From: Candidatus Saccharimonadota bacterium
GTDB lineage: Bacteria; Patescibacteriota; Saccharimonadia; Saccharimonadales; UBA10212
Assembly: GCA_016187175.1 (NCBI GenBank)
Contig: JACPKG010000003.1
Coordinates: 1-46,542, forward strand
Length of the DNA: 46,542 nt
Reading direction: 5' to 3'
In this document: piece after piece, positions 1 to 46,542 of the stretch
Position numbering within the stretch: the stretch's first letter is position 1
Layout of the letters: the number at the start of each line of letters is the position of its first letter
Translations under genes and position numbers: made by a program
The notes under the pieces: generated by a model
Database searches by the model: none
Seen by the model: only the letters and a program-made list of their open reading frames with translations
What the model was told of the DNA's origin: nothing

Positions 1-1822
1 TTCGGTGCGACATTTTTGGTTTTGGCGCCCGAACATAAAATATTCGCCTCAGGCGAATTAAGTATTTCTAAAGAAGTCAAAGATTACATAGAACAGGCTG
101 AACGCAAATCGGAAATCGACCGTATGGAAACCGAGCGTGAGAAGACCGGTGTATTTACCGGTATTTACGCGATCAATCCGGCCAACAAAGAAAAAATTCC
201 CATTTGGGTAGCTGACTATGTTCTACTTGGCTACGGCACTGGCGCCATCATGGCCGTCCCGGCCCACGATGAGCGCGACTGGCAGTTTGCTAAAAAATTC
301 AAGTTGCCGATTGTCCATGTTTACGACCAGAAAGGCGCTGACCCCAAAAGCTGCTATCACGGCGAAGGCATAGTCAAAAACTCCGGACGCTACGATGGCA
401 TGACAACCAGCGATATGCGCGAAAAAATAGTCAAAGATCTGGCCAAAGCTGGCGTAGCTAAAGAAAAAATAAACTACAAAATTCGTGATTGGCTGATCAG
501 CCGGCAGCGTTACTGGGGCGCGCCGATTCCAATCATTCATTGTCCCAAAGATGGCACAGTGCCTGTGCCGGAAGAAAATTTACCAGTGGTTTTGCCAAAG
601 ATGAAAAGCTATGAGCCAAGTGGTGAGGGCCACGGCCCATTGGCTAATGTGCCGGAATTCGTCAATGTCAAATGTCCAAAATGTGGTGGTAAGGCTAAGC
701 GTGAAACAGACACCATGGATGGTTTTGCCTGTAGCAGTTGGTATTTCCTGCGGTTTGCCGACCCCCACAACAGCCAATATGCTTTTGACGAGCAAAAAAC
801 AAAATTCTGGCTGCCGGTTGATGATTATATTGGTGGTGCCGAACATGCCGTCATGCACCTGCTGTACGCCCGTTTTTGGACAAAAGTTATGTTTGACGAG
901 GGCTTGATCAGCTTTGACGAGCCTTTCACTACGCTGCACAACCAGGGCATGATTCTAGCTCCTGATGGGCGCAAAATGAGTAAAAGCTGGAACAATACCA
1001 TTGAGCCGGACAACTTAATCGAACAAGGCTATGGCGCAGATTCTATCCGTCTGTTGGAGCTCTTTATCGGCCCATGGGACCAAACTGCTAACTGGAGTGT
1101 TGAAGGATTGGGTGGCACTTTCCGTTTTCTACAGCGAGTTTGGACGTTGGTTCAAGAATACTCAGATGCAACAAGCAACAAGCAACAAGTAACAAGCTCT
1201 GGGCATAATGCCGAGCTGGAAACACAGATTATGCGGACGGTTCATAAAGCGATCAAGAAAGTCAGTAAAGACTTGAACGAACTTGGCTTTAACACAGCCA
1301 TTGCCGCCCTAATGGAATGTGTCAACCAGCTTTACAAAGTTAAAAACCAAAATGGAATGTGTCAACCAGCTTTACAAAGTTAAAAACCAAGGCCCTTCGA
1401 CCCATTCGATAAGTACTCAGGGTCGCCCTGAGTCTATCGAACGAGCGACTAGGCTCAGGGGGAGCAACTTTTCACTGGTTCAGGAGGCCTGGAGAGACGG
1501 GCTGATTGCTTTAACACAACTGCTGGCACCTTTCGCGCCACACATAGCTGAAGAAATTTGGGCCGAACTGGGACAAGCTGGTTCGGTACATATTAGCCAA
1601 TGGCCAGCTTGGAATGAAGAATTAGTCCAAGAAGACCTAATAACAATTGTTGTTCAGGTCAACGGTAAAGTCCGTGCGGAACTACTACTACCATCTGATA
1701 CAACTGAAAAAGAGGCTGTTGAAGCTGCCAAAAATGACGACAAAGTCGCAAAAAATATAGCCGGTAAAAAGATAAAAAAAGCAATCTACGTCCCCGGCCG
1801 GCTGGTTAGCCTGGTGGTTTAA
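1..1822 (+). CDS. leuS: Leucyl-tRNA synthetase, 5' partial; frame broken by a 40-bp tandem duplication at 1311-1390
   Basis: Motifs YGTGAIMAVPAHDERD, DWLISRQRYWG, KMSKS and C-terminal VQVNGK; ORFs 16-1383 and 1319-1822 join into one frame if one 40-bp copy is removed. Confidence 0.97.
1168..1195 (+). repeat. 7-bp tandem array inside leuS
   Basis: gcaacaa x3 + gtaacaa, encoding ATSNKQQVTS. Confidence 0.9.
1311..1390 (+). repeat. Perfect 40-bp tandem duplication
   Basis: aatggaatgtgtcaaccagctttacaaagttaaaaaccaa at 1311-1350 and 1351-1390. Confidence 0.98.
1393..1460 (+). repeat. Nested REP-like palindromic insertion, in-frame in leuS
   Basis: Outer cccttcg|actaggctcaggg interrupted by a 48-nt inner unit containing ttcgataagtactcaggg-tcg-ccctgagtctatcgaa. 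Confidence 0.8.
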
Positions 1823-2084
1823 GTTGGCTGCCAAAGGCCAGTTTTAAAACACAAACCCCAGTGGCCGCACCGACCGCTAAGCGTTTGACTTTTCTGCTCA
1901 ATCGAGATTCCTGGCGCCTTTTTAGAGATCTTGCCGCAGATTGCTCGAAAAGATCCTCTATTGTCCATTGTTCAACTAGATCTTTTACGGAGTAGTCCGG
2001 TAGGCCTGCAACTATAGCCGCAAATTCTCTGTTAATTTCTTCCGGGCCGTGCCAATCTTCTTCGGCGTCGCGAAAACTATGCAT
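1806..2084 (-). CDS. Hypothetical protein, 92 aa
   Basis: ATG ORF filling the gap after leuS; acidic N-terminus and hydrophobic C-terminus; no recognised family. Confidence 0.5.
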   Translation of the reverse strand: MHSFRDAEEDWHGPEEINREFAAIVAGLPDYSVKDLVEQWTIEDLFEQSAARSLKRRQESRLSRKVKRLAVGAATGVCVLKLAFGSQLKPPG

Positions 2085-2266
2085 ATATCACGATTTAATA
2101 GTTTAATATTCGTTCTGAATTCCCAATATCCATATGATAATGGGATATAATAACAAATAGTTTGCAATAGTAAATAAGGACTTCGCTTAGTAGTGCTGAC
2201 TTAATTACAGGGAAGTAGGTATGAGACAGTCGATCCATAAGATAGTAAAAAGTGTAGGCGGGTAAA

Positions 2267-2413
2267 ATGGGAAAGCCTAAGAAACGAACCAGTTCGCGTC
2301 GCAGCGGCAGGCGGCGTAGCCACCTAGTCACTAAACTGGCTAAGCGCGTGAACGCTAAAAGTCCTGTCAAGGTAAATCTCAAACAGTCAGCCGTCAAAAA
2401 GCCGCTAAAATAA
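2267..2413 (+). CDS. rpmF: 50S ribosomal protein bL32, 48 aa, zinc-free type (absent from ORF track)
   Basis: Translates MGKPKKRTSSRRSGRRRSHLVTKLAKRVNAKSPVKV...; PKKRTS..R...RRSH is the bL32 N-terminal signature. Confidence 0.9.
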   Translation: MGKPKKRTSSRRSGRRRSHLVTKLAKRVNAKSPVKVNLKQSAVKKPLK

Positions 2414-2469
2414 ATAAGAAAAAACCTGCCAAGGGTAGGGTATACTATTAGTAAGGACCAACTTAACAA

Positions 2470-2943
2470 ATGAGTGCCAATCGTCATCTAGGCCGGATAG
2501 TTGCTCTCCAAACCCTTTATGAGCAAGATTTTCGCCAAGAATGCCAGGACGAGGCGTTTAGGCTGAACAATGTTCTAAATCGCAACATTGACCGCTACCA
2601 AGAAACAATCGATGATAAAAAATTCATCAAGCAGCTGGTGAGCGGAGTAGACAGCCATAGGCAGAAAATTGACGATATTATCCAGCCGGTGGCGCCGGAA
2701 TGGCCTATCGAGCAAATCGCTCGGATAGACCGCGTGATTCTGCGGATGGGCGTATACGAGCTTATCTACGGTAGCGAGATACCGCCAAAGGTTGCCATCA
2801 ATGAAGCTGTCGAGCTGGCCAAGGCCTTCGGTGGGGACAACTCATCTAAATTTGTTAATGGTGTTTTGGGTACGGTTCTTAGAAATAAAGAACAAAAGAC
2901 AAAAAACAAAGAGCGAAAACCAAAAGCTATAAAGAAAAAATAA
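2470..2943 (+). CDS. nusB: Transcription antitermination factor NusB
   Basis: [38 protein letters not shown]. Confidence 0.97.
2884..2925 (+). repeat. Degenerate 7-bp array forming the NusB C-terminal tail
   Basis: aataaag aacaaaa gacaaaa aacaaag agcgaaa accaaaa. Confidence 0.65.
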
Positions 2944-2990
2944 GGATATAAATGTTCGTTGTTCACTGAAGCGACTCGAAGGGAGCGGTT

Positions 2991-3488
2991 TTGAAAAGGC
3001 CAAAGCCAATACAGAGTTTCCGCAGACTTATCAGACGGCCAGCCATTAACGAAGTGGTACGCGAACCAACGGCTGGCGGTATAATTTTTCGCCATGCCCC
3101 TAAGCAGCCCAAAGACATAGAAATTTTGCTGATCCAGGACAGTAAGAACCGTTGGACAATCCCTAAAGGGCATATAGAGGAGGGCGAAACGGCGGCTCAG
3201 GCAGCCGAGCGGGAAATTCGCGAGGAAACGGGGTTGACTCGGATGCAAGTTCTAGACTGGCTGGGTAAGATTAACTTCCGCTATCGCCGCGGTAGCAGCT
3301 TAGTATTGATGACGACTGAAATATATTTAGTCAGAGCTAACGGTAGGACCGGCGAGGTCAAGCCCGAAAAATGGATGACCAGTCTGGCCTGGCTACCCGC
3401 CAAGGACGCGCTTGATAAAATTGAATATGAAGACATAGGTAAGCTAATATTGCTAGGACTGAAGAAGATAAGAAAGCAGCAATTATGA
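2991..3488 (+). CDS. NUDIX hydrolase
   Basis: Nudix box GHIEEGETAAQAAEREIREETG. Confidence 0.93.
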   Translation: MKRPKPIQSFRRLIRRPAINEVVREPTAGGIIFRHAPKQPKDIEILLIQDSKNRWTIPKGHIEEGETAAQAAEREIREETGLTRMQVLDWLGKINFRYRRGSSLVLMTTEIYLVRANGRTGEVKPEKWMTSLAWLPAKDALDKIEYEDIGKLILLGLKKIRKQQL

Positions 3489-3547
3489 AACATGAAACAA
3501 GAAACATGAAACAAGAATTCGTATTTCGTGTTTCACAATTCGTAGTT
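3485..3547. repeat. Nine 7-bp units in register, purine-rich half followed by pyrimidine-rich half
   Basis: atgaaac atgaaac aagaaac atgaaac aagaatt cgtattt cgtgttt cacaatt cgtagtt, centred on GAATTC. Confidence 0.85.
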
Positions 3548-3567
3548 CAACGACCGGAGGTTATTTG

Positions 3568-4266
3568 ATGGACATGTCTAAATATCAAGCTTTGGCCGAT
3601 AAGCATTTTGGCGGATTTTCTAATTTAGAATTACTGATTACGGCTTTTACTCACCGTTCCTATCTGAACGAGCATAAAGCTACGGCCAAAGAGCACAACG
3701 AACGGCTAGAGTTTTTGGGTGACGCAGTGCTAGAGCTAGTTGTTACCGAGCATTTGTACAACAACTTTAAGGAACCAGAAGGGGTTTTGACTAACTGGCG
3801 CAGCGCTTTAGTACGGACCGAAAGTATCAGTGGGGCGGCTGAACGTGAAGAGTTTGAGCCGCTGCTTAGATTATCCCGTGGCGAGAAACGCGGATCCGAA
3901 CGCGCCCGTCAGCAAATACTGGCGAATTGTTATGAGGCTGTTGTGGGCGCCCTATACCTTGACAAAGGCTATAAAGCTGCCAAGGAGTTCATTAACCGTA
4001 CACTGCTGCCGGCCCTAGAAGAAATTCTGCAAAACGGTGCGTGGTTAGACCCCAAGTCTCAGCTTCAAGAAAGAGTTCAGAGTCGCGAGGGCTTCACGCC
4101 TGTATATAAGGTTATGCAGGAAGAAGGTCCGGACCATAATAAAATATTTATGGTTGGCGTTTATGTCAATGATGAGCTAAAAGGTAAGGGCGAAGGACCA
4201 AGTAAGCAAACAGCCCAAGTGACTGCCGCCACCGCTGCCCTGCGACAATACCTGAAAGAGGATTGA
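3568..4266 (+). CDS. rnc: Ribonuclease III
   Basis: NERLEFLGDAVL signature; dsRBD DPKSQLQE...GPDH; SD ggagg upstream. Confidence 0.98.
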   Translation: MDMSKYQALADKHFGGFSNLELLITAFTHRSYLNEHKATAKEHNERLEFLGDAVLELVVTEHLYNNFKEPEGVLTNWRSALVRTESISGAAEREEFEPLLRLSRGEKRGSERARQQILANCYEAVVGALYLDKGYKAAKEFINRTLLPALEEILQNGAWLDPKSQLQERVQSREGFTPVYKVMQEEGPDHNKIFMVGVYVNDELKGKGEGPSKQTAQVTAATAALRQYLKED

Positions 4267-4291
4267 CTTCAGGGGTGGTTATCTGTAAAAT
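4263..4291 (+). promoter_or_regulatory. Sigma70-type promoter of rpsP
   Basis: TTGACT-17 bp-TAAAAT, ATG 9 nt after the -10 box, no SD. Confidence 0.7.
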
Positions 4292-4300
4292 GGCCTAGAC

Positions 4301-4747
4301 ATGTTAACTATTCGCCTCCAGCGCCGCGGGCGCAGTGGTCATGCTCAGTTTAGACTGGTGGTTCAAGATAGCCGTTTTCATCCCACCAGCGGACGGGTGG
4401 TAGCCTACGTTGGCAGTTATGACCCGCACACCAAAGCCACAACACTTGACGGTGAAAAAATAAGCACATATCTGTCCAGCGGAGCTCAACCATCAGATAA
4501 GGTTGCCAAATTATTGCAAAAGGCAGGCATCAAACTGCCCAACTGGTTTAAAGCCGCGGCGCCAAGAACCGGCAAAGTCCGCAATCCTGAAAAGCGCCGC
4601 AGCACACGCTTGCCTTCCGAAGGAACTCCTACTGAGCCTGAAGCCCAAACAGCAAATGCTGAAACACCAACTGAAGCGCCGGCCGCAGAGGTACCCGAAA
4701 CTAAATCTGCCGAGGAGGAAAAACCGGCTGACCTCTTAAAAGAATGA
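4301..4747 (+). CDS. rpsP: 30S ribosomal protein S16 with acidic C-terminal extension
   Basis: IRLQRRG, VGSYDP, GAQPSDKV. Confidence 0.97.
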   Translation: MLTIRLQRRGRSGHAQFRLVVQDSRFHPTSGRVVAYVGSYDPHTKATTLDGEKISTYLSSGAQPSDKVAKLLQKAGIKLPNWFKAAAPRTGKVRNPEKRRSTRLPSEGTPTEPEAQTANAETPTEAPAAEVPETKSAEEEKPADLLKE

Positions 4748-4791
4748 TATAATAGACTAACAATTTAGTTTCAGAGAGAAGGAGAAAAGCT

Positions 4792-5358
4792 GTGGCGGTA
4801 AGTATAGACCAGCAATTCATAGAATATATCATTAAGTCCATAGTCGGTCATCCAGAGGACATCAAGATCGAGCGCCGGATTGACGAAAAAGGCGTTTTGT
4901 TAGAGCTATCAGTTAACCCCGAAGATCTTGGCCGGGTTATTGGCAAACGCGGCGCGACAGCACAGAGCATCCGTACACTTCTGCGGGCGCTGGGTACCAA
5001 GAACGACGCCCGTTACAACCTCAAAATCATAGATACAGGACCACCGCCAGAGAGCAGAGGACCCGCCTTCGCCGAGGCTTCCCCCTTCGCTGATGCTTCG
5101 GAGGACAAGTCGGTGGACGGGTCGGAGGGCAGGACAGAAGACAGAGGAAAAGTTCCAGCTGTGGCCACAGCTAGTGACGATGATGTAGTAGCAGATACCC
5201 CAAGTGACGATACAGCAGTGCCTGACGATTCGGCCAGAGCCGATGATGTAGATATGACTGAGGACGAAGAGTTGCCCAAGACACCCAAAGAAGATCATAG
5301 CGACGTAGTCAGCCGCACGCGCAAAGAATTAGCCGACCTCGACGACCTAGACGTCTAG
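4792..5358 (+). CDS. khpA: KH-domain RNA-binding protein (KhpA/YlqC family) with long acidic tail
   Basis: DLGRVIGKRGATAQSIR (GxxG KH loop); position after rpsP. Confidence 0.9.
   Translation: MAVSIDQQFIEYIIKSIVGHPEDIKIERRIDEKGVLLELSVNPEDLGRVIGKRGATAQSIRTLLRALGTKNDARYNLKIIDTGPPPESRGPAFAEASPFADASEDKSVDGSEGRTEDRGKVPAVATASDDDVVADTPSDDTAVPDDSARADDVDMTEDEELPKTPKEDHSDVVSRTRKELADLDDLDV
5049..5147 (+). repeat. Two nested 30-nt REP-like units inside a 7-bp array, in-frame in khpA
   Basis: Outer cccgccttcgccgaggct|tcggtggacggg (5062-5079 + 5110-5121) split by inner tcccccttcgctgatgcttcggaggacaag (5080-5109). Confidence 0.85.
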
Positions 5359-5374
5359 GAGGCTTCGCCTTCCA

Positions 5375-5442
5375 GAAGACAACCTACGGTTTTCTTCCGG
5401 CGCTCACTGTTGGAGTGAATCCAACTTCCGTCTGCGCCGGAA
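5375..5442 (+). repeat. Multi-hairpin intergenic element
   Basis: gaagacaacc-tac-ggttttcttc; ttccggcgc/gcgccggaa enclosing gttgga-gtgaa-tccaac; first hairpin recurs at 19099-19121 on the minus strand. Confidence 0.65.
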
Positions 5443-5524
5443 CCATTCGCTGCTAACTTTCCCTCAATCCAGCATCCTGTTTTTTCTCCGAAGAGGTAAA
5501 TAAAACTCTGATATTATCTAGGAG

Positions 5525-5608
5525 ATGATTTATCTAATTTTGGCAGTTGGCCTGGGGTTGGTTTTGGCAGGTCTTGCCGTCGTTATTTACGCTCGGGCAA
5601 CCGCTTAA
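5525..5608 (+). CDS. Putative 27-aa single-pass membrane microprotein (absent from ORF track)
   Basis: MIYLILAVGLGLVLAGLAVVIYARATA; stop 3 nt before the trmD ATG. Confidence 0.5.
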   Translation: MIYLILAVGLGLVLAGLAVVIYARATA

Positions 5609-5611
5609 TTT

Positions 5612-6286
5612 ATGAAGATTCAAGTTATTACGCTGTTTCCGGAGATGTTTGAGGGTGTCTTAAATACCAGTATGTTGCGGAAGGCACAAGATAAAAAACT
5701 GGTCGAGTACAAGCTAATCAACTTACGGAACTTTGGTATTGGACCACGTAAGCAGGTTGATGACACACCTTATGGCGGCGGCGATGGCATGGTGTTGCGT
5801 GTTGAACCGCTGCTAGCAGCGGTTCAACACGCAATGTCGTCCATTCGACAGGCTCAGGACAGGTCAGTCACTAATCGTCAGTCACTAGTCGTTTTGATGA
5901 CGCCGAGGGGAAAGAAGTTCACTCAGGCCAAGGCTAGAGAATTATCAAGAATTGATAATCTGATTTTAGTTTGCGGACGCTACGAGGGCTATGACGAACG
6001 CGTCACTAGTTTTATTGATGAGCAGATTTCAATCGGTGACTACGTGCTGACTGGCGGCGAATTGCCGGCTATGGTGGTAATTGATGCAGTCACCCGTTTG
6101 ATCCCCGGTGTACTGGGTGGTACCACCAGCGCCGTGCGGGAAAGTTTCGCTCAAGCAGGCGTCGTTGAATACCCGCAGTACACTCGTCCGGAAAAATTCC
6201 GTGGTCTGAAAGTTCCCAAAGTGCTACTGTCTGGTCACCATGCCGAAGTTGAAAAGTGGCGCACTGGTCAGCAGAGGAAAAAGTGA
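5612..6286 (+). CDS. trmD: tRNA (guanine-N1)-methyltransferase
   Basis: VDDTPYGGGDGMV, CGRYEG.DER, SIGDYVLTGGE, YPQYTRP. Confidence 0.98.
   Translation: MKIQVITLFPEMFEGVLNTSMLRKAQDKKLVEYKLINLRNFGIGPRKQVDDTPYGGGDGMVLRVEPLLAAVQHAMSSIRQAQDRSVTNRQSLVVLMTPRGKKFTQAKARELSRIDNLILVCGRYEGYDERVTSFIDEQISIGDYVLTGGELPAMVVIDAVTRLIPGVLGGTTSAVRESFAQAGVVEYPQYTRPEKFRGLKVPKVLLSGHHAEVEKWRTGQQRKK
5833..5891 (+). repeat. 24-nt REP-like unit inserted in a 7-bp array, in-frame in trmD
   Basis: tccattcgacaggctcaggacagg (5840-5863); removal restores aatgtcg tcagtca ctaatcg tcagtca ctagtcg. Confidence 0.85.
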
Positions 6287-6314
6287 TATCATAAAGCTTA
6301 TAACAGGAGGGCTT

Positions 6315-6803
6315 ATGACAAAGTTGCAAGATCAACTTAATAGGTGGATGACCGGTACGGACGAATTACCAGCCCTGCGCGATAAAGACTGGTATCTAAG
6401 CAATTTGTTAGGAGCCGTCTTCGTAGTTATGGCAATCCTGCAAATCATCAGCTTTAATGGTTTTAAAGAAGCGCTTAGGGGAATTGGCCTGACCTCTAGT
6501 CCGGCGGTTTGGGCGGTGTTACTTATCATAGTTGAGCTGTGGGCAATGCTTGGTTTCTTTAAGATACGCTTAAACCCTTTGGCCCGCCGGCTTAGCGGTC
6601 TCTTTGCCGTCTTGGTCAGCGGTTTCTGGTTTATTCAGACAATGAAGCTTGTCTCCGAAGGCGCCGCAGGCCAATTGCCCGGTAGCGGGTTTTTTGGTAA
6701 ATATCTTCAACAATCACCGGGCTGGTGGACGGTCGTTGAAGCCAGCTTGCTGCTATTTACGGTGGTTTATGTTTTAAGCCTGTCTGACTCGAAGAATAAA
6801 TAA
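6315..6803 (+). CDS. Membrane protein with about 4 TM helices (possibly DoxX/MauE-like)
   Basis: SD aggagg before ATG 6315; four hydrophobic segments; family call tentative. Confidence 0.7.
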
Positions 6804-6805
6804 CT

Positions 6806-7417
6806 ATGTTTAAGTTGCCGCCACTTGGTTACGATTTTGCTGCACTAGAACCCTACATTGATGCCAAGACAATGGAAATTCATCACGGCAAGCACCATGG
6901 AGCTTATGTCGAGAAACTAAATACCGCTCTGGAAAAGTATCCCAAGCTGCAAAATAAAAAAATCGAAGACTTGCTAATCAATATAAAAAACGTTCCCGAT
7001 GATATTAGCACAGCTGTCCAAAACAACGGCGGCGGCCACCATAACCATACACTGTTCTGGGAAAGTATGAAACCGGGAGGATCCCCGTACCATTCGGTGC
7101 AGGGCACAGCCCAAAACGTACCCGAAGCTATCACTACAACGTTCGGTAGCTTAGATAACTTCAAAGCCAAGATGACCGAAGCCGCCATCAACCGTTTTGG
7201 CTCCGGCTGGGCCTGGCTGGTCAAAAATAGTAACAATCTAGAGGTTTATTCCACGGCCAACCAGGACAGCCCGTTGATGGAAGGTAAAACACCAATTCTT
7301 GGGCTAGATGTCTGGGAACACGCCTACTATTTGAAATACCAAAACCGCCGCCCCGATTATGTCGAAGCTTGGTGGCAGGTTGTGAACTGGGACGTTGTTA
7401 GCGAGCGCTTAAGTTAG
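6806..7417 (+). CDS. sodA: Fe/Mn superoxide dismutase, Mn-type residues
   Basis: [33 protein letters not shown]. Confidence 0.96.
7083..7104 (+). repeat. Short hairpin in the SOD inter-domain linker
   Basis: ccccgtacc-attc-ggtgcaggg encoding SPYHSVQG. Confidence 0.5.
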
Positions 7418-7425
7418 TCTAGGTC

Positions 7426-7671
7426 TTACTTTAGACTCTTTTTTTCACGGACTTTTTTCATAGATTTATCGATGAGTTGATTTATTATTTTTTTAAATCT
7501 TTGTAAGTGGCGGTCTGCCCACTCGAACTCCAGCGATAGAATAAAAAGTCCACCGGCTGTAACAAGGACTCCGGGACCGGGCAAGGGAATTAAAATCAGG
7601 CCAATAATAAGTACGGGCAGACCCAGAAGCGCAATAATTATCTTACGCAGGGTTCTATAAGTCTTTCCCAT
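7426..7671 (-). CDS. PGPGW-like small membrane protein
   Basis: LIPLPGPG...LSLEFEWA motif. Confidence 0.85.
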   Translation of the reverse strand: MGKTYRTLRKIIIALLGLPVLIIGLILIPLPGPGVLVTAGGLFILSLEFEWADRHLQRFKKIINQLIDKSMKKVREKKSLK

Positions 7672-7672
7672 A

Positions 7673-8173
7673 CTATAGATTTTGTATTTTAAATAGGAAA
7701 CCTACGATAATACCCAAAGCTGTAGCCAACCCCCCGATAATCAAAATTTTCAGGCCGCCTTTGAAAGCACTAACTCGAAGAATACGACCTTTAACGTACC
7801 CCAATAAGAATAGAGTAGCAAGAGCAGCTAATACGCTGGTGATTAGAGAGGTAGGATAATCCAGAATCAGTATTGGTGTAAGAGGAATTAAGCCTGCCAG
7901 CAAGTATGATGAGAACATCAACAGGCCACTAACGGAAGCGCTCTCGGTGTTACGATCTATTTTGTCCAATCCTTTTACGGCGTCGTCACTTAAATATTCG
8001 CCGGCACCCATAGACACAGCTTCGATGATAATCGCTACAACCCCACCAAGAATAACAAGGCGATTACTGTTGGCCCCGACGCTTAGGCCAGCTATCAAAC
8101 CGGTTGTCGAGACCAGGCTGTCTTCTACACCAAAAAGCGTACTGCGCAGGTATTCTCGTTTAATTTGTTTCAC
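7673..8173 (-). CDS. VIT1/CCC1 family metal transporter, short form
   Basis: FGVEDSLVS, SMGAGEYLS, five hydrophobic segments. Confidence 0.88.
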   Translation of the reverse strand: MKQIKREYLRSTLFGVEDSLVSTTGLIAGLSVGANSNRLVILGGVVAIIIEAVSMGAGEYLSDDAVKGLDKIDRNTESASVSGLLMFSSYLLAGLIPLTPILILDYPTSLITSVLAALATLFLLGYVKGRILRVSAFKGGLKILIIGGLATALGIIVGFLFKIQNL

Positions 8174-8387
8174 TAGACTTTATTATAGTAGTTTTGATCG
8201 ATAAGATATAACCTGAGGAAGTTACTAGGGAATGACCTCATCGAAACATGACCTTTTAGCTCATCATAAAATTAATAACCATAGTTCATAACTCTAGATT
8301 TCACTTCATGGTCAACTGCCTCTCTCAATCTGCCAAGCAAACAGCGTCTTGGCCTGGCAGATTGTATATGGGAAAATAAATACGTAT

Positions 8388-8461
8388 TCCGGGATCGTCT
8401 AACGGTAGGACGCTAGACTCTGGATCTGGTAATCTTGGTTCGAGCCCAAGTCCCGGAGCCA
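8388..8461 (+). tRNA. tRNA-Gln, anticodon CTG
   Basis: Acceptor tccggga/tcccgga, anticodon arm ctaga-ctCTGga-tctgg, T loop ggttcgagcc, encoded CCA. Confidence 0.96.
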
Positions 8462-8496
8462 TTCGACTCATCCGCTAACACTTACTCGCTCATGGC
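8458..8496 (+). repeat. REP-like unit overlapping the tRNA 3' end
   Basis: gccattcgactc...actcgctcatggc; same TTCGAC...GCTCA core as the leuS and trmD units. Confidence 0.6.
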
Positions 8497-8537
8497 CTAC
8501 GGCCGCGAGGTGTAAAACCAAATTGAATTATTTATAG

Positions 8538-8583
8538 TGCTGGGGTCCTAGGATCATAGGCTCTAATCCCTCTTTTTCAGCCA
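8538..8583 (+). pseudogene. Possible degenerate tRNA remnant
   Basis: gctgggg can pair with ttttcagc, followed by ca; ggctctaatcc resembles a decayed T loop ggttcgaatcc. Confidence 0.3.
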
Positions 8584-8747
8584 GCTCTTGCAGTTTCATA
8601 AAATAGTACTATAGTTATGCTTATTCATTTATGTAATAAATATAGGCCAAAACACACAGTATGAGTAATTCGTTCATAGAACAATTCCCTCAATTTAGAA
8701 CTCCGGGCCAATTAAGAAAAGATGAAATTATATTAGGAGGAGTTGCT

Positions 8748-9971
8748 ATGACAAACGGTTTTGATAAAAAACAAGGAGATCAACCAGTACTCAATGCTAG
8801 TCCTGGAATCCTCAAAGAACCTGGCGGTAGTTCGGTAAACAACCCGCCTGCCGCAGATGAGTTGGAACCTGTTTCTTCTGAATCAGGTGGAGTAATCGTT
8901 GGAAAACCTGAAAAAATAGAAGGCACAGAAGGATTTTATAATCCAGCAGCTTGGCGGTACGTTGACAAGTACGGTGTCCCTAAGATTTGTTTATTGGGTC
9001 GTGATGTGAAAATGCCCGACCAAGCTTCTGCTACCGACGATAAACCTGTTGAATTTACTGCCGATGGAGATCCGATTGTCGGGGGCGGGCCAGATGTTGG
9101 TCCTATAGTACTTAAGGTTATAGGCCCAGATGGTAGGATTATACCCGAACTCACAAAAATAGTTTTTGAACCCAAAGTCGGGGGACCCTCGTTTGAAGAT
9201 TTCAGAGCATTATCGTTAGACGATGGCACGCTTATTTTTGGACTGACTTGGGTAGAACCCGACGGTACGCCTTTCCCTGCAATGCTGGTTACAACAACCG
9301 AAGAATTGATGGAACCAGGAACATCTGTAGAACCTAAAATTGTCAAAGATCTAGGTAGTGGCGACCAGACAACTCCCCTAGATGAAGAAGGTGTCAAAAT
9401 ACCAGGAAAAAACCTCACGCCGATTGATAGACATTCTTCAGATACAGATACGTATTCTTTCATGTTTAGGTCGCAAGGCAAAGAAAATCGTCATCGACTC
9501 CAAGTATTTTATGTTAAGGAAGGCGTAGTGACACATCGGTATGATATAAAGCTTCCTACGGATAAGGAGTGGGGTGAGTGGCAAATGGGCACGGGCGCGC
9601 CTCCAGAATGGACTGATAAGACCCGCCGAGAGGCTATTACTCTGATCCATGGGATCACAATAGTAAACGGGGAGTACGTATATACGTTCGCTTCTGCCAG
9701 GATGTATAGGGATCAAGATGACGTGCTATCGTTAGACAATATAGGCAAACCACTACTGACTTCAGCTTTGTTTGACGATGTAGTTCAACGTCATCGAGGG
9801 AGAAACGCATTTTATATTGATGGGTGGGTACCTCATCGTGACGAGGATGGCAACCTTGTTCTTCTGGAGGTGTTCGGCAGTCCAGGCGATTCACGCACGG
9901 ATAGAGTTTTCTTGGATCCGCGTGAAATAATCAGGCAATGGAAGAGGCCTGAATTGGCCGTGGCCGCTTAA
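8748..9971 (+). CDS. Divergent GH130-like beta-propeller glycosidase/phosphorylase
   Basis: Ordered motifs YNPAA, EDFR, KN, MGTGAPP, IHG match the GH130 pattern FNP, EDPR, KN, IG.GAPP, YHG; SD aggagg favours ATG 8748 over 8661. Confidence 0.6.
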   Translation: MTNGFDKKQGDQPVLNASPGILKEPGGSSVNNPPAADELEPVSSESGGVIVGKPEKIEGTEGFYNPAAWRYVDKYGVPKICLLGRDVKMPDQASATDDKPVEFTADGDPIVGGGPDVGPIVLKVIGPDGRIIPELTKIVFEPKVGGPSFEDFRALSLDDGTLIFGLTWVEPDGTPFPAMLVTTTEELMEPGTSVEPKIVKDLGSGDQTTPLDEEGVKIPGKNLTPIDRHSSDTDTYSFMFRSQGKENRHRLQVFYVKEGVVTHRYDIKLPTDKEWGEWQMGTGAPPEWTDKTRREAITLIHGITIVNGEYVYTFASARMYRDQDDVLSLDNIGKPLLTSALFDDVVQRHRGRNAFYIDGWVPHRDEDGNLVLLEVFGSPGDSRTDRVFLDPREIIRQWKRPELAVAA

Positions 9972-10036
9972 CTTAAAGTAAGAACAGAGTTTTTGCTGTC
10001 GAATTGTCCAGACCGGTAGGCTCAGCCAATAATTTC

Positions 10037-10065
10037 TTGACAGGCTTTTGATCATATGCCACCAT
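10037..10065 (+). promoter_or_regulatory. Promoter of the ilv leader
   Basis: TTGACA-17 bp-CACCAT with upstream TG; predicted +1 near ATG 10073. Confidence 0.6.
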
Positions 10066-10072
10066 GCTAGGC

Positions 10073-10120
10073 ATGCGCAACCAACTAATTAGTGAGGTAA
10101 TCATTATTAACCCAGCCTAG
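10073..10120 (+). CDS. Branched-chain amino acid leader peptide MRNQLISEVIIINPA
   Basis: Six Ile/Val/Leu codons, including a VIII run, directly upstream of alternative hairpins and ilvB. Confidence 0.8.
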   Translation: MRNQLISEVIIINPA

Positions 10121-10179
10121 CGGGTAGTTTTTTGCATATTACAAACGAAAAATAACTCCCGCAAAATGCGGGAGTTTTT
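10120..10179 (+). terminator. Attenuator: antiterminator plus intrinsic terminator
   Basis: Terminator aactcccgca-aaa-tgcgggagtt-ttt (10154-10179); gcgggtagtt (10120-10129) can pair with its 5' arm. Confidence 0.85.
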
Positions 10180-10240
10180 ATATCAAGCAGGCCAAATCAT
10201 TTGCTTAAATATGAAAATAATGAGATAATAAAGAAAAGTA

Positions 10241-12040
10241 ATGAGACGTAATTATACCGGCGCTGAAGCCACGATAAAAACCCTTGAAGAACTAGGGGTA
10301 ACGTACATATTTGGCCTTTCGGGCGGAGCCATCCTACCGTTTACTGATGCTGTTCACAGACTTGCAACAGCTGGTGAGAGCGAAATTAATTTGGTTTATA
10401 CGCGTCACGAGCAAGGCGCGATTCATATGGCCGAAGGTTACACCAGTGCCAGCGGTAAACCTGGGGTGGTGTTGGTAACTAGCGGCCCGGGTGCCGGTAA
10501 TATAATATCCGGCTTGCTGGACGCTAAGCTAGACAGACGGCCAGTGCTGGCAATCACCGGCCAAGTCCCCACCTATATGATCAATAAAGAGGGTTTTCAA
10601 GAGGCTCCTGTCATGGCTATATCTAGACCGCTGGTGAAGTGGAATCACCAACCCAAGGATTCCAATAAACTGCCAAGAGCTGTAGTTAAAGCGTTACGTA
10701 TCGCAACCAGCGGTCGCCCGGGTCCAGTTTTACTTGATGTACCGAAAAATATTGGCGAAGGAGATTTTACGGGAAGTCTAGAGCTAGCAATTGAGCGACC
10801 CGGCAAACTTGCTAAAATTAATCCTTACAAAGCCGTAATCAGGGCTAGGGATGCTATTAGAGAATATAGGGCTAACAAGGCTACCGGGGCTATTGTCAAG
10901 GCCTGGCGGACGGCCGAGAGGCCAGTTATATTAGCCGGTCATGGTGTATTAATTTCGGGAGGTACTGAAGAGTTACTAAAATTGGCAGAACAAGAAGATA
11001 CACCTGTTACTACAACTTTATTGGGTAAAGGCGCTTTTCCGGAAACTCATAGACTTAGCCTGGGAATGTTAGGCATGCACGGCACAGCTTATGCTAACAA
11101 AGCCATTTTAGGAGCTGACTTTGTACTTAATCTCGGCTCGCGCTTTGATGATCGGATCGTTGGTGATCCCAAGAAGTTTTGCAAAGGCGCCTTTATAGCC
11201 CACGTTGATATTGATCGCACACAATTTGGTAAGATGATTAAGCCAAACAAGAAAGTTGCCACTGACGGTCGTATATTTATCAAAACAATCCTTGGTGAAT
11301 TGGCCTTAAATGGCAAAGAGAAACGGTCTGACCGCTCTAAATGGAATGAAAAAATCGAAGAATTTAAGGTGCAATACCCTCTGAGCTATGAAACCAGCCA
11401 AGGACTGACAGCCCAAGAAGTGATTGACGCCGTTTATAAAGTCAGTGGTGGCGATGCCATCGTAACGGCCGACGTCGGCCAGCACCAAATGTGGGCTGCC
11501 CAGTTTTATAAAACCAATAGACCCAACCACTGGATAACTTCTGGGGGTGCCGGCACTATGGGTTTTGGTTTGCCGGCGGCTATCGGGGCTCAATTTGCGA
11601 AACCTCATGAACAAGTTATTGCTTTTGTCGGCGACGGCGGTTTTCAAATGACGTCGTATGAACTAACTACTGCCCGTAAACATAATCTGCCAATCAAAGT
11701 AATTATCTTAGACAATCAATATTTAGGCATGGTCCGTCAATGGCAAGAAGTTTTTTACGATGACCGCGAAAGTGCAGTGAACCTGGAAGATAACCCTGAT
11801 TTTGTAATGTTGGCTGAGAGCCATGGCGCAGTCGCAATAAGAGTTGAGGATCGTGAAGATCTGCAGGCAGCGCTGGAAAAAGCTTTCTCAGTTAATGATC
11901 GACCGGTAGTTGTGCACGCTTGTGTTAATAAAACCGATAATGTTTACCCTTTTATTCCTTCAGGAAGACCATACACCGATATGCTCTTAGGGCCACCGCC
12001 ACCAAATGAAAAATTGCCAACTCCGACGGGAAGCACATAG
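10241..12040 (+). CDS. ilvB: Acetolactate synthase large subunit, biosynthetic type
   Basis: RHEQGA, TSGPGA, GRPGPV, LGMLGMHG, RFDDR, DVGQHQMW, TPP motif GDGGFQM...N, LGMVRQWQ. Confidence 0.95.
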   Translation: MRRNYTGAEATIKTLEELGVTYIFGLSGGAILPFTDAVHRLATAGESEINLVYTRHEQGAIHMAEGYTSASGKPGVVLVTSGPGAGNIISGLLDAKLDRRPVLAITGQVPTYMINKEGFQEAPVMAISRPLVKWNHQPKDSNKLPRAVVKALRIATSGRPGPVLLDVPKNIGEGDFTGSLELAIERPGKLAKINPYKAVIRARDAIREYRANKATGAIVKAWRTAERPVILAGHGVLISGGTEELLKLAEQEDTPVTTTLLGKGAFPETHRLSLGMLGMHGTAYANKAILGADFVLNLGSRFDDRIVGDPKKFCKGAFIAHVDIDRTQFGKMIKPNKKVATDGRIFIKTILGELALNGKEKRSDRSKWNEKIEEFKVQYPLSYETSQGLTAQEVIDAVYKVSGGDAIVTADVGQHQMWAAQFYKTNRPNHWITSGGAGTMGFGLPAAIGAQFAKPHEQVIAFVGDGGFQMTSYELTTARKHNLPIKVIILDNQYLGMVRQWQEVFYDDRESAVNLEDNPDFVMLAESHGAVAIRVEDREDLQAALEKAFSVNDRPVVVHACVNKTDNVYPFIPSGRPYTDMLLGPPPPNEKLPTPTGST

Positions 12041-12132
12041 CAAATACAGCTACTAATGAAGCCCGCTCATCTTTCATATAAGGCTGGCGTTGACTGCTTG
12101 ACTGAGCGCCTCTAAAATAAACAATTGTTAAT

Positions 12133-12849
12133 ATGACTTAAAATAAACATGATCTTTATGAGGACCATGGCCAAAGCATAGGCCCAAAACTAAACAAGCT
12201 GCGAGCGGCGGTACTGGGAGCCAATAACGGCATAGTTTCTATTTCTGGTCTGGTGGTTGGCGTCGCCGGAGCTACCGATTCCAAAGTGGTTATTTTGACC
12301 GCTGGTGTAGCTGGTCTGATCGCTGGTGGCATATCAATGGCGGCTGGTGAGTACGTGTCGGTTAGCAGCCAACGTGACACGGAGCGGGCTCTGCTGCACC
12401 AAGAAAAATTTGAGCTTAAAAACTACCCCAAAGGTGAGTTTCATGAGCTGGTAAAACTCTACCAAGATAAAGGCTTAACCCAAGCCACTGCCAACAAGGT
12501 AGCTAGCGAACTAACAGACCGCGATGTCTTTATGGCTCATGCTGATGCCGAGCATAGCATAGACCCGGATGAGCTGGTTAACCCCTGTCAGGCGGCCATC
12601 GCCTCAACCGCGTCGTTTTTGGCCGGAGCCGCCATTCCGCTAATTGCCATTACTGGGCCGCCGGCCAATATGCGCATACCGATAGCCTTTGTGTCAGCTG
12701 TTATTGCACTTATACTCACTGGTACGCTGAGCGCTAAAGTTGGCAAAGCTCCGGTCTTGCCAGCCATCGCCAGAGTTGTATCTGGAGGCTTGATAGCTAT
12801 GGTTATCACTTTTAGTATCGGCAGTTTGCTTGGCGCCAGCAATATATAG
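12133..12849 (+). pseudogene. VIT1/CCC1 transporter, probable pseudogene
   Basis: ATG 12133 is in frame but codon 3 is TAA; conserved LRAAVLGANDG reads GANNG and lies upstream of the track ORF; SMAAGEYVSVSSQRD intact. Confidence 0.75.
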
Positions 12850-13218
12850 ATTGACCTCATAGAGACGTGCTGTCTTCTTCACACAACAATTTCGTCAGCC
12901 AGTTATTATTCCTTTCCAAAAGATATGCTCTAGACCCATAGGTTCCGCCAATTTACGCCGGCTCATACCAAAGCAAAACATTATCTGATTTAAACCCCCT
13001 TATTCCTGGAAGCTTAAGATTACCTGACTCTCAAAACATAGCTTACTAGACAATATTTTTGCCGTTTACAAGGAGGCTCATTGTAAACTTGTAAACAATG
13101 GATGAGTCACGCCTTAGGCGATGGGGTTTGATGGAGGTTTTTAGAGTCCGATGGGATTAACATGATAGTATTTAAGTTAAATTTTATAATATAAGCTAGT
13201 AATTACGGAGAGAAGTAA

Positions 13219-13509
13219 ATGAGTCAACCAATGGAAGTACGGCAAGAGCTGAGAGATCAAGTAGCAGAGCTTGCTGGAAGCTATCCAGAAAACGCCGAGG
13301 CTACGGTGGTTCTCAGGGGTTTATACAGGCTTTATTTTGATAGAAAATCTGACGCAAATCCTAGAGAGAAGGGATTTTTGTTGTCTGCAGGTTATAACTT
13401 TTCTAGGTCTGCCGGTTTTCCTTTCCAACAAAATAATGAAATTTTTCGAGAAGAAGCCGCTAGACTCTACACGCCTCCACAGCAAGCTGGCGTCACACCC
13501 CAAGCATAA
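13219..13509 (+). CDS. Hypothetical protein, 96 aa
   Basis: ATG with ggag SD and upstream TATAAT; no recognised family. Confidence 0.6.
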   Translation: MSQPMEVRQELRDQVAELAGSYPENAEATVVLRGLYRLYFDRKSDANPREKGFLLSAGYNFSRSAGFPFQQNNEIFREEAARLYTPPQQAGVTPQA

Positions 13510-13592
13510 AAGTGCTCATACTTCATGCTGGCTGATGAAGACGCGTTAGCTATTGAGATTGAAGCCGCTGATAAATGAGGATAGCTAAATAC

Positions 13593-14486
13593 GGCTCAGT
13601 CAACTAACATGGAACAAGACTCATAGCTAGGTAGTTTTGCGGACTTTTCAAGAGCTCTGGGAAGTTATGCCTGGCTTCCCATTCTTTTAAGATGACATCC
13701 AGGTATTTGGTCGGTACACAGCCATAGAGTTTTCTAAGGTAACGCTTGAGAGCACTCCAGACTTTCTCTACGGGGTTAGTGCCGGCATACCTGCCCAGGC
13801 TATGGTTCCAGGACTCATGGGAGTCACCATAAAACTCTAGCTTCTCATAGCCCCACCAGGCATCAGTCACCACTAAAGCACCCTCTTTAAACTGCTTCAC
13901 TAACAAAACTGGTTAAGACTTCGGCTGAGCGATTGGCTATAGCCTGCAATTTTAGCTGGTTATCCAGGGCAATGGCCCCAGCCACGATGACCTGGTCCTG
14001 CTTACTCCGGAGTTTACCAAAATAGGATTCGTCACTGATGACTACCTCCGCCAGCACAGCTTTGGCTGAACTCGGCAAGTTAGTCCTGAAACGGCTATAC
14101 CAACGGGCAACTGTGGTGTAGCTGACTCGAGCTAGCAACCTAGCCGTATCCGGACTCTTACGGTTCTGCGCCAGTACCACAGCAGGACGAACAGCTGCCG
14201 GGGTGACAGTTTCAGGCCATACAGCCAGCTGCCACGGTAGGCCGTAGACCTGAGCTTTTTGCGGCAGAACTTGCACCACAGATACTTGCCTTGCTAGTTC
14301 TCTGCCAGGCAGCTACTGCAGCCTGGACAAGCTAGGCCTTCACCGAACACTAAGTTGTTAAGGATCCGCCAGCACTTTAGATTACTAACATAGACTGGTA
14401 ATTTGTTCATTGGGACAACTCCTCTTGAATTAAGTTAGTTTTACCAACCTAATTCTACGAGTTGTTCCACTTTAGTTTAACGAGCC
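13593..14486 (-). mobile_element. IS1595-family insertion sequence, inactive
   Basis: Imperfect terminal inverted repeats ggctcagtcaactaacatggaacaa and ggctcgttaaactaaagtggaacaa enclosing the transposase. Confidence 0.85.
13604..14410 (-). pseudogene. IS1595 DDE transposase pseudogene
   Basis: ATG 14410 with SD; zinc ribbon CPGC...CKFC; DESYFG, VTD...Y, NHS, TNPVEKVWSALKR; in-frame TAG at 14294-14296 plus two frameshifts. Confidence 0.88.
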
Positions 14487-14583
14487 ATTTGCTGGACTGT
14501 AAATCAGTATAAAGCCGGTGCTATAATTGGCTAGCTCAGCAAGTTTATAGGGGTGAAGTGCTTAAGCTAAACGGAATGTAGAT

Positions 14584-15987
14584 ATGATAGTAATGAAGTT
14601 TGGTGGGAGCTCGGTGGGCGACACCAGGCGTATACAGCGAGTAGCTCAACTAATCAACGAGCTGCAAGCTAAAGAACCGGTTGTGGTTGTGGTGTCGGCC
14701 ATCGGTGGTGTGACTGATTTGCTGCTTACTGCAGCCACGGCGGCCGCTGGCAAAAACCAATCCAAGCTCACTGAGAGTCTTAAGTCCTTAAGGGGTCTTC
14801 ATTTGCAAGTGGCAGCAGGCTTAAAGTTAACGCAGTCGGCCCAAACTGAGCTTAACGATTTAGTTGATGAAAGACTTGCTAAAGCGGGACAATTACTGCA
14901 GAGTGTCTACACTCTTGGTGAGTTAACTCCTAGAGCGCTTGATGCTATTTTATCGTACGGTGAAAGGCTAAATATCCATCTAGTGGCTAACGCCATAGGA
15001 CCCAAAGCTCGTCCGTTGGAGGCCAGCAACTTTATTGTCACTGACGATCGTTTTGGCGCAGCCCAGCCTCAGCTGGAAAAATCTGTCAGGCGAACAAAGT
15101 TGGTAATTTCGCCACTTATAAAACGTAATTTTATTCCAGTCGTCACTGGTTATATTGGCGCCACAGCTGAAGGTGTCATAACCACTCTTGGCCGGGGCGG
15201 TTCTGACTATTCAGCGACTATTTTAGGCTACTGTCTGGGCGCCAGAGAAGTCTGGATTTGGACGGATGTCGATGGCGTGATGACGGCCGATCCAAAAGTC
15301 GTTAGAGATGCCCACACTATTGCTGAGCTTACCTACAACGAAGCCGCCGAGCTTTCTTACTTTGGAGCTAAGGTACTGCATCCTCTTACAATGGTTCCGG
15401 TCGCCCTTAAAAATATACCAATCCGGATTAAAAATACTTTTAAGCCTGAAATTGAAGGCACCAAAATCGCCAAAAAAATTTCTGAAAACGGAACCAGTAC
15501 CAAGGCCATTGCCACGATTGGCAACCTTTCATTGATTACCGTTCAGGGTAAAGGCATGTTGGGCGTACCCGGAGTAGCGGCCAGAATGTTTGACGCCATC
15601 GCCGCAGAGGAAATTAATGTGATGTTTATTTCTCAGGCCTCATCGGAGTTTAACATTTCTTTCGTCGTCCAGTACGGCGATGGTCGCCACGCGGTTAAAG
15701 TACTTAAAGAAATCTTTCGATACGAGCTTGATATCAGAACCATTGAGACTGTCAAAATTGAAGAAAATCTGGCTATTATCGCCGTTGTGGGTGAAGGTAT
15801 GAGAGGACATCCTGGTATTGCCGGCCAAACGTTTTCGGCGCTTGGTAATGCTAAAGTGAACATTATCGCTATAGCTCAGGGTTCTTCGGAGCGCAATATA
15901 TCGCTGGTTATTCACCAGCACGAAGTGCCCAAAGCTGTTAAAAGCATACATAATCAATTCCATCTAGCTAAGAAACAAAATGGTTAA
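14584..15987 (+). CDS. Aspartate kinase with two ACT domains
   Basis: MKFGGSS, VVVSA, TTLGRGGSDYSA, WTDVDG.MTADP, FGAKVLHP, QGSSERNIS. Confidence 0.96.
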   Translation: MIVMKFGGSSVGDTRRIQRVAQLINELQAKEPVVVVVSAIGGVTDLLLTAATAAAGKNQSKLTESLKSLRGLHLQVAAGLKLTQSAQTELNDLVDERLAKAGQLLQSVYTLGELTPRALDAILSYGERLNIHLVANAIGPKARPLEASNFIVTDDRFGAAQPQLEKSVRRTKLVISPLIKRNFIPVVTGYIGATAEGVITTLGRGGSDYSATILGYCLGAREVWIWTDVDGVMTADPKVVRDAHTIAELTYNEAAELSYFGAKVLHPLTMVPVALKNIPIRIKNTFKPEIEGTKIAKKISENGTSTKAIATIGNLSLITVQGKGMLGVPGVAARMFDAIAAEEINVMFISQASSEFNISFVVQYGDGRHAVKVLKEIFRYELDIRTIETVKIEENLAIIAVVGEGMRGHPGIAGQTFSALGNAKVNIIAIAQGSSERNISLVIHQHEVPKAVKSIHNQFHLAKKQNG

Positions 15988-17038
15988 AGAAGTTTTTAAA
16001 TATTATTTACTTCATATGGGGGTAGGCAATGTTGGCAGAGCTGTGTTGCAGCAAGTTAGAGACAATCGGCAGTGGGTTCAACGGACGTATGGCATTGATC
16101 TTATATACTGCGGACTTTTTGATAGCCAGGCTAGTGTATTCAATGCCCAAGGTTTATCCTTGGCTCAAATAAATGCTTTCCCAAGCTCTGGTATTGAGGA
16201 TATAAACCGAAGTATCAGACTTATGCCTAAACCTTTCGCGCTAATAGACACTACTGCTTCCGAACAGATTCTGCCCCTACTAGCTGAAGCTGCAGCTAGG
16301 GGTGGCGCAGTCATTTTAGCCAATAAGAATCCACTGGCAGCCGGTCAGAGTGATTTTAAGAAGTTGTCAAAATTAGCTGGTCGGCGGCTTTTTTACGAGA
16401 CTACCGTCGGTGCTGGCCTGCCGGTAATCCAAACTCTGAAAACGCTTATAGCCACCGGCGACAAGATTATCAGGATAGAGGGTTGTTTTAGCGGCACGCT
16501 AGGCTTTATCTTTTCACAGCTGCAAAAAGGAGACTCACTTTCAGAGGCGGTATTACAAGCCAAAAAATTGGGGTTCACCGAACCCGATCCGCGTGATGAT
16601 TTATCTGGCCTTGACGTTGCGCGCAAAGCCCTAATTTTGGCGCGTACACTTGGTGCTCATATGGAGATGACCGACATAAAAATCAAAAAAATCTACCCCC
16701 GGGCTATGGAGAAACTATCTGCTGGGGAGTTTTTAAACAAGCTACCCGAACTAGACAGTCTATTTAAAGCCAAAATCAATTTGGCCAGGCAGCGGGCTAA
16801 AACTCTGCGGTTTGTGGCCCAAGTTGAGCACGGTGATTACCGAGTAGGTCTGAGAGAAGTTGATCTAAATTCGGACATCGGTAGCTTAAATGGCTCTGAT
16901 AATATTATTATATTTAAAACCAGACGCTATTCTAAACAGCCGCTGGTTATTAAAGGTCCGGGTGCCGGCGTTGAGGTTACTGCTGCGGGAGTGTTTGACG
17001 ACATCTTGCAGGCGGCTCAGCAGGGAGCAAAACTATGA
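15980..17038 (+). CDS. Homoserine dehydrogenase, ThrA/MetL C-terminal type, standalone
   Basis: GVGNVG, ANK, YETTVGAGLP, SGTL, GFTEPDPRDDLSG.DVARK, GPGAG..VTA. Confidence 0.94.
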   Translation: MVKEVFKYYLLHMGVGNVGRAVLQQVRDNRQWVQRTYGIDLIYCGLFDSQASVFNAQGLSLAQINAFPSSGIEDINRSIRLMPKPFALIDTTASEQILPLLAEAAARGGAVILANKNPLAAGQSDFKKLSKLAGRRLFYETTVGAGLPVIQTLKTLIATGDKIIRIEGCFSGTLGFIFSQLQKGDSLSEAVLQAKKLGFTEPDPRDDLSGLDVARKALILARTLGAHMEMTDIKIKKIYPRAMEKLSAGEFLNKLPELDSLFKAKINLARQRAKTLRFVAQVEHGDYRVGLREVDLNSDIGSLNGSDNIIIFKTRRYSKQPLVIKGPGAGVEVTAAGVFDDILQAAQQGAKL

Positions 17039-18117
17039 AAAAATTGAAGGTCGGTATGCTAGGGGCCACCGGCATGGTCGGCCAGCGCTTCATTGCTTTA
17101 CTGGCTAATCATCCGTGGTTTGAAGTTGCCTCTTTAGCTGCCTCATCTCGCTCGGCCGGTAAGACCTATCAAGAAGCTGTTGCCGGACGCTGGTCAGTGA
17201 GCTCGGCCATACCCCCGACTATCCGGAAGATAAAAGTCCAAGCCGTCGAAGCCGATTTAGGGCAAATCACTAGTGAAGTAGATTTGGTATTTAGCGCCCT
17301 GGATATGGATAAAAAGGCTATCCAAGATCTAGAAATTACTTACGCAACGGCTTGGGTGCCGGTTATTTCTAATAATTCGGCCCATCGCTGGACGCAGGAC
17401 GTACCAGTACTCATGCCAGAAATCAATCCGGACCATGTCGGACTTATCGATGTTCAACGAAAAAACAGGGGCTGGAAAAAAGGCTTAATTGCCGTTAAGC
17501 CAAACTGCTCAATCCAGTCCTACGTTTCTATTTTGACCGCTCTGCGCAAATATCAGCCAACGGCTATCAACGTCACCAGTTTACAAGCAATATCTGGCGC
17601 AGGTAAAACTTTCGAAAGTTGGCTTCAGATGATCGATAATGTCATTCCTTTTATCAGCAACGAAGAAGAAAAATCAGCCAAAGAGCCGATGAAAATCTGG
17701 GGAAAATTATCTGGACGATCAATTAAATTGGCCAAAGCGCCAGAAATAGCGGCCGCTTGTATTCGAATACCGGTATCCGATGGTCATATGGCAGATGTAG
17801 CCGTCAACTTTAAACAAAAGCCAACCAAAACTCAGATTTTAAAAGCCGTGGCTAACTTTGGCAATCCTTTGTCACGCTTAAAGTTACCATCTGCCCCAAA
17901 GCAGTTAATCCACTATTTTGAGCAGGAGGACCGACCCCAAACAGCGCTCGACCGTGATTTAGAAAACGGCATGGGGATTGCTATGGGTAGGCTAAGAAAA
18001 GACACACATTTCGATTGGCGGTTTATAGCTCTTTCGCACAACACTATTCGTGGAGCCGCCGGCGGAGCTATCTTGATGGCCGAGCTACTTGTTAAAAAAG
18101 GTTATATTTCAAGCTAG
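17035..18117 (+). CDS. asd: Aspartate-semialdehyde dehydrogenase
   Basis: GATGMVGQ, catalytic PNCS, QAISGAG, HNTIRGAAG. Confidence 0.96.
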   Translation: MKKLKVGMLGATGMVGQRFIALLANHPWFEVASLAASSRSAGKTYQEAVAGRWSVSSAIPPTIRKIKVQAVEADLGQITSEVDLVFSALDMDKKAIQDLEITYATAWVPVISNNSAHRWTQDVPVLMPEINPDHVGLIDVQRKNRGWKKGLIAVKPNCSIQSYVSILTALRKYQPTAINVTSLQAISGAGKTFESWLQMIDNVIPFISNEEEKSAKEPMKIWGKLSGRSIKLAKAPEIAAACIRIPVSDGHMADVAVNFKQKPTKTQILKAVANFGNPLSRLKLPSAPKQLIHYFEQEDRPQTALDRDLENGMGIAMGRLRKDTHFDWRFIALSHNTIRGAAGGAILMAELLVKKGYISS

Positions 18118-18210
18118 ATACGTAAGAAAGAGAAATTTTATACAGCTCACTTTTTACACTTATGCTAGACTTTTTTTGCCCCAAGGTGGTTGGGTTTGAA
18201 GAGGATCGAA

Positions 18211-18678
18211 ATGGAAAGAGATAAGCTATATGACGCCGCAATAAAGTCGCACGATGTTTTGTTTAGAGCCAGCACCGTCTTTCCGTTCATACTTTTTCCA
18301 GATTCTATCGTGCTTGATCGTGAGAAGTTAATTATTATCCATCGGCCGTTTTTTAGGATGGCCAAAATAACCGCGATTAGAATAAAGGATATTTTAAACG
18401 CCGAAGTTGACGTTGGTCCTTTTTTTGGCCAATTGCGGATTGTGACACGGTATTACTCGGGCGACAACGCCCAATTTGCCGGTGCCGATGCTGGCTCAAG
18501 AGACAGGAAGCCGCCCTCCATCAAATATTTATGGAGGGGTGACGCTCTTAAAGTCCACAGTCTGCTTCAGGGCTATATCATTGCTACCCAAAAAGAGATT
18601 GATTGCACCTCAATACCGAAGGACGAGTTAATTATGTTGTTGAACGATCTTGGCCAAAGCGTTGCCCAGGCCACTTAG
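18211..18678 (+). CDS. Conserved hypothetical protein, bacterial PH-like domain
   Basis: VFPF.LFPD...I.IKDI..AEVDVGPFFG pattern; start 18211 inferred. Confidence 0.7.
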   Translation: MERDKLYDAAIKSHDVLFRASTVFPFILFPDSIVLDREKLIIIHRPFFRMAKITAIRIKDILNAEVDVGPFFGQLRIVTRYYSGDNAQFAGADAGSRDRKPPSIKYLWRGDALKVHSLLQGYIIATQKEIDCTSIPKDELIMLLNDLGQSVAQAT

Positions 18679-18856
18679 CCGACTTTTTGGACTTAGATTG
18701 GTGATCTATTGCCGCTGAAGAATGAGATAGGGGAACCTTGGTATCAGGCCGGGCTGCCTGAATGTTATCAATTTTGTCTTGGACTTTTTTATGATACTTG
18801 TGCAGACGAACTAGTTGGCCGTCAGGTGGCGTGGGGCGTCGTAAATAATATTGCAT
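18632..18856 (-). CDS. Possible small basic hypothetical protein
   Basis: ATG ORF of 74 aa overlapping the convergent gene by 47 nt; no family. Confidence 0.3.
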   Translation of the reverse strand: MQYYLRRPTPPDGQLVRLHKYHKKVQDKIDNIQAARPDTKVPLSHSSAAIDHQSKSKKSAKWPGQRFGQDRSTT

Positions 18857-19098
18857 ATAATTCTCTTCTTGTAATGCCGCCTATTTAATAACCTTTTAGT
18901 CTTTTTGGTCAGTGAAAATTTTAACTATAATTAACGCTCTCTCCCCCAACTTCTTGATCTACCAGTAGCGTACTCAAATGTCATCAAATAGGCTGTAAAA
19001 ATTTTTAGTTTGCTGGTGTTAAAATTCCAAGCTTATGTTTGTAACATTTCTTACACTTAAATTAGGCTGCATTGGGACTGCAGGCTGACCTTCGCGCT

Positions 19099-19121
19099 CA
19101 GGAAAACCGCAGGTTGCCCTG
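19099..19121 (-). repeat. Hairpin after atpC, same family as 5375-5397
   Basis: Minus strand cagggcaacc-tgc-ggttttcctg versus gaagacaacc-tac-ggttttcttc. Confidence 0.6.
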
Positions 19122-19129
19122 CAAGTTTT

Positions 19130-19555
19130 TTAGCGGTGGTGACGTTTTTTGATTTTAGCTAATTCTAGTTTGGCGGAGCTGTGATGTAGTAATCTGTGCG
19201 CTTCGTTTAGGGCGATTTGACTGTCAGCTGATTGAACTAACTCTTCGGCCCGCTTTAGCGCGGCTAGGGCTTCTTGTTCGCTGACTTCATCTGTGGTCGT
19301 TACATCGTCAGCCATAAAACGGACAGTTTGACTCTTTACCTCAACTACGCCGCCATTAATTGCAAAATTTTCCAGAGCGCTATCCGGATCGCTAGATTGC
19401 TTGCGGACACTAAGTACCCCTGGACGGGCGGCTGAAATGAGCGGCATATGGTTCTCGAATATGCCAATTACACCGCCGCGGGTCGGTACCAAGACCTCAT
19501 AGGCCTCGCCATCATATTTTGTACCGCTGGTGCTGACAAGCTGAAAATGAATCAT
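19130..19555 (-). CDS. atpC: ATP synthase epsilon
   Basis: G.IGIFENHMPLI, INGGVVEV; last gene of the operon. Confidence 0.95.
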   Translation of the reverse strand: MIHFQLVSTSGTKYDGEAYEVLVPTRGGVIGIFENHMPLISAARPGVLSVRKQSSDPDSALENFAINGGVVEVKSQTVRFMADDVTTTDEVSEQEALAALKRAEELVQSADSQIALNEAHRLLHHSSAKLELAKIKKRHHR

Positions 19556-19692
19556 CGCGAAAGCCTAGCTTTCGCGATGAACAGTAAACAGTAAACAGTC
19601 AACAGTTTAGTCTCAGCTACTGTAACTCGTAACCTGCCCGTCCTCCACAGTTGCGGTGCAACCGCTACGGAGGGTGGATAACCCGTAACCTG
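19552..19692. repeat. Composite atpD-atpC spacer: perfect palindrome, two 7-bp arrays and a 42-nt REP-like insertion
   Basis: 13-bp arms 19552-19580; t(g/a/c)aacag x4 at 19578-19605; insertion 19637-19678 splits tgtaact cgtaacc tg|taacc cgtaacc. Confidence 0.88.
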
Positions 19693-19709
19693 ATGCGAAG
19701 TTAAATCAA

Positions 19710-21134
<1,425 letters not shown>

Positions 21135-22016
21135 TTAAGCGGCGATAGCTTCGGCGCCACCGGTTATTTCAGCAATTTCTTGGGTAATGGCCGCTTGGCG
21201 GGTGGCATTAAGTTCCAGTGTTAGATCATCAATTAAATCTGAAGCGTTACGGTTGGCGTTACCCATGGCCACCATCCGCATGGCGTGCTCGGCAGCGGCT
21301 GATTCAATCCTGGCTTGCATTAGCTTGGCTTCGAAGTATAATTTGATGGCTTCTTCCAAGACATCACTCACTTCCGGCTCGAACTCATAGACCGTCTCGT
21401 CAGATAGCGGTATCTGTTTGTTATCCGCTGTAGCCTCGATTGGTGTAAGGTGACTTATTGGGAGCAGGGTGAAGCTGCTGGCTTTTTGGGCTAAAGAAGA
21501 AATGAACTCGGTGTAAATAATTTTTACCGTCCCGATTTGACCTTCCGCCATACCGTCAGTCATCATTTCTACAAGCGGTGAGAAAACGTTAACATCGGGC
21601 GTATCGGCAATATCTTCATAGGCTCCCTTTAGCTCAATACCGGCTAGATGGGCAAAAAAACGGGCGCCCTTACGACCGTAAACTACAACTTGCGGGCGAT
21701 GTTTTTCGGCCCTAATAGCGCCTAGCGTCAGGTTGAAAATATTGGAATTAAAAGCACCGGCTTGGCCGCGGTCTGAGCTTATAACCACGTAAAGTGTGGG
21801 CTTATCTGCCGCTGGCGCGAAAAAGGGATGCAGCCTAGCTTCCTGGTTGTGGGCGACGCGCTGCATTATAATGGTTGCCAAGTTGCCATAAGTGCGGCTG
21901 CTTTCCACGGCGGCTACGACTTTACGCATGCGGCTGGCGGCTACCACTTCCAGGGCTTTGGTTATCTGCTTGGCGTTTTTAACCGAGCGTCGCTGGAGCA
22001 CTCTGGTCTGAGCCAT
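21135..22016 (-). CDS. atpG: ATP synthase gamma
   Basis: QITKALEVVAA, SSDRG, RQAAITQEIAEI. Confidence 0.97.
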   Translation of the reverse strand: MAQTRVLQRRSVKNAKQITKALEVVAASRMRKVVAAVESSRTYGNLATIIMQRVAHNQEARLHPFFAPAADKPTLYVVISSDRGQAGAFNSNIFNLTLGAIRAEKHRPQVVVYGRKGARFFAHLAGIELKGAYEDIADTPDVNVFSPLVEMMTDGMAEGQIGTVKIIYTEFISSLAQKASSFTLLPISHLTPIEATADNKQIPLSDETVYEFEPEVSDVLEEAIKLYFEAKLMQARIESAAAEHAMRMVAMGNANRNASDLIDDLTLELNATRQAAITQEIAEITGGAEAIAA

Positions 22017-22035
22017 CTAGGAGCTCCTTTCAGTC

Positions 22036-22109
22036 GCGAAGTATGAAGTATGAAGTATGAAGTATAGAATTTTAGCTACTTTCTCCATTCTTCTTTCTCC
22101 TTTCTTCGC
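22036..22109. repeat. Facing 7-bp arrays in the atpA-atpG spacer
   Basis: gaagtat x4 (22038-22065), then tttctcc attcttc tttctcc tttcttc (22080-22107); closed by gcgaag/cttcgc. Confidence 0.88.
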
Positions 22110-22116
22110 AAAAATG

Positions 22117-23679
22117 TTAAGCATTTTTGCTCCTGTACTGCTTGGCAATCTGGCTGGCAACGTCCATGATAGTTTTTTTGACTGCGTCGCTAGGAGAATC
22201 ACCACTGCTTAGTTCGCTGACCACTTTAGCGTGCTTTAGGGTCAGGGTACTAAGTAGGGCCGTTTGGGCTGGCTTGACGTTCTCAATTGGCAGCCCATCA
22301 AAAGCGCCACCAGTGGCTGCCAGAATGCCAGCTACCTGTTGCCAGATGGCCAACGGAGAATATTGCGGCTGTTTTAAAACCTCAGTCAGCAATCGTCCGC
22401 GGGCCAAACGGGCTTGTGTCTCCGCGTCAAGGTCTGAAGCGAACTGCGAGAAAGCTGCCAGTTCGCGATACTGAGCCAGATCCAGGCGCAGGCTACCAGC
22501 TACTGAACGGGTAGCCTTGGGTTGAGCGGCACCACCAACTCGTGAGACACTCAAACCAACTGAAATGGCTGGCCGGATGCCCTGGTAAAAGAGGTCGGTT
22601 TCCAGATAAATTTGGCCGTCGGTGATGGAGATAACGTTGGTCGGAATGTAAGCACTAACATCACCCGCTTGAGTTTCGATGATCGGCAAAGCTGTTAGGC
22701 TGCCGGCGCCTAGTTTATCTGACAGTTTGGCTGCCCGTTCCAGCAAGCGTGAGTGTAAATAAAAGACATCGCCGGGGTAGGCTTCGCGGCCCGGCGGGCG
22801 TCGTAGCAGCAACGACATCTGCCGATAAGCCACAGCGTGCTTGCTCAGATCGTCGTAGATAATCAAGGCGTGTTTTTTATTATCACGGAACCATTCACCC
22901 ATGGCTGCACCGGCGTAAGGAGCCAGGTATTGCAAGCTAGCCGGGTCAGCGGCACTGGTAGCCACAATGATGCTTTGGTCCATCACGCCCTCGCGCTTGA
23001 GGCGTTCAGTTAAACGGGCGATACGGGCATTTTTCTGGCCAATGGCTACATATATATTAATAACATCAGTCTTTTGTTTAGCCTGATTGATCATGGTATC
23101 AACAGCGATGGCAGTTTTGCCGGTTTGGCGATCGCCAATGATTAGTTCACGCTGACCTCGACCAATCGGTATCATGGCGTCAATGGCGGATATGCCGGTC
23201 AGCAGCGGCTCATGAACGCTTTGGCGGTCAATAACGCCAGGCGCGGGACTTTCAACCGCGCCTCGGGCTTTGGTCTTAATATCACCTTTACCATCCAACG
23301 GTCGGCCCAGCGGGTCTACCACTCGGCCGACCAGTTCCGGTCCGACCGGCACTGAGAGCACTTCGCCAGTTAGTCGCACCCGGGCACCAGCTCGGACCAG
23401 CTCATCTTCACCCAGCAGCACGGCACCAATTTCATCCTCCAGCAGATTTAGAGCAAAGGCAGTCACTTTGCCGTGCAGGCCTTCGATCTCGATCATCTCG
23501 GCATAGCCGCAGTCACGCAGGCCGTAAATCCACACTACGCCGTCGCCGACACGGGTAACAATTCCGGCCGAGCGTTCTTGCCGCGATTGCTTCAAGCTCG
23601 CAATGGCGCTTTTGACTTCTTCGGCAAGTGATTTGACTTCAGTCTCTAAGCTTTCTGTTCTTTGGGATGACGAAGTCAT
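22117..23679 (-). CDS. atpA: ATP synthase alpha
   Basis: [31 protein letters not shown]. Confidence 0.99.
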
Positions 23680-24071
23680 GACAGTGTCTCCTTCAAGTCT
23701 GCTAATTTTCGAGCAACTGTGTGATCCCAGACGCAGTTTGAGGTTTCAACCCTAAGTCCGCCTATAACCGAGCGATCGACACTTTCTTGCAGCAGCACTG
23801 CCTTTGCGCCAGTAGTCTTTTTGACCTGGTCCTTAAGAGCTAGGCGTAGCTGCGGCGTCAGCATGGAAGAGCTAATAACCTGGGCGACGACCAGTTCGTG
23901 TCGAGCTTCCAGCTCAGCAGCGATGTCGCCCAGCAGAAATTCAATGTCGTCAACCTTATCGGTCTCGACCACTGCGGCCGCCAAATGCTTAGCGACGCTC
24001 CTAGCCGATTTACCTGCCAGTAATTGGACAGCGCTCCAGCGGGCCAAACTGCGCCGTGAAACTTTGTTCAT
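23676..24071 (-). CDS. atpH: ATP synthase delta, short form
   Basis: [11 protein letters not shown]...DHTV C-terminal motif; operon position. Confidence 0.88.
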
Positions 24072-24604
24072 CCCAGCCCCCTAATTGCTCGTTCAATTAA
24101 AGACCGGTCGTGCTGCGGACTTAATTTTTCGTCAATGATCTTTTTGGTGGCTTCGGCGACCAGCTCGGCCAGTTCGCCACGCAGTTGCTTATGTAATTTG
24201 GCATATTCCTGAGAGAGATTAGACTCAGTCTCCTTGATTATCAGGGCTGCCCGCTGCGAAGCCACCGCTTCGGCATCGGCGATAATACCGCCGGCGGCCC
24301 TTTTGGCTTCGGCTAAAGCCTCGTCTGCTGCCGCTCTGGCACGAGCTATAATTTCCTCGGCCCGTATCTCGGCTTTGGCCAGCGCCTCTTCGGTCTCTTT
24401 GGCGTGAGTCAGACTTTGTTCTAGCGTGCGGCGTCGGTCCTCAAGTGTTTTAAGCACCGGCGGTAAAACCCAGCGCCGGATTACCAGCAACACGATCACA
24501 AAAGTAATCAATTGAAAAACGAAGGCTTTTAAATTGATGTTAAAAGCTCCAAGACCGCTCGAAGAGCCGTCAGCTTCCGCAAAATACACTGGAATGTCCA
24601 TCAC
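24068..24604 (-). CDS. atpF: ATP synthase b
   Basis: N-terminal TM FQLITFVIVLL followed by an Ala/Glu coiled coil. Confidence 0.93.
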   Translation of the reverse strand: MMDIPVYFAEADGSSSGLGAFNINLKAFVFQLITFVIVLLVIRRWVLPPVLKTLEDRRRTLEQSLTHAKETEEALAKAEIRAEEIIARARAAADEALAEAKRAAGGIIADAEAVASQRAALIIKETESNLSQEYAKLHKQLRGELAELVAEATKKIIDEKLSPQHDRSLIERAIRGLG

Positions 24605-24619
24605 TAAAGTTGCTTTCTC

Positions 24620-24838
24620 CTATCCTGTGGTGAACAGTATCAGTAGTACGAAGGCCAAAACAGCGTCAACCAGACCGATCATAATGAAAGCGGTCGACAA
24701 GATCTTACCTTGAATTTCCGGGTTGCGGCCAACGGCGCCAACCACGGCGGCACCAATTAAGCCAATACCGATGGCCGGGCCTATGGCTCCCAGGCCGATA
24801 GTCAAACCTTTGATTAATGATGGATCGACGTTTTCCAT
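24620..24838 (-). CDS. atpE: ATP synthase c
   Basis: GxGxxGxxxGxG helix, RNPE loop, Asp in GLVDA. Confidence 0.96.
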   Translation of the reverse strand: MENVDPSLIKGLTIGLGAIGPAIGIGLIGAAVVGAVGRNPEIQGKILSTAFIMIGLVDAVLAFVLLILFTTG

Positions 24839-24896
24839 ACTCAGGGCTCCTTTTACTTACGTTCGTTCATTTAATAATAAATTACAACACAATCTC

Positions 24897-25694
24897 TTAA
24901 GTCGCTGGCTGAATCTCGGGCGCCTTACCTCCTCCTTCGTGTGACACGGCTGTCACCAAATAAGTGGCTGTTAACATCATAAACAAATAAGCCTGGACAA
25001 GCGAAAAGAAAATTTCTAAGAACATGATCGGCAGCGTTGCCGCCCAGGCGAAGTTACCCGATAAGGCTGAGATAGCGTGCAACAGAGCTTCACCACCATA
25101 AATCACTCCAAAAAGTCGCAGCGATAGGGTCACCAGGCGCAGAACTTCACCGAACAATTCGTTAATGCCAATCATAATATTCATCGGGTTGAGCAAGTTG
25201 CCTGAAAAATAGTGACGGAAGCGGCCCTTCAAACCAAGTTCACGCATGGCGTAAATATGGACAGTCGTCAGGCTCAAGACAGCCATGGCTAGCGTTGAGT
25301 TAAGGTCGGTCGTAAAAGCTCGTAAAAGCGAGGTCTGTTGGCCGTCAACAGCAAGCGATAAGGTACCAACGCCCGGTAGTAAACCGCTAAGATTGGCGGC
25401 TAAGATAAAAACAAACAGGCTCAGCAGTAAAGGGAAAAAGCGGGCAGCTTTCTTGCGATCCCCAAAGCTTTCGGTCATCAAGTTATAAATTAACTCGACG
25501 AAACCCTCAACATAAAAAGCCAGCCGGCTTTTAGGCCAAGCTTGGCTGGCACGGGCAGCGAATCCAAAAAGCATTAATACGAAGGTGGCCGTTACAATAC
25601 CAAACAGCATACTGTTGGTAAAGGGTAATGGGCCGATGCTAAATAGTTTTTCGGCCCCCAGCGGGGCGGCAGACTCGACGGCCAAGTAAGACAT
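24897..25694 (-). CDS. atpB: ATP synthase a
   Basis: TTDLN, LSLRLFG (essential Arg), LEIF..LVQAYLF; start ATG 25694 or GTG 25700. Confidence 0.95.
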   Translation of the reverse strand: MSYLAVESAAPLGAEKLFSIGPLPFTNSMLFGIVTATFVLMLFGFAARASQAWPKSRLAFYVEGFVELIYNLMTESFGDRKKAARFFPLLLSLFVFILAANLSGLLPGVGTLSLAVDGQQTSLLRAFTTDLNSTLAMAVLSLTTVHIYAMRELGLKGRFRHYFSGNLLNPMNIMIGINELFGEVLRLVTLSLRLFGVIYGGEALLHAISALSGNFAWAATLPIMFLEIFFSLVQAYLFMMLTATYLVTAVSHEGGGKAPEIQPAT

Positions 25695-25696
25695 TA

Positions 25697-25788
25697 GCAC
25701 CGCTGGCCCCCACCCATAGCGGTGCGAACGGCTGGAAAACTAAGTCCGGTCGTTGCTCGGTCCCAGAAAGTCATTCGCGGACAGTATA
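25697..25788 (-). promoter_or_regulatory. atp operon -10 box and structured 5' leader
   Basis: TATACT at 25788-25783; stems gcgaatg/cgttcgc, ctggga/ttccag and gcaccgct/agcggtgc. Confidence 0.45.
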
Positions 25789-25813
25789 ACAGCTCTACCC
25801 CTAAAGCTCAATA

Positions 25814-26215
25814 CTAAATCTCCAGTTTGATCTCTGCCTTTTCGCCAAGCAAATGACTAACCACTTCAAGCTGCGGCAACTCCAGCTTGATTTTTTCGGC
25901 GGCTAACGTCAACATCTTCGAATGGTTTTCAATCTCGTTTTCGACAGCACCAAAAACACCACATTCAATATGGTCCATAATGTGAATTGCATTAAAATGA
26001 TGCAGTTTGTATAAAAGTTGAATAGCCTCAATGACAGATGAATTATCAACTACGGCCTTCGAAGCGCCCGGCATTACCAGCAGATCATAGTAGTGGTCGA
26101 TTTTATCTATCATATGGCGATGGGCGTCCTGAAAACGAGGGTCCGAGCAGTGAATAATCAACACATCGCTCTTTTTCCTGTGTAGGTCTACTAGTCGGTA
26201 TTTAACCACTGTCAA
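25814..26215 (-). CDS. Beta-carbonic anhydrase-like protein
   Basis: CSDPR and HIECG supply the Cys/Asp/Arg and His-x2-Cys zinc motifs. Confidence 0.82.
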   Translation of the reverse strand: MTVVKYRLVDLHRKKSDVLIIHCSDPRFQDAHRHMIDKIDHYYDLLVMPGASKAVVDNSSVIEAIQLLYKLHHFNAIHIMDHIECGVFGAVENEIENHSKMLTLAAEKIKLELPQLEVVSHLLGEKAEIKLEI

Positions 26216-26315
26216 ATTCCTAATTCGATATTTGTCTAGCCGTCGGATAAACTACACTTTTTGGCTGGTTTTGTAAAGATGAACTTTGGTTGGAGTCCAC
26301 TATACTGTAAGTACC

Positions 26316-27674
26316 ATGGAGCCAGGTCAAAAATTGCCATCCACAATCTTGGTTATTTTCGGCATAACTGGCGATTTGTCACGTCGCTACTTGCTACCGG
26401 CGCTGGCGGAAATTTGTGCCAATACTGAAATCGGAAAAGATTTTAGAGTGCTGGGAGTATCTCGCCGCCAGGTTGATCTTAACAACGTGCTTGGCGCTAA
26501 AGAGAAGAATCTAAAAGCCTACAGCCAAATGTTGACAATGGATTTGGCTAATAGATCTGACTATCAAAAGCTAAAAGATGAAATTGGGGCACTCAGCCAA
26601 AAGTTCACTCAAGGACCTCAAGTCATTTTTTATCTTTCAGTACCCCCGGCCGCTGCCGATGGTATTGTCGGGCTGCTGGGTGAATCGGGCCTAAGCCAAC
26701 CGCCCGCGAAGCTTCTACTGGAAAAACCGTTTGGCTATGATCTCAGTTCAGCTCAGGAAATGATTGGGCGTATCGCCAAATATTTTTCGCAGGAGCAGGT
26801 TTACCGCATCGATCACTACTTGGCTAAGGAATCGGCTCAGAACATTGCTGTCTTTTTAGGTAGCAATGCCTTATTTCGTAACATTTGGAGTAATCAGTTT
26901 ATCGACCACATAGACATTGTCGCCGCCGAGGATATTGGTATCGGAGGCCGCAAGGAGTTTTGGGAGGCAACCGGCATGCTGCGGGATTTTGTCCAGAGTC
27001 ATTTGCTACAACTGGCAGCGCTAACGCTCATGGAACCATGCTCTCATATGTTTGATTTTGCCCAGCTGCCTGAGCGGCGACTGGCAGCTTTACAGAAAAT
27101 GAAAATTGCAGAGCTGAAAAGCGCTGTCCGCGGCCAATACCGTGGCTACCGTCAAGAGGTTGGCAATCCCAACTCCGCGGTTGATACCTTTGTGTCTCTA
27201 ACTTTGGATTCATCTGACTCTAGATGGCGTGGTGTTCCCATAAGACTCACAACCGGCAAGAAGCTTGATCAAAAGCTAACCAAGATTGACATTCACTTTA
27301 AAAAAAGCCAAGAAGCTGAAGCCAACCTGCTGACTCTTAGGCTTCACCCCCGAGAAGGTATCGAGCTGGATCTGTGGGTCAAAGAGCCGGGCTATAGGCA
27401 CAATTTGCAAAAACAACCGCTACGCTTTATTTATGAGCAACGATTCGGTCGCGTGCCGGAAGCCTATGAGCAAGTTCTAATCGATGCCATGCGCGCTAAA
27501 AAGAGCTTATTCGCCAGCAGTGAAGAAGTTTTGACCAGCTGGAAAATCTTGCAGCCGGTTCTCGATTACTGGAGTATGAGCGACAGCGATCTTAAGATCT
27601 ATCAACCCGGCAGCACAATCGAAGAAGTACTCCAGCAAAGAGCAGAGACCAAAGAGCCAAAAACAGACAACTAA
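26316..27674 (+). CDS. zwf: Glucose-6-phosphate 1-dehydrogenase
   Basis: FGITGDL, EKPFG, YRIDHYLAKE, RWRGVP...TGKK, EAYE. Confidence 0.96.
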   Translation: MEPGQKLPSTILVIFGITGDLSRRYLLPALAEICANTEIGKDFRVLGVSRRQVDLNNVLGAKEKNLKAYSQMLTMDLANRSDYQKLKDEIGALSQKFTQGPQVIFYLSVPPAAADGIVGLLGESGLSQPPAKLLLEKPFGYDLSSAQEMIGRIAKYFSQEQVYRIDHYLAKESAQNIAVFLGSNALFRNIWSNQFIDHIDIVAAEDIGIGGRKEFWEATGMLRDFVQSHLLQLAALTLMEPCSHMFDFAQLPERRLAALQKMKIAELKSAVRGQYRGYRQEVGNPNSAVDTFVSLTLDSSDSRWRGVPIRLTTGKKLDQKLTKIDIHFKKSQEAEANLLTLRLHPREGIELDLWVKEPGYRHNLQKQPLRFIYEQRFGRVPEAYEQVLIDAMRAKKSLFASSEEVLTSWKILQPVLDYWSMSDSDLKIYQPGSTIEEVLQQRAETKEPKTDN

Positions 27675-27731
27675 ATTACTTAACAAGTTAAGTAATTTGT
27701 CTATCGTTCAATGTTCATTGCTCATTGTTTA
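27634..27731. repeat. Facing 7-bp arrays flanking a palindrome
   Basis: agcaaag agcagag accaaag agccaaa aacagac ... ttgtcta tcgttca atgttca ttgctca ttgttta. Confidence 0.75.
27673..27698. promoter_or_regulatory. Perfect AT-rich palindrome, candidate repressor operator
   Basis: aaattacttaac-aa-gttaagtaattt, about 30 nt upstream of TATAAT (27730-27735) of the ABC operon. Confidence 0.6.
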
Positions 27732-27743
27732 TAATGTATGTCT

Positions 27744-28553
27744 ATGGTCAAACCGATCATTGAGGCTCGGGATGTTGTTAAGACATTCGGAACGATTCAA
27801 GCTGTGGATCATGTCAGTTTTGAAGTATACCCAGGCGAGATTTTTGCATTTTTGGGTCCCAACGGCGCCGGCAAAAGCACCACGATTAAAATGCTTACGA
27901 CAATGCTGCGGCCGACCAGCGGCAAATTGTTGCTCAATGGGCACGATGTAGCGAAAGACCAAGCCGCTGCCAGAAAATCTTTTGGCATCGTTTTCCAGGA
28001 CCCGGCACTTGAAGAAGAGCTGACGGCTTATGAAAATATGCTTTTTCATGCCGTGCTTTACGGCGTACCAAAAGGGCAACATACAACTCGTATTGAAGAA
28101 TTAATGAAACTGGTTGATCTATGGGAGCGCCGCGACAGCTTGGTGCGTACTTATTCCGGTGGGATGCGCCGGCGCCTGGAAATCGCCCGCGGGCTGCTGC
28201 ATCACCCGCAAATCCTATTCCTGGACGAACCGACGCTTGGCCTGGATACGCAAACGCGTAACGTGCTGTGGAATTACGTCAATAAACTCAACAAAGAAGA
28301 AGGGATGACCATCTTCTTTACCACCCATTATCTAGACGAAGCCGAGCAAGTAGCCGAACGTATTGCTATTATCGACCACGGCAAGATTGTCGCTGAAGGT
28401 ACCACCAAACAGCTCACCGCCAAAACAAAAACTAAATCGTTAGAAAAAGCCTACCTGAAATTAACTGGCGAAGGCATTCGTGACGAAATCAGCGAAGACT
28501 TTGATGGCTTAAATGTCCGTAGTGCGCTCAGAAACCAGCGGTTAAGGGGTTAA
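27744..28553 (+). CDS. ABC exporter ATP-binding subunit, DrrA-like
   Basis: GPNGAGKST, YSGGMRRR, LFLDEPT, TTHY; start 27744 or 27738. Confidence 0.96.
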   Translation: MVKPIIEARDVVKTFGTIQAVDHVSFEVYPGEIFAFLGPNGAGKSTTIKMLTTMLRPTSGKLLLNGHDVAKDQAAARKSFGIVFQDPALEEELTAYENMLFHAVLYGVPKGQHTTRIEELMKLVDLWERRDSLVRTYSGGMRRRLEIARGLLHHPQILFLDEPTLGLDTQTRNVLWNYVNKLNKEEGMTIFFTTHYLDEAEQVAERIAIIDHGKIVAEGTTKQLTAKTKTKSLEKAYLKLTGEGIRDEISEDFDGLNVRSALRNQRLRG

Positions 28554-28554
28554 A

Positions 28555-29301
28555 ATGGACGAGATATACATTCTGTGGTGGCGGCAGATGAAACGGTATT
28601 TACGCACCCGTTCCAGGATTTTCGGTAGCATTGGCCAGCCTATTTTATTCCTGCTGGCACTTGGCTATGGCCTAGGAGCGGTTTTTGAACGGGCCGGGCA
28701 GGGCGACTATCTGCAGTTTTTGGTGCCAGGTATTATTTTGCAGACTCTACTATTTTCCGGCGTTTTTTGGGGCATTCAGATTCTTTTCGATAAGCGCTTC
28801 GGGTTTTTGAAAGAAATGCTGGTCGCACCCGTCCCAAGGGTGAAAGTCTTGCTGGGCAACGCTTTGGGCGGGACAACAATCTCTATAATCCAGGCTGTTG
28901 TTGTTTTTATAGTGGCCGCCGCTTTTGGTTTTCGGCCGGAAAATTGGTCAATGTTGCCAGTAGCCTTTTTAATAATTGTCGTATTAAGCCTGACGCTTGC
29001 CAGTTTCGGTGCCGGGCTGGCTAGCATGGTTGATGATTTTCAGGGCTTTCAAGCCATAAATAATTTTTTGATTTTTCCGCTATTTTTCCTTTCCAGTGCG
29101 CTTTATCCGCTGTCGAATGTACCGGATGTGCTGAGAATTTTAGCTTCTATAAATCCGCTCAGCTACGCGGTTGACGCCCTACGCTACACCATGATCCATC
29201 AAACCCACTTTGGTTTAGGGCTGGACTTGGCGGTCATCGGATCGGCGCTGGTTGTCAGCGTACTTTTCGCTGTCAACCGCTTCAACCGTATCCAAATCTA
29301 A
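28555..29301 (+). CDS. ABC-2 type permease
   Basis: Six TM segments, FLVPG, GFLKEMLVAP, NPLSYAVDALR. Confidence 0.94.
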   Translation: MDEIYILWWRQMKRYLRTRSRIFGSIGQPILFLLALGYGLGAVFERAGQGDYLQFLVPGIILQTLLFSGVFWGIQILFDKRFGFLKEMLVAPVPRVKVLLGNALGGTTISIIQAVVVFIVAAAFGFRPENWSMLPVAFLIIVVLSLTLASFGAGLASMVDDFQGFQAINNFLIFPLFFLSSALYPLSNVPDVLRILASINPLSYAVDALRYTMIHQTHFGLGLDLAVIGSALVVSVLFAVNRFNRIQI

Positions 29302-29334
29302 CCCCTGTACGCTATTTAGTATGGAGCAGCTGTT

Positions 29335-29392
29335 GCCCTCCGTTGTTGGAAGCTATGGAGGGCTATCCTCCGTAGCCTTTGGCGTAGGAGGA
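29335..29392. repeat. Inverted pair of REP-like hairpins (BIME-like)
   Basis: gccctccg...gctatggagggc followed by tcctccgtagc...ggagga; near copy at 30672-30725. Confidence 0.88.
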
Positions 29393-29434
29393 TGGCGGAG
29401 AAAAAAAGAGGTTTGAGGAGTTTATACTGTAAGC

Positions 29435-30630
29435 ATGAATAACAAACCTCTCGCAGAAAGGATGCGGCCGCAAAGGTTGGAGGAGGTTGTTGGTCAGGCC
29501 CATGTTCTGGGCGAAGGTAAGTTATTGCATGAACTTGTCCGTGCCGGTAAGCCCTTCAGCCTGATTCTCTGGGGGCCGCCGGGTAGTGGCAAACCACTCT
29601 TGCGCGCCTAATCGCAACCGAGTTAAAGGCCGATCTCGTAGAAATCTCGGCAGTCGCTGCCGGTAAAGCCGACGTTACCAAAGTTGTTGAACGGGCCAGG
29701 GTCAACGCCCAGGGTGATACTACTCGCGGACCGCAGGCCACCATACTTTTCGTTGATGAAATTCATCGTTTTAACAAAGCCCAACAAGACGCCTTTTTGC
29801 CGCATGTAGAGTCAGGACTGGTCACCCTGATCGGCGCGACAACTGAAAATCCTAGTTTTGAAGTTATCAATCCGCTACTTTCACGCAGTCGAGTAATCGT
29901 GCTGGAGCCGCTATCAAAAACAGATGTCATCACTATTGTAAAAAGAGCTGCCAAAAGAGAGAAACTGACCTCAAAACGACTGCCGAAAGAGAGCATCAGT
30001 CTGATAGCGGAATTGTCCGGTGGCGATGCCCGAATTGCTTTAAACACTCTAGAAATGGCTCAGCAGCTGACAGAAGGTAAAATCACGACTACAGTTGTGG
30101 AAACTGCTGCTCAGCAACGTATTGCGGGGTACGACAAGCTCGGCGATAACCACTACAATATCATTAGCGCCTTCATAAAGAGTCTGCGCGGCGGATCACC
30201 CACAGCGGCGCTTTATTACATGGCGCGTATGCTTCAGGCCGGAGAAGATCCGAAGTTCATTGCCCGGCGGATGGTAGTCTTTGCCAGTGAAGATATTGGC
30301 ATGGCCGCACCGGCTGCGCTGAACCTAGCCGCTTCCACTTTCTTAGCTGTCGAGCGCATCGGTCTGCCGGAATGTCAATTTAATCTATTCCACTGCGCAA
30401 CGGTGTTGGCGCGGGCGCCGAAATCTCGTGAAGTAACCAATGCCATGAAGAAGGCTTTAATTACTGCCAAGCAGTATCCCGATCTGCCAGTGCCCTTGCA
30501 TCTTCGCAACGCACCGACAGAGTTGATGAAAGAGCTTGGATACGGCAAGGACTACCAATGGCAAGCCGGCTTTAAACATGGTAAGGGATTTTTGCCCCCG
30601 GGGCTTGAAAATACCGACTTTTTTGACTAA
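29435..30630 (+). CDS. rarA: Replication-associated recombination protein A, 1-nt frameshift at 29591-29593
   Basis: PLAERMRP, LWGPPGSGK|TTLA, FVDEIHRFNKAQQD, GATTENP, ISAFIKS, ASEDIG. Confidence 0.95.
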
Positions 30631-30671
30631 AGTAGCAACTGTTAATAACCTGACAATATCAAGAGCGCAGC

Positions 30672-30725
30672 GCCCTCCGTCGTCAAGACTATGGAGGGTC
30701 CTCCGAAGCTTTATGCGAAGGAGGA
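30672..30725. repeat. Inverted REP-like pair inside riboswitch P2
   Basis: gccctccg...actatggagggt + cctccgaagc...ggagga. Confidence 0.85.
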
Positions 30726-30754
30726 AGGGATCTAGCCCTATGACCTGCCAGCAA

Positions 30755-30813
30755 CCCCACCCAAATTCGAAGAATTTGGGTTCCCCAATTTGTGGGATAC
30801 AAATTGGGTGGGG
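30755..30813. repeat. Double-hairpin element in riboswitch P3
   Basis: cccaaattc-gaa-gaatttggg and cccaatttgt-gggat-acaaattggg closed by ccccac/gtgggg. Confidence 0.75.
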
Positions 30814-30853
30814 TGCTAAACCTAGCCCGTGAGGGAAGGATACTTAAGTCTTT

Positions 30854-30881
30854 ATCCTTTCTTACGCAGAAAGGATTTTTT
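30854..30881 (+). terminator. Riboswitch expression platform hairpin
   Basis: atcctttct-tacgc-agaaaggat plus T run; it buries the SD-like aaagga; tatcctt can alternatively pair with aaggata of P1. Confidence 0.8.
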
Positions 30882-30882
30882 A

Positions 30883-31998
30883 ATGTCTAAAACCAGGCTT
30901 TTTACCAGCGAATCGGTCTGCGCCGGCCATCCGGATAAGATATGCGATGCGATTAGCGATGCCCTTGTTGACGCCGCGCTAGCCCAGGATCCCAATAGCC
31001 ACGCCGGCATAGAAACGGTTGTCGGCGCCAATCAGGTCGCGCTGTTTGGCGAAGTCAAAACGACTGCCAAACTGGACTATGAATCAATTGTCCGGCAGAA
31101 AGTGAAGGATCTGGGCTACACTGTGCCGGCTTGGGGGTTCAGTCACGAATCCATATTTAGCAATGACATACACCAACAATCACCGGAAATTGCCATGGGG
31201 GTAAATCACGACGGCGCTGGTGACCAGGGCATGATGTTTGGCTTCGCCTGCAGTGAGACACCTGAGTTTATGCCCCTTCCGATTGCCCTGGCGCACGCGA
31301 TAGCTAGGAGCATTGACGAAGCCCGCGAAAGCGGGCAGCTAAAGTGGTTACGTCCGGACGGCAAAACCCAGGTAACTGTCCGTTATGAAGATGACCAGCC
31401 AGTGGCGGTCGAGAAACTAGTAGCCGCCGTAGCCCACGACGAGCAAACCCCACCAGAACAAGTTAGGTTAGACGTAATCAAAACAATTTTGGCACCGACA
31501 CTTGCCCGTTTTAAGTTTGGTTTACCGGCTGACGGCGATATCACAATTAACGGAACCGGGCTGTGGCATATTCCCGGACCGGAAAGCGATGCCGGATTGA
31601 CGGGGCGCAAGATCGTGGTCGACACTTACGGCGGCTACGCCAGGGTCGGAGGCGGTTGTTTTTCTGGCAAAGACCCCACTAAGGTGGATAGAAGCGGCGC
31701 TTACGCCGCCCGCTTCATTGCTAAAAACATCGTGGCGAGCGGCCTGGCTAGCAAGTGCGAGGTCGGTCTGGCATATGTCATTGGCAAGCCTAAGCCGCTG
31801 ATGCAGACAATTGATACGTTCGGTACGTCCAAGCTCAGCCAGGCAGCGCTCTTGGATTTTAAAGACAAACTGATAGACACATCGGTTAGGGGCGTAATCG
31901 AGCGACTTAACCTGCGCCAACCAATTTATTCACAGACTTCGGCCTATGGCCATTTTGGCAAGCCAGGCCTGCCATGGGAAGAGACCGTTGAGTCTTAG
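30883..31998 (+). CDS. metK: S-adenosylmethionine synthetase
   Basis: FTSESV..GHPDK, GAGDQG, RPDGK, GLTGRKI, GGGCFSGKD. Confidence 0.98.
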   Translation: MSKTRLFTSESVCAGHPDKICDAISDALVDAALAQDPNSHAGIETVVGANQVALFGEVKTTAKLDYESIVRQKVKDLGYTVPAWGFSHESIFSNDIHQQSPEIAMGVNHDGAGDQGMMFGFACSETPEFMPLPIALAHAIARSIDEARESGQLKWLRPDGKTQVTVRYEDDQPVAVEKLVAAVAHDEQTPPEQVRLDVIKTILAPTLARFKFGLPADGDITINGTGLWHIPGPESDAGLTGRKIVVDTYGGYARVGGGCFSGKDPTKVDRSGAYAARFIAKNIVASGLASKCEVGLAYVIGKPKPLMQTIDTFGTSKLSQAALLDFKDKLIDTSVRGVIERLNLRQPIYSQTSAYGHFGKPGLPWEETVES

Positions 31999-32005
31999 TG
32001 CAGGG

Positions 32006-32629
32006 TCATACAGTTATTTTTCGCCGGTAACTATCAATCAGAAAGACGGCTAAGCTAAGTCCGTAAAAATACCAGACATATCTAAACCAGCCGTGCTGCA
32101 ATTGTGAACCTAATCGCAGGGCATGAAAATAAATGCCAATCAGCGCCAAGTCCGCCAACGTTTCCATGTATTTCCACCAGCTTTTTTGTCGGTACCTGTA
32201 TCGCAGTTCGTAGGCAATAAATACTAGCCACGCTGTGGAGCTGATAAGCACAGCCCAGCGGGCTGCCGGCACGACGTAGTGCTGCCAATAGCTCTCCGGC
32301 GGCAGTCCAAAACCGTCGCGCCACAGCTGCCAAACCAACAGACCAGGATGGAGCAAAATGGCGGCCAGAATAACCAAAGGGATAACTTTATAATATTGCG
32401 ATAATCCTAAGTTGCCTACCTGCCAGCGGCGGCGACCAAAGCCAACAGCGTACATCGACCACATCAAACTAAAAGCTAGCAAGCCCAATAAAGGAAAGAT
32501 TCCGTAGGTTGATAAGCTACCTAGTTGCCAGCCAATGCCTTGGCCCCACGCCAAGATTGCTAAAACAGCTACCGTAGCAGTTACTGTCCAGGCCAAGAAA
32601 GTAAAATTTTGCTCACTAAACTTCACCAA
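32006..32629 (-). CDS. Membrane protein, ferric-reductase/cytochrome b-like TM domain
   Basis: About six TM helices, GLLAFSL, His in LLHP and YFHAL; family tentative. Confidence 0.65.
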   Translation of the reverse strand: MVKFSEQNFTFLAWTVTATVAVLAILAWGQGIGWQLGSLSTYGIFPLLGLLAFSLMWSMYAVGFGRRRWQVGNLGLSQYYKVIPLVILAAILLHPGLLVWQLWRDGFGLPPESYWQHYVVPAARWAVLISSTAWLVFIAYELRYRYRQKSWWKYMETLADLALIGIYFHALRLGSQLQHGWFRYVWYFYGLSLAVFLIDSYRRKITV

Positions 32630-32652
32630 TCTTAAATTATACGCGGTTTTGG

Positions 32653-32681
32653 TTGACGAGATGTTAGCTTAAGCATAAAAT
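32653..32681 (+). promoter_or_regulatory. Sigma70 promoter with leaderless start
   Basis: TTGACG-17 bp-TAAAAT, ATG 32689 seven nt later. Confidence 0.75.
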
Positions 32682-32688
32682 TACTGGC

Positions 32689-33387
32689 ATGAGAATAACC
32701 CTGCTGGCGTTTTACGTTTCGCTCCTTTTTTTACTTAGTGCGGCCGTACCAGTTATAGCTGAAAATGAAAATGGTAGTTCGGGCTCGTCGAGTTCTAGTG
32801 CTAGTGAAACCCAAAAGGAAACTGCCAAGAAAGAGGCAGAGGCTAAACGTGAAGCGGCTAAGAAAGATTTTGAAGCCAAACGCGAGGCCGCCAAAAAAGA
32901 CTACGAAGCCAAACGCGAGGCCGCCAAACAAGAAGCCGAAGGTAAACGTGAAGCTGCCAAAAATAAACTGGAAGAACAGAAAAAGAAACTTAAGGATGAC
33001 AAACTGAAGATTTGCCAAGAGCGCGAAGACAAGATAAATGACTCCATGGCACGCATTGGCGAGAGAGGCCAGAATAAAATCGACTTGTTTAGCGCGATTG
33101 CCGACCGCACCAAATCCTTTTATGTATCTAAGAGTAAAGTCCTGGCTAACTATGATGCCTTAGTGGCCGCCGTAGAGGCCAAAAAGGCAGCAGCCCAGAC
33201 AGCTGTTGATACCGTAATATCCACCAGCGTGACATTTGATTGCGAAGCCGATGACCCTAAAGGTACAGCCAGTGAGTTTAAGACTAATGTCAAAGCCATG
33301 CATGACGCCCTGAAGCAGTACCGGACCGCCGTTAAAAACTTAATCGTTGGTGTCAAATCCGTCCAGAGCACCGAGGGGAGTCAGTAA
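32689..33387 (+). CDS. Secreted coiled-coil protein with 11-aa repeats
   Basis: Signal peptide, Ser linker, KKxxEAKREAA x4, two Cys. Confidence 0.85.
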   Translation: MRITLLAFYVSLLFLLSAAVPVIAENENGSSGSSSSSASETQKETAKKEAEAKREAAKKDFEAKREAAKKDYEAKREAAKQEAEGKREAAKNKLEEQKKKLKDDKLKICQEREDKINDSMARIGERGQNKIDLFSAIADRTKSFYVSKSKVLANYDALVAAVEAKKAAAQTAVDTVISTSVTFDCEADDPKGTASEFKTNVKAMHDALKQYRTAVKNLIVGVKSVQSTEGSQ

Positions 33388-33668
33388 TGAAACGACTACC
33401 CCAAAAAGGTTTCGCTCTGTTTGAGATGGTAGTCATTGCCGCTCTTTTAACCATAGTGGTGCTTGGTGGCTGGAATATTTATGAGCGTAGCCAAAAACCT
33501 GGTTCAGTTAGTACTTCCAAGACTACGTCGCTTAAAGCTATACCCGAAGCCCCGGCGGAGCTTAGTAGTACGGCTGATCTAACTAAGGCTTCTGAAACTC
33601 TAGATGAAGTTTCGCTAGATAGTGACAGCGAAACTGCGCAGTTAGATAAAGAACTAGCCAGTTTTTAA
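33387..33668 (+). CDS. Small type IV pilin-like protein
   Basis: Class III signal QKG-FALFE followed by a hydrophobic helix; start overlaps the upstream stop (TAATG). Confidence 0.75.
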   Translation: MKRLPQKGFALFEMVVIAALLTIVVLGGWNIYERSQKPGSVSTSKTTSLKAIPEAPAELSSTADLTKASETLDEVSLDSDSETAQLDKELASF

Positions 33669-33709
33669 ATTCATGACGAGGAGGAGCTTAGGCACTTCCA
33701 CCTCAGGGT

Positions 33710-33734
33710 GGCAGTTGTAGCAACTGTTGTTTTT
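33710..33734 (+). terminator. Possible intrinsic terminator
   Basis: ggcagttg-tag-caactgtt followed by gttttt. Confidence 0.45.
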
Positions 33735-33772
33735 GTAAAAATTCGGCTTTTATGGTACAATAAAGTAAATTG

Positions 33773-34303
33773 ATGAGTGATCAACCAAAAAACAATTCCA
33801 AAATCAGCGGCAACTATGCCTTTATTGATGGCCAAAACTTAAATATGGGCATCAAAAAGCTGGGCTGGAATTTAGATTTTCGTAAGTTCCATCTGCATCT
33901 TCAGCGGAAGTATAACGTCAAAAAAGCTTACTTTTTCCTCGGTATGGTAGAAGACCAAGCCGACCTTTATGCTAACTTGCAATCTATGGGCTACAAATTG
34001 ATTTTGAAACCCTTAGTTGAACATAAAGAGGGCACGGTTAAAGGCAATGTTGATGCCGACTTGGTGCTGCATGTCATGATTGAGTATCCGAACTATGAAA
34101 AAGCGATCATCGTGTCTGGCGATGGCGATTTTTATGGACTTTACGAACATCTGCAGAGCCAGGACAAACTGGGACGTATTATCGTCCCCAATCGCCAATA
34201 TTCAAGCCTGCTTAACAGTTTTTTGCCGCATATCGACCGACTTGATGGACTTAAACGTCACCTTGCTTATAAAAAAGTACCCAAATCTACAGGGGTCGCT
34301 TAG
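33773..34303 (+). CDS. NYN/LabA-like PIN-fold protein
   Basis: AFIDGQNL, KGNVDADL, IVSGDGDF. Confidence 0.92.
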   Translation: MSDQPKNNSKISGNYAFIDGQNLNMGIKKLGWNLDFRKFHLHLQRKYNVKKAYFFLGMVEDQADLYANLQSMGYKLILKPLVEHKEGTVKGNVDADLVLHVMIEYPNYEKAIIVSGDGDFYGLYEHLQSQDKLGRIIVPNRQYSSLLNSFLPHIDRLDGLKRHLAYKKVPKSTGVA

Positions 34304-35480
34304 CCACGCAAACTGGACAGGTCTCTTCTGTCTCCAGACTGGCTTGCCAGCGTTTGGTCGCTTGCCGCCAAGGTTCAAACTCTCGGTAAGCCATAAAGTC
34401 GGCGGCGCTGCGGACCATCCAACCCAGAAATCCATAAATATGAACTCTATCCCACAACAAAGCTGCCCAACCCGGCCCGATGGGCATGACATAAATTGGT
34501 TTTTTAGGTTTATAACCTTGAGGCTGCTTGTTCTCTACTTGGCGTTTCAGATTTTCGGCCACAAATTTCCCATCATACAGAGCCGTTTGGGCCATGCCTG
34601 AATACGGCGTGTCGGCGTTGTCGCCAATGATATAAATATTGACGTCGGCTTGTAAATATGTATCAACTACAGCCCTGCCATGATCGCTGAGGGAAAAATT
34701 ATTGTCTGCTAAAAAGGGATGATTGGTGACGCCAGCCGTCCAGACAACCGTGTGGCTTTTTATTGAAAGATCAGTCACCATAAGCTTATCGGCTGTTTCG
34801 GCCTTGACCGTTTCGCCAAGGTGTAGTTTGATGCCTAGCTGGCGCAGCCTTTTAGTGACAGCACGCGAATAACTCTTGGGCATACGCGGTAGCAATCGTT
34901 TTTCAGCTTCAACTAGATCTACATGGATTGGCCGATCGGCTAAGTTATGACGTTTCATAATATGCCGTATGTAATCTGGCAAAGCACCAGCCAGCTCTAC
35001 GCCGGTCGGTCCGCCGCCAATGACCACATAGTTAATATCGGGTTTTTGTTTCTCTATTAGTAGTTTGTGAAGATGGTCGCGCAGTCTTCGCGATTCTTCA
35101 ACTGTCTTGATACCGTAAGCATATTTATCTAGACCTTTAATGCCAAAAAAGTTAGTCACCACGCCCAGAGCAATGACTAAAATGTCGAAGTTATACTTTT
35201 GGCCGCTGGCGCCGGCAACGATTCCGGCTTGGCGATCAAGAGTCTGAACGCTGTCATATACGATGTCCACATTTTTGTCCGCAAAAATTTCCGCTAACGG
35301 TATTTGCGAAGCGTCCCGGCGCCCGCCGGTAGCAATTCGGTAAAGCTGCGGATAATATCTAAAAGTTTTCTGGTCGGAGACGAGTGTCACATTAAATAAC
35401 GGATGCTCAGAAAGCTCTAGGGCGGTTTTTATACCCCCAAAGCCGCCGCCTAAAATTAGTATTTTTTGCCGGTTTGCCAT
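34287..35480 (-). CDS. ndh: Type II NADH dehydrogenase-like FAD oxidoreductase
   Basis: ILGGGFGG, VIGGGPTGVELAG, VWTAGV, IGD, MAQTA. Confidence 0.85.
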   Translation of the reverse strand: MANRQKILILGGGFGGIKTALELSEHPLFNVTLVSDQKTFRYYPQLYRIATGGRRDASQIPLAEIFADKNVDIVYDSVQTLDRQAGIVAGASGQKYNFDILVIALGVVTNFFGIKGLDKYAYGIKTVEESRRLRDHLHKLLIEKQKPDINYVVIGGGPTGVELAGALPDYIRHIMKRHNLADRPIHVDLVEAEKRLLPRMPKSYSRAVTKRLRQLGIKLHLGETVKAETADKLMVTDLSIKSHTVVWTAGVTNHPFLADNNFSLSDHGRAVVDTYLQADVNIYIIGDNADTPYSGMAQTALYDGKFVAENLKRQVENKQPQGYKPKKPIYVMPIGPGWAALLWDRVHIYGFLGWMVRSAADFMAYREFEPWRQATKRWQASLETEETCPVCVAKRPL

Positions 35481-35564
35481 TGCCTTTAGTCTAGCTTAAA
35501 AATAATTGCTTTTAAAATCAGTGACGTGGTTAAATTATCTTTTAAACTGGGGCTTAATGTAAAC

Positions 35565-36995
35565 GTGGCCAAAAAAGAGCTGTCAAAGCACGCTCAGAAT
35601 AAATGGGTAATCTTAGCACTACTGGCGCTAGCCTTCTTTATGGTTGTGCTAGACGTAACAATCGTTAATGTTGCCCTACCTAGTTTAGCTAGGGAATTAA
35701 ACTTTGCAGCTAATAATTTACAATGGGTAATAACCGCTTATTCCATTACGTTTGGCGGTTTTTTGTTACTTGGTGGCCGGATGGCCGACCTATTTGGCCG
35801 GCGTGAAATTTTTATGTGGTCCGTAAGTTTTTTTGCCGCAGCCTCACTGCTTTGTGGTCTAGCGCAATCTGAGTTATGGCTAATAATCACCCGCGGCATC
35901 CAGGGTCTGGCGGCAGCTTTTATGACCCCGACGGCCTTATCAATTGTCTTGACCGAGTTTGAGGAGGGCAAAGAACGTAACAAGGCTCTGGGCGTCTGGT
36001 CGGCAGTCACTGCCAGTGGGGCGGCCGTTGGCGTCCTGCTGGGCGGGATCTTGACAGAGTATCTAGGCTGGCGCTGGAACTTCTTTGTTAACGTGCCGGT
36101 TGCCGCCCTAGTGGTACTATCCGCCGCTTACCTTCTACCAAGGCAGATTGGTGAAGAGAACAAAAAAGTTAAATTAGACAGCTTTGGAGCTTTAGCGGCA
36201 ACTGGTGGCCTGATGGCTTTAGTTTACGCCTTATCTCGGGTACCAGTTAGCGGCTGGGGTTCGAAGTCGGTCCTGGTATTTTTAAGTATCAGTGTTGTTT
36301 TGTTGGCTATTTTCTGGCGTGATGAAGCAAGATCAAAGCAACCCTTATTGCCACTGGCTTTGTTTAAATCCCGTAACGTCAGCGGCGGCAACTGCATCGC
36401 TCTAATTATTGCTGCCAGCATGTTCGCCATGTTCTTTTTCATGACTTTGTATGTCCAAACCATTTTAGGCTACTCACCTATCAAAGCCGGGGCTAGCTTC
36501 CTGATAGTGCCTTTTATTATCGCGCTTTCCGCAGGCCTGGCCTCGCAACTAGTGTCGCGGATTGGTTATAAACCGTTGCTCCTCATCGGCCCCTTTTTGC
36601 TATCAGTTGGCCTATTTATAAATTCCCAAATAGTTAAGGTCGGCGGCGATTACTGGCATAACCTGGCTCCCGGTTTAATAGTTTCGGCTATTGGTATGGG
36701 TTTGTCCTTTGTGCCCCTGACACTGGCCGCTACTTCTGGCGTGCCACACAGATACTCCGGTTTGGTTTCGGGTGTCTTAAATACCGCTCAACAAATTGGC
36801 GGGGCGATTGGTCTGGCCATACTTTCGGCGGTGGCCAACTCAGTCACCATTGCGGCGGTGACAGCCGGTAAATCTGTTCCGGAGGCTCGGGTTGCAGGTT
36901 TCCAAAGCGGTTTTTACATTGGCGTAGTTTTTGCCATAGCCGCAATGTTAGTTGCGGGCGCTGTGTTGAGAGATCCGAACTTGCAAAAAAGATAG
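35565..36995 (+). CDS. MFS drug exporter, DHA2/EmrB-QacA family
   Basis: LDVTIVNVALP, GGRMADLFGRR, WRWNFFVNVP, QQIGGAIG; start uncertain (35526-35565). Confidence 0.93.
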   Translation: MAKKELSKHAQNKWVILALLALAFFMVVLDVTIVNVALPSLARELNFAANNLQWVITAYSITFGGFLLLGGRMADLFGRREIFMWSVSFFAAASLLCGLAQSELWLIITRGIQGLAAAFMTPTALSIVLTEFEEGKERNKALGVWSAVTASGAAVGVLLGGILTEYLGWRWNFFVNVPVAALVVLSAAYLLPRQIGEENKKVKLDSFGALAATGGLMALVYALSRVPVSGWGSKSVLVFLSISVVLLAIFWRDEARSKQPLLPLALFKSRNVSGGNCIALIIAASMFAMFFFMTLYVQTILGYSPIKAGASFLIVPFIIALSAGLASQLVSRIGYKPLLLIGPFLLSVGLFINSQIVKVGGDYWHNLAPGLIVSAIGMGLSFVPLTLAATSGVPHRYSGLVSGVLNTAQQIGGAIGLAILSAVANSVTIAAVTAGKSVPEARVAGFQSGFYIGVVFAIAAMLVAGAVLRDPNLQKR

Positions 36996-37012
36996 GTCAA
37001 AAAGTCGGATAT

Positions 37013-37426
37013 CTAGGTATTTCGGCAGTTGGCACACCAACCATAGACTTCCAGAGAATGTCCTCGTGGCGAAAAGCCTTCTTTATTGGTCAGACTGTCA
37101 ATCATTGTTTCTAGCATTGGGTTAGACGGCAGATCCATGGTCTTGCCGCAGTTTGTGCAGTACATGTGATGGTGGTGTTCTAAAAAAACATCAGACAGCT
37201 CAATCTTATACTTCCAGCCGATATTAAGACGGTGGGCTATTCCGAGTCGTTCAAATAGCTCTATGGTTCGATAAACACTGGCTCGATCGACCTCGCCAGC
37301 CGCCCGGCGGACTAACACCTGCATAGTCTGGGGTTCCTGATTGAGCAACAGGTCAAATATCTTTTTACGTGGTTGCGTCAAACTGGCGTTGTTTTTCTTC
37401 AGTAGGGCGGCTAAATCATCGTACAT
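37013..37426 (-). CDS. Fur-family regulator, probably Zur
   Basis: TQPR, ASVYRTI, HHHHMYCTNCG, CANC; divergent from a ZIP gene. Confidence 0.92.
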   Translation of the reverse strand: MYDDLAALLKKNNASLTQPRKKIFDLLLNQEPQTMQVLVRRAAGEVDRASVYRTIELFERLGIAHRLNIGWKYKIELSDVFLEHHHHMYCTNCGKTMDLPSNPMLETMIDSLTNKEGFSPRGHSLEVYGWCANCRNT

Positions 37427-37446
37427 ACAGCAATTTTACATAAAAC

Positions 37447-37461
37447 TGCGACAAATTTGCA
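37447..37461. promoter_or_regulatory. Candidate Fur/Zur operator
   Basis: TGCGA-caaat-TTGCA dyad between the divergent genes, upstream of -10 TAGAAT (37481). Confidence 0.55.
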
Positions 37462-37492
37462 AATAAGCATTTTAAAAATATAGAATACGATC

Positions 37493-38218
37493 ATGCTAGT
37501 TTTTCTATTATCTGTTGTTGCCGCTTTAGCGGCACTGTTAGGTGGACTAGCCGCTATTCGCAGCCGCAGCAAGCTATATCTGACACTCGGCTTTACGGCC
37601 GGCATAATTTTGGGACTAGTAGCTTTTGATCTATTACCGGAAATATTTCATATCAGCCAATCCACCGGTTTAGATATTACCTGGCCGATGCTGGCGCTTG
37701 TTTTAGGCTTCCTGCTTTTCCATATTGTAGAAAAATCAATCTTGATTCATAGCTCTCATGAATCGCGGTATGGTCCCCATCAGCATCCTCACGTCGGCAT
37801 AGCGGGAGCTGTAGCCTTATCCGGGCATAGTTTTTTAGATGGGGCCAGCATTGGTGTAGCCTTTCAAGTCAGCACAGCTGTTGGGATAGCTGTGGCAATT
37901 GCGGTCATTGGCCATCGTTTTGCCGACGGTTTTAACACCACCAACGTTATGTTATTCCACCAAAACAAACCAAGCAGGGCCCAAAAAATGTTGCTGGTCG
38001 CGGCTGTCATGCCAATATTGGGTGGTTTGTCAACACTGTTGTTTTCTTTATCCGAAAGTGTATTGGCAATTTACCTTGGCTTTTTTGCCGGTTTTTTGCT
38101 CTACATCGGCGCCAGCGACATTTTGCCCCAAGCCCACTCCAAGGGCTCATCCCGCTGGACAATTCTACTGACAATCCTAGGTGCGGCCTTTATGTTCGGG
38201 GTCACAAGACTTGCGTAA
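37493..38218 (+). CDS. ZIP family metal transporter
   Basis: DLLPE, His-rich loop, HSFLDG, HRFADG, DILPQAH. Confidence 0.93.
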   Translation: MLVFLLSVVAALAALLGGLAAIRSRSKLYLTLGFTAGIILGLVAFDLLPEIFHISQSTGLDITWPMLALVLGFLLFHIVEKSILIHSSHESRYGPHQHPHVGIAGAVALSGHSFLDGASIGVAFQVSTAVGIAVAIAVIGHRFADGFNTTNVMLFHQNKPSRAQKMLLVAAVMPILGGLSTLLFSLSESVLAIYLGFFAGFLLYIGASDILPQAHSKGSSRWTILLTILGAAFMFGVTRLA

Positions 38219-38437
38219 TTTTTGGTATAATATAGACGGACCAAGAGTGGAATAGGATAGGTACACCTAACGGGTACACCGCATTTCATGAAATCAATGG
38301 CCGTCAAAACTATATGGCGATCAAGGTTTGGGTATCTTGGAAAATTGTTTCAAAGTAGAAGTTGCTGAGGAGATACATAGTTGTTTCAAGAAAGTGTACT
38401 TTCGCCAAAGCTATCGAAACGAGCAGGCCCTCCAAAA

Positions 38438-38468
38438 ACAACGAAGCGGTTCATCACCGCTTCGTTGT
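38438..38468 (-). terminator. Perfect 13-bp hairpin with U tail on the minus strand
   Basis: acaacgaagcggt-tcatc-accgcttcgttgt preceded by an A run. Confidence 0.55.
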
Positions 38469-38495
38469 CCATAAATCAATGAAAGGAAAGCCACT

Positions 38496-39560
38496 GTGCT
38501 GGTAGCAGTGACTATTTTGGGGATTTTGTGTGTGGCTTTACTGGCGTTGGTGGTTTGGAAAATTCTGCTCAAGCCCAGCGATAGCAACTCGGCATTGCTG
38601 CTTAAAGCCGACTTGACCCAAATTAGTGAAAACGTCACCATGCTCAACGAAAACCTGCAGAAAAAACTGACCGAACAACTCGGAAGTAGTAATAAACAAA
38701 TGGCTGCCCAGTATGCGCAGAGCGCCAAAATAATCCGCGACGTCACCCAAAAACTGACAGAGTTGGATCGAACCAACAAAAATGTTGGCGACATTGCTGG
38801 TGAGCTAAAAAGTTTGCAAAATGTCCTGCAAAATCCTAAGCAGCGCGGTGTACTTGGCGAGTATTACCTGGAGCAGATTCTAAAGAACGTCTTACCCCCT
38901 GGGACCTTCCAATTGCAATATAAATTAGGCGAAGGTACGACTGTGGACGCAGTGGTTTGGATAGACGATAAAATCTTGCCAATCGACAGCAAATTTTCGC
39001 TGGAAAACTATAACCGCTTAATTGACTGCAAGGACGAAGAACGTCCGGCGCTGGAGAGGGCCTTCAAAGAGGACTTGAAGCGGCGTATCGATGAAACTTC
39101 AAAATACATCAAACCGAGCAAAGGAACTTTAGACCAAGCCCTGATGTTTATACCTAGTGAGGCGATTTATTATGACTTGCTGGCCAATAAAGTCGGCTTG
39201 GGCGGTGTTAGTGGCCGTAACTTGATGCAATACGCGGCGGCTGATAAAAAAGTTACCATCGTCGGGCCCAGTACTCTTTCGGCTATGCTGCAGATTATCG
39301 TCCAGGGACTGCGCTCCATCGAGATTCACAAAGACACCGAAAAAATCCGCAAAAATATCGAGCAGCTAAGTAAGCATTTGGTATCCCATAACGGCTATAT
39401 GCAAAAGCTTGGCAATTCTCTTGGTACGACAGTTGGGCATTTTAATGTGACCTACAAAGAACTGGGCAAAATCGACAAAGACGTAGTTAAAATCGCCGAG
39501 ACTAGTCCCAGCGTCGAGCCGATGCTCCTCGACCGCCCCAATCTCGACGAAGACGAGTAA
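38496..39560 (+). CDS. rmuC: DNA recombination protein RmuC
   Basis: N-terminal TM, coiled coil, RGVLGE..LE.IL, PIDSKF, MFIPSE, GPSTL. Confidence 0.94.
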   Translation: MLVAVTILGILCVALLALVVWKILLKPSDSNSALLLKADLTQISENVTMLNENLQKKLTEQLGSSNKQMAAQYAQSAKIIRDVTQKLTELDRTNKNVGDIAGELKSLQNVLQNPKQRGVLGEYYLEQILKNVLPPGTFQLQYKLGEGTTVDAVVWIDDKILPIDSKFSLENYNRLIDCKDEERPALERAFKEDLKRRIDETSKYIKPSKGTLDQALMFIPSEAIYYDLLANKVGLGGVSGRNLMQYAAADKKVTIVGPSTLSAMLQIIVQGLRSIEIHKDTEKIRKNIEQLSKHLVSHNGYMQKLGNSLGTTVGHFNVTYKELGKIDKDVVKIAETSPSVEPMLLDRPNLDEDE

Positions 39561-39562
39561 TT

Positions 39563-39851
39563 TCAATCTTTATCATCGCCCACAACTTTAACCTCGTAGC
39601 TTTCGACTAATGGATTCACTAATACTGCGGTCTCTGTGCATATTACTCCGACCAATACGGCAAGCTTCTGTAGGATCTATATCCTGCGGTAAGACCAACT
39701 CATAGAGGCGCCCTATTCGTACATTGTTTACATTAAAACCCAAAGGTGATTTCAGCACTAGTTCTACTGCTTCGCCTTCTGGATCTAGCATACCTTCTTT
39801 TGGTAGCACCAGAACCTCAATTCTTAAGCCGCTAAAAGGTGCTTCACTCAT
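39563..39851 (-). pseudogene. purS: PurS-like protein with a frameshift near 39675
   Basis: PKEGMLDPEGEAV and VRIGR in one frame; C-terminal LVNPLVESYEV in the +1 frame, ending at TGA 39565-39563. Confidence 0.75.
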
Positions 39852-39914
39852 TAATCTAATCTAAAATTATGAGACTGAAGCTGCCTGCGGTCAATTATCG
39901 GTCGTAAAGAGCTA

Positions 39915-39972
39915 ACTGGTCTGTGCTTACAAGGATTGCATACAAGGATTATCCTTGTAAGCACAGACCAGT
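39915..39972. repeat. Left REP palindrome of the RAYT
   Basis: Perfect 22-bp arms actggtctgtgcttacaaggat/atccttgtaagcacagaccagt with an extra tacaaggat inside. Confidence 0.93.
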
Positions 39973-39989
39973 GTGCGTATATTGGAAGT

Positions 39990-40637
39990 ATGCCTAGTAA
40001 AAACACGGTTAAAGAATTTGACGTTGATCAAATGTGGCATGTCTATAATCGTGGAGTCGAAAAACGGATGATTTTTATGGACGACCTTGACTACAGAGTT
40101 CTCCTAAGTTATCTGAAAATAGCTCTTGGACCTGAAATACCTAAAGAAACTGTTAATTTAGATTTGGCTCAAGTATTTAACTTGCGCAGAGCCCATCTTC
40201 ATTCCGAAGTCGAGCTGGTAGCTTACTGTTTAATGCCCAATCATTTTCACCTGTTGCTTTATCAGTATTCGCCAGACGGGATTTCTAAATTAATGCGCTC
40301 TATTAGCACCGGTTACGTTATGTATTTTAATAAACGCTACAAACGCGAAGGCCGGCTTTTTCAAGGAACCTATAAAGCTTCACACATAAGTAGTGACCAA
40401 TACTGGCTCCATGCTAGTCGATACATACATCTAAATCCACTTGACGCCAAAGAAGACTATAAGATCTATCCGTATAGTAGTTACAAGTATTTTGCGGGTA
40501 AACAAAGACCTAAATGGCTCCATCCAGAATGGATCACCAAAAGCTTTATTGGAACGGAGGAGTATAAGACCTTTGTGGCAGATTACCAATCCTATAAATA
40601 TGAACTCGATAGCCTCAAAAAACAACTTGCTGCTTAG
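39990..40637 (+). CDS. REP-associated tyrosine transposase (RAYT, Y1 HUH family)
   Basis: HVYNRG, YCLMPNHFHLL (HUH), GRLFQG.Y, RYIHLNP (catalytic Tyr), YPYSS. Confidence 0.93.
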   Translation: MPSKNTVKEFDVDQMWHVYNRGVEKRMIFMDDLDYRVLLSYLKIALGPEIPKETVNLDLAQVFNLRRAHLHSEVELVAYCLMPNHFHLLLYQYSPDGISKLMRSISTGYVMYFNKRYKREGRLFQGTYKASHISSDQYWLHASRYIHLNPLDAKEDYKIYPYSSYKYFAGKQRPKWLHPEWITKSFIGTEEYKTFVADYQSYKYELDSLKKQLAA

Positions 40638-40639
40638 CT

Positions 40640-40670
40640 CTTGCCTACAAGGATTATCCTTGTAAGCAAG
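40640..40670. repeat. Right REP palindrome of the RAYT
   Basis: cttgcctacaaggat-t-atccttgtaagcaag; core tacaaggattatccttgta identical to the left copy. Confidence 0.93.
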
Positions 40671-40681
40671 GATGTTAATTA

Positions 40682-42007
40682 TTAGGATTTGAGGAAGTCG
40701 ATTGTAAGAGCGGCGGTCCAGGAAAAGTTTGGCGCGCCGGCCGGTTCGGCATCGGTAGGGCTAAAGTATTCCCAGATGCCGCTTTTTGCGACGAGTTCTA
40801 AACCTTTTCTTCGTAAATTTTCAGCTTCATCATCGAAGCCGTATCTTTTAAGGCCGTCAATGATCAACCAATTGGTATTTATCCAAGTTGGTCCCTGCCA
40901 GTACTTAAGAGGGTCAAAGTATGATGAACTGAGCGGCACGCTAGGCACTGGCCAGTTGGCCCTAAACCACTTGCGGCTGCTTAACAGCTCTACCAAGCGG
41001 GCAGCCTTCTCTTTGGTGATACAGCCGGCGTAAAGCGGTAAAAGTGTAGCGATTGTTGGCTCTTCGATCAATTTATGGCTGATAAAACTGCGGCTGTAGT
41101 AAATACCAGCCGCTTCGTCCCAAAGATGATCCAGTGCTGCGATTGACCTTATCATTGCTAGAGAAAGTTCGTCAGGTAGCGGACGGCCAACCGTTTCGGC
41201 TATTTTTCGCAAGTGTTCGTTGGCGCGGATCAAGATGCAGTTAAACGCTAAATCTTCAACGGCAAATAAAGCCCGGCTCATAATAGCCTCTGAGTTGTAG
41301 GCGTGGCGCCTCAAGCGATGCAAGGCCGACCACTGAACCATTGCCTCAATGTTGCTTATTCTTTGGCCGGGGGGGATATGGCGCGTATCACGCCTGACTA
41401 GCTCGACTACGCCGTCAAGATGTAGTTTTTCAATCAGCCGAACCCACCATGGCATACTGTGCTTGCGCATTTCGCTGATCCAGGGCGGCGAATTATCCAG
41501 GCCCGCCTCATAGGGGTGCAGTAGTATGATCAACCCTTCTTTATGCGGATCCCTGTCGGTGTACAACCATTCATGATAGCGCAGTAATGAGGGGAACATC
41601 ATTTTGTACCAAGTCCGGCGTTCGGGTAATTTCATTTTTTCACCGACGCGAACCACGGCTTCAGCTAGCATCGGCGGCTGTGTTATTCCGCTAGTGGCAA
41701 CATTATCTGGTGCATAAGGGTTCACATAGCTGCGACAAAGCTCTCGGTCACGATGAAATTCGCGGCCATCTGAAAATATAATGTTGGGCAGCATGCCGTT
41801 GCTCCATTGCCCGCGCAGCAGACTGCGAAGCTCAGTTTGGGCCCGCGCAATATCCAGGTGTCGCAGACCAATAGCGATGAAGCAGCTATCCCATAGCCAT
41901 TGATGAGGGTATAAATCACCGGCCGGTACAGTCCACGCCCCGCGGTCGTTGTGCTTCAAGACCTCTTCGGCTTTTTCAAGCAGATCGCTGTTTGTGTCAT
42001 CGCTCAT
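40682..42007 (-). CDS. GH63/MGH1-like (alpha/alpha)6 glycoside hydrolase, glucosylglycerate/mannosylglycerate hydrolase-like
   Basis: YPHQWLWDS, SGITQPP, EAGLDNSP, YWQGPTWINTNW, EYF, FSWTAAL. Confidence 0.88.
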   Translation of the reverse strand: MSDDTNSDLLEKAEEVLKHNDRGAWTVPAGDLYPHQWLWDSCFIAIGLRHLDIARAQTELRSLLRGQWSNGMLPNIIFSDGREFHRDRELCRSYVNPYAPDNVATSGITQPPMLAEAVVRVGEKMKLPERRTWYKMMFPSLLRYHEWLYTDRDPHKEGLIILLHPYEAGLDNSPPWISEMRKHSMPWWVRLIEKLHLDGVVELVRRDTRHIPPGQRISNIEAMVQWSALHRLRRHAYNSEAIMSRALFAVEDLAFNCILIRANEHLRKIAETVGRPLPDELSLAMIRSIAALDHLWDEAAGIYYSRSFISHKLIEEPTIATLLPLYAGCITKEKAARLVELLSSRKWFRANWPVPSVPLSSSYFDPLKYWQGPTWINTNWLIIDGLKRYGFDDEAENLRRKGLELVAKSGIWEYFSPTDAEPAGAPNFSWTAALTIDFLKS

Positions 42008-42031
42008 TATTGCTTTAAGTATACCGAGAAA

Positions 42032-42059
42032 AGGTTATAGGTTACAGGTTGTAGGTTAC
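42032..42059. repeat. 7-bp array in a divergent promoter region
   Basis: aggttat aggttac aggttgt aggttac; reverse complement of the 19621-19692 unit. Confidence 0.85.
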
Positions 42060-42086
42060 AGTAGTCGCATTTATACTAATGAGAGC

Positions 42087-43115
42087 ATGGAGTATAAAAA
42101 TCCGGATGTAGTTAAAGTGGTGAAACAGCTTAAGGCGAAGTTCGATAAGCTGGAGGATAAGCGGGCTATTTTACGCTCGCCAGAACTAGGCGCACTTTTT
42201 GAGCGAATAAAAACTTTGCCAACCGGCAAAGCCCGCGCCGACTTCGGCAAAGAAGTAAACAAACTGAAACAAGAGCTCGAAGCTCTTGTTTCAGCAGCAA
42301 TAAGCAATAAGCAAAAAGCAAAAAGCACTCCGATTGACGTGACGGCGCCTTTTGATATTAACGTCCCGGCAGAGCTGCGGCCAAAGTTACTCACTGCCGA
42401 CAACGGTAGCCGGCATCCACTAATGACTGAACTAGAAAATATTTTGGGTATTTTTGCCCGTATGGGTTTTGTGGCTATTGAATCGCGTGAACTGGATGAT
42501 GATTATCATATGTTCGGCTCGCTGAACTTTCCCAAAGACCATCCAGCCCGCGATGAATACGATACATTTGTAACTGATGAAGACCTAGTGGCACCGGCCC
42601 ATACTTCGATAATGCAAAACCGAGTCTTTAAGAGTATGGAAATCCCCATCCGGGTAGTAATTCCAGGCCGATGTTTCCGTAATGAAGACGTTGATGCACG
42701 GCATGACCATACTTTTTATCAGCTCGAAGGCGTGTATGTAGACAGAGGTATACATGCCGGTCATCTGATTGCTACGCTCAAGACTTTTTTTAAGGAATAC
42801 TTCCAAAAAGACGTAGGGGTTAAGACGCAGCCATTTTACTTTCCGTTTACCGAACCGAGTTTTGAATTCGCTGCTAGCTGTCCATTTTGTGACCAAAAAG
42901 GCTGCAATATATGTTCATATTCAGGTTGGATTGAGCTATTAGGCTGCGGATTAATCCACCCAAATGTGCTGCGCGAAGGCGGCATCGACCCAACACAGTA
43001 CACCGGCTTCGCGTGGGGCGGCGGGATTGAACGCTTAGTAATGATCAAATACGGCATTGAGGATATCCGTTACTTTCACTCCGGCAATCTAAAATTTCTG
43101 AGACAATTTTCATGA
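42087..43115 (+). CDS. pheS: Phenylalanyl-tRNA synthetase alpha
   Basis: HPARD..DTF, HTS, GRCFRNE, FYQLEG, YFPFTEPS, GFAWGGGIER. Confidence 0.98.
   Translation: MEYKNPDVVKVVKQLKAKFDKLEDKRAILRSPELGALFERIKTLPTGKARADFGKEVNKLKQELEALVSAAISNKQKAKSTPIDVTAPFDINVPAELRPKLLTADNGSRHPLMTELENILGIFARMGFVAIESRELDDDYHMFGSLNFPKDHPARDEYDTFVTDEDLVAPAHTSIMQNRVFKSMEIPIRVVIPGRCFRNEDVDARHDHTFYQLEGVYVDRGIHAGHLIATLKTFFKEYFQKDVGVKTQPFYFPFTEPSFEFAASCPFCDQKGCNICSYSGWIELLGCGLIHPNVLREGGIDPTQYTGFAWGGGIERLVMIKYGIEDIRYFHSGNLKFLRQFS
42294..42328 (+). repeat. 7-bp array inside pheS
   Basis: gcagcaa taagcaa taagcaa aaagcaa aaagcac. Confidence 0.85.
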
Positions 43116-43453
43116 AACAGGTCACTAAAATTTCGTTGGCAGAGCTTAAGAAAATGGCCGAAAAAATGTATGGTTCTATCGTTAAGGCAGATGTTGACGT
43201 TACCAAAAAAATAGTACTGGTTGATATGGATCTCCACTCCGACGGCGAAGCTTATCTAATGGAACATGGTTCAAAACAAGAGGATATGTGGGGTATTAAT
43301 CTGCAGCCGGATAAATACGGTACTAATGAATTTGTAGAGTTTGATTCTATGATCAACTATAAATCTAGCCAAGGCAATGACTCCAGAGGGGTTAATGATA
43401 AGGGCACCAGGAATAAAATAATTGAGCTCATTGAGGAAACGGTCCATGAATAG
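43112..43453 (+). CDS. DUF5674-like protein
   Basis: VKADVDV, LHSDGE..L, GSKQEDMWGIN, EFDSMIN, QGN.SRGV; family recalled from memory. Confidence 0.8.
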   Translation: MKQVTKISLAELKKMAEKMYGSIVKADVDVTKKIVLVDMDLHSDGEAYLMEHGSKQEDMWGINLQPDKYGTNEFVEFDSMINYKSSQGNDSRGVNDKGTRNKIIELIEETVHE

Positions 43454-43766
43454 ACACACAATAGATAAAAACCGCTGGGCCAAGATGACTGTCTTCGAGC
43501 AAATGGGTAATATCGGCTCAGAAGTTGGCCGGGCGTTATCAGCTAAACATCGCGGCGATATGGTCAGTATGAAAGCGGCCCTTTTTCGGGGGCTGGACTT
43601 AATAGATATTACAGCTGAACTTTGGGCCAAAAAATACCCTTATAGGAATAAAGAACTATTACGCTCGCGCGAATTTTTTGTGCAAAGTATAGTTACGGAT
43701 AATGAAGATACAACTTTAGAGAAATATTTTACGGAATTTGCCGTAGCAGCGAGGCTTCATCGATGA
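43446..43766 (+). CDS. Helical hypothetical protein coupled to the DUF5674-like gene
   Basis: RW..MT.FEQMGNIGSEVGRA, ELLRSRE; start overlaps the upstream gene. Confidence 0.8.
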   Translation: MNRHTIDKNRWAKMTVFEQMGNIGSEVGRALSAKHRGDMVSMKAALFRGLDLIDITAELWAKKYPYRNKELLRSREFFVQSIVTDNEDTTLEKYFTEFAVAARLHR

Positions 43767-43942
43767 GCAACAAGGAGCAATTCTACCAATGCCCAGAGTG
43801 CGGCCTGCATTATCGAAGCGAAGAGACTGCCAAAAAATGCCAAGCATTTTGTAAGGAGAATAAAGCTTGCAGTATGGAAATTGCCAAAAAAGCCGTAGAG
43901 TACGAGCTTCGAGAGAAAGAAGTGTCCGATGAATCCCGTTAG
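43763..43942 (+). CDS. 59-aa CPxCG zinc-finger-like microprotein (absent from ORF track)
   Basis: MSNKEQFYQCPECGLHYRSEETAKKCQAFCKENKACSMEIAKKAV...; ATGA overlap with the upstream stop. Confidence 0.8.
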   Translation: MSNKEQFYQCPECGLHYRSEETAKKCQAFCKENKACSMEIAKKAVEYELREKEVSDESR

Positions 43943-44043
43943 ACCTCAGCCCCACATTACCGGTGTACATATGATCGTTGGCGATGACTCTGGCTATCCA
44001 ACGCTATTTGGGGGATATGAAGTGGAGGGTGAAGTCTAACGGG

Positions 44044-46542
44044 ATGAAAGTTAGCGTTAATTGGATTAGAAAAATTATCGAGCAGGACCATGTTTCGGCT
44101 GATCCGATGCCGGATGGTATTGACGCGTTGGTCGAGAAAATTGGCGCCCAGTTAGGCGCAGTCGAAGAGGTTATTGATGTTGGTAAAAAATACCAAGGCA
44201 TTGTCGTCGCCAAAGTTATCTCCTGCGAAAAGCATCCAAACGCCGACAAGCTAAGTGTATGCCTAATTGATGATGCCAAAGCAGTTAAAGGCGTTAGGCG
44301 TGATGCTAAAGGTTTGGTGCAGGTTGTTTGTGGCGCGCCAAATGTCGCTGCCGACCAGCTGGTGGCCTGGATCCCGCCCGGCGTTGCCGTGCCTTCAACC
44401 GTTGATAAAGAACCTTTTGTCCTGGAAGCGCGAAATATTAGAGGTGTTATTAGCAGCGGTATGATTGCCAGCCTCAAAGAGCTGGCCTTGGGAGAAGATC
44501 ACACAGGGATTTTAGTTATTGACCAACCCACCAAAGCAGGTCAGCCATTCGCCGAAGTTTACAAATTGGACGACTTCATTATCGATATCGAAAACAAGAT
44601 GTTCACTCACCGTCCGGATTTATTTGGGCAATTAGGTATTGTTCGTGAACTGGCGGGAATCCAACAGCATGTTTTCAAAAGCCCGGACTGGTACAAAGAG
44701 AATCCGCAACTGCCTAAACCAAATGGCGTAGCCACTCATAAGTTAAGTGTCAAAAACGACACGCCACAGTTGGTGTCCAGATTTACAGTCGTGGTTTTGA
44801 AAGATGTTAAAGTCGGTTCCAGTCCGCTTTGGCTTAAGGTGCGTTTAAGTAATGTAGGAGTAAAATCTGTCAACAACATTGTCGACATAACAAACTTTCT
44901 GATGCTAGAAACGGCCCAGCCGCTGCATGCTTATGATTACGACAAACTGCTAATGCAGCAGAGCCAAGAGCCAAGAGCCAAGAGCCAAGAAGTTACCATC
45001 GGAGTAAGGCTGGCCGAGGCCGGCGAAGAACTGACAGTTTTGGGTGGTAAGAGATTAAAGCTAAACAAAAACGATATTGTCATTACCTCGGCCGACAAGC
45101 CGATTGGTTTAGGCGGCATAATGGGCGGAGCAGATACGGAAGTCAATGAGGCTACGACCAATATTGCTTTGGAAGTTGGTAATTTCGATATGAATACCAT
45201 TCGCACGTCAGCCATGCGCCATGGCCTGTTTACCGAAGCCGCCACTAGGTTCACCAAGAACCAGAGCTCGCGCCAGAACCTGGCGGTAGCTGTGAAAGCC
45301 ATTGATGAAATAAAACGTTTGGCCGGCGGCCGCCAAGCCAGCCCGATCATCGACGATAGACACTTTCATGTCAAAGCCGTTACCGTAAACGTGATACCCC
45401 AATTCATCAATGAACGTTTAGGCCTTGACCTCAGCACTGCCCGAATTAAGAAATTGCTGGAAAATGTCGAGTTTAAAGTTGAGACCAGTGGCGAAACATT
45501 AAAGATCGAAGCGCCTTTTTGGCGGACTGACATAGAAATTCCCGAAGACATTGTTGAAGAAGTTGGCCGGCTGTACGGCTACGAGCATCTGCCACTGGCA
45601 TTACCCGGCAAAGATCTCACTCCGGCAGCCAAAAATGAAACACTGGATTTCAAGCAACGCGCCCGTGATATACTGTCGGCCGCTGGCGCCAACGAGGCTT
45701 TAACATACAGTTTTATCCATAGTTCACTGATAGAAAAAGCCGGCCAAGACGTTAAAGATGCCTACCATATTCGCAACGCACTCAGCCCAGACTTGCAATA
45801 TTACCGGTTGAGTTTGGCACCCAGCTTGCTAGAGAAAGTCCATCCTAACATCAAAGAAGGCTTTGAGGACCTTTCATTATTCGAAATAGGCCGTGCTCAT
45901 GTAAGAGGTGTAGTGGATGAAGAAAAGCTGCCTATGGAGCTGGAGAGGCTTTGTCTGGTTGTTGCCAAAAACAGGTCACGAAAAGAGGCCGGCGCACCAT
46001 ATTTTGCGGCTAAAAAACAACTGGAAAACCTACTGCACAGTGTGGGTATCCATTCAATGGTCTACGAGCCGCTGAGCAAAGACCTGCCTATGCAATGGCA
46101 AGCGGCAGCTAGTGCCTACGAACCCAAACGAACTGCGGTAATTTATCCTAATTATCATAAAAAAGAAGTTATTGGTTTAATTGGCGAGCCTAGCCAAGCC
46201 CTAAAACAGTCACTGAAATTACCGACTTTTATCGCCGGAGCTGAGTTAGACATTGAAGTTTTGATTAAAAACGCTAAGCCACTCGATTATTATCCGCTTA
46301 ATAAATTCCCAGCCATCGAGCAGGACATTTGTCTGCGTAGCAGTAACAATCTGTCTTATGGGGAGCTGACAAATTTTGTATTAGGTACATTAGGCAAAAT
46401 AGCCGACGAACATGGCTTCTTTCATTGGCTCAGCCCAGTCGACATTTACCAAAAGCCTAACGACAAAGCCCACAAACAAACAACCTGGCACATTGGTCTG
46501 TCGCACCCGAAAAAAACCCTAACTACTGCAGAGGCGAATAAA
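44044..46542 (+). CDS. pheT: Phenylalanyl-tRNA synthetase beta, 3' partial (absent from ORF track)
   Basis: HPNADKL, VCGAPN, HRPD, NNIVDITN, QPLHAYD, RTDIEIPEDIVEEVGRLYGY; frame runs off the window. Confidence 0.97.
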   Translation, partial: MKVSVNWIRKIIEQDHVSADPMPDGIDALVEKIGAQLGAVEEVIDVGKKYQGIVVAKVISCEKHPNADKLSVCLIDDAKAVKGVRRDAKGLVQVVCGAPNVAADQLVAWIPPGVAVPSTVDKEPFVLEARNIRGVISSGMIASLKELALGEDHTGILVIDQPTKAGQPFAEVYKLDDFIIDIENKMFTHRPDLFGQLGIVRELAGIQQHVFKSPDWYKENPQLPKPNGVATHKLSVKNDTPQLVSRFTVVVLKDVKVGSSPLWLKVRLSNVGVKSVNNIVDITNFLMLETAQPLHAYDYDKLLMQQSQEPRAKSQEVTIGVRLAEAGEELTVLGGKRLKLNKNDIVITSADKPIGLGGIMGGADTEVNEATTNIALEVGNFDMNTIRTSAMRHGLFTEAATRFTKNQSSRQNLAVAVKAIDEIKRLAGGRQASPIIDDRHFHVKAVTVNVIPQFINERLGLDLSTARIKKLLENVEFKVETSGETLKIEAPFWRTDIEIPEDIVEEVGRLYGYEHLPLALPGKDLTPAAKNETLDFKQRARDILSAAGANEALTYSFIHSSLIEKAGQDVKDAYHIRNALSPDLQYYRLSLAPSLLEKVHPNIKEGFEDLSLFEIGRAHVRGVVDEEKLPMELERLCLVVAKNRSRKEAGAPYFAAKKQLENLLHSVGIHSMVYEPLSKDLPMQWQAAASAYEPKRTAVIYPNYHKKEVIGLIGEPSQALKQSLKLPTFIAGAELDIEVLIKNAKPLDYYPLNKFPAIEQDICLRSSNNLSYGELTNFVLGTLGKIADEHGFFHWLSPVDIYQKPNDKAHKQTTWHIGLSHPKKTLTTAEANK
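44960..44990 (+). repeat. 7-bp array inside pheT
   Basis: agagcca x4 + aga, encoding SQEPRAKSQE. Confidence 0.9.

Follow-up and report, generated by a model that had tools for sequence, protein, structure and literature searches.

The window, the whole 46,542-nt stretch of DNA that we analyzed, contains short units of 58–69% GC (compared to 47% for the genome) that are lodged in leuS, khpA, and trmD, behind a tRNA-Gln gene, in two spacers, and in the SAM-I riboswitch leader of metK. The host is a very small groundwater bacterium with a 0.66-Mb genome, and its assembly is of the metagenome type, in 22 contigs. A sequence-only reading of the window had singled out seven stretches, all of which are present, with coordinates that are exact or a few bases off. 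The units are real, in that they occur beyond chance expectation. The single family to which they had been assigned proved to be at least two (A and B), with an additional, unrelated hairpin in riboswitch helix P3. Copy number in the genome is low, at approximately 13 for A and 14 for B, and around half of the clear copies lie within genes. The sites used are variable loops of housekeeping proteins, the 3' sides of tRNAs, and the SAM-I riboswitch, and A/B units leave the reading frames of six housekeeping genes open.

Units in leuS, khpA, and trmD

The leuS insert (1391..1462, forward strand) is a 72-nt long form of family A, in which an inverted doublet hairpin sits inside a split A singlet. 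LeuRS is thereby extended by 24 codons, and the insert has a z-score of −2.95 for DNA folding against shuffles. None of 19 relatives carries this insert, and in G003 a different unit, a 21-nt hairpin, occupies the same site. The insert starts exactly at the end of an exact 40-bp tandem duplication (1311..1390, forward strand, in the assembly as read; 2.0 copies with 100% match in TRF), which shifts the leuS frame to yield ORFs 1..1383 and 1352..1822. This duplication, the sole exact one with a period of at least 30 genome-wide, is either genuine or an assembly join. A Logan contig crosses the insert at approximately half the depth of its flanks, a weak hint of an empty allele, or of excision, within the population; neither was seen in the Logan contigs, which merely break at unit edges. 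The units are covered by contigs in four public runs.

In khpA, a degenerate B unit with a second B inside it (~5062..5134, forward strand) interrupts an AGAAGAC-type heptamer array in the disordered linker of the protein. In relatives, this site holds plain heptamer arrays, and the rejoined khpA flanks have a period-7 score of 17/21. The trmD unit (5840..5863, forward strand) is a 24-nt short A that translates as SIRQAQDR, in a loop of TrmD that is 10 aa longer than the short loop of 13 of 19 relatives. The trmD gene of G002 has the same A unit at the same place, in a different frame. Directly 3' of the unit is a 14-nt (2 × 7) tandem array detected by TRF (5863..5892, forward strand), and the TrmD loops of other lineages contain different heptamer arrays. 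Since the khpA and trmD units fold no better than shuffles (z of +1.17 and −0.24, respectively), the hairpin character proposed for all seven units holds for five of them.

Units in noncoding DNA

The gene for tRNA-Gln (CTG anticodon; 8388..8461, forward strand) is followed by a trailer (8462..8512, forward strand; z of −2.0) in which an A-like TTCGAC comes right after CCA and is separated by a 21-nt split from GCTCATGG and a hairpin. A near twin is found in the tRNA-Trp trailer on contig C21. A-like trailers are present on 4 of the 34 tRNAs of the genome, as well as behind tRNAs of other CPR genomes. In the atpD-atpC spacer, a 42-nt B-type hairpin (19637..19678, forward strand; z of −2.05) lies within a GGTTAC/GTAACCT heptamer array. 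Removing 19637-19678 restores the period-7 array of the flanks better than any other cut does, and the orthologous spacer of the congener G003 has one GGTTAC copy and no unit. The spacer between an ABC-2 permease gene and mgsA carries two adjacent B hairpins, 29337-29361 and 29367-29391 (29337..29391, forward strand), with a z of −4.97 that none of 200 shuffles equaled. The mgsA gene shows a 1-base frame shift in the window.

The SAM-I riboswitch leader (30655..30862, forward strand) scores 29.3 bits with RF00162, compared to a gathering score of 44.4, and lies upstream of metK, the identity of which is confirmed by Pfam. RF00162 is found upstream of metK in eight of nine loci of relatives, four of which exceed the gathering score. 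Two B hairpins (30674-30697 and 30700-30724), together 52 ± 1 nt, interrupt the 5' strand of helix P2, with GCAGC before them and AGGGA after them (30673..30724, forward strand; z of −4.01). Of the 17 bases before the insert, 16 agree with relatives, and the following bases resume the aptamer; MAFFT set the P2 segment elsewhere, and the insert was therefore placed by eye. A unit inside a riboswitch, as read from the letters alone, is thus borne out, with relatives empty, while G011 has a 20-nt insert at the same P2 spot. The P3 stem (30755..30813, forward strand; z of −4.89) is expanded by a third type of hairpin (CCCACCCAAATT...), unrelated to A and B, which has two similar copies elsewhere in the genome. 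It gives the P3 loop 44 extra bases in cmscan, compared to the short P3 loops of relatives.

Two families with a common 3' tail

Family A has the consensus CC-N-TTCGAC-ARG-CTCAGG (also given as CCATTCGACARGCTCAGG) and comes in two forms, a 24-nt singlet (short) and an inverted doublet of approximately 70 nt (long). With up to four mismatches to the consensus, there are nine matches in the genome, compared to one in a reversed-sequence control, and four additional copies of the long form. Copies within the genome are diverged, with 2–4 mismatches per 19 positions. All four long copies have the same composite layout, a doublet hairpin nested within a split A singlet. Units inside each other, another feature noticed earlier, are indeed seen in the long A forms and in the khpA block. 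Because the four long copies share one layout, what looks like insertion into each other may be the spread of a single composite element rather than four independent nestings. The flanks of the conserved A core form at least five contiguous pairs in 15.1% of cases in genomes, compared to 4.0% for shuffled partners, and in 12.4% compared to 3.3% in viral contigs. The units have no match among Rfam families, the best for a full element being WsnRNA46 (40.9 bits compared to a gathering score of 65.3) in a structure-only alignment.

Family B is a hairpin, CCTCCGWAGC-N4-5-GCGAAGGAGG. The pattern CCTCC-N6-32-GGAGG has 14 matches genome-wide, 6 of which are inside the window, compared to 3 in the control. 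Three matches to the loose B pattern (C17:18515, C21:8843, and C22:35991) resemble chance. Common to A and B is a 3' tail, GG-RCARG, which on the other strand reads CYTGY. GG[AG]C[AG][AG]G ends three of eight short A and 5 of 14 B units (8/22 locally), compared to a background of 0.7% per AGG, and the tail was found in 34 of 83 metagenome B matches. The claimed short tag adjoining an imperfect palindrome is therefore seen both locally and in metagenomes. The tail is shared at the ends of units, but plain GGACRRG is not enriched in the genome, with 256 matches on both strands compared to approximately 320 by a uniform-base estimate.

Reading frames and heptamer arrays

A is open in five of six reading frames, and all five clearly coding copies are in the sense orientation. 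The conservation of A is at the DNA level, not at the protein level; its peptides are of the STSSG type in LeuRS, PNPase, and MurC, IRQAQ in TrmD and UvrC, and FDKLRV in the TrmD of G002. The sequence-only reading held that all lengths are multiples of three, which applies to the 24-, 42-, and 72-nt units; the riboswitch insert is 52 ± 1 nt, and B cores are 21–36 nt long. Coding copies do keep the frame. However, one and the same DNA unit is read in all three frames, and the riboswitch holds an insert of ~52 nt. Selection on the coding copies is therefore a better explanation for multiples of three in genes than an intrinsic length rule.

Of the 357 tandem repeats in the genome, 118 have a period of 7, more than have any other period, and these 118 arrays comprise 87 distinct heptamers. 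By a joined-flank test, 3 of 26 units interrupt heptamer arrays, compared to none of 3,000 random sites, and TRF places 2 of 26 beside such arrays. The preference for heptamer arrays is thus significant, but concerns a minority of the units.

Insertion and distribution

Comparison of relatives revealed empty orthologous sites for leuS, trmD, pnp, murC, uvrC, the atpD-atpC spacer, and the metK SAM riboswitch, confirming that the units are insertions. The pnp unit is carried by none of 28 informative relatives, the murC site is empty in 25 of 27, and the uvrC loop is 19 aa shorter in all four congeners. The murC genes of G002 and G013 have an insert of ~57 aa at the same site. Permissive sites are therefore reused by different units in different lineages (leuS, murC, and riboswitch P2). 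That protein loops are remodeled also stands, the units being found in variable loops of housekeeping proteins.

A 37-nt module, consisting of an array and an A unit, is found without a single difference in uvrC of G000 and in trmD of G002. Of the 49 genomes of the family, these 2 alone have it, and their orthologous proteins are only ~75–80% identical to each other. An identical module at nonorthologous genes of two congeneric species argues for recent movement. However, copies are few and diverged, and therefore do not demonstrate that the units are bursting at present.

A and B are not confined to the host genome, and both occur far outside its lineage. Of 31 related genomes, 14 carry family A (three control matches overall) and four carry strict B, all four being A-positive, with no control matches. 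At least 120 stretches from many phyla contain the A 20-mer, compared to approximately four expected from a uniform-base estimate, as do 85 viral contigs. The units recur across independent assemblies, including isolates.

RAYT-like genes in the genome

One of the five RAYT-like Y1 (HUH) transposase genes of the genome lies in the window (39936..40637, forward strand). It scores 37–38 bits with PF01797 (cut-off 23) and 47.8 bits with NCBIfam REP_Tyr_transpos, under the cut-off of 80. Cognate REPs lie upstream (39939..39960, ACAAGGATWATCCTTGT type) and downstream (40645..40666). Each of the five genes is flanked by its own, distinct REPs, and these true REPs are near-identical, unlike A/B copies. 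Neither A nor B was found beside any of the five RAYT-like genes, which argues against the proposal that these genes move the units, nor beside any of four small GIY-YIG genes, and the genome yielded no TnpB. Among 31 genomes, 10 have both A and Y1, 4 only A, 3 only Y1, and 14 neither (Fisher one-sided P = 0.0035, uncorrected for relatedness). G005, which is 93% complete, has seven A matches and three B loci, yet no match to a Y1 transposase. Among 80 pan-bacterial A loci, a RAYT-like homologue lies within the 8-kb stretch at one, ~6 kb off the unit.

Discussion

Several known systems resemble these units in part. STRRs are the heptamer tandem repeats of cyanobacteria, which the arrays here resemble by being many, short, and of many heptamers. 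However, this is another phylum, and here the arrays are also found in-frame, three copies making 21 nt, in TrmD and KhpA loops. RPEs, reported by Ogata et al. in 2000, are said to be palindromic selfish DNA of ~100–150 bp in-frame in Rickettsia genes. Likewise, the units would be palindromic selfish DNA that sits in-frame in housekeeping genes, in a host whose genome is reduced, and that gives the proteins extra surface peptides. Unlike Rickettsia-specific RPEs, they measure 21–72 nt, and only the murC inserts of G002 and G013 approach RPE size. Single-strand transposition of the IS200/IS605 type, if it applied, would share a hairpin beside a short guide or tag and no target duplication, but the units have no linked transposase, and TnpB was not found in the genome. 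SDRs, reportedly described by Elhai et al. in 2008 (Genome Res 18:1484) in heterocyst-forming cyanobacteria, are ~21–27 nt long. The genomes that host them are rich in heptamer tandem repeats, as here. The units share the very small size of SDRs and their precise insertion at defined short sites, but are cross-phylum and lie in an ultra-small, probably Saccharimonadia-like host. Passages in citing papers (PMC5861425, PMC4390886, and PMC3116915) report SDRs in Nostocaceae alone.

REPs and REPINs, as described by Di Nocera et al. (2013; PMC3733652) and Bertels and Rainey (2011; PMC3116915), are small imperfect palindromes that bear a short conserved tag on one side, occur singly or as inverted doublets, are distributed patchily among strains, and sometimes lie in-frame within genes. 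All of this applies to A and B, in a genome that also has RAYT-like genes. In contrast, their tag is GTAG or CGTC, rather than RCARG/CYTGY, and their families are described as species- or genus-specific, whereas A/B sequences are nearly constant over many phyla. A and B also differ by their low copy number, their genic share, and the lack of RAYT genes flanked by them. Related species can also have different REPs at approximately the same position in a given gene. Since Di Nocera et al. already report REPs that occasionally lie in-frame inside genes, the earlier claim of a new system was too strong.

It is possible, although doubtful, that the RAYT-like Y1 HUH transposases encoded by the genome itself act on A and B; they would cut single-stranded hairpins at CYTGY and paste them without target duplication. 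Five PF01797 genes in so small a genome point this way, as do the co-occurrence of A with Y1 genes, the tags of flanking REPs (CTTAC and CTTGC), which resemble A/B tags (CTTGC, CCTGT, and CTTGT), and the apex of the A doublet (CAGGG..CCCTG), which equals the 5-bp stem of two flanking REP families. However, none of these genes is flanked by A or B, G005, the richest in A/B after G000, has no Y1 match, and a homologue is near a single pan-bacterial locus. The co-occurrence may mirror repeat-tolerant genomes, related genomes being nonindependent. An origin without dedicated transposition, by short-patch illegitimate recombination or gene conversion (from other copies or from environmental DNA that was taken up), or by template switching at hairpins as the DNA replicates, appears unlikely. 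Heptamer arrays and the 40-bp duplication would then be products of the same slippage-prone replication, which would suit the duplication adjoining the leuS hairpin, the dominance of period-7 arrays, and the joint movement of array and unit as a single module. Near letter-identical units in distant phyla and viral contigs also favor it, as does the lack of target duplication where insertion sites are clean (leuS and the atp spacer). Untargeted events would not be expected to leave a conserved end tag, nor to use one precise position within A singlets repeatedly, as is seen here.

We find it improbable that the units are functional cis hairpins, in RNA or DNA, that selection maintains because a conserved host factor binds them in processing, termination, or stabilization. 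The pairing of A-core flanks, the trailers right after CCA, and the sense orientation of coding copies would fit, but orthologous sites in close relatives have no units, protein loops, a riboswitch helix, and spacers have no common function, and no Rfam family matches. Artefacts, whether assembly chimeras, contamination, or chance low-complexity matches, are highly improbable. A metagenome-type assembly, two frame breaks in the window (the leuS duplication and the mgsA shift), and public contigs ending at unit edges might suggest them. Nevertheless, frames are kept open in six housekeeping genes, the units turn up again in assemblies made independently, isolates among them, reversed-sequence controls give lower motif counts, and contigs from four public runs span units.

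The units are, in our opinion, probably miniature non-autonomous insertion modules, akin to REPs, SDRs, or RPEs, of at least two families and kept only where tolerated, even though the copy number and divergence of A and B are unlike those of a bursting REPIN family. Copies would be pasted into the chromosome without obvious target duplication. Movement would be enzymatic, and the likeliest enzyme would act on single-stranded hairpin DNA at the tag. Selfish rather than useful, as we infer, the units would survive where the host tolerates them: in protein surface loops and linkers, tRNA trailers, operon spacers, peripheral riboswitch helices, and heptamer arrays. In genes, survivors would be stop-free copies adding a multiple of three bases, and because these alone would survive there, the units may look frame-preserving.

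At least two families of short units in the host genome

Contig C17, which makes up the window, comes from an assembly of 663,662 bases in 22 contigs (47% G+C, 93% complete), and the public runs that contain this stretch are groundwater metagenomes; genomes of relatives measure 0.5-1.0 Mb. All seven stretches that the sequence-only reading had joined into a single related family are present, i.e., the units in leuS, khpA and trmD, in the trailer of tRNA-Gln and in the atpD-atpC spacer, together with 29335-29392 and 30672-30725, but they belong to at least two families. Family A is a short GC-rich unit, found as a 24-nt singlet or as an inverted doublet of ~70 nt. Its core, CCATTCGACARGCTCAGG, has nine matches in the host genome at up to four mismatches vs one in a reversed-sequence control. 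Another four copies are long forms that share one layout, in which the singlet is split as CCTTCGAC ... CGAC-N-AGGCTCAGG and holds an inverted doublet, CCATTCGA..CTCAGGG-TCG-CCCTGAG..TCGAA; the leuS unit (1391-1462) is one of these four. An inverted A partner lies within 130 nt at 14 of 93 genome matches and at 10 of 89 viral matches. Family B hairpins have the form CCTCC...GGAGG and span 21-36 nt, in most cases 24-25 nt; a typical one reads CCTCCGWAGC-N4-5-GCGWAGGAGG. The B pattern matches 14 times in the host genome (three times in the control), six of these inside the window. In all, the 0.66-Mb genome has ~13 A sites and ~14 B sites, and at least five of the former and about three to six of the latter are contained in long open frames.

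The GGACRRG-type end proposed as common to the units holds for a subset. The form GG[AG]C[AG][AG]G closes 3/8 short A units and 5/14 B units, i.e., 8/22 local units, the background rate being 0.7% per AGG. It is also the end of 34 of 83 B-type matches in metagenome contigs, among the matches listed. The B pattern occurs at least 120 times in these contigs; since by our own estimate chance alone could yield such a number, we left the count aside and relied on the 83 matches for their tail frequency and their non-random inner sequence. Where the end is present, the opposite strand reads CYTGY followed by a palindrome, as had been described.

Folding of the units as single-stranded DNA supports a hairpin for five of the seven stretches. 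Hairpins can form in the A doublet and in B units, with z-scores from -2.0 to -5.0. By stretch, the score is -2.95 for the leuS unit, -2.0 for the tRNA trailer, -2.05 for unit 19634-19681 in the atpD-atpC spacer, -4.97 for unit 29335-29393 and -4.01 for unit 30672-30726 in the metK leader. In contrast, the trmD 24-mer, which is an A singlet (z -0.24), and the khpA block (z +1.17) do not.

The units are insertions, several of them in essential genes

The search for empty orthologous sites suggested by the sequence-only reading was successful, and its claim that units have inserted into essential proteins is borne out at leuS, trmD, pnp, murC and uvrC. LeuRS has 24 extra residues in the host alone (0/19 relatives filled). 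In leuS of a congener, G003, a 21-nt hairpin different from this unit lies at a distance of one codon from this position. LeuRS-bearing open frames range from 812 to 1143 residues among relatives, so other large lineage-specific insertions in leuS are likely. In TrmD, the loop that follows a helix ending near residue 74 is longer by 10 residues in the host and in the relative G002 than in 13/19 relatives. The trmD gene of G002 contains an A unit as in the host and in the same place, within an AAAGTCG array, but read in another frame (PFDKLRV vs IRQAQD), while two other lineages have unrelated heptamer arrays in this loop. In an AlphaFold model of TrmD (mean pLDDT 73.6), the insert is placed between helix 64-82 and strand 91-102, the block 81-90 being predicted with a pLDDT of 65 vs 89 and 88 for the neighboring blocks. 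As for khpA, a B-type block breaks an AGAAGAC-type array in a disordered linker, where the arrays of relatives are uninterrupted.

Outside the window, PNPase has gained 23 residues from the A and B families, absent in 28/28 informative relatives; MurC has ~19 added residues, with 25/27 relatives empty; and UvrC has 19 residues more than four congeners. Similar inserts of ~57 residues, the size of Rickettsia palindromic elements, are seen at the host's A-unit site in the murC genes of G002 (L217) and G013 (L239), which belong to different genera. An empty site is also found in the intergenic atpD-atpC spacer, since that of the congener G003 is without the 42-nt unit and has one GGTTAC, vs four in the host. 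When filled and empty sites were compared at leuS and at the atp spacer, no target-site duplication was seen, which departs from the terminal inverted repeats and target-site duplication of a MITE. CGAC is repeated only in the nested A forms. These comparisons show that the units are insertions.

The leuS region has a further peculiarity. An exact 40-bp tandem duplication (1311-1390) frameshifts this single-copy gene, stops exactly at the inserted unit, and is the sole exact duplication of period ≥30 in the assembly. Either true slippage or an assembly join at a polymorphic site may have produced it. We checked Logan contigs from four runs of one study; none of the pieces listed crosses 898-1592, and no joint that omits 40 or 72 bases is among them. 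Short-read assemblies are interrupted at the edges of units. Separately, mgsA/rarA (~29436-29800) appears frameshifted at Walker A, GPPGSGK being followed by a stop and TTLARLIA lying in another frame, which could reflect a pseudogene or a homopolymer error.

A pair of B hairpins in the probable SAM-I riboswitch of metK

Upstream of metK, the host has a probable SAM-I aptamer (RF00162) that scores 29.3 bits vs a gathering score of 44.4. The same model matches the metK leaders of 8/9 relatives at E ≤0.01, four of the nine above the gathering threshold. The conserved 5' strand of the host, AATATCAAGAGCGCAGC (30655-30671), has 16 of 17 bases as in relatives. It is followed by two B hairpins (30673-30724, ~52 nt), after which the aptamer picks up again at AAGGGA. 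Because the hairpins are thus framed by conserved sequence, the B insert appears, by our reading of the alignment by eye, to lie within helix P2, in its 5' strand. MAFFT treated this 5' region of the leaders otherwise, setting the relatives' 5' strand against the B unit rather than against the true 5' strand of the host. The earlier proposal of a unit inside a riboswitch therefore stands for the ~52-nt pair in the leader, the exact position in P2 depending on the alignment by eye.

P3 loops are enlarged in the host and in G021. The P3 insert of the host is a hairpin of a type other than B (z -4.89), with two relatives elsewhere in the genome, and we attribute the low RF00162 score to the two insertions in P2 and P3. 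The metK leaders of G011 (L277) and G021 (L279) have small insertions of their own at matching P2/P3 positions, including a 20-nt insert in G011 at the host's P2 point.

Reading frames are kept, probably by selection

Open frames are kept through the units in LeuRS, TrmD, KhpA, PNPase, MurC and UvrC, in agreement with the idea of frame-preserving elements. However, the accompanying claim that unit lengths are multiples of three fares less well. B cores vary from 21 to 36 nt, and the non-coding riboswitch insert is ~52 nt long. Only one intergenic unit has measurable sharp borders, and its 42 nt cannot carry the claim alone. Moreover, one and the same DNA unit is translated in three frames across different genes, and five of the six frames of A have no stop. 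The evidence points to selection on coding copies rather than to an intrinsic length rule.

Heptamer arrays and a sign of recent movement

Tandem arrays in the host genome most often have a period of 7 (118/357 arrays, with 87 distinct heptamers). Window examples are at 3485-3517, 19580-19606, 22038-22105, 42032-42061 and 44960-44990, and heptamer arrays occur in-frame in the TrmD and KhpA loops of several relatives. The suggested landing preference of units for such arrays is only partly upheld. Joining the flanks restores a period-7 array at 3/26 census units vs 0/3000 random sites, and a looser "any" criterion for joined flanks gives a binomial p of 2.4e-4. Adjacency to arrays called by TRF is not significant alone: with a limit of 15 nt it holds for two of the 26 units, where random sites give a mean of 0.43 (p = 0.07). 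The link between units and heptamer arrays is real, yet for a minority of units.

The best sign of recent movement is a 37-nt module, composed of an array plus an A unit, that is identical in uvrC of the host and trmD of G002 and absent from the rest of 49 family genomes.

Family A is found across phyla and in viral contigs

Among 31 related genomes, A occurs in 14 and strict B in four, all of which are A-positive. Far beyond these relatives, species genomes hold at least 120 stretches with a 20-mer of A, where ~4 would be expected by our own uniform-base estimate, and a further 85 stretches are viral. The hosts listed comprise Cyanobacteria, Chloroflexi, Nitrospirota, Planctomycetes, Alpha-, Beta- and Deltaproteobacteria, Bacteroidetes, Acidobacteria, Eremiobacterota and several CPR groups, and the matches listed include two isolates. 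The flanks of the conserved core pair more often than shuffled partners do. An A-like trailer directly follows CCA at 4/34 host tRNAs, and likewise in other CPR assemblies.

The 5' end of 16S rRNA (..TTTGATCCTGGCTCAGGATGAACGC.., C19:10836-10880) resembles pan-bacterial A units with the tail GCTCAGGGTGAACGG, which may be chance (rough estimate p ~0.02). Rfam has no family that corresponds to the units. In the window, tRNA alone reached its gathering threshold. The best match on full pan-bacterial elements, WsnRNA46 (40.9 bits vs a gathering score of 65.3), shared structure only in its alignment, and the other matches were to models of miRNA hairpins.

Candidate enzymes

The host genome has five genes for PF01797 (Y1, HUH) transposases. 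The window copy (39936-40637) is above the cut-off of that model, encodes HFHLL and SRYIHLNP motifs and is flanked by palindromes. Its named close homologues are from Candidatus Saccharibacteria and Saccharimonadales, which suggests that the host is a Saccharimonadia-like member of the CPR (Patescibacteria). All five genes match the NCBIfam model of REP-associated tyrosine transposases (REP_Tyr_transpos) below its cut-off, the window gene with 47.8 bits vs 80. Every Y1 gene is bordered by its own near-perfect palindromes, which form four REP families with 16, 4, 9 and 10 matches and none in the control. REPtron-like loci, each with a RAYT-like gene, lie at C1:20074-20840, C13:39242-39978, C18:17702-18416 and window 39939-40666, and a TGTGATAGGTYWRACCTATCACA palindrome is present at ~10 loci. 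The tags of these REPs, CTTAC and CTTGC, resemble those of A and B.

That RAYTs mobilize the units, as had been suggested, gains from the presence of these five genes and from the co-occurrence of A and Y1 in the 31 genomes (A and Y1 together in 10, A alone in 4, Y1 alone in 3, neither in 14; uncorrected p = 0.0035). Against it, no A or B unit lies beside any of the five host genes, unlike in a REPtron, where the RAYT gene is flanked by the same repeats, and no Y1 gene was matched in the relative G005, where units are numerous. A possible link to GIY-YIG proteins was dropped, as a small GIY-YIG ORF was near an A unit in only 2/80 loci (strict regular expression). No A or B unit was found in 650 bases around each of the four small GIY-YIG genes of the host, and those at C3:4150-4800 and C4:1100-1750 are directly upstream of RNase P RNA-like sequence and tRNA-Met. 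Neither TnpB-type proteins, reverse transcriptases nor tyrosine recombinases (PF00589, the family of XerC/D) had a match in this 93% complete genome.

Other host repeats were noted. A hairpin GAGGTCCGACCTT...AAGGTCGGACCTC (32 arm matches on many contigs, e.g., C1:49191-49222 and C3:598-625) and a hairpin AGGGTCGTACCCT (12 matches) are intergenic and look like terminators. A conserved stretch (other strand ..GGGTGAGGTTCTAACGGGATG), present ~13-22 times (e.g., C8:9395, C8:33390 and C11:12708), resembles a common ribosome-binding leader with a start codon at its end.

Relation to known repeats and biological meaning

Rickettsia palindromic elements, of ~100-150 bp, are inserted in-frame into protein genes of the Rickettsia lineage. 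In-frame insertion is common to A and B, but these units are smaller (21-73 nt) and belong to another lineage. The SDRs of cyanobacteria, described by Elhai in 2008, are said to be dispersed units of 21-27 nt that are nested and inserted at precise short sites, SDR1-8 reportedly being restricted to Nostocaceae. The units here are similar to this description, with lengths of 21, 24 and 24-25 nt, nesting and precise cuts. The host is not a cyanobacterium, yet the A 20-mer is found in Nostoc, Leptolyngbyaceae and Coleofasciculus assemblies. As for REPs and REPINs, the inverted doublet as a repeated unit is shared by the four A long forms. However, the tag is GG-RCARG/CYTGY, with no GTAG or CGTC tag seen, and whereas REPs and REPINs are high-copy and mostly extragenic, A and B are low-copy with many units in genes.

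One paper reports in-frame REPs in known genes and different REPs at roughly one site of a gene in related species (PMC3733652), and another describes REPINs and RAYTs (PMC3116915). Four 15-mer strings of A and six longer encoded peptides were found in no paper by our literature search; the supplements of PMC3733652 list intragenic REP peptides and may bear on novelty. FDKLR occurs in five papers, all unrelated; 10-mer B strings were found, among the papers listed, only in unrelated ones; and none of the matches listed joined RAYT or REPIN with Patescibacteria. Since in-frame REPs, REPINs and RAYTs are in print while the A strings and peptides are unmatched, we file the units as a variant of the REP/SDR/RPE kind, set apart by their tag, very small size and cross-phylum identity, and by having inserted into essential genes and a riboswitch of an ultra-small genome.

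A broader reading, which we consider speculative and rather improbable, is that A and B form one cross-phylum superfamily of tagged hairpins of ~20-25 nt, the RCARG/CYTGY tag being the putative cut/join site of a widespread ssDNA enzyme. If so, the units would rank with the smallest known mobile DNA, with little sequence difference between CPR, Cyanobacteria, Chloroflexi, Proteobacteria, Bacteroidetes and phage contigs. Heptamer arrays would be favored landing pads or by-products, and the modules would steadily supply ultra-small genomes with new protein loops and RNA helices.

For the REP/SDR/RPE-like units as filed, near-identity across phyla and viral contigs raises the question of which common enzyme or host factor holds so short a sequence constant. 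The peptides that they encode (PFDKLR.., STSSG.., SFAKASEG..) are found in many predicted proteins. If the units are mobile, a streamlined 0.66-Mb genome tolerates selfish DNA in leuS, pnp, murC, trmD and uvrC and in a riboswitch, and their positions would provide a natural map of the protein loops and RNA helices able to take up 7-24 more residues or 20-50 more bases.

Follow-up and report, generated by a model that had tools for sequence, protein, structure and literature searches.

Short heptanucleotide arrays and stop-free ORFs at gene junctions in a Saccharimonadales genome

The cyanobacterial STRR sequences are grouped with the intergenic heptamer repeats of Xanthomonas and Nostoc. An excess of heptanucleotide repeats, with many units and in many bacteria, was described by Mrazek, Guo and Shah in 2007 and attributed to polymerase slippage with a footprint of about 7 nt, as relayed in PMC4692102 and PMC4679880. 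As summarized there, these repeats share with the arrays reported here the prevalence of the 7-nt class among longer units, the multitude of units, a scattered occurrence across phyla, intergenic enrichment, and slippage as the proposed cause. The present arrays stand apart by their host (a CPR bacterium of about 0.66 Mb), their restriction to about 3–6 units, the inverted pairing of a third of them, stop-free bridging ORFs at cistron junctions, and presence or absence varying inside one genus.

The TAACTGA direct repeats of marine Beggiatoaceae, cyanobacteria and Bacteroidetes (MacGregor 2015, PMC4679880) are likewise intergenic, just 5' of start codons, with 2–6 copies per set; they occur within r-protein operons and ahead of fusA and pheS, and their phylogeny is patchy. 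In that paper one heptamer is dominant with related ones rare, whereas more than 100 unit classes occur here, and regulator binding is proposed where we propose read-through ORFs. The GGGAATC and GGGGAYT repeats of Xanthomonas and Nostoc (Rehm 2015, PMC4692102) are intergenic heptamers too, some in inverted pairs able to form stem-loops, and their length and sequence differ at the same gene pairs between close species; they are G-rich, quadruplex-prone and can number 26 or more units, unlike the short, AT-rich arrays found here. Rickettsia palindromic elements, reviewed with other translated MITEs in PMC10969869, are similar in being small, palindromic, dispersed, hosted by a reduced genome and tolerated via an open reading frame. 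They are conserved-sequence families of about 150 bp inside genes, whereas the modules here are built of heptamers, have mostly unique sequences and connect two genes, with putative mobility. The heptanucleotide excess is already in print; what appears to be new, judging from the sequence, is the bridging of array-bearing junctions by stop-free mini-ORFs, a new twist on a long-known bacterial repeat bias that lacks an explanation, and the generating mechanism is put forward below as a proposal. We give about an even chance to the reading in which the arrays belong to the short heptanucleotide kind known to be over-represented in many bacteria, with an origin in slippage, copying of modules, and retention bound to the reading frame.

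The period-7 excess

The window is the whole stretch of 46,542 nt analysed here. Its host is a groundwater Saccharibacteria genome of the order Saccharimonadales (G000). In the window, TRF gave 29 rows, 9 at period 7 (starting at 1168, 2887, 3485, 19580, 22038, 22079, 42032, 42296 and 44960) and 5 at period 14, the latter on period-7 places or at 5863; periods 6, 8, 9 and 10 gave 1, 2, 3 and 2 rows. The preliminary description had listed 14 arrays, and TRF detects 10 of them, with a period of either 7 or 14. The one at 5049 comprises only two units, with a period-12 row nearby (5098–5128), and that at 19621 has two units together with a further copy of CGTAACCTG. Those at 27634 and 27697 are below the TRF threshold, yet are visibly degenerate 7-nt arrays.

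The excess is real and was confirmed genome-wide. At a TRF score of at least 30, the 663,662 bp in 22 contigs gave 118 rows of period 7, 35 of period 14 and 5 of period 21, with 1, 18, 31, 55 and 29 rows at periods 5, 6, 8, 9 and 10. Exact lag-p runs of at least 12 numbered 13, 15 and 3 for p = 7, 14 and 21 and 0–3 for all remaining periods in 2–30 (Markov-3 simulations: 0–0.4). A count made without TRF, in which every unit differs by at most one mismatch from the next, returned 32, 20 and 5 period-7 arrays with 3, 4 and 5 units (1, 0 and 0 in simulation), compared to 28, 2 and 0 at period 6 (7, 0 and 0 in simulation), 1, 1 and 0 at period 8, and 1, 0 and 0 at period 9. The claimed dominance of period 7 over 5, 6, 8 and 9 is thereby upheld, these being far rarer at equal sensitivity genome-wide.

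A typical array holds 3–5 units, with a maximum of 6 in this genome; among 66 arrays with a score of at least 36, 44 have four units, 11 have five, two have six and none has more. Units are AT-rich (64% A+T) and, as previously claimed, of many kinds, with 117 canonical classes in 205 arrays from 40 sources. Unit classes recur above chance (22 identical-class pairs vs 2.2 expected in the 66 G000 arrays); the flanks of same-unit arrays at separate G000 loci were found to be unrelated, which counts against our preferred reading. The diversity of units is also consistent with neutral polymerase slippage over a footprint of about 7 nt, the arrays then being debris with no mobility, translation or function that is tolerated outside domains. 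Although the published hypothesis spans many bacteria (PMC4692102, PMC4679880), we regard this purely neutral version as unlikely (see below).

Arrays in coding sequence

About half of the arrays lie outside long ORFs. Of 87 merged arrays, 55 fall between ORFs or at the margins or termini of ORFs, even though a crude ORF set covers 90.7% of the genome. Array sites include the ATP-synthase, r-protein and rpoC-S12-S7-EF-G operons. Coding arrays occupy linkers, tails or lineage-specific insertions, and the statement that frames are kept holds without exception (0 arrays break a frame). The gene names leuS, nusB, khpA, trmD, zwf, pheS and pheT were corroborated by Pfam, except that the array at 42032 precedes the likely pheS start and thus stands outside the gene.

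In leuS, the array at 1168–1197 (plus strand; (GCAACAA)x3 + GTAACAA + GC, in frame; TRF 4.3 copies, score 53) is located between the catalytic and anticodon-binding Pfam domains. The site shows concerted change, with (GCAACAA)3–4 in G000 vs (GCAAAAA)4 in the relative G002; in G001, of the same genus, 15 nt are missing and G000 is longer by 5 aa. The nusB, khpA and zwf arrays form C-terminal tails past the Pfam domains. That of nusB (2884–2926, plus strand, degenerate A-rich 7/14-nt units, TRF periods 7 and 14) encodes a Lys-rich tail, partly kept in G002, behind a domain that stops at residue 138 of 157. That of zwf (27634–27668, plus strand, degenerate (AGCAAAG-type)x5) follows a domain that stops at residue 446 of 462, and the G000-specific tail is absent in alignments with G002, G001 and G016. 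In trmD, a 14-nt unit repeated 2.1 times according to TRF (5863–5892, plus strand), i.e. two diverged heptamers, sits in a 10-aa insertion that protein alignment places in G000 and G002 relative to G001. The perfect (AGAGCCA)x4.4 array of pheT (44960–44990, plus strand, in frame, TRF score 62) is a G000-specific insertion within the B3_4 domain (+6 aa vs G002, +12 aa vs G001). Upstream of pheS, TRF reports the units AGGTTAT, AGGTTAC, AGGTTGT, AGGTTAC and AG at 42032–42061 (plus strand), 26–55 nt 5' of the likely start at 42087; G002 has AGGTGAC, AGGTGAC, AGGTTAC and GGGTTAC, and G001 has none. The pheS coding array itself (42296–42327, plus strand, (AGCAATA/AGCAAAA)x4.6 in TRF, in frame) encodes part of the N-terminal arm. 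At this site G001 and G002 carry an equal-length (CTGTAAC)-type array, and the peptide VTSNLSP(V/A)TS from (CTGTAAC)4 is conserved between them, a different unit having taken its place in G000. The coding arrays in the window are lineage-specific, as pheT and leuS show, and not ancient conserved protein sequence, with the pheS-site peptide as one exception.

That housekeeping proteins carry arrays as insertions would be expected from neutral slippage as well. On the preferred reading, arrays would survive only where they leave reading uninterrupted, a pattern that is observed and for which the cause is our suggestion: inside genes, they would be confined to linkers, tails and loops, with net length changes in multiples of three and in-frame stops mutated away. 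Variant units are indeed placed at would-be in-frame stops, so part of the internal degeneracy is attributable to reading-frame constraint. Mismatch rates at lags 7, 14 and 21 are 0.143, 0.113 and 0.077 (0.13, 0.125 and 0.105 in simulations with the same ascertainment); units 21 nt apart, in common codon phase, resemble each other more than adjacent ones.

Array-bearing gene junctions

Stop-free mini-ORFs run from the upstream stop to the downstream start in 10 of 25 array-bearing co-directional spacers, compared to 1 of 25 when the spacers are reverse-complemented and 1.22 expected from shuffles; the remaining 15, including zwf-ABC in the window, show no such ORF, which counts against the preferred reading. 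Arrays are open in at least one frame in 36 of 41 cases on the sense and 25 of 41 on the antisense strand (p 0.010). Where the unit contains a stop, variant units still keep the array open in 13 of 18 sense vs 9 of 25 antisense cases (p 0.031). Both the roughly 8-fold excess of bridging ORFs over shuffles and the limitation of stop avoidance to the sense strand argue against neutral debris. An inverted neighbouring partner forms a hairpin with 31 of 87 arrays.

At the NUDIX-rnc junction (plus strand), the 5' hairpin arm (3485–3517, (ATGAAAC)x4.7) includes the NUDIX stop TGA (3486–3488) in its first unit, and its third unit is AAGAAAC, exactly at a would-be in-frame TGA. The inverted arm (3518–3550, degenerate TTCGTNT-type units) pairs with it (inverted match 22/33; MFE −19.1, z −3.4). 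Translated in silico, the bridging mini-ORF (3485–3568) has 27 codons and covers the whole spacer, its ATG overlapping the NUDIX stop (ATGA) and its TGA the rnc ATG at 3568 (TGATG). The junction measures only 12 nt in G001; in G002 it holds a hairpin made of other units.

Between atpD and atpC, the array at 19578–19606 (plus strand, (TGAACAG-type)x4; TRF 3.9 copies) is CTGTTNA x4 when read in the sense direction (minus strand). The orthologous site of G003 has four copies of the same unit; the array was not found in the G002, G001 and G016 spacers. Adjacent AGGTTAC-type units (19620–19692, minus strand) are interrupted by a 47-nt hairpin insertion (19637–19683) bordered by the direct repeat CGTAACCTG, and the G003 orthologue is single-copy and uninterrupted. 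The 53-codon mini-ORF (19552–19713, minus strand) extends across the spacer, overlapping each neighbouring gene in an ATGA, and its N-terminus resembles AGGTTAC-module mini-ORFs in other genomes.

Between atpA and atpG, the 3' arm (22038–22065, plus strand, perfect (GAAGTAT)x4.0, TRF score 56) corresponds to (ATACTTC)x4 in the sense (minus-strand) orientation, and the 5' arm (22079–22107, plus strand, (CTTTCTC/CATTCTT)x3.9) to GAAGAAA, GGAGAAA, GAAGAAT and GGAGAAA. The hairpin folds with MFE −24.1 (z −4.6) on the minus and −16.2 on the plus strand. A 35-codon mini-ORF (22017–22124, minus strand) starts with an ATG overlapping the atpA end and finishes with a TAG abutting the atpG ATG. The 5' arm lies within a 61-nt stretch that is 100% identical to metagenome locus L169, with coding flanks at 57–82% identity per 100-column block. 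The 3' arm has changed in concert, (ATACTTC)4 in G000 vs TTACTAC-type units in L169; read by eye, the frame of L169 stays open and ends TAG-ATG despite the different units. At the end of zwf, the coding array at 27634–27668, a central palindrome (27675–27696) and the inverted arm at 27697–27731 (plus strand, degenerate (TTGNTCA)x5) make one long hairpin (MFE −26.5, z −3.9). The element is missing from G001 and G016, where the site spans about 30 nt, and G002 carries a composite array element of another kind.

In many relatives the junctions overlap or nearly so, e.g. TAGTG, TAAATG or TGATG at atpA/atpG. Together with the NUDIX/rnc junction of G001, this suggests ancestral junctions that overlapped. 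At co-directional junctions, the entire insert would then be a stop-free mini-ORF, its start overlapping the upstream stop and its stop overlapping or abutting the downstream start. As such a mini-ORF bridges both genes, ribosomes could carry on, and translational coupling of the formerly overlapping operons would be kept; translation and the coupling role are both predicted from reading frames. That the mini-ORFs encode genuine small proteins with their own function is, by contrast, scarcely plausible. Peptides of AGGTTAC modules are similar across families (M[IF]R.T.HQVTGYRLQV...KAT.GS), but a conserved DNA module with a ribosome-binding site close to its end accounts for this likeness; other spacers yield unrelated peptides of low complexity, and a 41-aa mini-ORF product had no homologue among predicted proteins of 22–72 aa, which counts against the preferred reading as well.

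Alternatively, the arrays may act primarily as cis-acting RNA or DNA signals, either as four tandem sites for an oligomeric factor or as processing or stability hairpins. HutP has UAG sites at 7-nt spacing, and binding of a regulator has been suggested for the TAACTGA repeats. In this direction point the (AGTAGNN)x4 that immediately precedes the ribosome-binding site of atpD at several metagenome loci (AtpG identity 62–79%), the (AGGTKAC)4 kept upstream of pheS in G000 and G002, the conserved 61 nt of the 5' arm, a unit number fixed at about 4, and the fact that TAACTGA repeats, too, are placed within operons for r-proteins and ahead of pheS and fusA (PMC4679880). Still, a primary signal function appears quite improbable: more than 100 units make a single sequence-specific reader unlikely, close relatives manage without arrays altogether, Rfam gave no family match, and the more stable hairpin strand is often not the mRNA strand. 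The last observation does not fit a purely mRNA structure and counts against the preferred reading as well.

Distribution, copying and origin

The trait is patchy across the order, with 31 period-7 rows per 100 kb in G002, 9.9 in G000, 0.7 in G001 and 0 in many relatives. Such sharp patchiness, together with the ten-fold peak at exactly 7, could indicate a dedicated system, i.e. an enzyme or element restricted to array-bearing lineages that writes 7-nt repeats. The peak, relative to 6 and 8, is not obviously predicted by smooth slippage kinetics, which weakens the preferred reading. Eight candidate gene families were searched, with the array phenotype of each relative resting on 2–140 kb of sequence, and none tracks the trait cleanly as had been envisaged. 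An IS200-type Y1 transposase occurs in 9 of the 12 genomes with arrays and in 4 of the 19 that are poor in them (p 0.0075, kinship ignored), but the array-richest G002 is without a Y1_Tnp match (assembly 89% complete). Nearly every genome has DinB and the PolA 5'-nuclease, RVT_1 was not found in G000 and G002, and XseA occurs in 11 of 12 vs 12 of 19 (p 0.11). We consider a dedicated system very improbable. The interpretation in the preliminary description thus stands in part: the outcomes it had named as contrary, equally common other periods or ancient conserved protein sequence, did not emerge as such, but its dedicated mechanism was not borne out, given that a many-unit heptamer excess had already been described and credited to ordinary slippage and that frame constraint explains some of the degeneracy.

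Among 31 relatives, MutS was detected in one and RecJ_OB in none, implying reduced repair group-wide. This favours neutral slippage, but array-poor genomes also lack MutS and RecJ, which leaves the patchiness unexplained. In the preferred reading, slipped-strand tandem duplication would create and homogenize arrays in place, in steps of 7 and also 14 and 21 nt, and would operate only in certain lineages within the order; slippage as the generator is inferred from these patterns. In agreement, related genomes carry different units at orthologous sites. Orthologous arrays stay at four units though AtpG is only 66–73% identical between species; the constant number and the conserved 61-nt stretch look like sequence selection rather than free slippage. 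The perfect conservation of the latter amid about 70% coding identity is likewise difficult to reconcile with neutral debris.

Array-bearing hairpin modules would also be copied from locus to locus, as is in part observed. The NUDIX-rnc hairpin (57 nt) has a 100% identical second copy at G000 C21:46204-46260, and identical copies at two loci argue against purely neutral slippage, as does the presence of one AGGTTAC module in different families of the order. Of 401 genomes in the order, 12 have arrays built of the AGGTTAC unit. A module of about 125 nt, (AGGTTAY)4 with conserved ends, occurs in G272 and G014 within r-protein spacers, and in G212 within a different operon.

Period-7 excess and anatomy of the arrays

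The CPR genome holding the window (G000; 663,662 bp in 22 contigs, of which the window is one entire 46.5-kb contig) shows a genuine excess of period-7 repeats. TRF returned 118 rows at period 7, 35 at period 14 and 5 at period 21, versus 1, 18, 31, 55 and 29 rows at periods 5, 6, 8, 9 and 10, i.e. a range of 1–55 for the other periods between 5 and 11 nt. Within the window, nine rows were obtained at period 7 and five at period 14, the latter overlying the same places or lying at 5863, versus 1, 2, 3 and 2 rows at periods 6, 8, 9 and 10. Two purpose-built detectors of equal sensitivity across periods gave exact lag-p runs of at least 12 in numbers of 13, 15 and 3 at periods 7, 14 and 21 (0–3 elsewhere), and 23 scored segments at period 7 (at most 3 at any non-multiple of 7); at equal sensitivity, periods 5, 6, 8 and 9 are far rarer than 7. 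A TRF-independent count found 32, 20 and 5 arrays of three, four and five units at period 7, hence 57 heptamer arrays with at least three units versus 1 in simulated sequence (1, 0 and 0), and 1, 1 and 0 at period 8. Order-3 Markov simulations yielded approximately zero with both detectors, which rules out chance or composition as the cause of the arrays. An assembly artefact is also unlikely, because arrays recur at orthologous sites of independent genomes and on metagenome contigs.

Ten of the 14 arrays listed in the preliminary description were recovered by TRF, and those at 27634 and 27697 are degenerate yet real, forming the arms of one hairpin. The remaining two, at 5049 and 19621, hold fewer than three units and were dropped as arrays of three or more. 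The gene names leuS, nusB, khpA, trmD, zwf, pheS and pheT were upheld by Pfam, which additionally finds a NUDIX gene, rnc, rpsP, sodA and an F-type ATP synthase operon on the minus strand. The period-7 rule is not absolute, as the atpA–atpG spacer of metagenome locus L168 carries a period-8 array (CATTCGTC/CATTCGTT, four times) where other loci have period 7. A 33-bp repeat at 32845–32963 (3.6 copies, 79% matches), within an ORF without Pfam family at 32689–33387, is an ordinary in-frame 11-residue protein repeat and bears no relation to the heptamers.

Counting units with up to two mismatches from the consensus, 44 of 66 arrays in G000 comprise four units, 11 five and 2 six, with none above six. 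The units are richer in A+T than the genome (64% vs 53%) and are indeed of many different kinds: the 205 arrays collected from 40 sources fall into 117 canonical classes. Still, unit classes recur above chance (22 identical-class pairs vs 2.2 expected). The motifs TTAC, TTGAT and AGCT occur in 9, 6 and 9 of the 66 arrays versus 3.9, 1.7 and 2.4 expected, an enrichment that is only a lead as these motifs were picked post hoc.

Relative to a crude longest-ORF set covering 90.7% of the genome, 36 of 87 merged arrays are intergenic, 9 lie across an ORF edge, 10 at an ORF end and 32 internally. They cluster in spacers of co-directional housekeeping operons, namely ATP synthase (in the window), r-protein and rpoC-S12-S7-EF-G (contig 21). 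For 31 of the 87, an inverted partner lies close by that reaches at least the 99th percentile of a null built from random segments. Such inverted pairs fold as long hairpins in which 4–6-bp helices are interrupted every 7 nt. The strand of lower folding energy is the sense strand at atpA–atpG and the opposite strand at several r-protein sites, and the latter rules out a hairpin acting in mRNA only. Among known RNA families, only a tRNA (8388–8458) was found in the window.

Array density was expressed as period-7 TRF rows with a score of at least 36 per 100 kb, in samples of 2.4–140 kb per Saccharimonadales genome. It amounted to 31 in G002, 27 in G017, 17 in both G005 and G003, 9.9 in G000, 7.5 in G007, 7.0 in G014, 4.7 in G008 and 0.7 in G001, and was zero in G004, G006, G009–G013, G016, G018, G020–G024, G026, G027 and G030, where samples this small mean that weak carriers may be misclassed. 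Eighty metagenome loci around atpG (352 kb) contained 40 period-7 rows versus 1 each at periods 6, 8, 9 and 10, with arrays in 22 of the loci; other Saccharibacteria-type records showed any period-7 row in only 4 of 38 loci. Of 401 genomes of the order, 12 contained arrays with AGGTNAC units, each of them several; the reversed-pattern control occurred in three genomes, once each. The lineage represents an unusually clean system, with tiny genomes, a trait that some species of a genus have and others lack, and arrays at orthologous sites where concerted evolution is visible.

Array spacers as bridging reading frames

The most interesting property of the spacer copies, absent from the preliminary description, is that they appear to behave as translated bridges between cistrons. 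All three array-bearing co-directional spacers of the window are single open reading frames whose ends are overlapped by, or abut, the neighbouring genes. The NUDIX–rnc mini-ORF (3485–3568) shares ATGA with the NUDIX stop and TGATG with the rnc start; the atpD–atpC mini-ORF (19552–19713, minus strand) has ATGA at each end; and the start of the atpA–atpG mini-ORF (22017–22124, minus strand) overlaps the end of atpA, its TAG abutting the atpG ATG. A strict genome-wide test for bridging mini-ORFs, i.e. stop-free spacer frames joining the upstream stop to the downstream start, was applied to the 25 array-bearing co-directional spacers of 45–350 nt in G000. Ten passed, compared to one when the spacer alone was reverse-complemented and 1.22 expected from shuffles. 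Among array-free spacers 18 of 184 passed, versus 3 reverse-complemented and 5.8 shuffled; among the 18 are L29 and several copies of a different palindromic repeat.

The arrays themselves are biased towards the sense strand. Of 41 spacer arrays, 36 have one or more open frames in sense and 25 in antisense. For units that include a stop triplet, a frame stays open thanks to variant units in 13 of 18 sense and 9 of 25 antisense cases. In the array at 3485, unit 3 reads AAGAAAC exactly at the in-frame TGA position; GTCACCT likewise takes the place of GTAACCT at the in-frame TAA position in polA and in pheS of G002, a relative in the same genus (frame read by eye). Units 21 nt apart differ by 0.077 mismatches versus 0.143 for neighbours, a gap exceeding what ascertainment alone yields in simulations, and avoidance of in-frame stops by variant units accounts for this greater likeness. 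In relatives lacking the spacers, the stop and start codons overlap or abut at the same junctions, suggesting that coupled translation is the ancestral state. A search among proteins of 22–72 aa gave no homologues of a 41-aa mini-ORF.

On these reading-frame statistics, translation of the mini-ORFs and translational coupling across them seem plausible. If translated, the spacers would illustrate how a genome reliant on overlapping genes can gain intergenic DNA and keep its translational coupling, and the arrays would supply essential proteins (e.g. LeuRS, PheRS, PolA and the S17 tail) with new peptide segments. In CPR genomes, gene callers will put starts in the wrong place and overlook such bridging mini-ORFs.

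Arrays inside genes and at orthologous sites

All coding arrays leave the frame unbroken, as the preliminary description had it, and their hosts are housekeeping genes and operons. Pfam and alignment place the leuS array in a linker and the pheS array in the N-terminal arm, identify those of trmD and pheT as lineage-specific insertions, and locate those of nusB, khpA and zwf in tails past the Pfam domain. PheT is longer by 6 aa than in G002 and by 12 aa than in G001 (also of the same genus), and LeuS by 5 aa than in G001; the coding arrays of the window are therefore lineage-specific rather than ancient conserved protein sequence, with one exception at pheS. There, VTSNLSP(V/A)TS is encoded by a (CTGTAAC)-type array in both G001 and G002, and G000 has an (AGCAAWA) array of equal length. 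At the leuS site, G000 reads (GCAACAA)3 plus GTAACAA and G002 (GCAAAAA)4, so that the units all differ alike between the two genomes, which is the signature of concerted evolution. A phase-variable contingency locus was dismissed on the grounds that the hosts are not variable surface genes and all arrays are in frame.

Some further observations concern individual genes. The leuS gene also contains a perfect 40-bp tandem duplication (1311–1390; TRF 2.0 copies, 100%) that causes a frameshift, so that it reads as two ORFs, 1–1383 and 1319–1822 (anticodon-binding domain); removal of one copy would restore a single frame. The duplication could stem from the assembly, from heterogeneity within the population or from genuine disruption of this essential gene. 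In polA (contig C10, 20124–22817), three heptamer arrays at 21006, 21252 and 21547 lie between the 5'-nuclease and polymerase parts, and the open frame comprises 898 aa versus 877–881 aa in the array-poor G001, G012 and G010. S17 (contig C21, 53594–53977; locus L328, 3195–3578) is a ribosomal protein fused to an array spacer: the ORF has 127 aa, its Pfam domain stops at residue 73, and the C-terminal extension is encoded by an AGCTGAA/GGCTTTG array hairpin whose end overlaps the L14 start.

The window is collinear with G002 and G001. In the NUDIX–rnc spacer, G000 and G002 each have a two-armed heptamer hairpin with unrelated units, and G001 has 12 nt. The atpA–atpG hairpins of G000, G002 and G003 are made from three different units, and the zwf–ABC spacer holds different elements in G000 and G002 and about 30 nt in G001 and G016. 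The array (AGGTKAC)4 upstream of pheS is common to G000 and G002, and (TGAACAG)4 in the atpD–atpC spacer to G000 and G003, with four units each. Across 33 shared spacers, automated scoring found arrays in both G000 and G002 at 2, in G000 only at 1, in G002 only at 5 and in neither at 25 (p 0.11); with two sites scored by eye the counts became 4, 1, 3 and 25 (p 0.004). The closest relatives found have at most 80% AtpG identity. At metagenomic locus L169 (70% AtpG identity), a 61-nt stretch spanning the atpA end and the 5' arm is 100% identical to G000, whereas the flanking coding DNA is 57–82% identical per 100-column block and the unit of the 3' arm is changed.

Origin of the arrays and relation to known repeats

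The arrays of G000 are a variant of an already described kind of repeat; the read-through bridging is what is new. Cyanobacterial STRRs consist of few genome-typical heptamers in long arrays, unlike the 117 unit classes in 205 arrays and the maximum of six units in G000. The closest description is the heptanucleotide LSSR (Mrazek 2007), which G000 matches both in head-to-tail 7-nt units beyond chance length and in period 7 being the commonest among units of 5–11 nt. Next come the TAACTGA repeats of Beggiatoaceae, reported inside r-protein operons and before pheS and fusA (as described in PMC4679880). Repeats of this type resemble those of G000 in their 2–6 copies and their intergenic position near start codons and inside r-protein operons, but one heptamer dominates per genome, which does not fit G000. 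Some of the G-rich heptamers of Xanthomonas and Nostoc form inverted pairs (as described in PMC4692102). In the searched library, no paper combined "Saccharibacteria" with "heptanucleotide" or "heptamer"; supplements to the papers cited above may contain additional heptamers.

Bacteria have been known since 2007 to carry an excess of 7-nt repeats for which no cause has been tested; Mrazek 2007 ascribed it to slippage of a polymerase whose footprint is about 7 nt (as relayed in PMC4692102 and PMC4679880). Slippage is likewise a plausible generator here, judged from the sequences: it is consistent with units changing in concert, with the overtones at 14 and 21 nt and with the existence of perfect arrays. 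The fixed size, the conservation across species and the copied modules suggest that selection and copying are needed as well. A dedicated generating mechanism, as first proposed, is not needed for the pattern, though one may exist. The search for a co-occurring gene family covered eight candidates in 31 genomes (12 array-bearing, 19 others) and gave a single association, the IS200-type Y1 transposase (Y1_Tnp), present in 13 genomes (9 of 12 vs 4 of 19; p 0.0075, uncorrected for kinship) and without a match in the array-richest genome, G002. The PolA 5'-nuclease was found in 30 of the 31, DinB/IMS in 28, the exonuclease VII large subunit in 23 (11 of 12 array-bearing vs 12 of 19 others), RVT_1 in 9 (not in G000 or G002), MutS_V in 1 and RecJ_OB in none; in nearly all searched genomes, array-bearing or array-poor, neither MutS nor RecJ was found. 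None of these families explains the trait.

For read-through, the nearest analogue is provided by the Rickettsia palindromic elements (as described in PMC10969869). MITE- or RPE-like translated palindromes and the G000 arrays have in common inverted hairpin arms and an insert that keeps the reading frame open. The hairpin at 3485 has a 57-nt, 100% identical copy at C21, 46204–46260, and an AGGTTAC module of about 125 nt was found in three genomes, lying between S3/L16 and S14/S8 in G272, between L24/L5 in G014, and in other operons. From a start that overlaps the upstream stop, the module runs through a short conserved leader, (AGGTTAY)4, a loop, an inverted arm of degenerate sequence and GCGAC..AAGGGAGC to a stop located on the next start. 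Conceptual translation gives related peptides 38–41 residues long, and the atpD–atpC mini-ORF in the window has a similar beginning. Still, most arrays are unique, no target-site duplication was seen around them, the sole TSD-like repeat flanking a 47-nt insert at 19637–19683, and the association with Y1_Tnp as cognate transposase is imperfect. Arrays sharing a unit at different G000 loci have unrelated flanks, which rules out that they are copies of one mobile element and counts against general mobility.

It is a rather doubtful proposition that the heptamer-quartet hairpins form a distinct class of selfish insertion modules adapted to streamlined CPR genomes. Such modules would insert where stop and start codons overlap in essential operons, bringing their own start, a stop-free body, and a ribosome-binding site and stop at the far end, so that the translational coupling of the operon would survive insertion; an array built of a 7-mer without stops leaves all three frames open. 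Slippage in 7-nt steps would then diversify the modules, which would spread inside single Saccharimonadales lineages as well as from one to another. REP/RAYT (REPIN) systems were rejected, since the hairpins flanking the Y1 gene (ACAAGGAT..ATCCTTGT) occur 5–6 times and are not heptamer arrays, and G002 bears arrays without a Y1_Tnp match.

Several other elements were encountered. Five Y1_Tnp matches are present in G000. An IS200-type element in the window (39561–40681; transposase ORF 39936–40637) has the flanking hairpins ACAAGGAT..ATCCTTGT and a 13-nt repeat at 39924–39950, and is absent from the collinear sites of G002 and G001. The 47-nt GC-rich insert is a hairpin within an AGGTTAC-type array (19628–19692), flanked by the 9-nt direct repeat CGTAACCTG; the site is uninterrupted in G003, and a similar CCCTCC..GGAGGG hairpin lies inside a G002 spacer element. 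After the tRNA gene at 8388–8458 comes a block of roughly 10 kb (8661–18856) encoding a TPP enzyme, VIT1, aspartate kinase, homoserine dehydrogenase and aspartate-semialdehyde dehydrogenase. G002 and G001 have nothing corresponding to this block at their collinear sites, and it therefore looks like an island beside the tRNA. Lastly, G000 contains, outside the window, at least 14 copies of a palindromic repeat some 80 nt long (AGGTCCGACCT ... AGGTCGGACCT), at C6, 9749–9826; C13, 32024–32101; C21, 65297–65374; and elsewhere. Inverted heptamer arrays flank some copies, and several are bridging ORFs with the shared peptide RSDLVKSKEILGKIT.FYLSFYKVGPL.

Follow-up and report, generated by a model that had tools for sequence, protein, structure and literature searches.

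A candidate Ile/Val/Leu-responsive leader-peptide attenuator upstream of ilvB in a Saccharimonadales genome

Does the DNA in front of ilvB in this small Saccharimonadales genome encode a ribosome-mediated attenuator, and what would it regulate where the rest of the pathway was not found? The window, that is, the whole stretch of 46,542 nucleotides analysed here, carries a TTGACA box, a weak -10 hexamer, a 15-codon ORF, a GCGGG segment and a terminator, all within positions 10037-10179. We consider this block to be a ribosome-mediated (leader-peptide) transcription attenuator of ilvB that responds to Ile, Val and Leu, with a probability of roughly 0.8. Functional Ile/Val-responsive regulation is what we infer from sequence and folding only, and this applies to each of its steps, from the start of transcription through leader translation and pausing to the response to amino acid supply. 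The features of the region are as follows.

10025-10183, plus strand: leader block shared with genome G023 at 91% identity (159-160 nt)
10037-10042, plus strand: -35 box TTGACA, read directly
10057-10065, plus strand: TG (10057-10058) and weak -10 hexamer CACCAT (10060-10065), read directly
10073-10120, plus strand: leader ORF MRNQLISEVIIINPA, 15 codons plus TAG (ATG at 10073, TAG at 10118-10120)
10077-10086, plus strand: possible 5' strand of an anti-antiterminator, pairing with 10126-10135 (MFE structure of the transcript from the ATG)
10085-10108, plus strand: candidate regulatory codons CTA (L5), ATT (I6), GTA (V9) and ATC/ATT/ATT (I10-I12)
10120-10162, plus strand: predicted antiterminator hairpin, GCGGG 10120-10124 with CCCGC 10158-10162 and an inner helix of 10127-10134 with 10146-10153
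10154-10179, plus strand: intrinsic terminator found by scan, stem-loop 10154-10176 and T-run to 10179
10221-10229, plus strand: possible secondary promoter, TG plus one base plus GATAAT (by eye, uncertain)
10241-12040, plus strand: ilvB, biosynthetic-type acetolactate synthase large subunit, 599 aa (TIGR00118, Pfam)

Leader ORF and promoter

The 15-residue peptide described by the sequence-only reading was read directly at 10073-10120. Ile, Val and Leu codons make up 6 of the 15, including three consecutive Ile codons. ATT and ATC are the two commonest Ile codons genome-wide, and CTA and GTA rank in the middle among the Leu and Val codons, respectively. The leader ATG lies 168 nt ahead of the ilvB ATG. 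An extra in-frame ATG is present at 10064, and an ORF starting there would be three residues longer. The chance level was assessed within the genome on 943 small ATG ORFs in 287 intergenic regions. Of these ORFs, 61 of 943 were rich in Ile, Leu and Val, and a terminator lay downstream of 20; both features were combined in 6 ORFs at 4 loci. These within-genome statistics are weak; it is conservation in other genomes that argues against chance.

The promoter proposed earlier was upheld at its -35 box and less so at its -10. CACCAT agrees with TATAAT at 3 of 6 positions, is absent from the promoter-scan list and is the weakest piece of the leader. It is located 17 nt after the -35 box and about 7-8 nt before the leader ATG. 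The scan listed TTGTCC-18-AATAAT at 10004-10033 instead (AATAAT at 10028-10033), which would yield an untranslated leader of 24-33 nt without a Shine-Dalgarno sequence. In related leaders the position of CACCAT is occupied by TAACTT, TACACT, TACAAT or TAGACT, and the gap from the -10 to the ATG is 7 nt in five of the seven leaders of the order Saccharimonadales and 10 and 12 nt in the remaining two. G023, which belongs to another genus in the family, and G234, from a distant family, both have TTGACA as far from the leader ATG as it is here. The TTGACA of G286 is likewise spaced 17 nt from the -10, but its distance to the ATG is 5 nt greater, and TTGCTT, TTGCAT and TTTTCA are found 17 nt ahead of the -10 in G416, G170 and G303, respectively.

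Genome-wide, -10 hexamers show a peak 7-8 nt ahead of start codons, which the leader promoter fits; hexamers with at least 5 of 6 matches ending at this distance precede 46 of the 332 genes that have 60 nt or more of upstream DNA. Leaderless starts appear to be common in this genome. The generic leaderless promoters have no conserved -35, unlike the leader promoter. That the peptide is apparently leaderless, as first suggested from the letters, agrees with the geometry of the homologous promoters and with the genome-wide peak, and translation of the leader ORF probably takes place on an mRNA that is leaderless or nearly so. The scan list does not include the possible secondary promoter at 10221-10229, whose end lies 12 nt ahead of the ilvB ATG in DNA that is not conserved with G023; a promoter there could bypass the attenuator.

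Predicted folds and the proposed switch

The 10-bp terminator with a U run was recovered at 10154-10176 and is followed by the T-run. It has 10 pairs, 6 of them G-C, and a loop of 3, with a hairpin energy of -15.7 kcal/mol (z -5.9), and it ends 65 nt ahead of ilvB. The terminator of G023 has two G-U replacements and that of G234 has an 8-bp stem. The antiterminator segment said to lie at the stop codon was also borne out: GCGGG at 10120-10124 overlaps the TAG, its first G being the last base of the stop codon, and pairs with CCCGC in the predicted hairpin. The energy of the antiterminator is -13.0 kcal/mol (z -3.35) and that of its G234 counterpart is -13.2 kcal/mol, with the two-tier design kept and an inner helix of different sequence. 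The predicted antiterminator and terminator are mutually exclusive, both using 10154-10162. The leader fold is more stable than shuffled sequences (z -3.6 to -3.8).

Counterparts of the possible anti-antiterminator helix in G023 and G234 include the AUG, paired with the CAU of an invariant UGCAU. The helix at 10077-10086 is tentative because the truncated transcript of G000, the genome of the window, prefers another fold. A long-range helix of 10061-10075 with 10114-10127, seen in a transcript from 10040, was rejected, two of its pairs being lost in G023 without compensation; it would be absent from a leaderless RNA. An alignment of three sequences by MAFFT with RNAalifold was discarded as uninformative, the 5' part being misaligned and only the terminator and local hairpins being recovered.

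The effect of a ribosome was modelled by masking its position on transcripts cut before the terminator 3' arm, with an assumed footprint of -15 to +12 from the A site. With the ribosome masked at any of the six Ile/Val/Leu codons, the antiterminator of G000 stayed free. In all eight leaders folded in silico, a ribosome at the Ile/Leu/Val run gave an antiterminator using the terminator 5' arm; moving the ribosome to the stop codon abolished this antiterminator. The full antiterminator failed to form at two N-terminal codons of G494 and at V4 and, in part, I7 of G303; one C-terminal codon in G443b yielded no antiterminator. When the 33-nt spacer was shuffled 1000 times, 5.9% of the shuffles gave an equally good antiterminator that could be masked at the stop. 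Folding of the full transcript at equilibrium with the same kind of masks gave the terminator every time, so the model requires co-transcriptional kinetics.

In the proposed mechanism, transcription would start at or a few bases from the ATG at 10073, driven by TTGACA-17-(TG)CACCAT, and the 15-codon leader would be translated by a 70S ribosome. A shortage of charged Ile, Val or Leu tRNA would make the ribosome pause within L5 I6 .. V9 I10 I11 I12, with its footprint ending before 10120. GCGGG would then pair with CCCGC at 10158-10162 and close the antiterminator 10120-10162; the terminator 5' arm being thereby occupied, RNA polymerase would continue into ilvB. When Ile, Val and Leu are plentiful, the ribosome would come to stand at the TAG (10118-10120) and cover 10120-10130. 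The antiterminator would not form, the terminator 10154-10176 would fold, and transcription would stop at the T-run.

Conservation and alternative explanations

The whole 20-kb region is collinear with G023, and the leader is its best-conserved stretch. Positions 10077-10140 (64 nt) are identical in the two genomes, including all synonymous sites of 14 codons. The flanking syntenic genes mostly show 67-76% identity, the SOD-VIT1 block shows 89%, and the spacer beyond 10183 fails to align. G234 has the identical layout of TTGACA-17-hexamer-7-ATG, 15 codons, TAGCGGGT at the stop and a CCCGC terminator. Its leader reads MTQRQLVIEVVILPG, in which the frame, the length and the Ile/Val/Leu run are kept, and the changes are either synonymous (Gln, Leu, Val and Pro codons) or exchange Ile, Val or Leu for one another. 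The frame-preserving synonymous changes lend indirect support to translation of the leader.

In a survey of the order, 401 genomes were searched, and 12 other genomes were found to bear ilvB. An Ile/Leu/Val-rich small ORF precedes ilvB or ridA-ilvB in six of them (G023, G234, G286, G416, G303 and G170), and no such ORF was found within 700 nt in the other six. The rplL gene upstream in G303 ends in a terminator of its own, after which come a TACAAT-7-ATG leader and a second terminator; in G170, the gene upstream of the leader is divergent. In a second sample of 401 genomes across the phylum, 18 further ilvB-like loci were scanned, and a clear Ile/Leu/Val-rich leader with a terminator was present at 4 (G587, G506, G443b and G494). 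Beyond G023 and G234, eight more ilvB loci have leader ORFs rich in Ile, Val and Leu, with a terminator detected in 6 of the 8. The total is eleven leaders, which amount to ten lineages because G000 and G023 share one leader. The proposed search upstream of ilvB in other Patescibacteria thus found leaders both in the order and in the wider phylum, and the attenuator logic first read from the window was reproduced in related genomes at the level of sequence and predicted folding. Scans with the IlvB protein against genome_contigs and metagenome_contigs (80 loci each) returned only relatives with up to 51% identity. No ilvB was found in G001-G004 of the same genus, and the homology of G004 with the window ends near 9996, so the comparison with G004 is uninformative about the leader.

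In contigs of two sequencing runs, the leader of a second organism departs from that of the window at 10067, 10070, 10071 and 10076, and an added A after 10147 was present in three runs (X1, X5, X6). All of these differences are exactly those of G023, and no independent strain variation was found beyond them. A look-up of the sequencing runs that contain this DNA listed no RNA run. No second copy of the leader was found in the window's genome, where matches were at chance level and at most 18 nt long. A mobile element was considered and rejected, with no second copy of the leader and flanking inverted repeats not found. An apparent inverted match at 13023-13097 of the window stems from a dispersed repeat, of which G023 has several copies.

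The pathway itself bears on how the leader is to be read. The ilvB product scores 645 bits against TIGR00118 (cut-off 538) and has three TPP-enzyme Pfam domains. Compared with G023 it shows 52% protein identity, dN 0.40, dS 1.8 and dN/dS about 0.2, values by which ilvB is under purifying selection. The sequence-only reading assumed a biosynthetic pathway, but ilvN, ilvC, ilvD and Aminotran_4 (ilvE-type) were not found in the window's genome (93% complete), and neither were ILVD_EDD and acetolactate decarboxylase. Of five related ilvB-bearing genomes, none gave ilvD and none gave ilvC above the cut-off; in the single-contig relative G303, neither gene was found. The regulated ilvB is thus an orphan, which leaves Ile/Val sensing without an obvious pay-off. 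Some members of the phylum that retain ilvC and ilvD also carry such leaders, so the leader probably predates the loss of the pathway. The block could accordingly be seen as a relic, a once-functional ilv attenuator that after pathway loss acts as a constitutive partial terminator or is inert, and the -10, degraded compared with that of relatives, also fits this picture. A decaying leader is, however, at odds with 91% identity between genera, above both most flanking genes and SOD-VIT1, with an ORF, stop-codon overlap and terminator that are intact in the leader-bearing members of the order, and with the selection on ilvB. We judge a relic improbable.

Somewhat less probable still is a translation-independent structured RNA switch or small RNA, in which a leader would bind a ligand or protein and the ORF would be incidental. 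The 64 nt identical in two genera down to synonymous sites resemble constraint at the RNA level, and the fold beats shuffles (z -3.6 to -3.8). Between G000 and G234, however, nucleotides change freely and what is kept is the reading frame with its length, the run of Ile/Val/Leu codons and the overlap at the stop codon; the eleven leaders have an Ile/Leu/Val-rich ORF and the hairpin logic in common but no common RNA sequence, and no Rfam family matched at its threshold. Least likely by our estimate, and very much so, is that the hairpin is simply the terminator of the 436-aa gene upstream and that a small ORF arose by chance in its long 3' spacer: this reading would fit the lack of another terminator between the stop of that gene (9971) and 10154, the hairpin terminator that the homologue in G004 has about 35 nt past its stop, the terminators 100-270 nt past genes elsewhere in the genome and the Ile/Leu/Val-rich small ORFs adjoining terminators at 4 loci, but the block accompanies ilvB and not the 436-aa gene, the upstream context differs in G023, the equivalent leaders of G234, G303 and G170 follow unrelated or divergent genes, and the homology with G004 stops at about 9996, ahead of the leader. 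An Atlas search with the 436-aa protein gave a GH130/DUF1861-like lead only.

Known attenuators and the biology of the locus

Read as a leader-peptide attenuator, the locus adds to a kind already known. In E. coli, the leaders ilvL (of ilvGMEDA) and ivbL (of ilvBN) have runs of Ile, Val and Leu codons, the position of the ribosome selects the fold, and a terminator lies before the first gene. These leaders are about twice as long, their mRNA is led by a Shine-Dalgarno sequence, and in the 1:2/2:3/3:4 scheme region 1 is within the regulatory codons. The logic here is the same; unlike in E. coli, the present leader is probably leaderless and the predicted switch depends on the stop codon.

The closest known system is the near-leaderless 15-aa IlvL attenuator of the Corynebacterium glutamicum ilvBNC operon (Morbach et al., via PMC11857589). 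Both systems have a 15-residue Ile/Val/Leu-rich leader directly before ilvB, a transcription start essentially at the start codon (predicted in our case) and three competing hairpins, namely anti-antiterminator, antiterminator and terminator (likewise predicted here, the first of them tentatively). The two leaders have no sequence similarity and belong to different phyla. Leader and gene lie much closer together here (168 nt from ATG to ATG, against a 292-nt regulatory region), the antiterminator 5' strand overlaps the stop codon here, unlike in C. glutamicum, and the C. glutamicum operon holds ilvB, ilvN and ilvC of a complete pathway as against ilvB alone. Candidate ilvB leader peptides with terminators were also described in Actinobacteria by comparative genomics (Seliverstov et al. 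2005, PMC1262725); they are short ORFs with Ile/Val/Leu runs that overlap or precede a poly-U terminator upstream of ilvB, as in the window, with differing phylum and sequences. According to that paper, codon changes in the candidate ilvB leader of Streptomyces coelicolor had no effect (PMC1262725), so look-alike leaders are not always classical attenuators, a caution that applies here too.

No Rfam family reached its gathering score over the leader. The best plus-strand match was Thr_leader (RF00506) at exactly 10071-10182, with 27.6 bits against a gathering score of 55. Membership was rejected, the score coming mostly from the terminator and the first helix having many non-standard pairs; Thr_leader is likewise a leader-peptide attenuator. 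Sub-threshold matches to Rfam leader families were mostly to the terminator and occurred on the minus strand too.

The description of the genome as CPR-like was supported by its small size (0.66 Mb at 93% completeness), by its placement in the order and by ribosomal protein L30, which was detected in 13 of 14 controls and in none of the 5 genomes tested. The order has more than 400 species; 60 relatives listed have 0.5-1.2 Mb, and the largest listed member has 1.5 Mb. A literature search on CPR or Saccharibacteria with attenuation or leader peptides found nothing relevant.

Classical attenuation requires tight coupling of transcription and translation and reports amino acid supply. A more far-reaching proposal, which we hold tentatively and think rather doubtful, is that Saccharibacteria-type CPR bacteria that have lost ilvC, ilvD and ilvE keep a working Ile/Val/Leu attenuator in control of a lone acetolactate synthase, which may or may not be accompanied by a short ilvN and ridA. 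If this is true, the cell would gauge the supply from its host by its own tRNA charging and switch the enzyme on, and the product would be finished by unrecognised enzymes or passed to the host bacterium. The latter would amount to a branched-chain pathway split between epibiont and host. In the window's lineage, an acetolactate synthase without a visible downstream pathway suggests that the enzyme has a role yet to be explained or that metabolites are exchanged with the host. The eleven leaders are a starting set for annotation in CPR genomes and give a sequence-defined handle on gene regulation in organisms whose cultivation is very difficult. Their conservation in several CPR lineages suggests that minimal, host-dependent bacteria may retain a sophisticated nutrient-sensing switch.

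The ilvB leader and its place in the genome

Each part of the leader described by the sequence-only reading, a ribosome-mediated ilv attenuator at 10037-10179 of the window, was read at its given place, and both description and coordinates were correct.

Features of the ilvB locus
8661-9971, + strand: gene for a 436-aa protein without Pfam family
9972-10240: intergenic spacer between the 436-aa gene and ilvB
10037-10042, + strand: -35 box TTGACA
between 10042 and 10060, + strand: 17-nt spacer from -35 to -10, TG at its end
10060-10065, + strand: -10 hexamer CACCAT, then 7 nt to the ATG
10073-10120, + strand: leader ORF, ATG 10073 to TAG 10118-10120, putative peptide MRNQLISEVIIINPA
10120-10124, + strand: GCGGG, its first base shared with the stop codon
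between GCGGG and the stem-loop, + strand: A/U-rich stretch
10154-10176, + strand: terminator stem-loop, 10 pairs, 6 of them G-C (terminator scan), T-run directly after
10241-12040, + strand: ilvB, 599 aa, three TPP-enzyme domains

The 599-aa protein is the large subunit of a biosynthetic-type acetolactate synthase (NCBIfam equivalog TIGR00118, 645 bits, cut-off 538). The terminator had a folding energy of -15.7 kcal/mol (z -5.9). This hairpin was also scored as a minus-strand terminator with a T-rich tail, and no minus-strand gene end lies nearby. The 436-aa gene has no terminator of its own in the window, and read-through from it probably stops at 10154-10176 as well. That the hairpin is the upstream gene's terminator and nothing more was rejected, because the leader block accompanies ilvB in other gene contexts. 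Rfam membership was rejected (Thr_leader, 27.6 bits, threshold 55), as was a repeat or mobile cassette, by a genome copy search, an inverted-repeat search and collinearity with G023, a genome of another genus of the family. The 436-aa protein matched neither Pfam nor NCBIfam. It lies near GH130/DUF1861-type glycoside phosphorylases in the protein atlas (feature score 0.93, structure TM 0.65-0.67). A search of 40 other family genomes turned it up in just 3; the same-genus genome G004, outside that sample, has it too.

The window is contig 17 of 22 in its genome (663,662 bases, 93% complete, 47% G+C). The 60 listed relatives have genomes of 0.5-1.2 Mb, mostly more than 90% complete, and the largest listed member among 401 order genomes has 1.5 Mb. 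Loss of ribosomal protein L30 is a candidate phyla radiation (CPR) hallmark. L30 was present in 13 of 14 control genomes and found in none of the five searched, namely the window's own and those of four relatives with ilvB, one of them a single contig. The small genome and the L30 result all fit the CPR-like origin that had been proposed for the contig.

The leader peptide had been called apparently leaderless; the geometry fits this, but the hexamer is weak. An upstream spacer of 60 nt or more precedes 332 genes, and 46 of these carried a -10 hexamer matching at 5/6 or more whose last base lay 7 or 8 nt ahead of the start codon, against a background of 0-6 per position elsewhere; CACCAT ends 8 nt ahead of ATG 10073, exactly the geometry of this peak. 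CACCAT is the weakest piece of the leader, matching the -10 consensus at 3/6 and absent from the promoter scan output, whose own pick nearby was TTGTCC-18-AATAAT at 10004-10033. Because the 46 leaderless-type promoters had no conserved -35, the leader's pairing of a perfect -35 and a weak -10 is atypical for this genome. Shine-Dalgarno-like motifs preceded the called starts in a minority of its genes only, and leaderless genes appear to be common by these sequence counts.

Predicted switching and leaders in other genomes

The predicted antiterminator (10120-10162) and the terminator (10154-10176) overlap by nine bases. Equilibrium folding favoured the terminator in every case, as expected for a kinetic switch, and transcripts were therefore cut before the terminator 3′ arm. 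A ribosome was represented by forbidding pairing over an assumed footprint of -15 to +12 around the A-site. With the masked ribosome at L5, I6, V9, I10, I11 or I12 the antiterminator was the best fold of the window leader, and with the mask at the stop codon it was gone. The same behaviour was found in G023, in G234 of a different family, in G303 of the same order (I8 and later codons) and in G587, G506, G443b and G494 of the phylum-wide sample, that is in 8/8 leaders, of which the window's and that of G023 are not independent. In G303 the mask gave no full antiterminator at V4 and a partial one at I7; the other exceptions were G494, at two N-terminal codons, and G443b, at one C-terminal codon. 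When the 33-nt spacer of the window was shuffled 1000 times, 5.9% of the shuffles gave an equally good and equally maskable antiterminator. A third hairpin may pair the leaderless RNA's 5′ end (10077-10086) with a UGCAU-containing segment past the stop (10126-10135), resembling the anti-antiterminator of the Corynebacterium glutamicum model. It takes in the AUG in G023 and G234, and is held tentative in the window because it was not the best fold of the truncated transcript.

The window's own genome hardly argues against a chance pairing of ORF and terminator: among 943 small ATG ORFs in 287 intergenic regions, 61 were Ile/Leu/Val-rich, 20 had a terminator after them, and 6 at 4 loci had both. 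The decisive case against chance is that from sequence comparison. The ilvB gene occurs in 2 of 49 family genomes, its orthologue (53-59% identity) in 13 of 401 order genomes, the window's own included, and a match at E ≤1e-100 in 19 of 401 genomes of the phylum-wide sample. The proposed search for a leader upstream of ilvB in other Patescibacteria was positive in 6 of 12 other ilvB-bearing order genomes, and at 4 of 18 further loci across the phylum a clear Ile/Leu/Val-rich leader with terminator was found.

In G234 the leader precedes ridA-ilvB and a short ACT-domain ilvN, with the layout TTGACA-17-TAACTT-7-ATG, 15 codons (peptide MTQRQLVIEVVILPG), TAGCGGGT at the stop, a hairpin, an 8-bp CCCGC-containing terminator and a T-run. 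Compared with the window, its Gln, Leu, Val and Pro codons were changed at third positions only, and the remaining changes swapped Ile, Val and Leu among themselves. The outer GCGGG:CCCGC antiterminator helix was kept with a different inner helix sequence (-13.2 versus -13.0 kcal/mol in the window). Such a substitution pattern is the one predicted from selection on a translated, codon-sensing leader, not from a purely RNA-level element. In G303, rplL with its own terminator is followed by TACAAT-7-ATG, peptide MSSVFSIIVSLVLVPSHGAGCSYQ, a second terminator and ilvB-ilvN. Leader peptides of the remaining order genomes are MNSELRSIIVVIVNLARGCVAQAWIHS in G170, where a class-I tRNA synthetase gene lies divergently upstream, MNNSPILSLVAINILLARSCVAFSAYK with a terminator in G286 and MNIISNIAVIIVLLAKGCVAYAPIRL in G416. 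Of the 7 leaders, 5 have a gap of 7 nt from hexamer to ATG; the remaining two have gaps of 10 and 12 nt. No Ile/Leu/Val-rich leader ORF was found within 700 nt in G058, G126, G164, G192, G356 and G393. The four clear phylum-wide leaders encode MAQASVIILVVIPSPPARR (G587), MTRKALVLILVQTPTS (G506, where CCTAGGGAG at the stop repeats the terminator 3′ arm), MKKQLALVLSLIINTPTGV (G443b, TTGACA-17-TATTCT-6-ATG) and MKIIVNNVLLLVNLVLTR (G494). Leaders at G459 and G528 were ambiguous, G649 had a weak terminator-like hairpin alone, and no leader ORF was flagged at 11 of the 18 loci, the upstream sequence being just 65 nt in G688 and 443 nt in G443a.

A second type of leader, about 26 residues long, lies upstream of ridA-ilvB or ilvB in G416, G170 and G286. 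It has a conserved Cys-Val-Ala; the residue before this is Gly in G416 and G170 but Ser in G286, and one strand of a helix of 11-12 bp encodes the motif. Another helix, of 10 bp, differs wholly in sequence between G416 and G170, is still complementary, and has no T-run after it; this type may act by translation control rather than termination. In G234, G286 and G416 ilvB lies directly 3′ of a RidA-family gene with the leader ahead of ridA, the assignment being by Pfam Ribonuc_L-PSP match in G234 and by eye from translation in G286 and G416.

Conservation between the window and the sister genus

A 20-kb region of the window is collinear with G023, and most of its genes have 67-76% DNA identity. 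The leader block (10025-10183) has 91%, 10077-10140 being the same in both, and the spacer 3′ of the terminator did not align. By this comparison the leader is the best-conserved stretch of the 20 kb, followed by a minus-strand block of SOD, an 81-aa ORF and VIT1 (6803-8405, 89%; other matched collinear segments 67-87%), which in G004 is inverted relative to the 436-aa gene. The G023-type leader also occurs in groundwater runs that contain the window: variant letters at 10067, 10070, 10071 and 10076 in two runs, and in three (X1, X5 and X6) one A more after 10147, together match the G023 differences exactly.

Divergence across 10241-12849 against G023:C6 is mosaic. The ilvB protein, under purifying selection, is 52% identical (dS 1.8, dN 0.40) and the adjacent VIT1 protein 93% (dS 0.32), beside the 91% of the leader, which suggests allele replacement or recombination within the locus. 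A dispersed repeat at 13021-13144 has at least six matching places on five G023 contigs (76-91% identity), one directly 5′ of the G023 ilvB leader in opposite orientation. At 14492-14608, 92 nt ahead of the aspartokinase gene are 87% identical to G023 and the coding region 67%. This stretch, which includes a TATAAT promoter and roughly 50 nt of 5′ UTR, had neither leader ORF nor Rfam match and may be another conserved regulatory leader.

A probable attenuator over an orphan ilvB

Neither ilvN, ilvC, ilvD nor Aminotran_4 was found in the window's genome (93% complete), and ILVD_EDD and acetolactate decarboxylase were likewise not found. Among five related ilvB genomes (94-99% complete, one a single contig) four had a short ilvN, none had ilvD, and none had ilvC above cut-off, two giving sub-threshold matches. 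Six members of the phylum at greater distance were tested, and five of them (G506, G443, G494, G528 and G459) had both ilvC and ilvD, with a clear leader in three and an ambiguous one in two; neither gene was found in G587, of the window's class. The simplest history would be an attenuator old in the phylum and once over the full pathway, with the window's class keeping acetolactate synthase and the switch alone.

Among described systems the ilvBNC attenuator of C. glutamicum comes nearest; an excerpt of PMC11857589 gives it a 15-residue leader MTIIRLVVVTARRLP, three hairpins and a transcription start one base off the leader start codon. Candidate ilvB leaders with terminators have been predicted throughout Actinobacteria, but changed ilvB leader codons in Streptomyces coelicolor were without effect, according to an excerpt of PMC1262725. 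Literature searches on Candidate Phyla Radiation with transcription attenuation found nothing; on Saccharibacteria with leader peptide, none of the titles listed concerned attenuation and the passage seen dealt with secretion signals; on Patescibacteria with leader peptide and attenuator, the matches listed held no mention of Patescibacteria. The leaders of related genomes and the masked-ribosome folds support the attenuator reading, in which the window element would be a leader-peptide attenuator of classical type, near-leaderless and similar to that of C. glutamicum. As a predicted element, this kind of attenuator is a new observation for CPR bacteria; it recurs across at least ten phylum lineages, and in the window it stands over an orphan ilvB. 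Its interest lies in the puzzle of the orphan enzyme and in what the leader shows about regulation in minimal bacteria.

Follow-up and report, generated by a model that had tools for sequence, protein, structure and literature searches.

The window, by which we mean the whole analysed stretch of 46,542 nucleotides from a Candidatus Saccharimonadota bacterium, is contig 17 of a genome of 663,662 bases that is 93% complete, and its sequence was found in groundwater metagenome runs. It contains a rarA-like gene followed by a gene for methionine adenosyltransferase (metK), and the interval between the two is occupied by a structured leader, the parts of which are listed in Table 1 together with related repeats elsewhere in the window. 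A scan of genome contigs with the encoded MetK gave best matches of 61% identity (in a Patescibacteria-labelled genome) and 59% (in a Saccharibacteria-labelled genome), and a metagenome scan for close strains returned no MetK match above 76% identity. From these matches an ultra-small bacterium of the candidate-phyla-radiation (CPR) type is likely.

Table 1. Positions of the metK leader, its structural parts and related repeats in the window
Feature	Position	Strand	Remarks
Promoter-like site	30605-30633	+	TTGAAA, 17-nt spacer, TAAAGT; consensus scan, 9/12; a match alone, no functional support
SAM-I (S-box) leader	30655-30881	+	between the stop codon of the rarA-like gene and the metK ATG
P1 5' strand (A30655, U30657-C30660) and J1/2 (AAGA, 30661-64)	30655-30664	+	aligned to AAUAUCAAGAG of the relatives
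P2a 5' strand	30665-30670	+	G, bulged C, GCAG; partner 30745-30749; 5/5 pairs form
Inserted palindromic hairpin doublet	30672-30725 (53-54 nt)	+	between P2a GCAG (30667-70) and AA-GGG (30725-29)
Kink-turn and P2b	30725-30744	+	GGG 30727-29 / CCC 30736-38; A2n/A1n = 30725-26; from the relatives' alignment
P2 loop AUCUAG	within 30725-30744	+	pseudoknot bases 30732-35
P2a 3' strand (CUGCC)	30745-30749	+	alignment and pair counts
P3	30750-30817	+	AGCAACC...GGUGCU; 7/7 model pairs form
P3 tip insert, ~49 nt	30760-30808	+	two hairpins, 30760-80 and 30784-808
J3/4 and P4	30818-30835	+	pseudoknot 3' half CUAG (30822-25), then P4 CCC-GUGA-GGG (30826-35)
J4/1, P1 3' strand and antiterminator	30836-30859	+	P1 3' strand GAUA 30839-42; antiterminator AAGGAUA 30836-42 / UAUCCUU 30853-59
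Terminator / Shine-Dalgarno sequestor	30854-30881	+	AUCCUUUCU / AGAAAGGAU, 9 bp, then U-run (30877-81); terminator scan
metK, methionine adenosyltransferase, 371 aa	30883-31998	+	translation; TIGR01034, 449.5 bits against a cut-off of 309.4
Second hairpin doublet	29334-29396	+	intergenic, before the rarA-like gene, 1.3 kb upstream
Further family copies	5061-5113	-	in frame, C-terminal tail of the KH-domain (KhpA/B-like) ORF 4792-5358

The SAM-I leader and its expression platform

Judged by sequence and conserved pairing, the region 30655-30881 is a genuine SAM-I (S-box) riboswitch ahead of metK. When the whole window was scanned at Rfam gathering thresholds, a tRNA alone was reported and the SAM-I element was missed; a scan by E-value placed RF00162 at 30708-30850 with 29.3 bits (E 1e-4) against a cut-off of 44.4, and this was the sole SAM match in the genome. 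The original prediction had expected standard models to miss the element or to score it low, and this is what they do. In the RF00162 alignment P3 carries an insertion of 44 nt and the 5' strand of P1 and P2a is wrong; the score lies below the threshold because the insert in P2 makes the model mis-assign this strand. A clade covariance model (R1), built from the SAM-I elements of 28 relatives with the window's genome left out, gave a single match in the window (50.0 bits, E 6.5e-12), the runner-up reaching 11.6 bits. The 5' part of both the Rfam and the R1 alignments is untrustworthy, as a false 5' strand within the second hairpin of the P2 insert (hp2, see below) is preferred over an insertion of 54 nt. 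The true start was set at AAUAUCAAGAG (30655-65) by an alignment (A2) of the window with 17 relatives.

Which insert is responsible for the poor detection is evident from a sequence-only profile HMM, made from an alignment of 28 relatives (A1) and scored on variants cut from the window. The native sequence was matched in two pieces (47.6 + 5.2 bits), and so was the variant with the P3 insert deleted (49.4 + 5.2 bits). Deletion of the P2 insert restored one full-length match of 66.4 bits, and deletion of both inserts one of 68.0 bits. Detection is thus broken by the P2 insert alone. The relatives used for training score 51.1-83.6 bits (median 74.3); the insert-deleted sequence therefore scores as SAM-I in the normal range of the clade, with the profile HMM serving as a surrogate for Infernal.

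A SAM match at E<=1 is present in 32 of 61 genomes (the window's and 60 relatives), and in 21 of them it exceeds the cut-off. Among the relatives' 30 loci, metK follows 6-226 nt downstream of the SAM-I element in 26, and the other four are without a metK match. Alignment A1 comprises 28 of the relatives' elements, two with a very long P3 having been left out. A consensus computed with RNAalifold for the relatives left out both P1 and P2a and was rejected; the SAM-I structure was imposed on A1 by hand and then checked by pair counts, which gave 91.4% of cells paired, compared with 83.0% in shuffles. Compensatory changes were found in 18 of the 30 pairs, the pseudoknot included, a count that none of 500 shuffles equalled. 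The P2a helix is paired in all 28 relatives without exception (100%), with compensatory changes in four of its five pairs, and three of the four pseudoknot pairs show such changes as well. The tip of P3 is variable in the clade, with inserts of ~80 nt in two relatives (G034 and G023). Comparison with the relatives' metK leaders reveals the same architecture in the window, whose element contains two extra segments.

Of the columns without variation among the 28 relatives the window keeps all 23, and of those conserved at >=90% it keeps 10 of 11; the ligand pocket retains its conserved bases in the junctions and in P3 (AAGAG, GCAACC, GGUGC and GAU). It forms 27 of the 30 pairs of the clade model, including all four of the pseudoknot (CUAG 30732-35 with CUAG 30822-25), P4 is complete (3/3 pairs), and the order of the P1-P4 four-way junction is kept. 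With the kink-turn adenine A1n also in place, the claim that the core has been kept holds. The same applies to the claimed order of the SAM-I core motifs, which follow each other within 30655-30844 as J1/2 AAGA, P2, UAUGA, GCAACC...GGUGC, J3/4 and P4, and to the estimated aptamer length of about 190 nt, the distance from the 5' to the 3' strand of P1 being 190 nt. P1 is weak: five of eight model pairs form, and the two outermost pairs and A30656·C30843 are missing, so that P1 in the window consists of four contiguous pairs followed by an A·C mismatch. The two outermost pairs are also missing in 9 and 15 of the 28 relatives, and the pair at the position of the mismatch is formed in 23 of them.

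A promoter-like site upstream would start the transcript ~15-20 nt before P1. On the other side of the aptamer, the antiterminator is a helix of 7 bp (-5.0 kcal/mol) that is part of the minimum-free-energy fold of the nascent chain ending at 30862, and the terminator (30854-76; -9.6 kcal/mol) is present in the growing-chain fold at 30882. The Shine-Dalgarno sequence AAAGGA (30870-75) lies within the 3' arm of the terminator, 7 nt before the ATG, and the hairpin can therefore act on transcription as well as on translation. This design, AUCCUUUC...GAAAGGAU followed by a U-run and AUG, is common to the 10 relatives compared (in one of these, G037, the start codon was not located). In the folds of the growing chain, hp1 and hp2 appear first, followed by P2a and P2b, P3 with its tip hairpins, P4, the antiterminator and finally the terminator. 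P1 alone is not favoured, its addition costing +1.3 kcal/mol; this is expected for a ligand-dependent helix, but the helix is here also weakened by the A·C mismatch. The predicted switching between P1 and the terminator through aaggata/tatcctt is intact in the sense that AAGGAUA and UAUCCUU pair and that a 9-bp terminator with a U-run follows. In the proposed mechanism, binding of SAM would lock P1 (UAUC/GAUA) and would free UAUCCUUUC to pair with GAAAGGAU, forming the terminator and Shine-Dalgarno sequestor two bases ahead of the start codon of metK; without SAM, AAGGAUA would pair with UAUCCUU as the antiterminator.

Two inserts and a family of palindromic repeats

The insert in P2 is a doublet belonging to a family of selfish palindromic repeats that is dispersed over the genome. 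It had been described as ~50 nt in P2 just 5' of the kink-turn region, in good agreement with the 53-54 nt found at 30672-30725, and it consists of two hairpins, hp1 (30672-30699, GCCCUCCGU...AUGGAGGGU; predicted -13.3 kcal/mol) and hp2 (30700-30724, CCUCC-GAA-GC-UUUAU-GC-GAA-GGAGG; predicted -12.4 kcal/mol), the latter with a GAA/GAA internal loop. The doublet is missing from 27 of the 28 aligned relatives. A BLAST search of the genome found no long second copy of the P2 insert. Fuzzy matching followed by an HMM recovered a family of hp2-like hairpins with 13 copies in the genome at E<1e-3, stable over two iterations; hp2 itself matches the family HMM with E 2e-7, and by our calculation ~0.05 chance hits are expected in the 22-mer genome search. 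The doublet at 29334-29396 has the same architecture as the P2 insert, with 52 of 73 aligned columns identical.

The stems of the family covary (CCUCC/GGAGG, CCGCC/GGCGG, CCACC/GGUGG) around a conserved GAAGC-N4/5-GCGAA. This core motif has a patchy distribution and was found in 15 of 61 related genomes, with 6 occurrences in the window's genome, 5 in G002, 10 in G023 and 4 in G005; a control with the reversed pattern gave two hits in total. Some copies are intergenic, e.g. downstream of tRNAs. Others are inserted in frame: in a class II ribonucleotide reductase they separate the barrel from the TSCPD domain, in a tRNA synthetase of Glu/Gln type the catalytic from the anticodon-binding domain, and in two further proteins, a TraG-like ATPase and one with a KH domain, they lie in the tail. 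One short palindrome family thus occupies intergenic DNA, protein linkers and a riboswitch of a genome of ~0.66 Mb, a pattern that has been described for Rickettsia.

P3 is extended by a double hairpin, as had been described, its two hairpins sitting on the tip of the helix and being present in the minimum-free-energy fold. BLAST and fuzzy matching found no other genomic copies of them, and the P3 insert is for this reason not established as a repeat. The description of a riboswitch "invaded twice by repeats" consequently stands for P2 and not for P3: the underlying observation of an expanded SAM-I element is confirmed, with only one of its two inserts shown to be a repeat.

The kink-turn insertion site and the fate of the riboswitch

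In the kink-turn of SAM-I, the C and NC helices are P2b and P2a, respectively, and the order along the non-bulged strand is 5'-P2a-3n-2n-1n-P2b (PMC3651934). With strands assigned from the RF00162 consensus, the bulged strand of the window is intact (UAU, G1b, A2b, C3b; 30739-44), G1b and A2b being as in most relatives. In the non-bulged strand, 1n is A30726, an adenine in all 28 relatives, and 2n is A30725, a position at which the relatives have G (14), T (7), A (5) or C (2). According to the alignment, 3n is replaced by the two-hairpin insert of ~53 nt. In the predicted fold U30699 is able to pair with A30725, and this pairing could withdraw the 2n adenine from the kink-turn.

Calorimetry on the SAM-I riboswitch of T. 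tengcongensis, as given in PMC3651934, found that A1nC or A1nU abolish SAM binding, and that G2nA (Kd 0.31 µM), G3nU and the combination of G2nU and G3nU keep it. A pk-turn can moreover substitute for the kink-turn with SAM binding retained (PMC3672288). Since the insert sits at 3n/2n and 1n is kept, the insertion falls in the one tolerant part of the strand, which is also the only part to vary within the clade. A relative, G011, independently carries a hairpin of 24 nt at this position in P2, with metK and the expression platform intact. Its hairpin forms in the predicted fold, is unrelated in sequence to the P2 insert and was found not to be a repeat within the G011 genome. Searches with a strict pattern, the counts of which are lower bounds, found inserts of 10-40 nt at this site in at least one of 401 genomes of the order (G011), inserts of 41-70 nt in at least one of 21 genomes (the window's only), and the normal spacing of 2-5 nt in at least 13 of 151; by this pattern, inserts at the site are rare.

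The structural consequences may be pictured as follows. The repeat doublet has inserted into the kink-turn between P2a and the G·A pairs, within the strand that is not bulged, and would turn the internal loop of P2 into a four-way junction of P2a, hp1, hp2 and P2b; the tip of P3 has separately gained two hairpins. Both additions are self-contained local hairpins, which should form during transcription and project away from the ligand pocket. What the element is, how it is built, its repeat content and the conservation of core and platform can be read from the comparisons above; for the folding around the junction and the response to SAM we infer, with a slight leaning only, that the RNA continues to fold and to respond to SAM, possibly at reduced affinity. 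The specific form of this reading, a working SAM-I riboswitch in which the kink-turn, now a four-way junction, continues to bring the P2 loop to J3/4, we put forward tentatively, at a little under an even chance. To the same reading belongs the suggestion, about which we are similarly hesitant, that in ultra-small genomes the same mobile hairpins may survive only where the structure of a protein (inter-domain linkers) or of an RNA allows it.

If the RNA does sense SAM, two additional helices can be accommodated by the SAM-I fold in the very strand of the kink-turn that orients the pseudoknot, and the element offers a ready-made construct for testing the contribution of the kink-turn. If the four-way junction is real, it represents a new natural architecture in which a kink-turn is elaborated on the NC side, unlike in k-junctions. 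And if the sites occupied are indeed permissive, mobile hairpins would mark structurally tolerant sites in ultra-small genomes. The element may be seen as a natural insertion-tolerance experiment in a SAM-I kink-turn, of moderate interest, and as a case in which selfish palindromes have entered proteins as well as a riboswitch of one ultra-small genome. Repeat-invaded riboswitches fall below curated thresholds, so that censuses in small repeat-bearing genomes may undercount them.

Alternatively, the element might be a recent relic. The doublet would have broken the geometry of the kink-turn, so that pseudoknot and SAM pocket fail, the antiterminator prevails unopposed and expression of metK is constitutive; that the core is intact would reflect the recency of the insertion, and the element would be heading for the loss seen in a sister species. 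We regard this as a serious alternative, though a less probable one than continued function. It is supported by G002, the species closest in MetK (83% identity), which has kept the synteny of rarA and metK and whose 115-nt metK leader contains no SAM-I match even at E<=10. The genome of G001 is without metK altogether. SAM-I control is therefore dispensable in the genus. In model SAM-I the kink-turn is essential, the triple variant A1nC, G2nU, G3nU showing no SAM binding (PMC3651934), and the insert replaces 3n and may sequester 2n through U30699-A30725. The A·C mismatch in P1 and the low Rfam score (29.3 against 44.4 bits) would likewise be in line with decay.

Against a relic, all 23 positions that do not vary in the clade are intact, as are pseudoknot and platform. 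Measured over 82 columns, the core has a mean identity of 0.765 to 11 relatives, compared with 0.714-0.804 among the relatives themselves (G058 was left out, its MetK stretch as extracted containing a stop codon), so that the divergence is no larger than among relatives. The mean residual is +0.003, with no sign of faster decay, in a comparison of low power (r = 0.23). This test cannot separate a functional element from one with a very recent insertion. Further points against a relic are the binding of SAM by the G2nA and G3nU variants (PMC3651934), the hairpin that G011 independently keeps at the same P2 site, and the persistence of the hp2 family at permissive sites of essential-looking genes.

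An added function of the insert, with the GAA/GAA loop of hp2 or the GGAGG-rich arms binding a protein or the ribosome as a second regulatory input, is very improbable. The covarying stems and the conserved GAAGC...GCGAA core of the family, as well as the presence of the motif in 15 of the 61 related genomes, might speak for such a role, but covariation is equally expected for a palindrome that is mobile at the DNA level. Copies occur in intergenic and in coding contexts without a common neighbour, the riboswitches of 27 of the 28 aligned relatives do without such an insert, and no Rfam family matches the hairpins.

A metagenome mis-assembly that spliced a repeat into the leader is scarcely credible: repeats can cause chimeric joins, and extra contig depth at 30674-30741 indicates similar sequences elsewhere in the samples, but the insert lies exactly between conserved halves of the riboswitch that continue in register, and in all four assembled DNA runs (which belong to one study, possibly the source of the window, so that their agreement is not independent support) a single contig covers 30300-31300 with both inserts. 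These contigs differ from the window in only two letters, both within metK, with no joints across the inserts, and no contig lacking either insert was found among the four runs.

Comparison with known systems

With canonical SAM-I (RF00162) the element shares the P1-P4 junction, the pseudoknot, the bulged strand, A1n, the competition between P1, antiterminator and terminator, and a metK gene downstream. It differs in two extra helices (53-54 nt) in the non-bulged strand of the kink-turn, in ~49 nt of extra P3 tip and in its sub-threshold score. A close counterpart is the SAM-I element of G011 (locus L031), which likewise has an extra hairpin between GCAG and the A preceding GGG and a sub-threshold Rfam score (30 bits), and which shares the platform and the metK lineage (76% identity); it differs in having one hairpin of 24 nt, of unrelated sequence and with no repeat in its own genome. 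Our literature search, with supplementary files outside its range, returned nothing of direct relevance on repeats in riboswitch aptamers, on riboswitches of Patescibacteria or on palindromic elements of CPR bacteria.

Kink-turns elaborated by a helix in the non-bulged strand are known as k-junctions from TPP riboswitches and DUF-3268 (PMC10573300). There the extra helix is situated opposite the loop, between the G·A pairs and the C helix (PMC10573300), whereas in the window two helices are added, by an insert placed between A2n and the NC helix P2a, giving a four-way and not a three-way junction. Identity with a k-junction was rejected for this reason, and the exact topology is without structural precedent among the k-junctions described in the account of PMC10573300.

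As regards the repeats, the closest likeness is to the Rickettsia palindromic elements (RPE), short selfish palindromes that insert between genes, in frame within genes and, once, in a structured RNA: for R. bellii, PMC1458961 gives 526 RPEs, 53 of them in genes and one in the tmRNA gene. The units of the window are ~35 nt long (~55-60 nt as a doublet), belong to another phylum and have a riboswitch aptamer as their RNA target, and the likeness rests on insertion behaviour, not on sequence. In this behaviour the hp2 family matches the RPEs and fits classical extragenic REPs less well.

The P2 insert had originally been called a REP doublet, of which the pair of dispersed palindromes stands and the strict sense of REP does not. 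Like the REPs and BIMEs associated with RAYT transposases, the family consists of dispersed imperfect palindromes that are sometimes paired, and the genome contains Y1-transposase genes, with five matches to PF01797. However, one ORF of the window scores 48 bits against the model for REP-associated tyrosine transposases (NF047646), below its cut-off of 80, no family copy lies beside any of the five Y1-transposase-like genes of the genome, and many copies are intragenic. An extragenic REP was rejected on the last count, copies being found inside ORFs with Pfam domains on either side or upstream. Other palindromes, at 39915-39972 and 40641-40668, stand on either side of the Y1-transposase-like gene of the window.

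Kink-turn and P3 tip of SAM-I elements in related genomes

The kink-turns of many relatives deviate from the G·A/A·G consensus in our alignment of the SAM-I elements of 28 related genomes, from which the window's own genome was left out (A1, columns 41 and 61-62): position 2n is other than G in 14 of the 28 and position 1b in nine, and the A at 1n is invariant throughout. Within the clade, expansion has a hot spot at the P3 tip, and in the riboswitches of two relatives this site contains a low-complexity insert, about 80 nt long and rich in TAGT/AACTA (see the table).

G002, the species whose metK is most similar (83% identity), retains the rarA-metK synteny, and a SAM-I element is absent from its 115-nt metK leader (locus L034, G002:C7, 2620-2740, minus strand). 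For metK we obtained no match whatsoever in G001, a genome of the same genus. In the assembly of another relative, G173, one SAM-I 5' half is present four times (at the ends of contigs C2, C6 and C15, and on C12), three of the four copies lying at most 90 nt from contig ends, which could be a repeated locus or a fragmented assembly.

Hairpin copies within genes

Several members of the palindromic hairpin family are located, in frame, at inter-domain linkers or tails of real genes, which encode a class II ribonucleotide reductase, a Glu/Gln-type tRNA synthetase, a TraG-like ATPase and a KH-domain protein, a behaviour similar to that of the Rickettsia palindromic elements.

Coordinates of inserts and repeats (G000 is the window's own genome)
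Feature	Position	Remark
P3-tip insert element	L021 (G034) 1501-1682	SAM-I
P3-tip insert element	L029 (G023) 1501-1670	SAM-I
Hairpin copy	G000 C2:12221-12259	in frame
Hairpin copy	G000 C7:12475-12507	in frame
Hairpin copy	G000 C19:4368-4404	in frame
Hairpin copy	window 5061-5113	in frame
Perfect 22-nt inverted repeat	window 39915-39972	flanks transposase-like ORF
28-nt repeat	window 39936-63 and 40641-68	flanks transposase-like ORF

Other genes and repeats of the window

In the region 39915-40668, an ORF at 39987-40637 is similar to REP-associated tyrosine transposases at 48 bits, a score under the cut-off, and the palindrome that flanks it differs from the palindromic hairpin family above. The genome has five Y1_Tnp matches, many for 0.66 Mb.

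Upstream of the riboswitch, a rarA/mgsA-like gene (29435-30630) is split by a -1 frameshift within its Walker A motif: one frame reads GPPGSGK-PLLRA-stop and the next carries on as TTLARLIATELK.... Either the gene is a pseudogene or the frameshift is a sequencing error in an A-run. A 40-nt unit is perfectly duplicated in tandem at 1311-1390.
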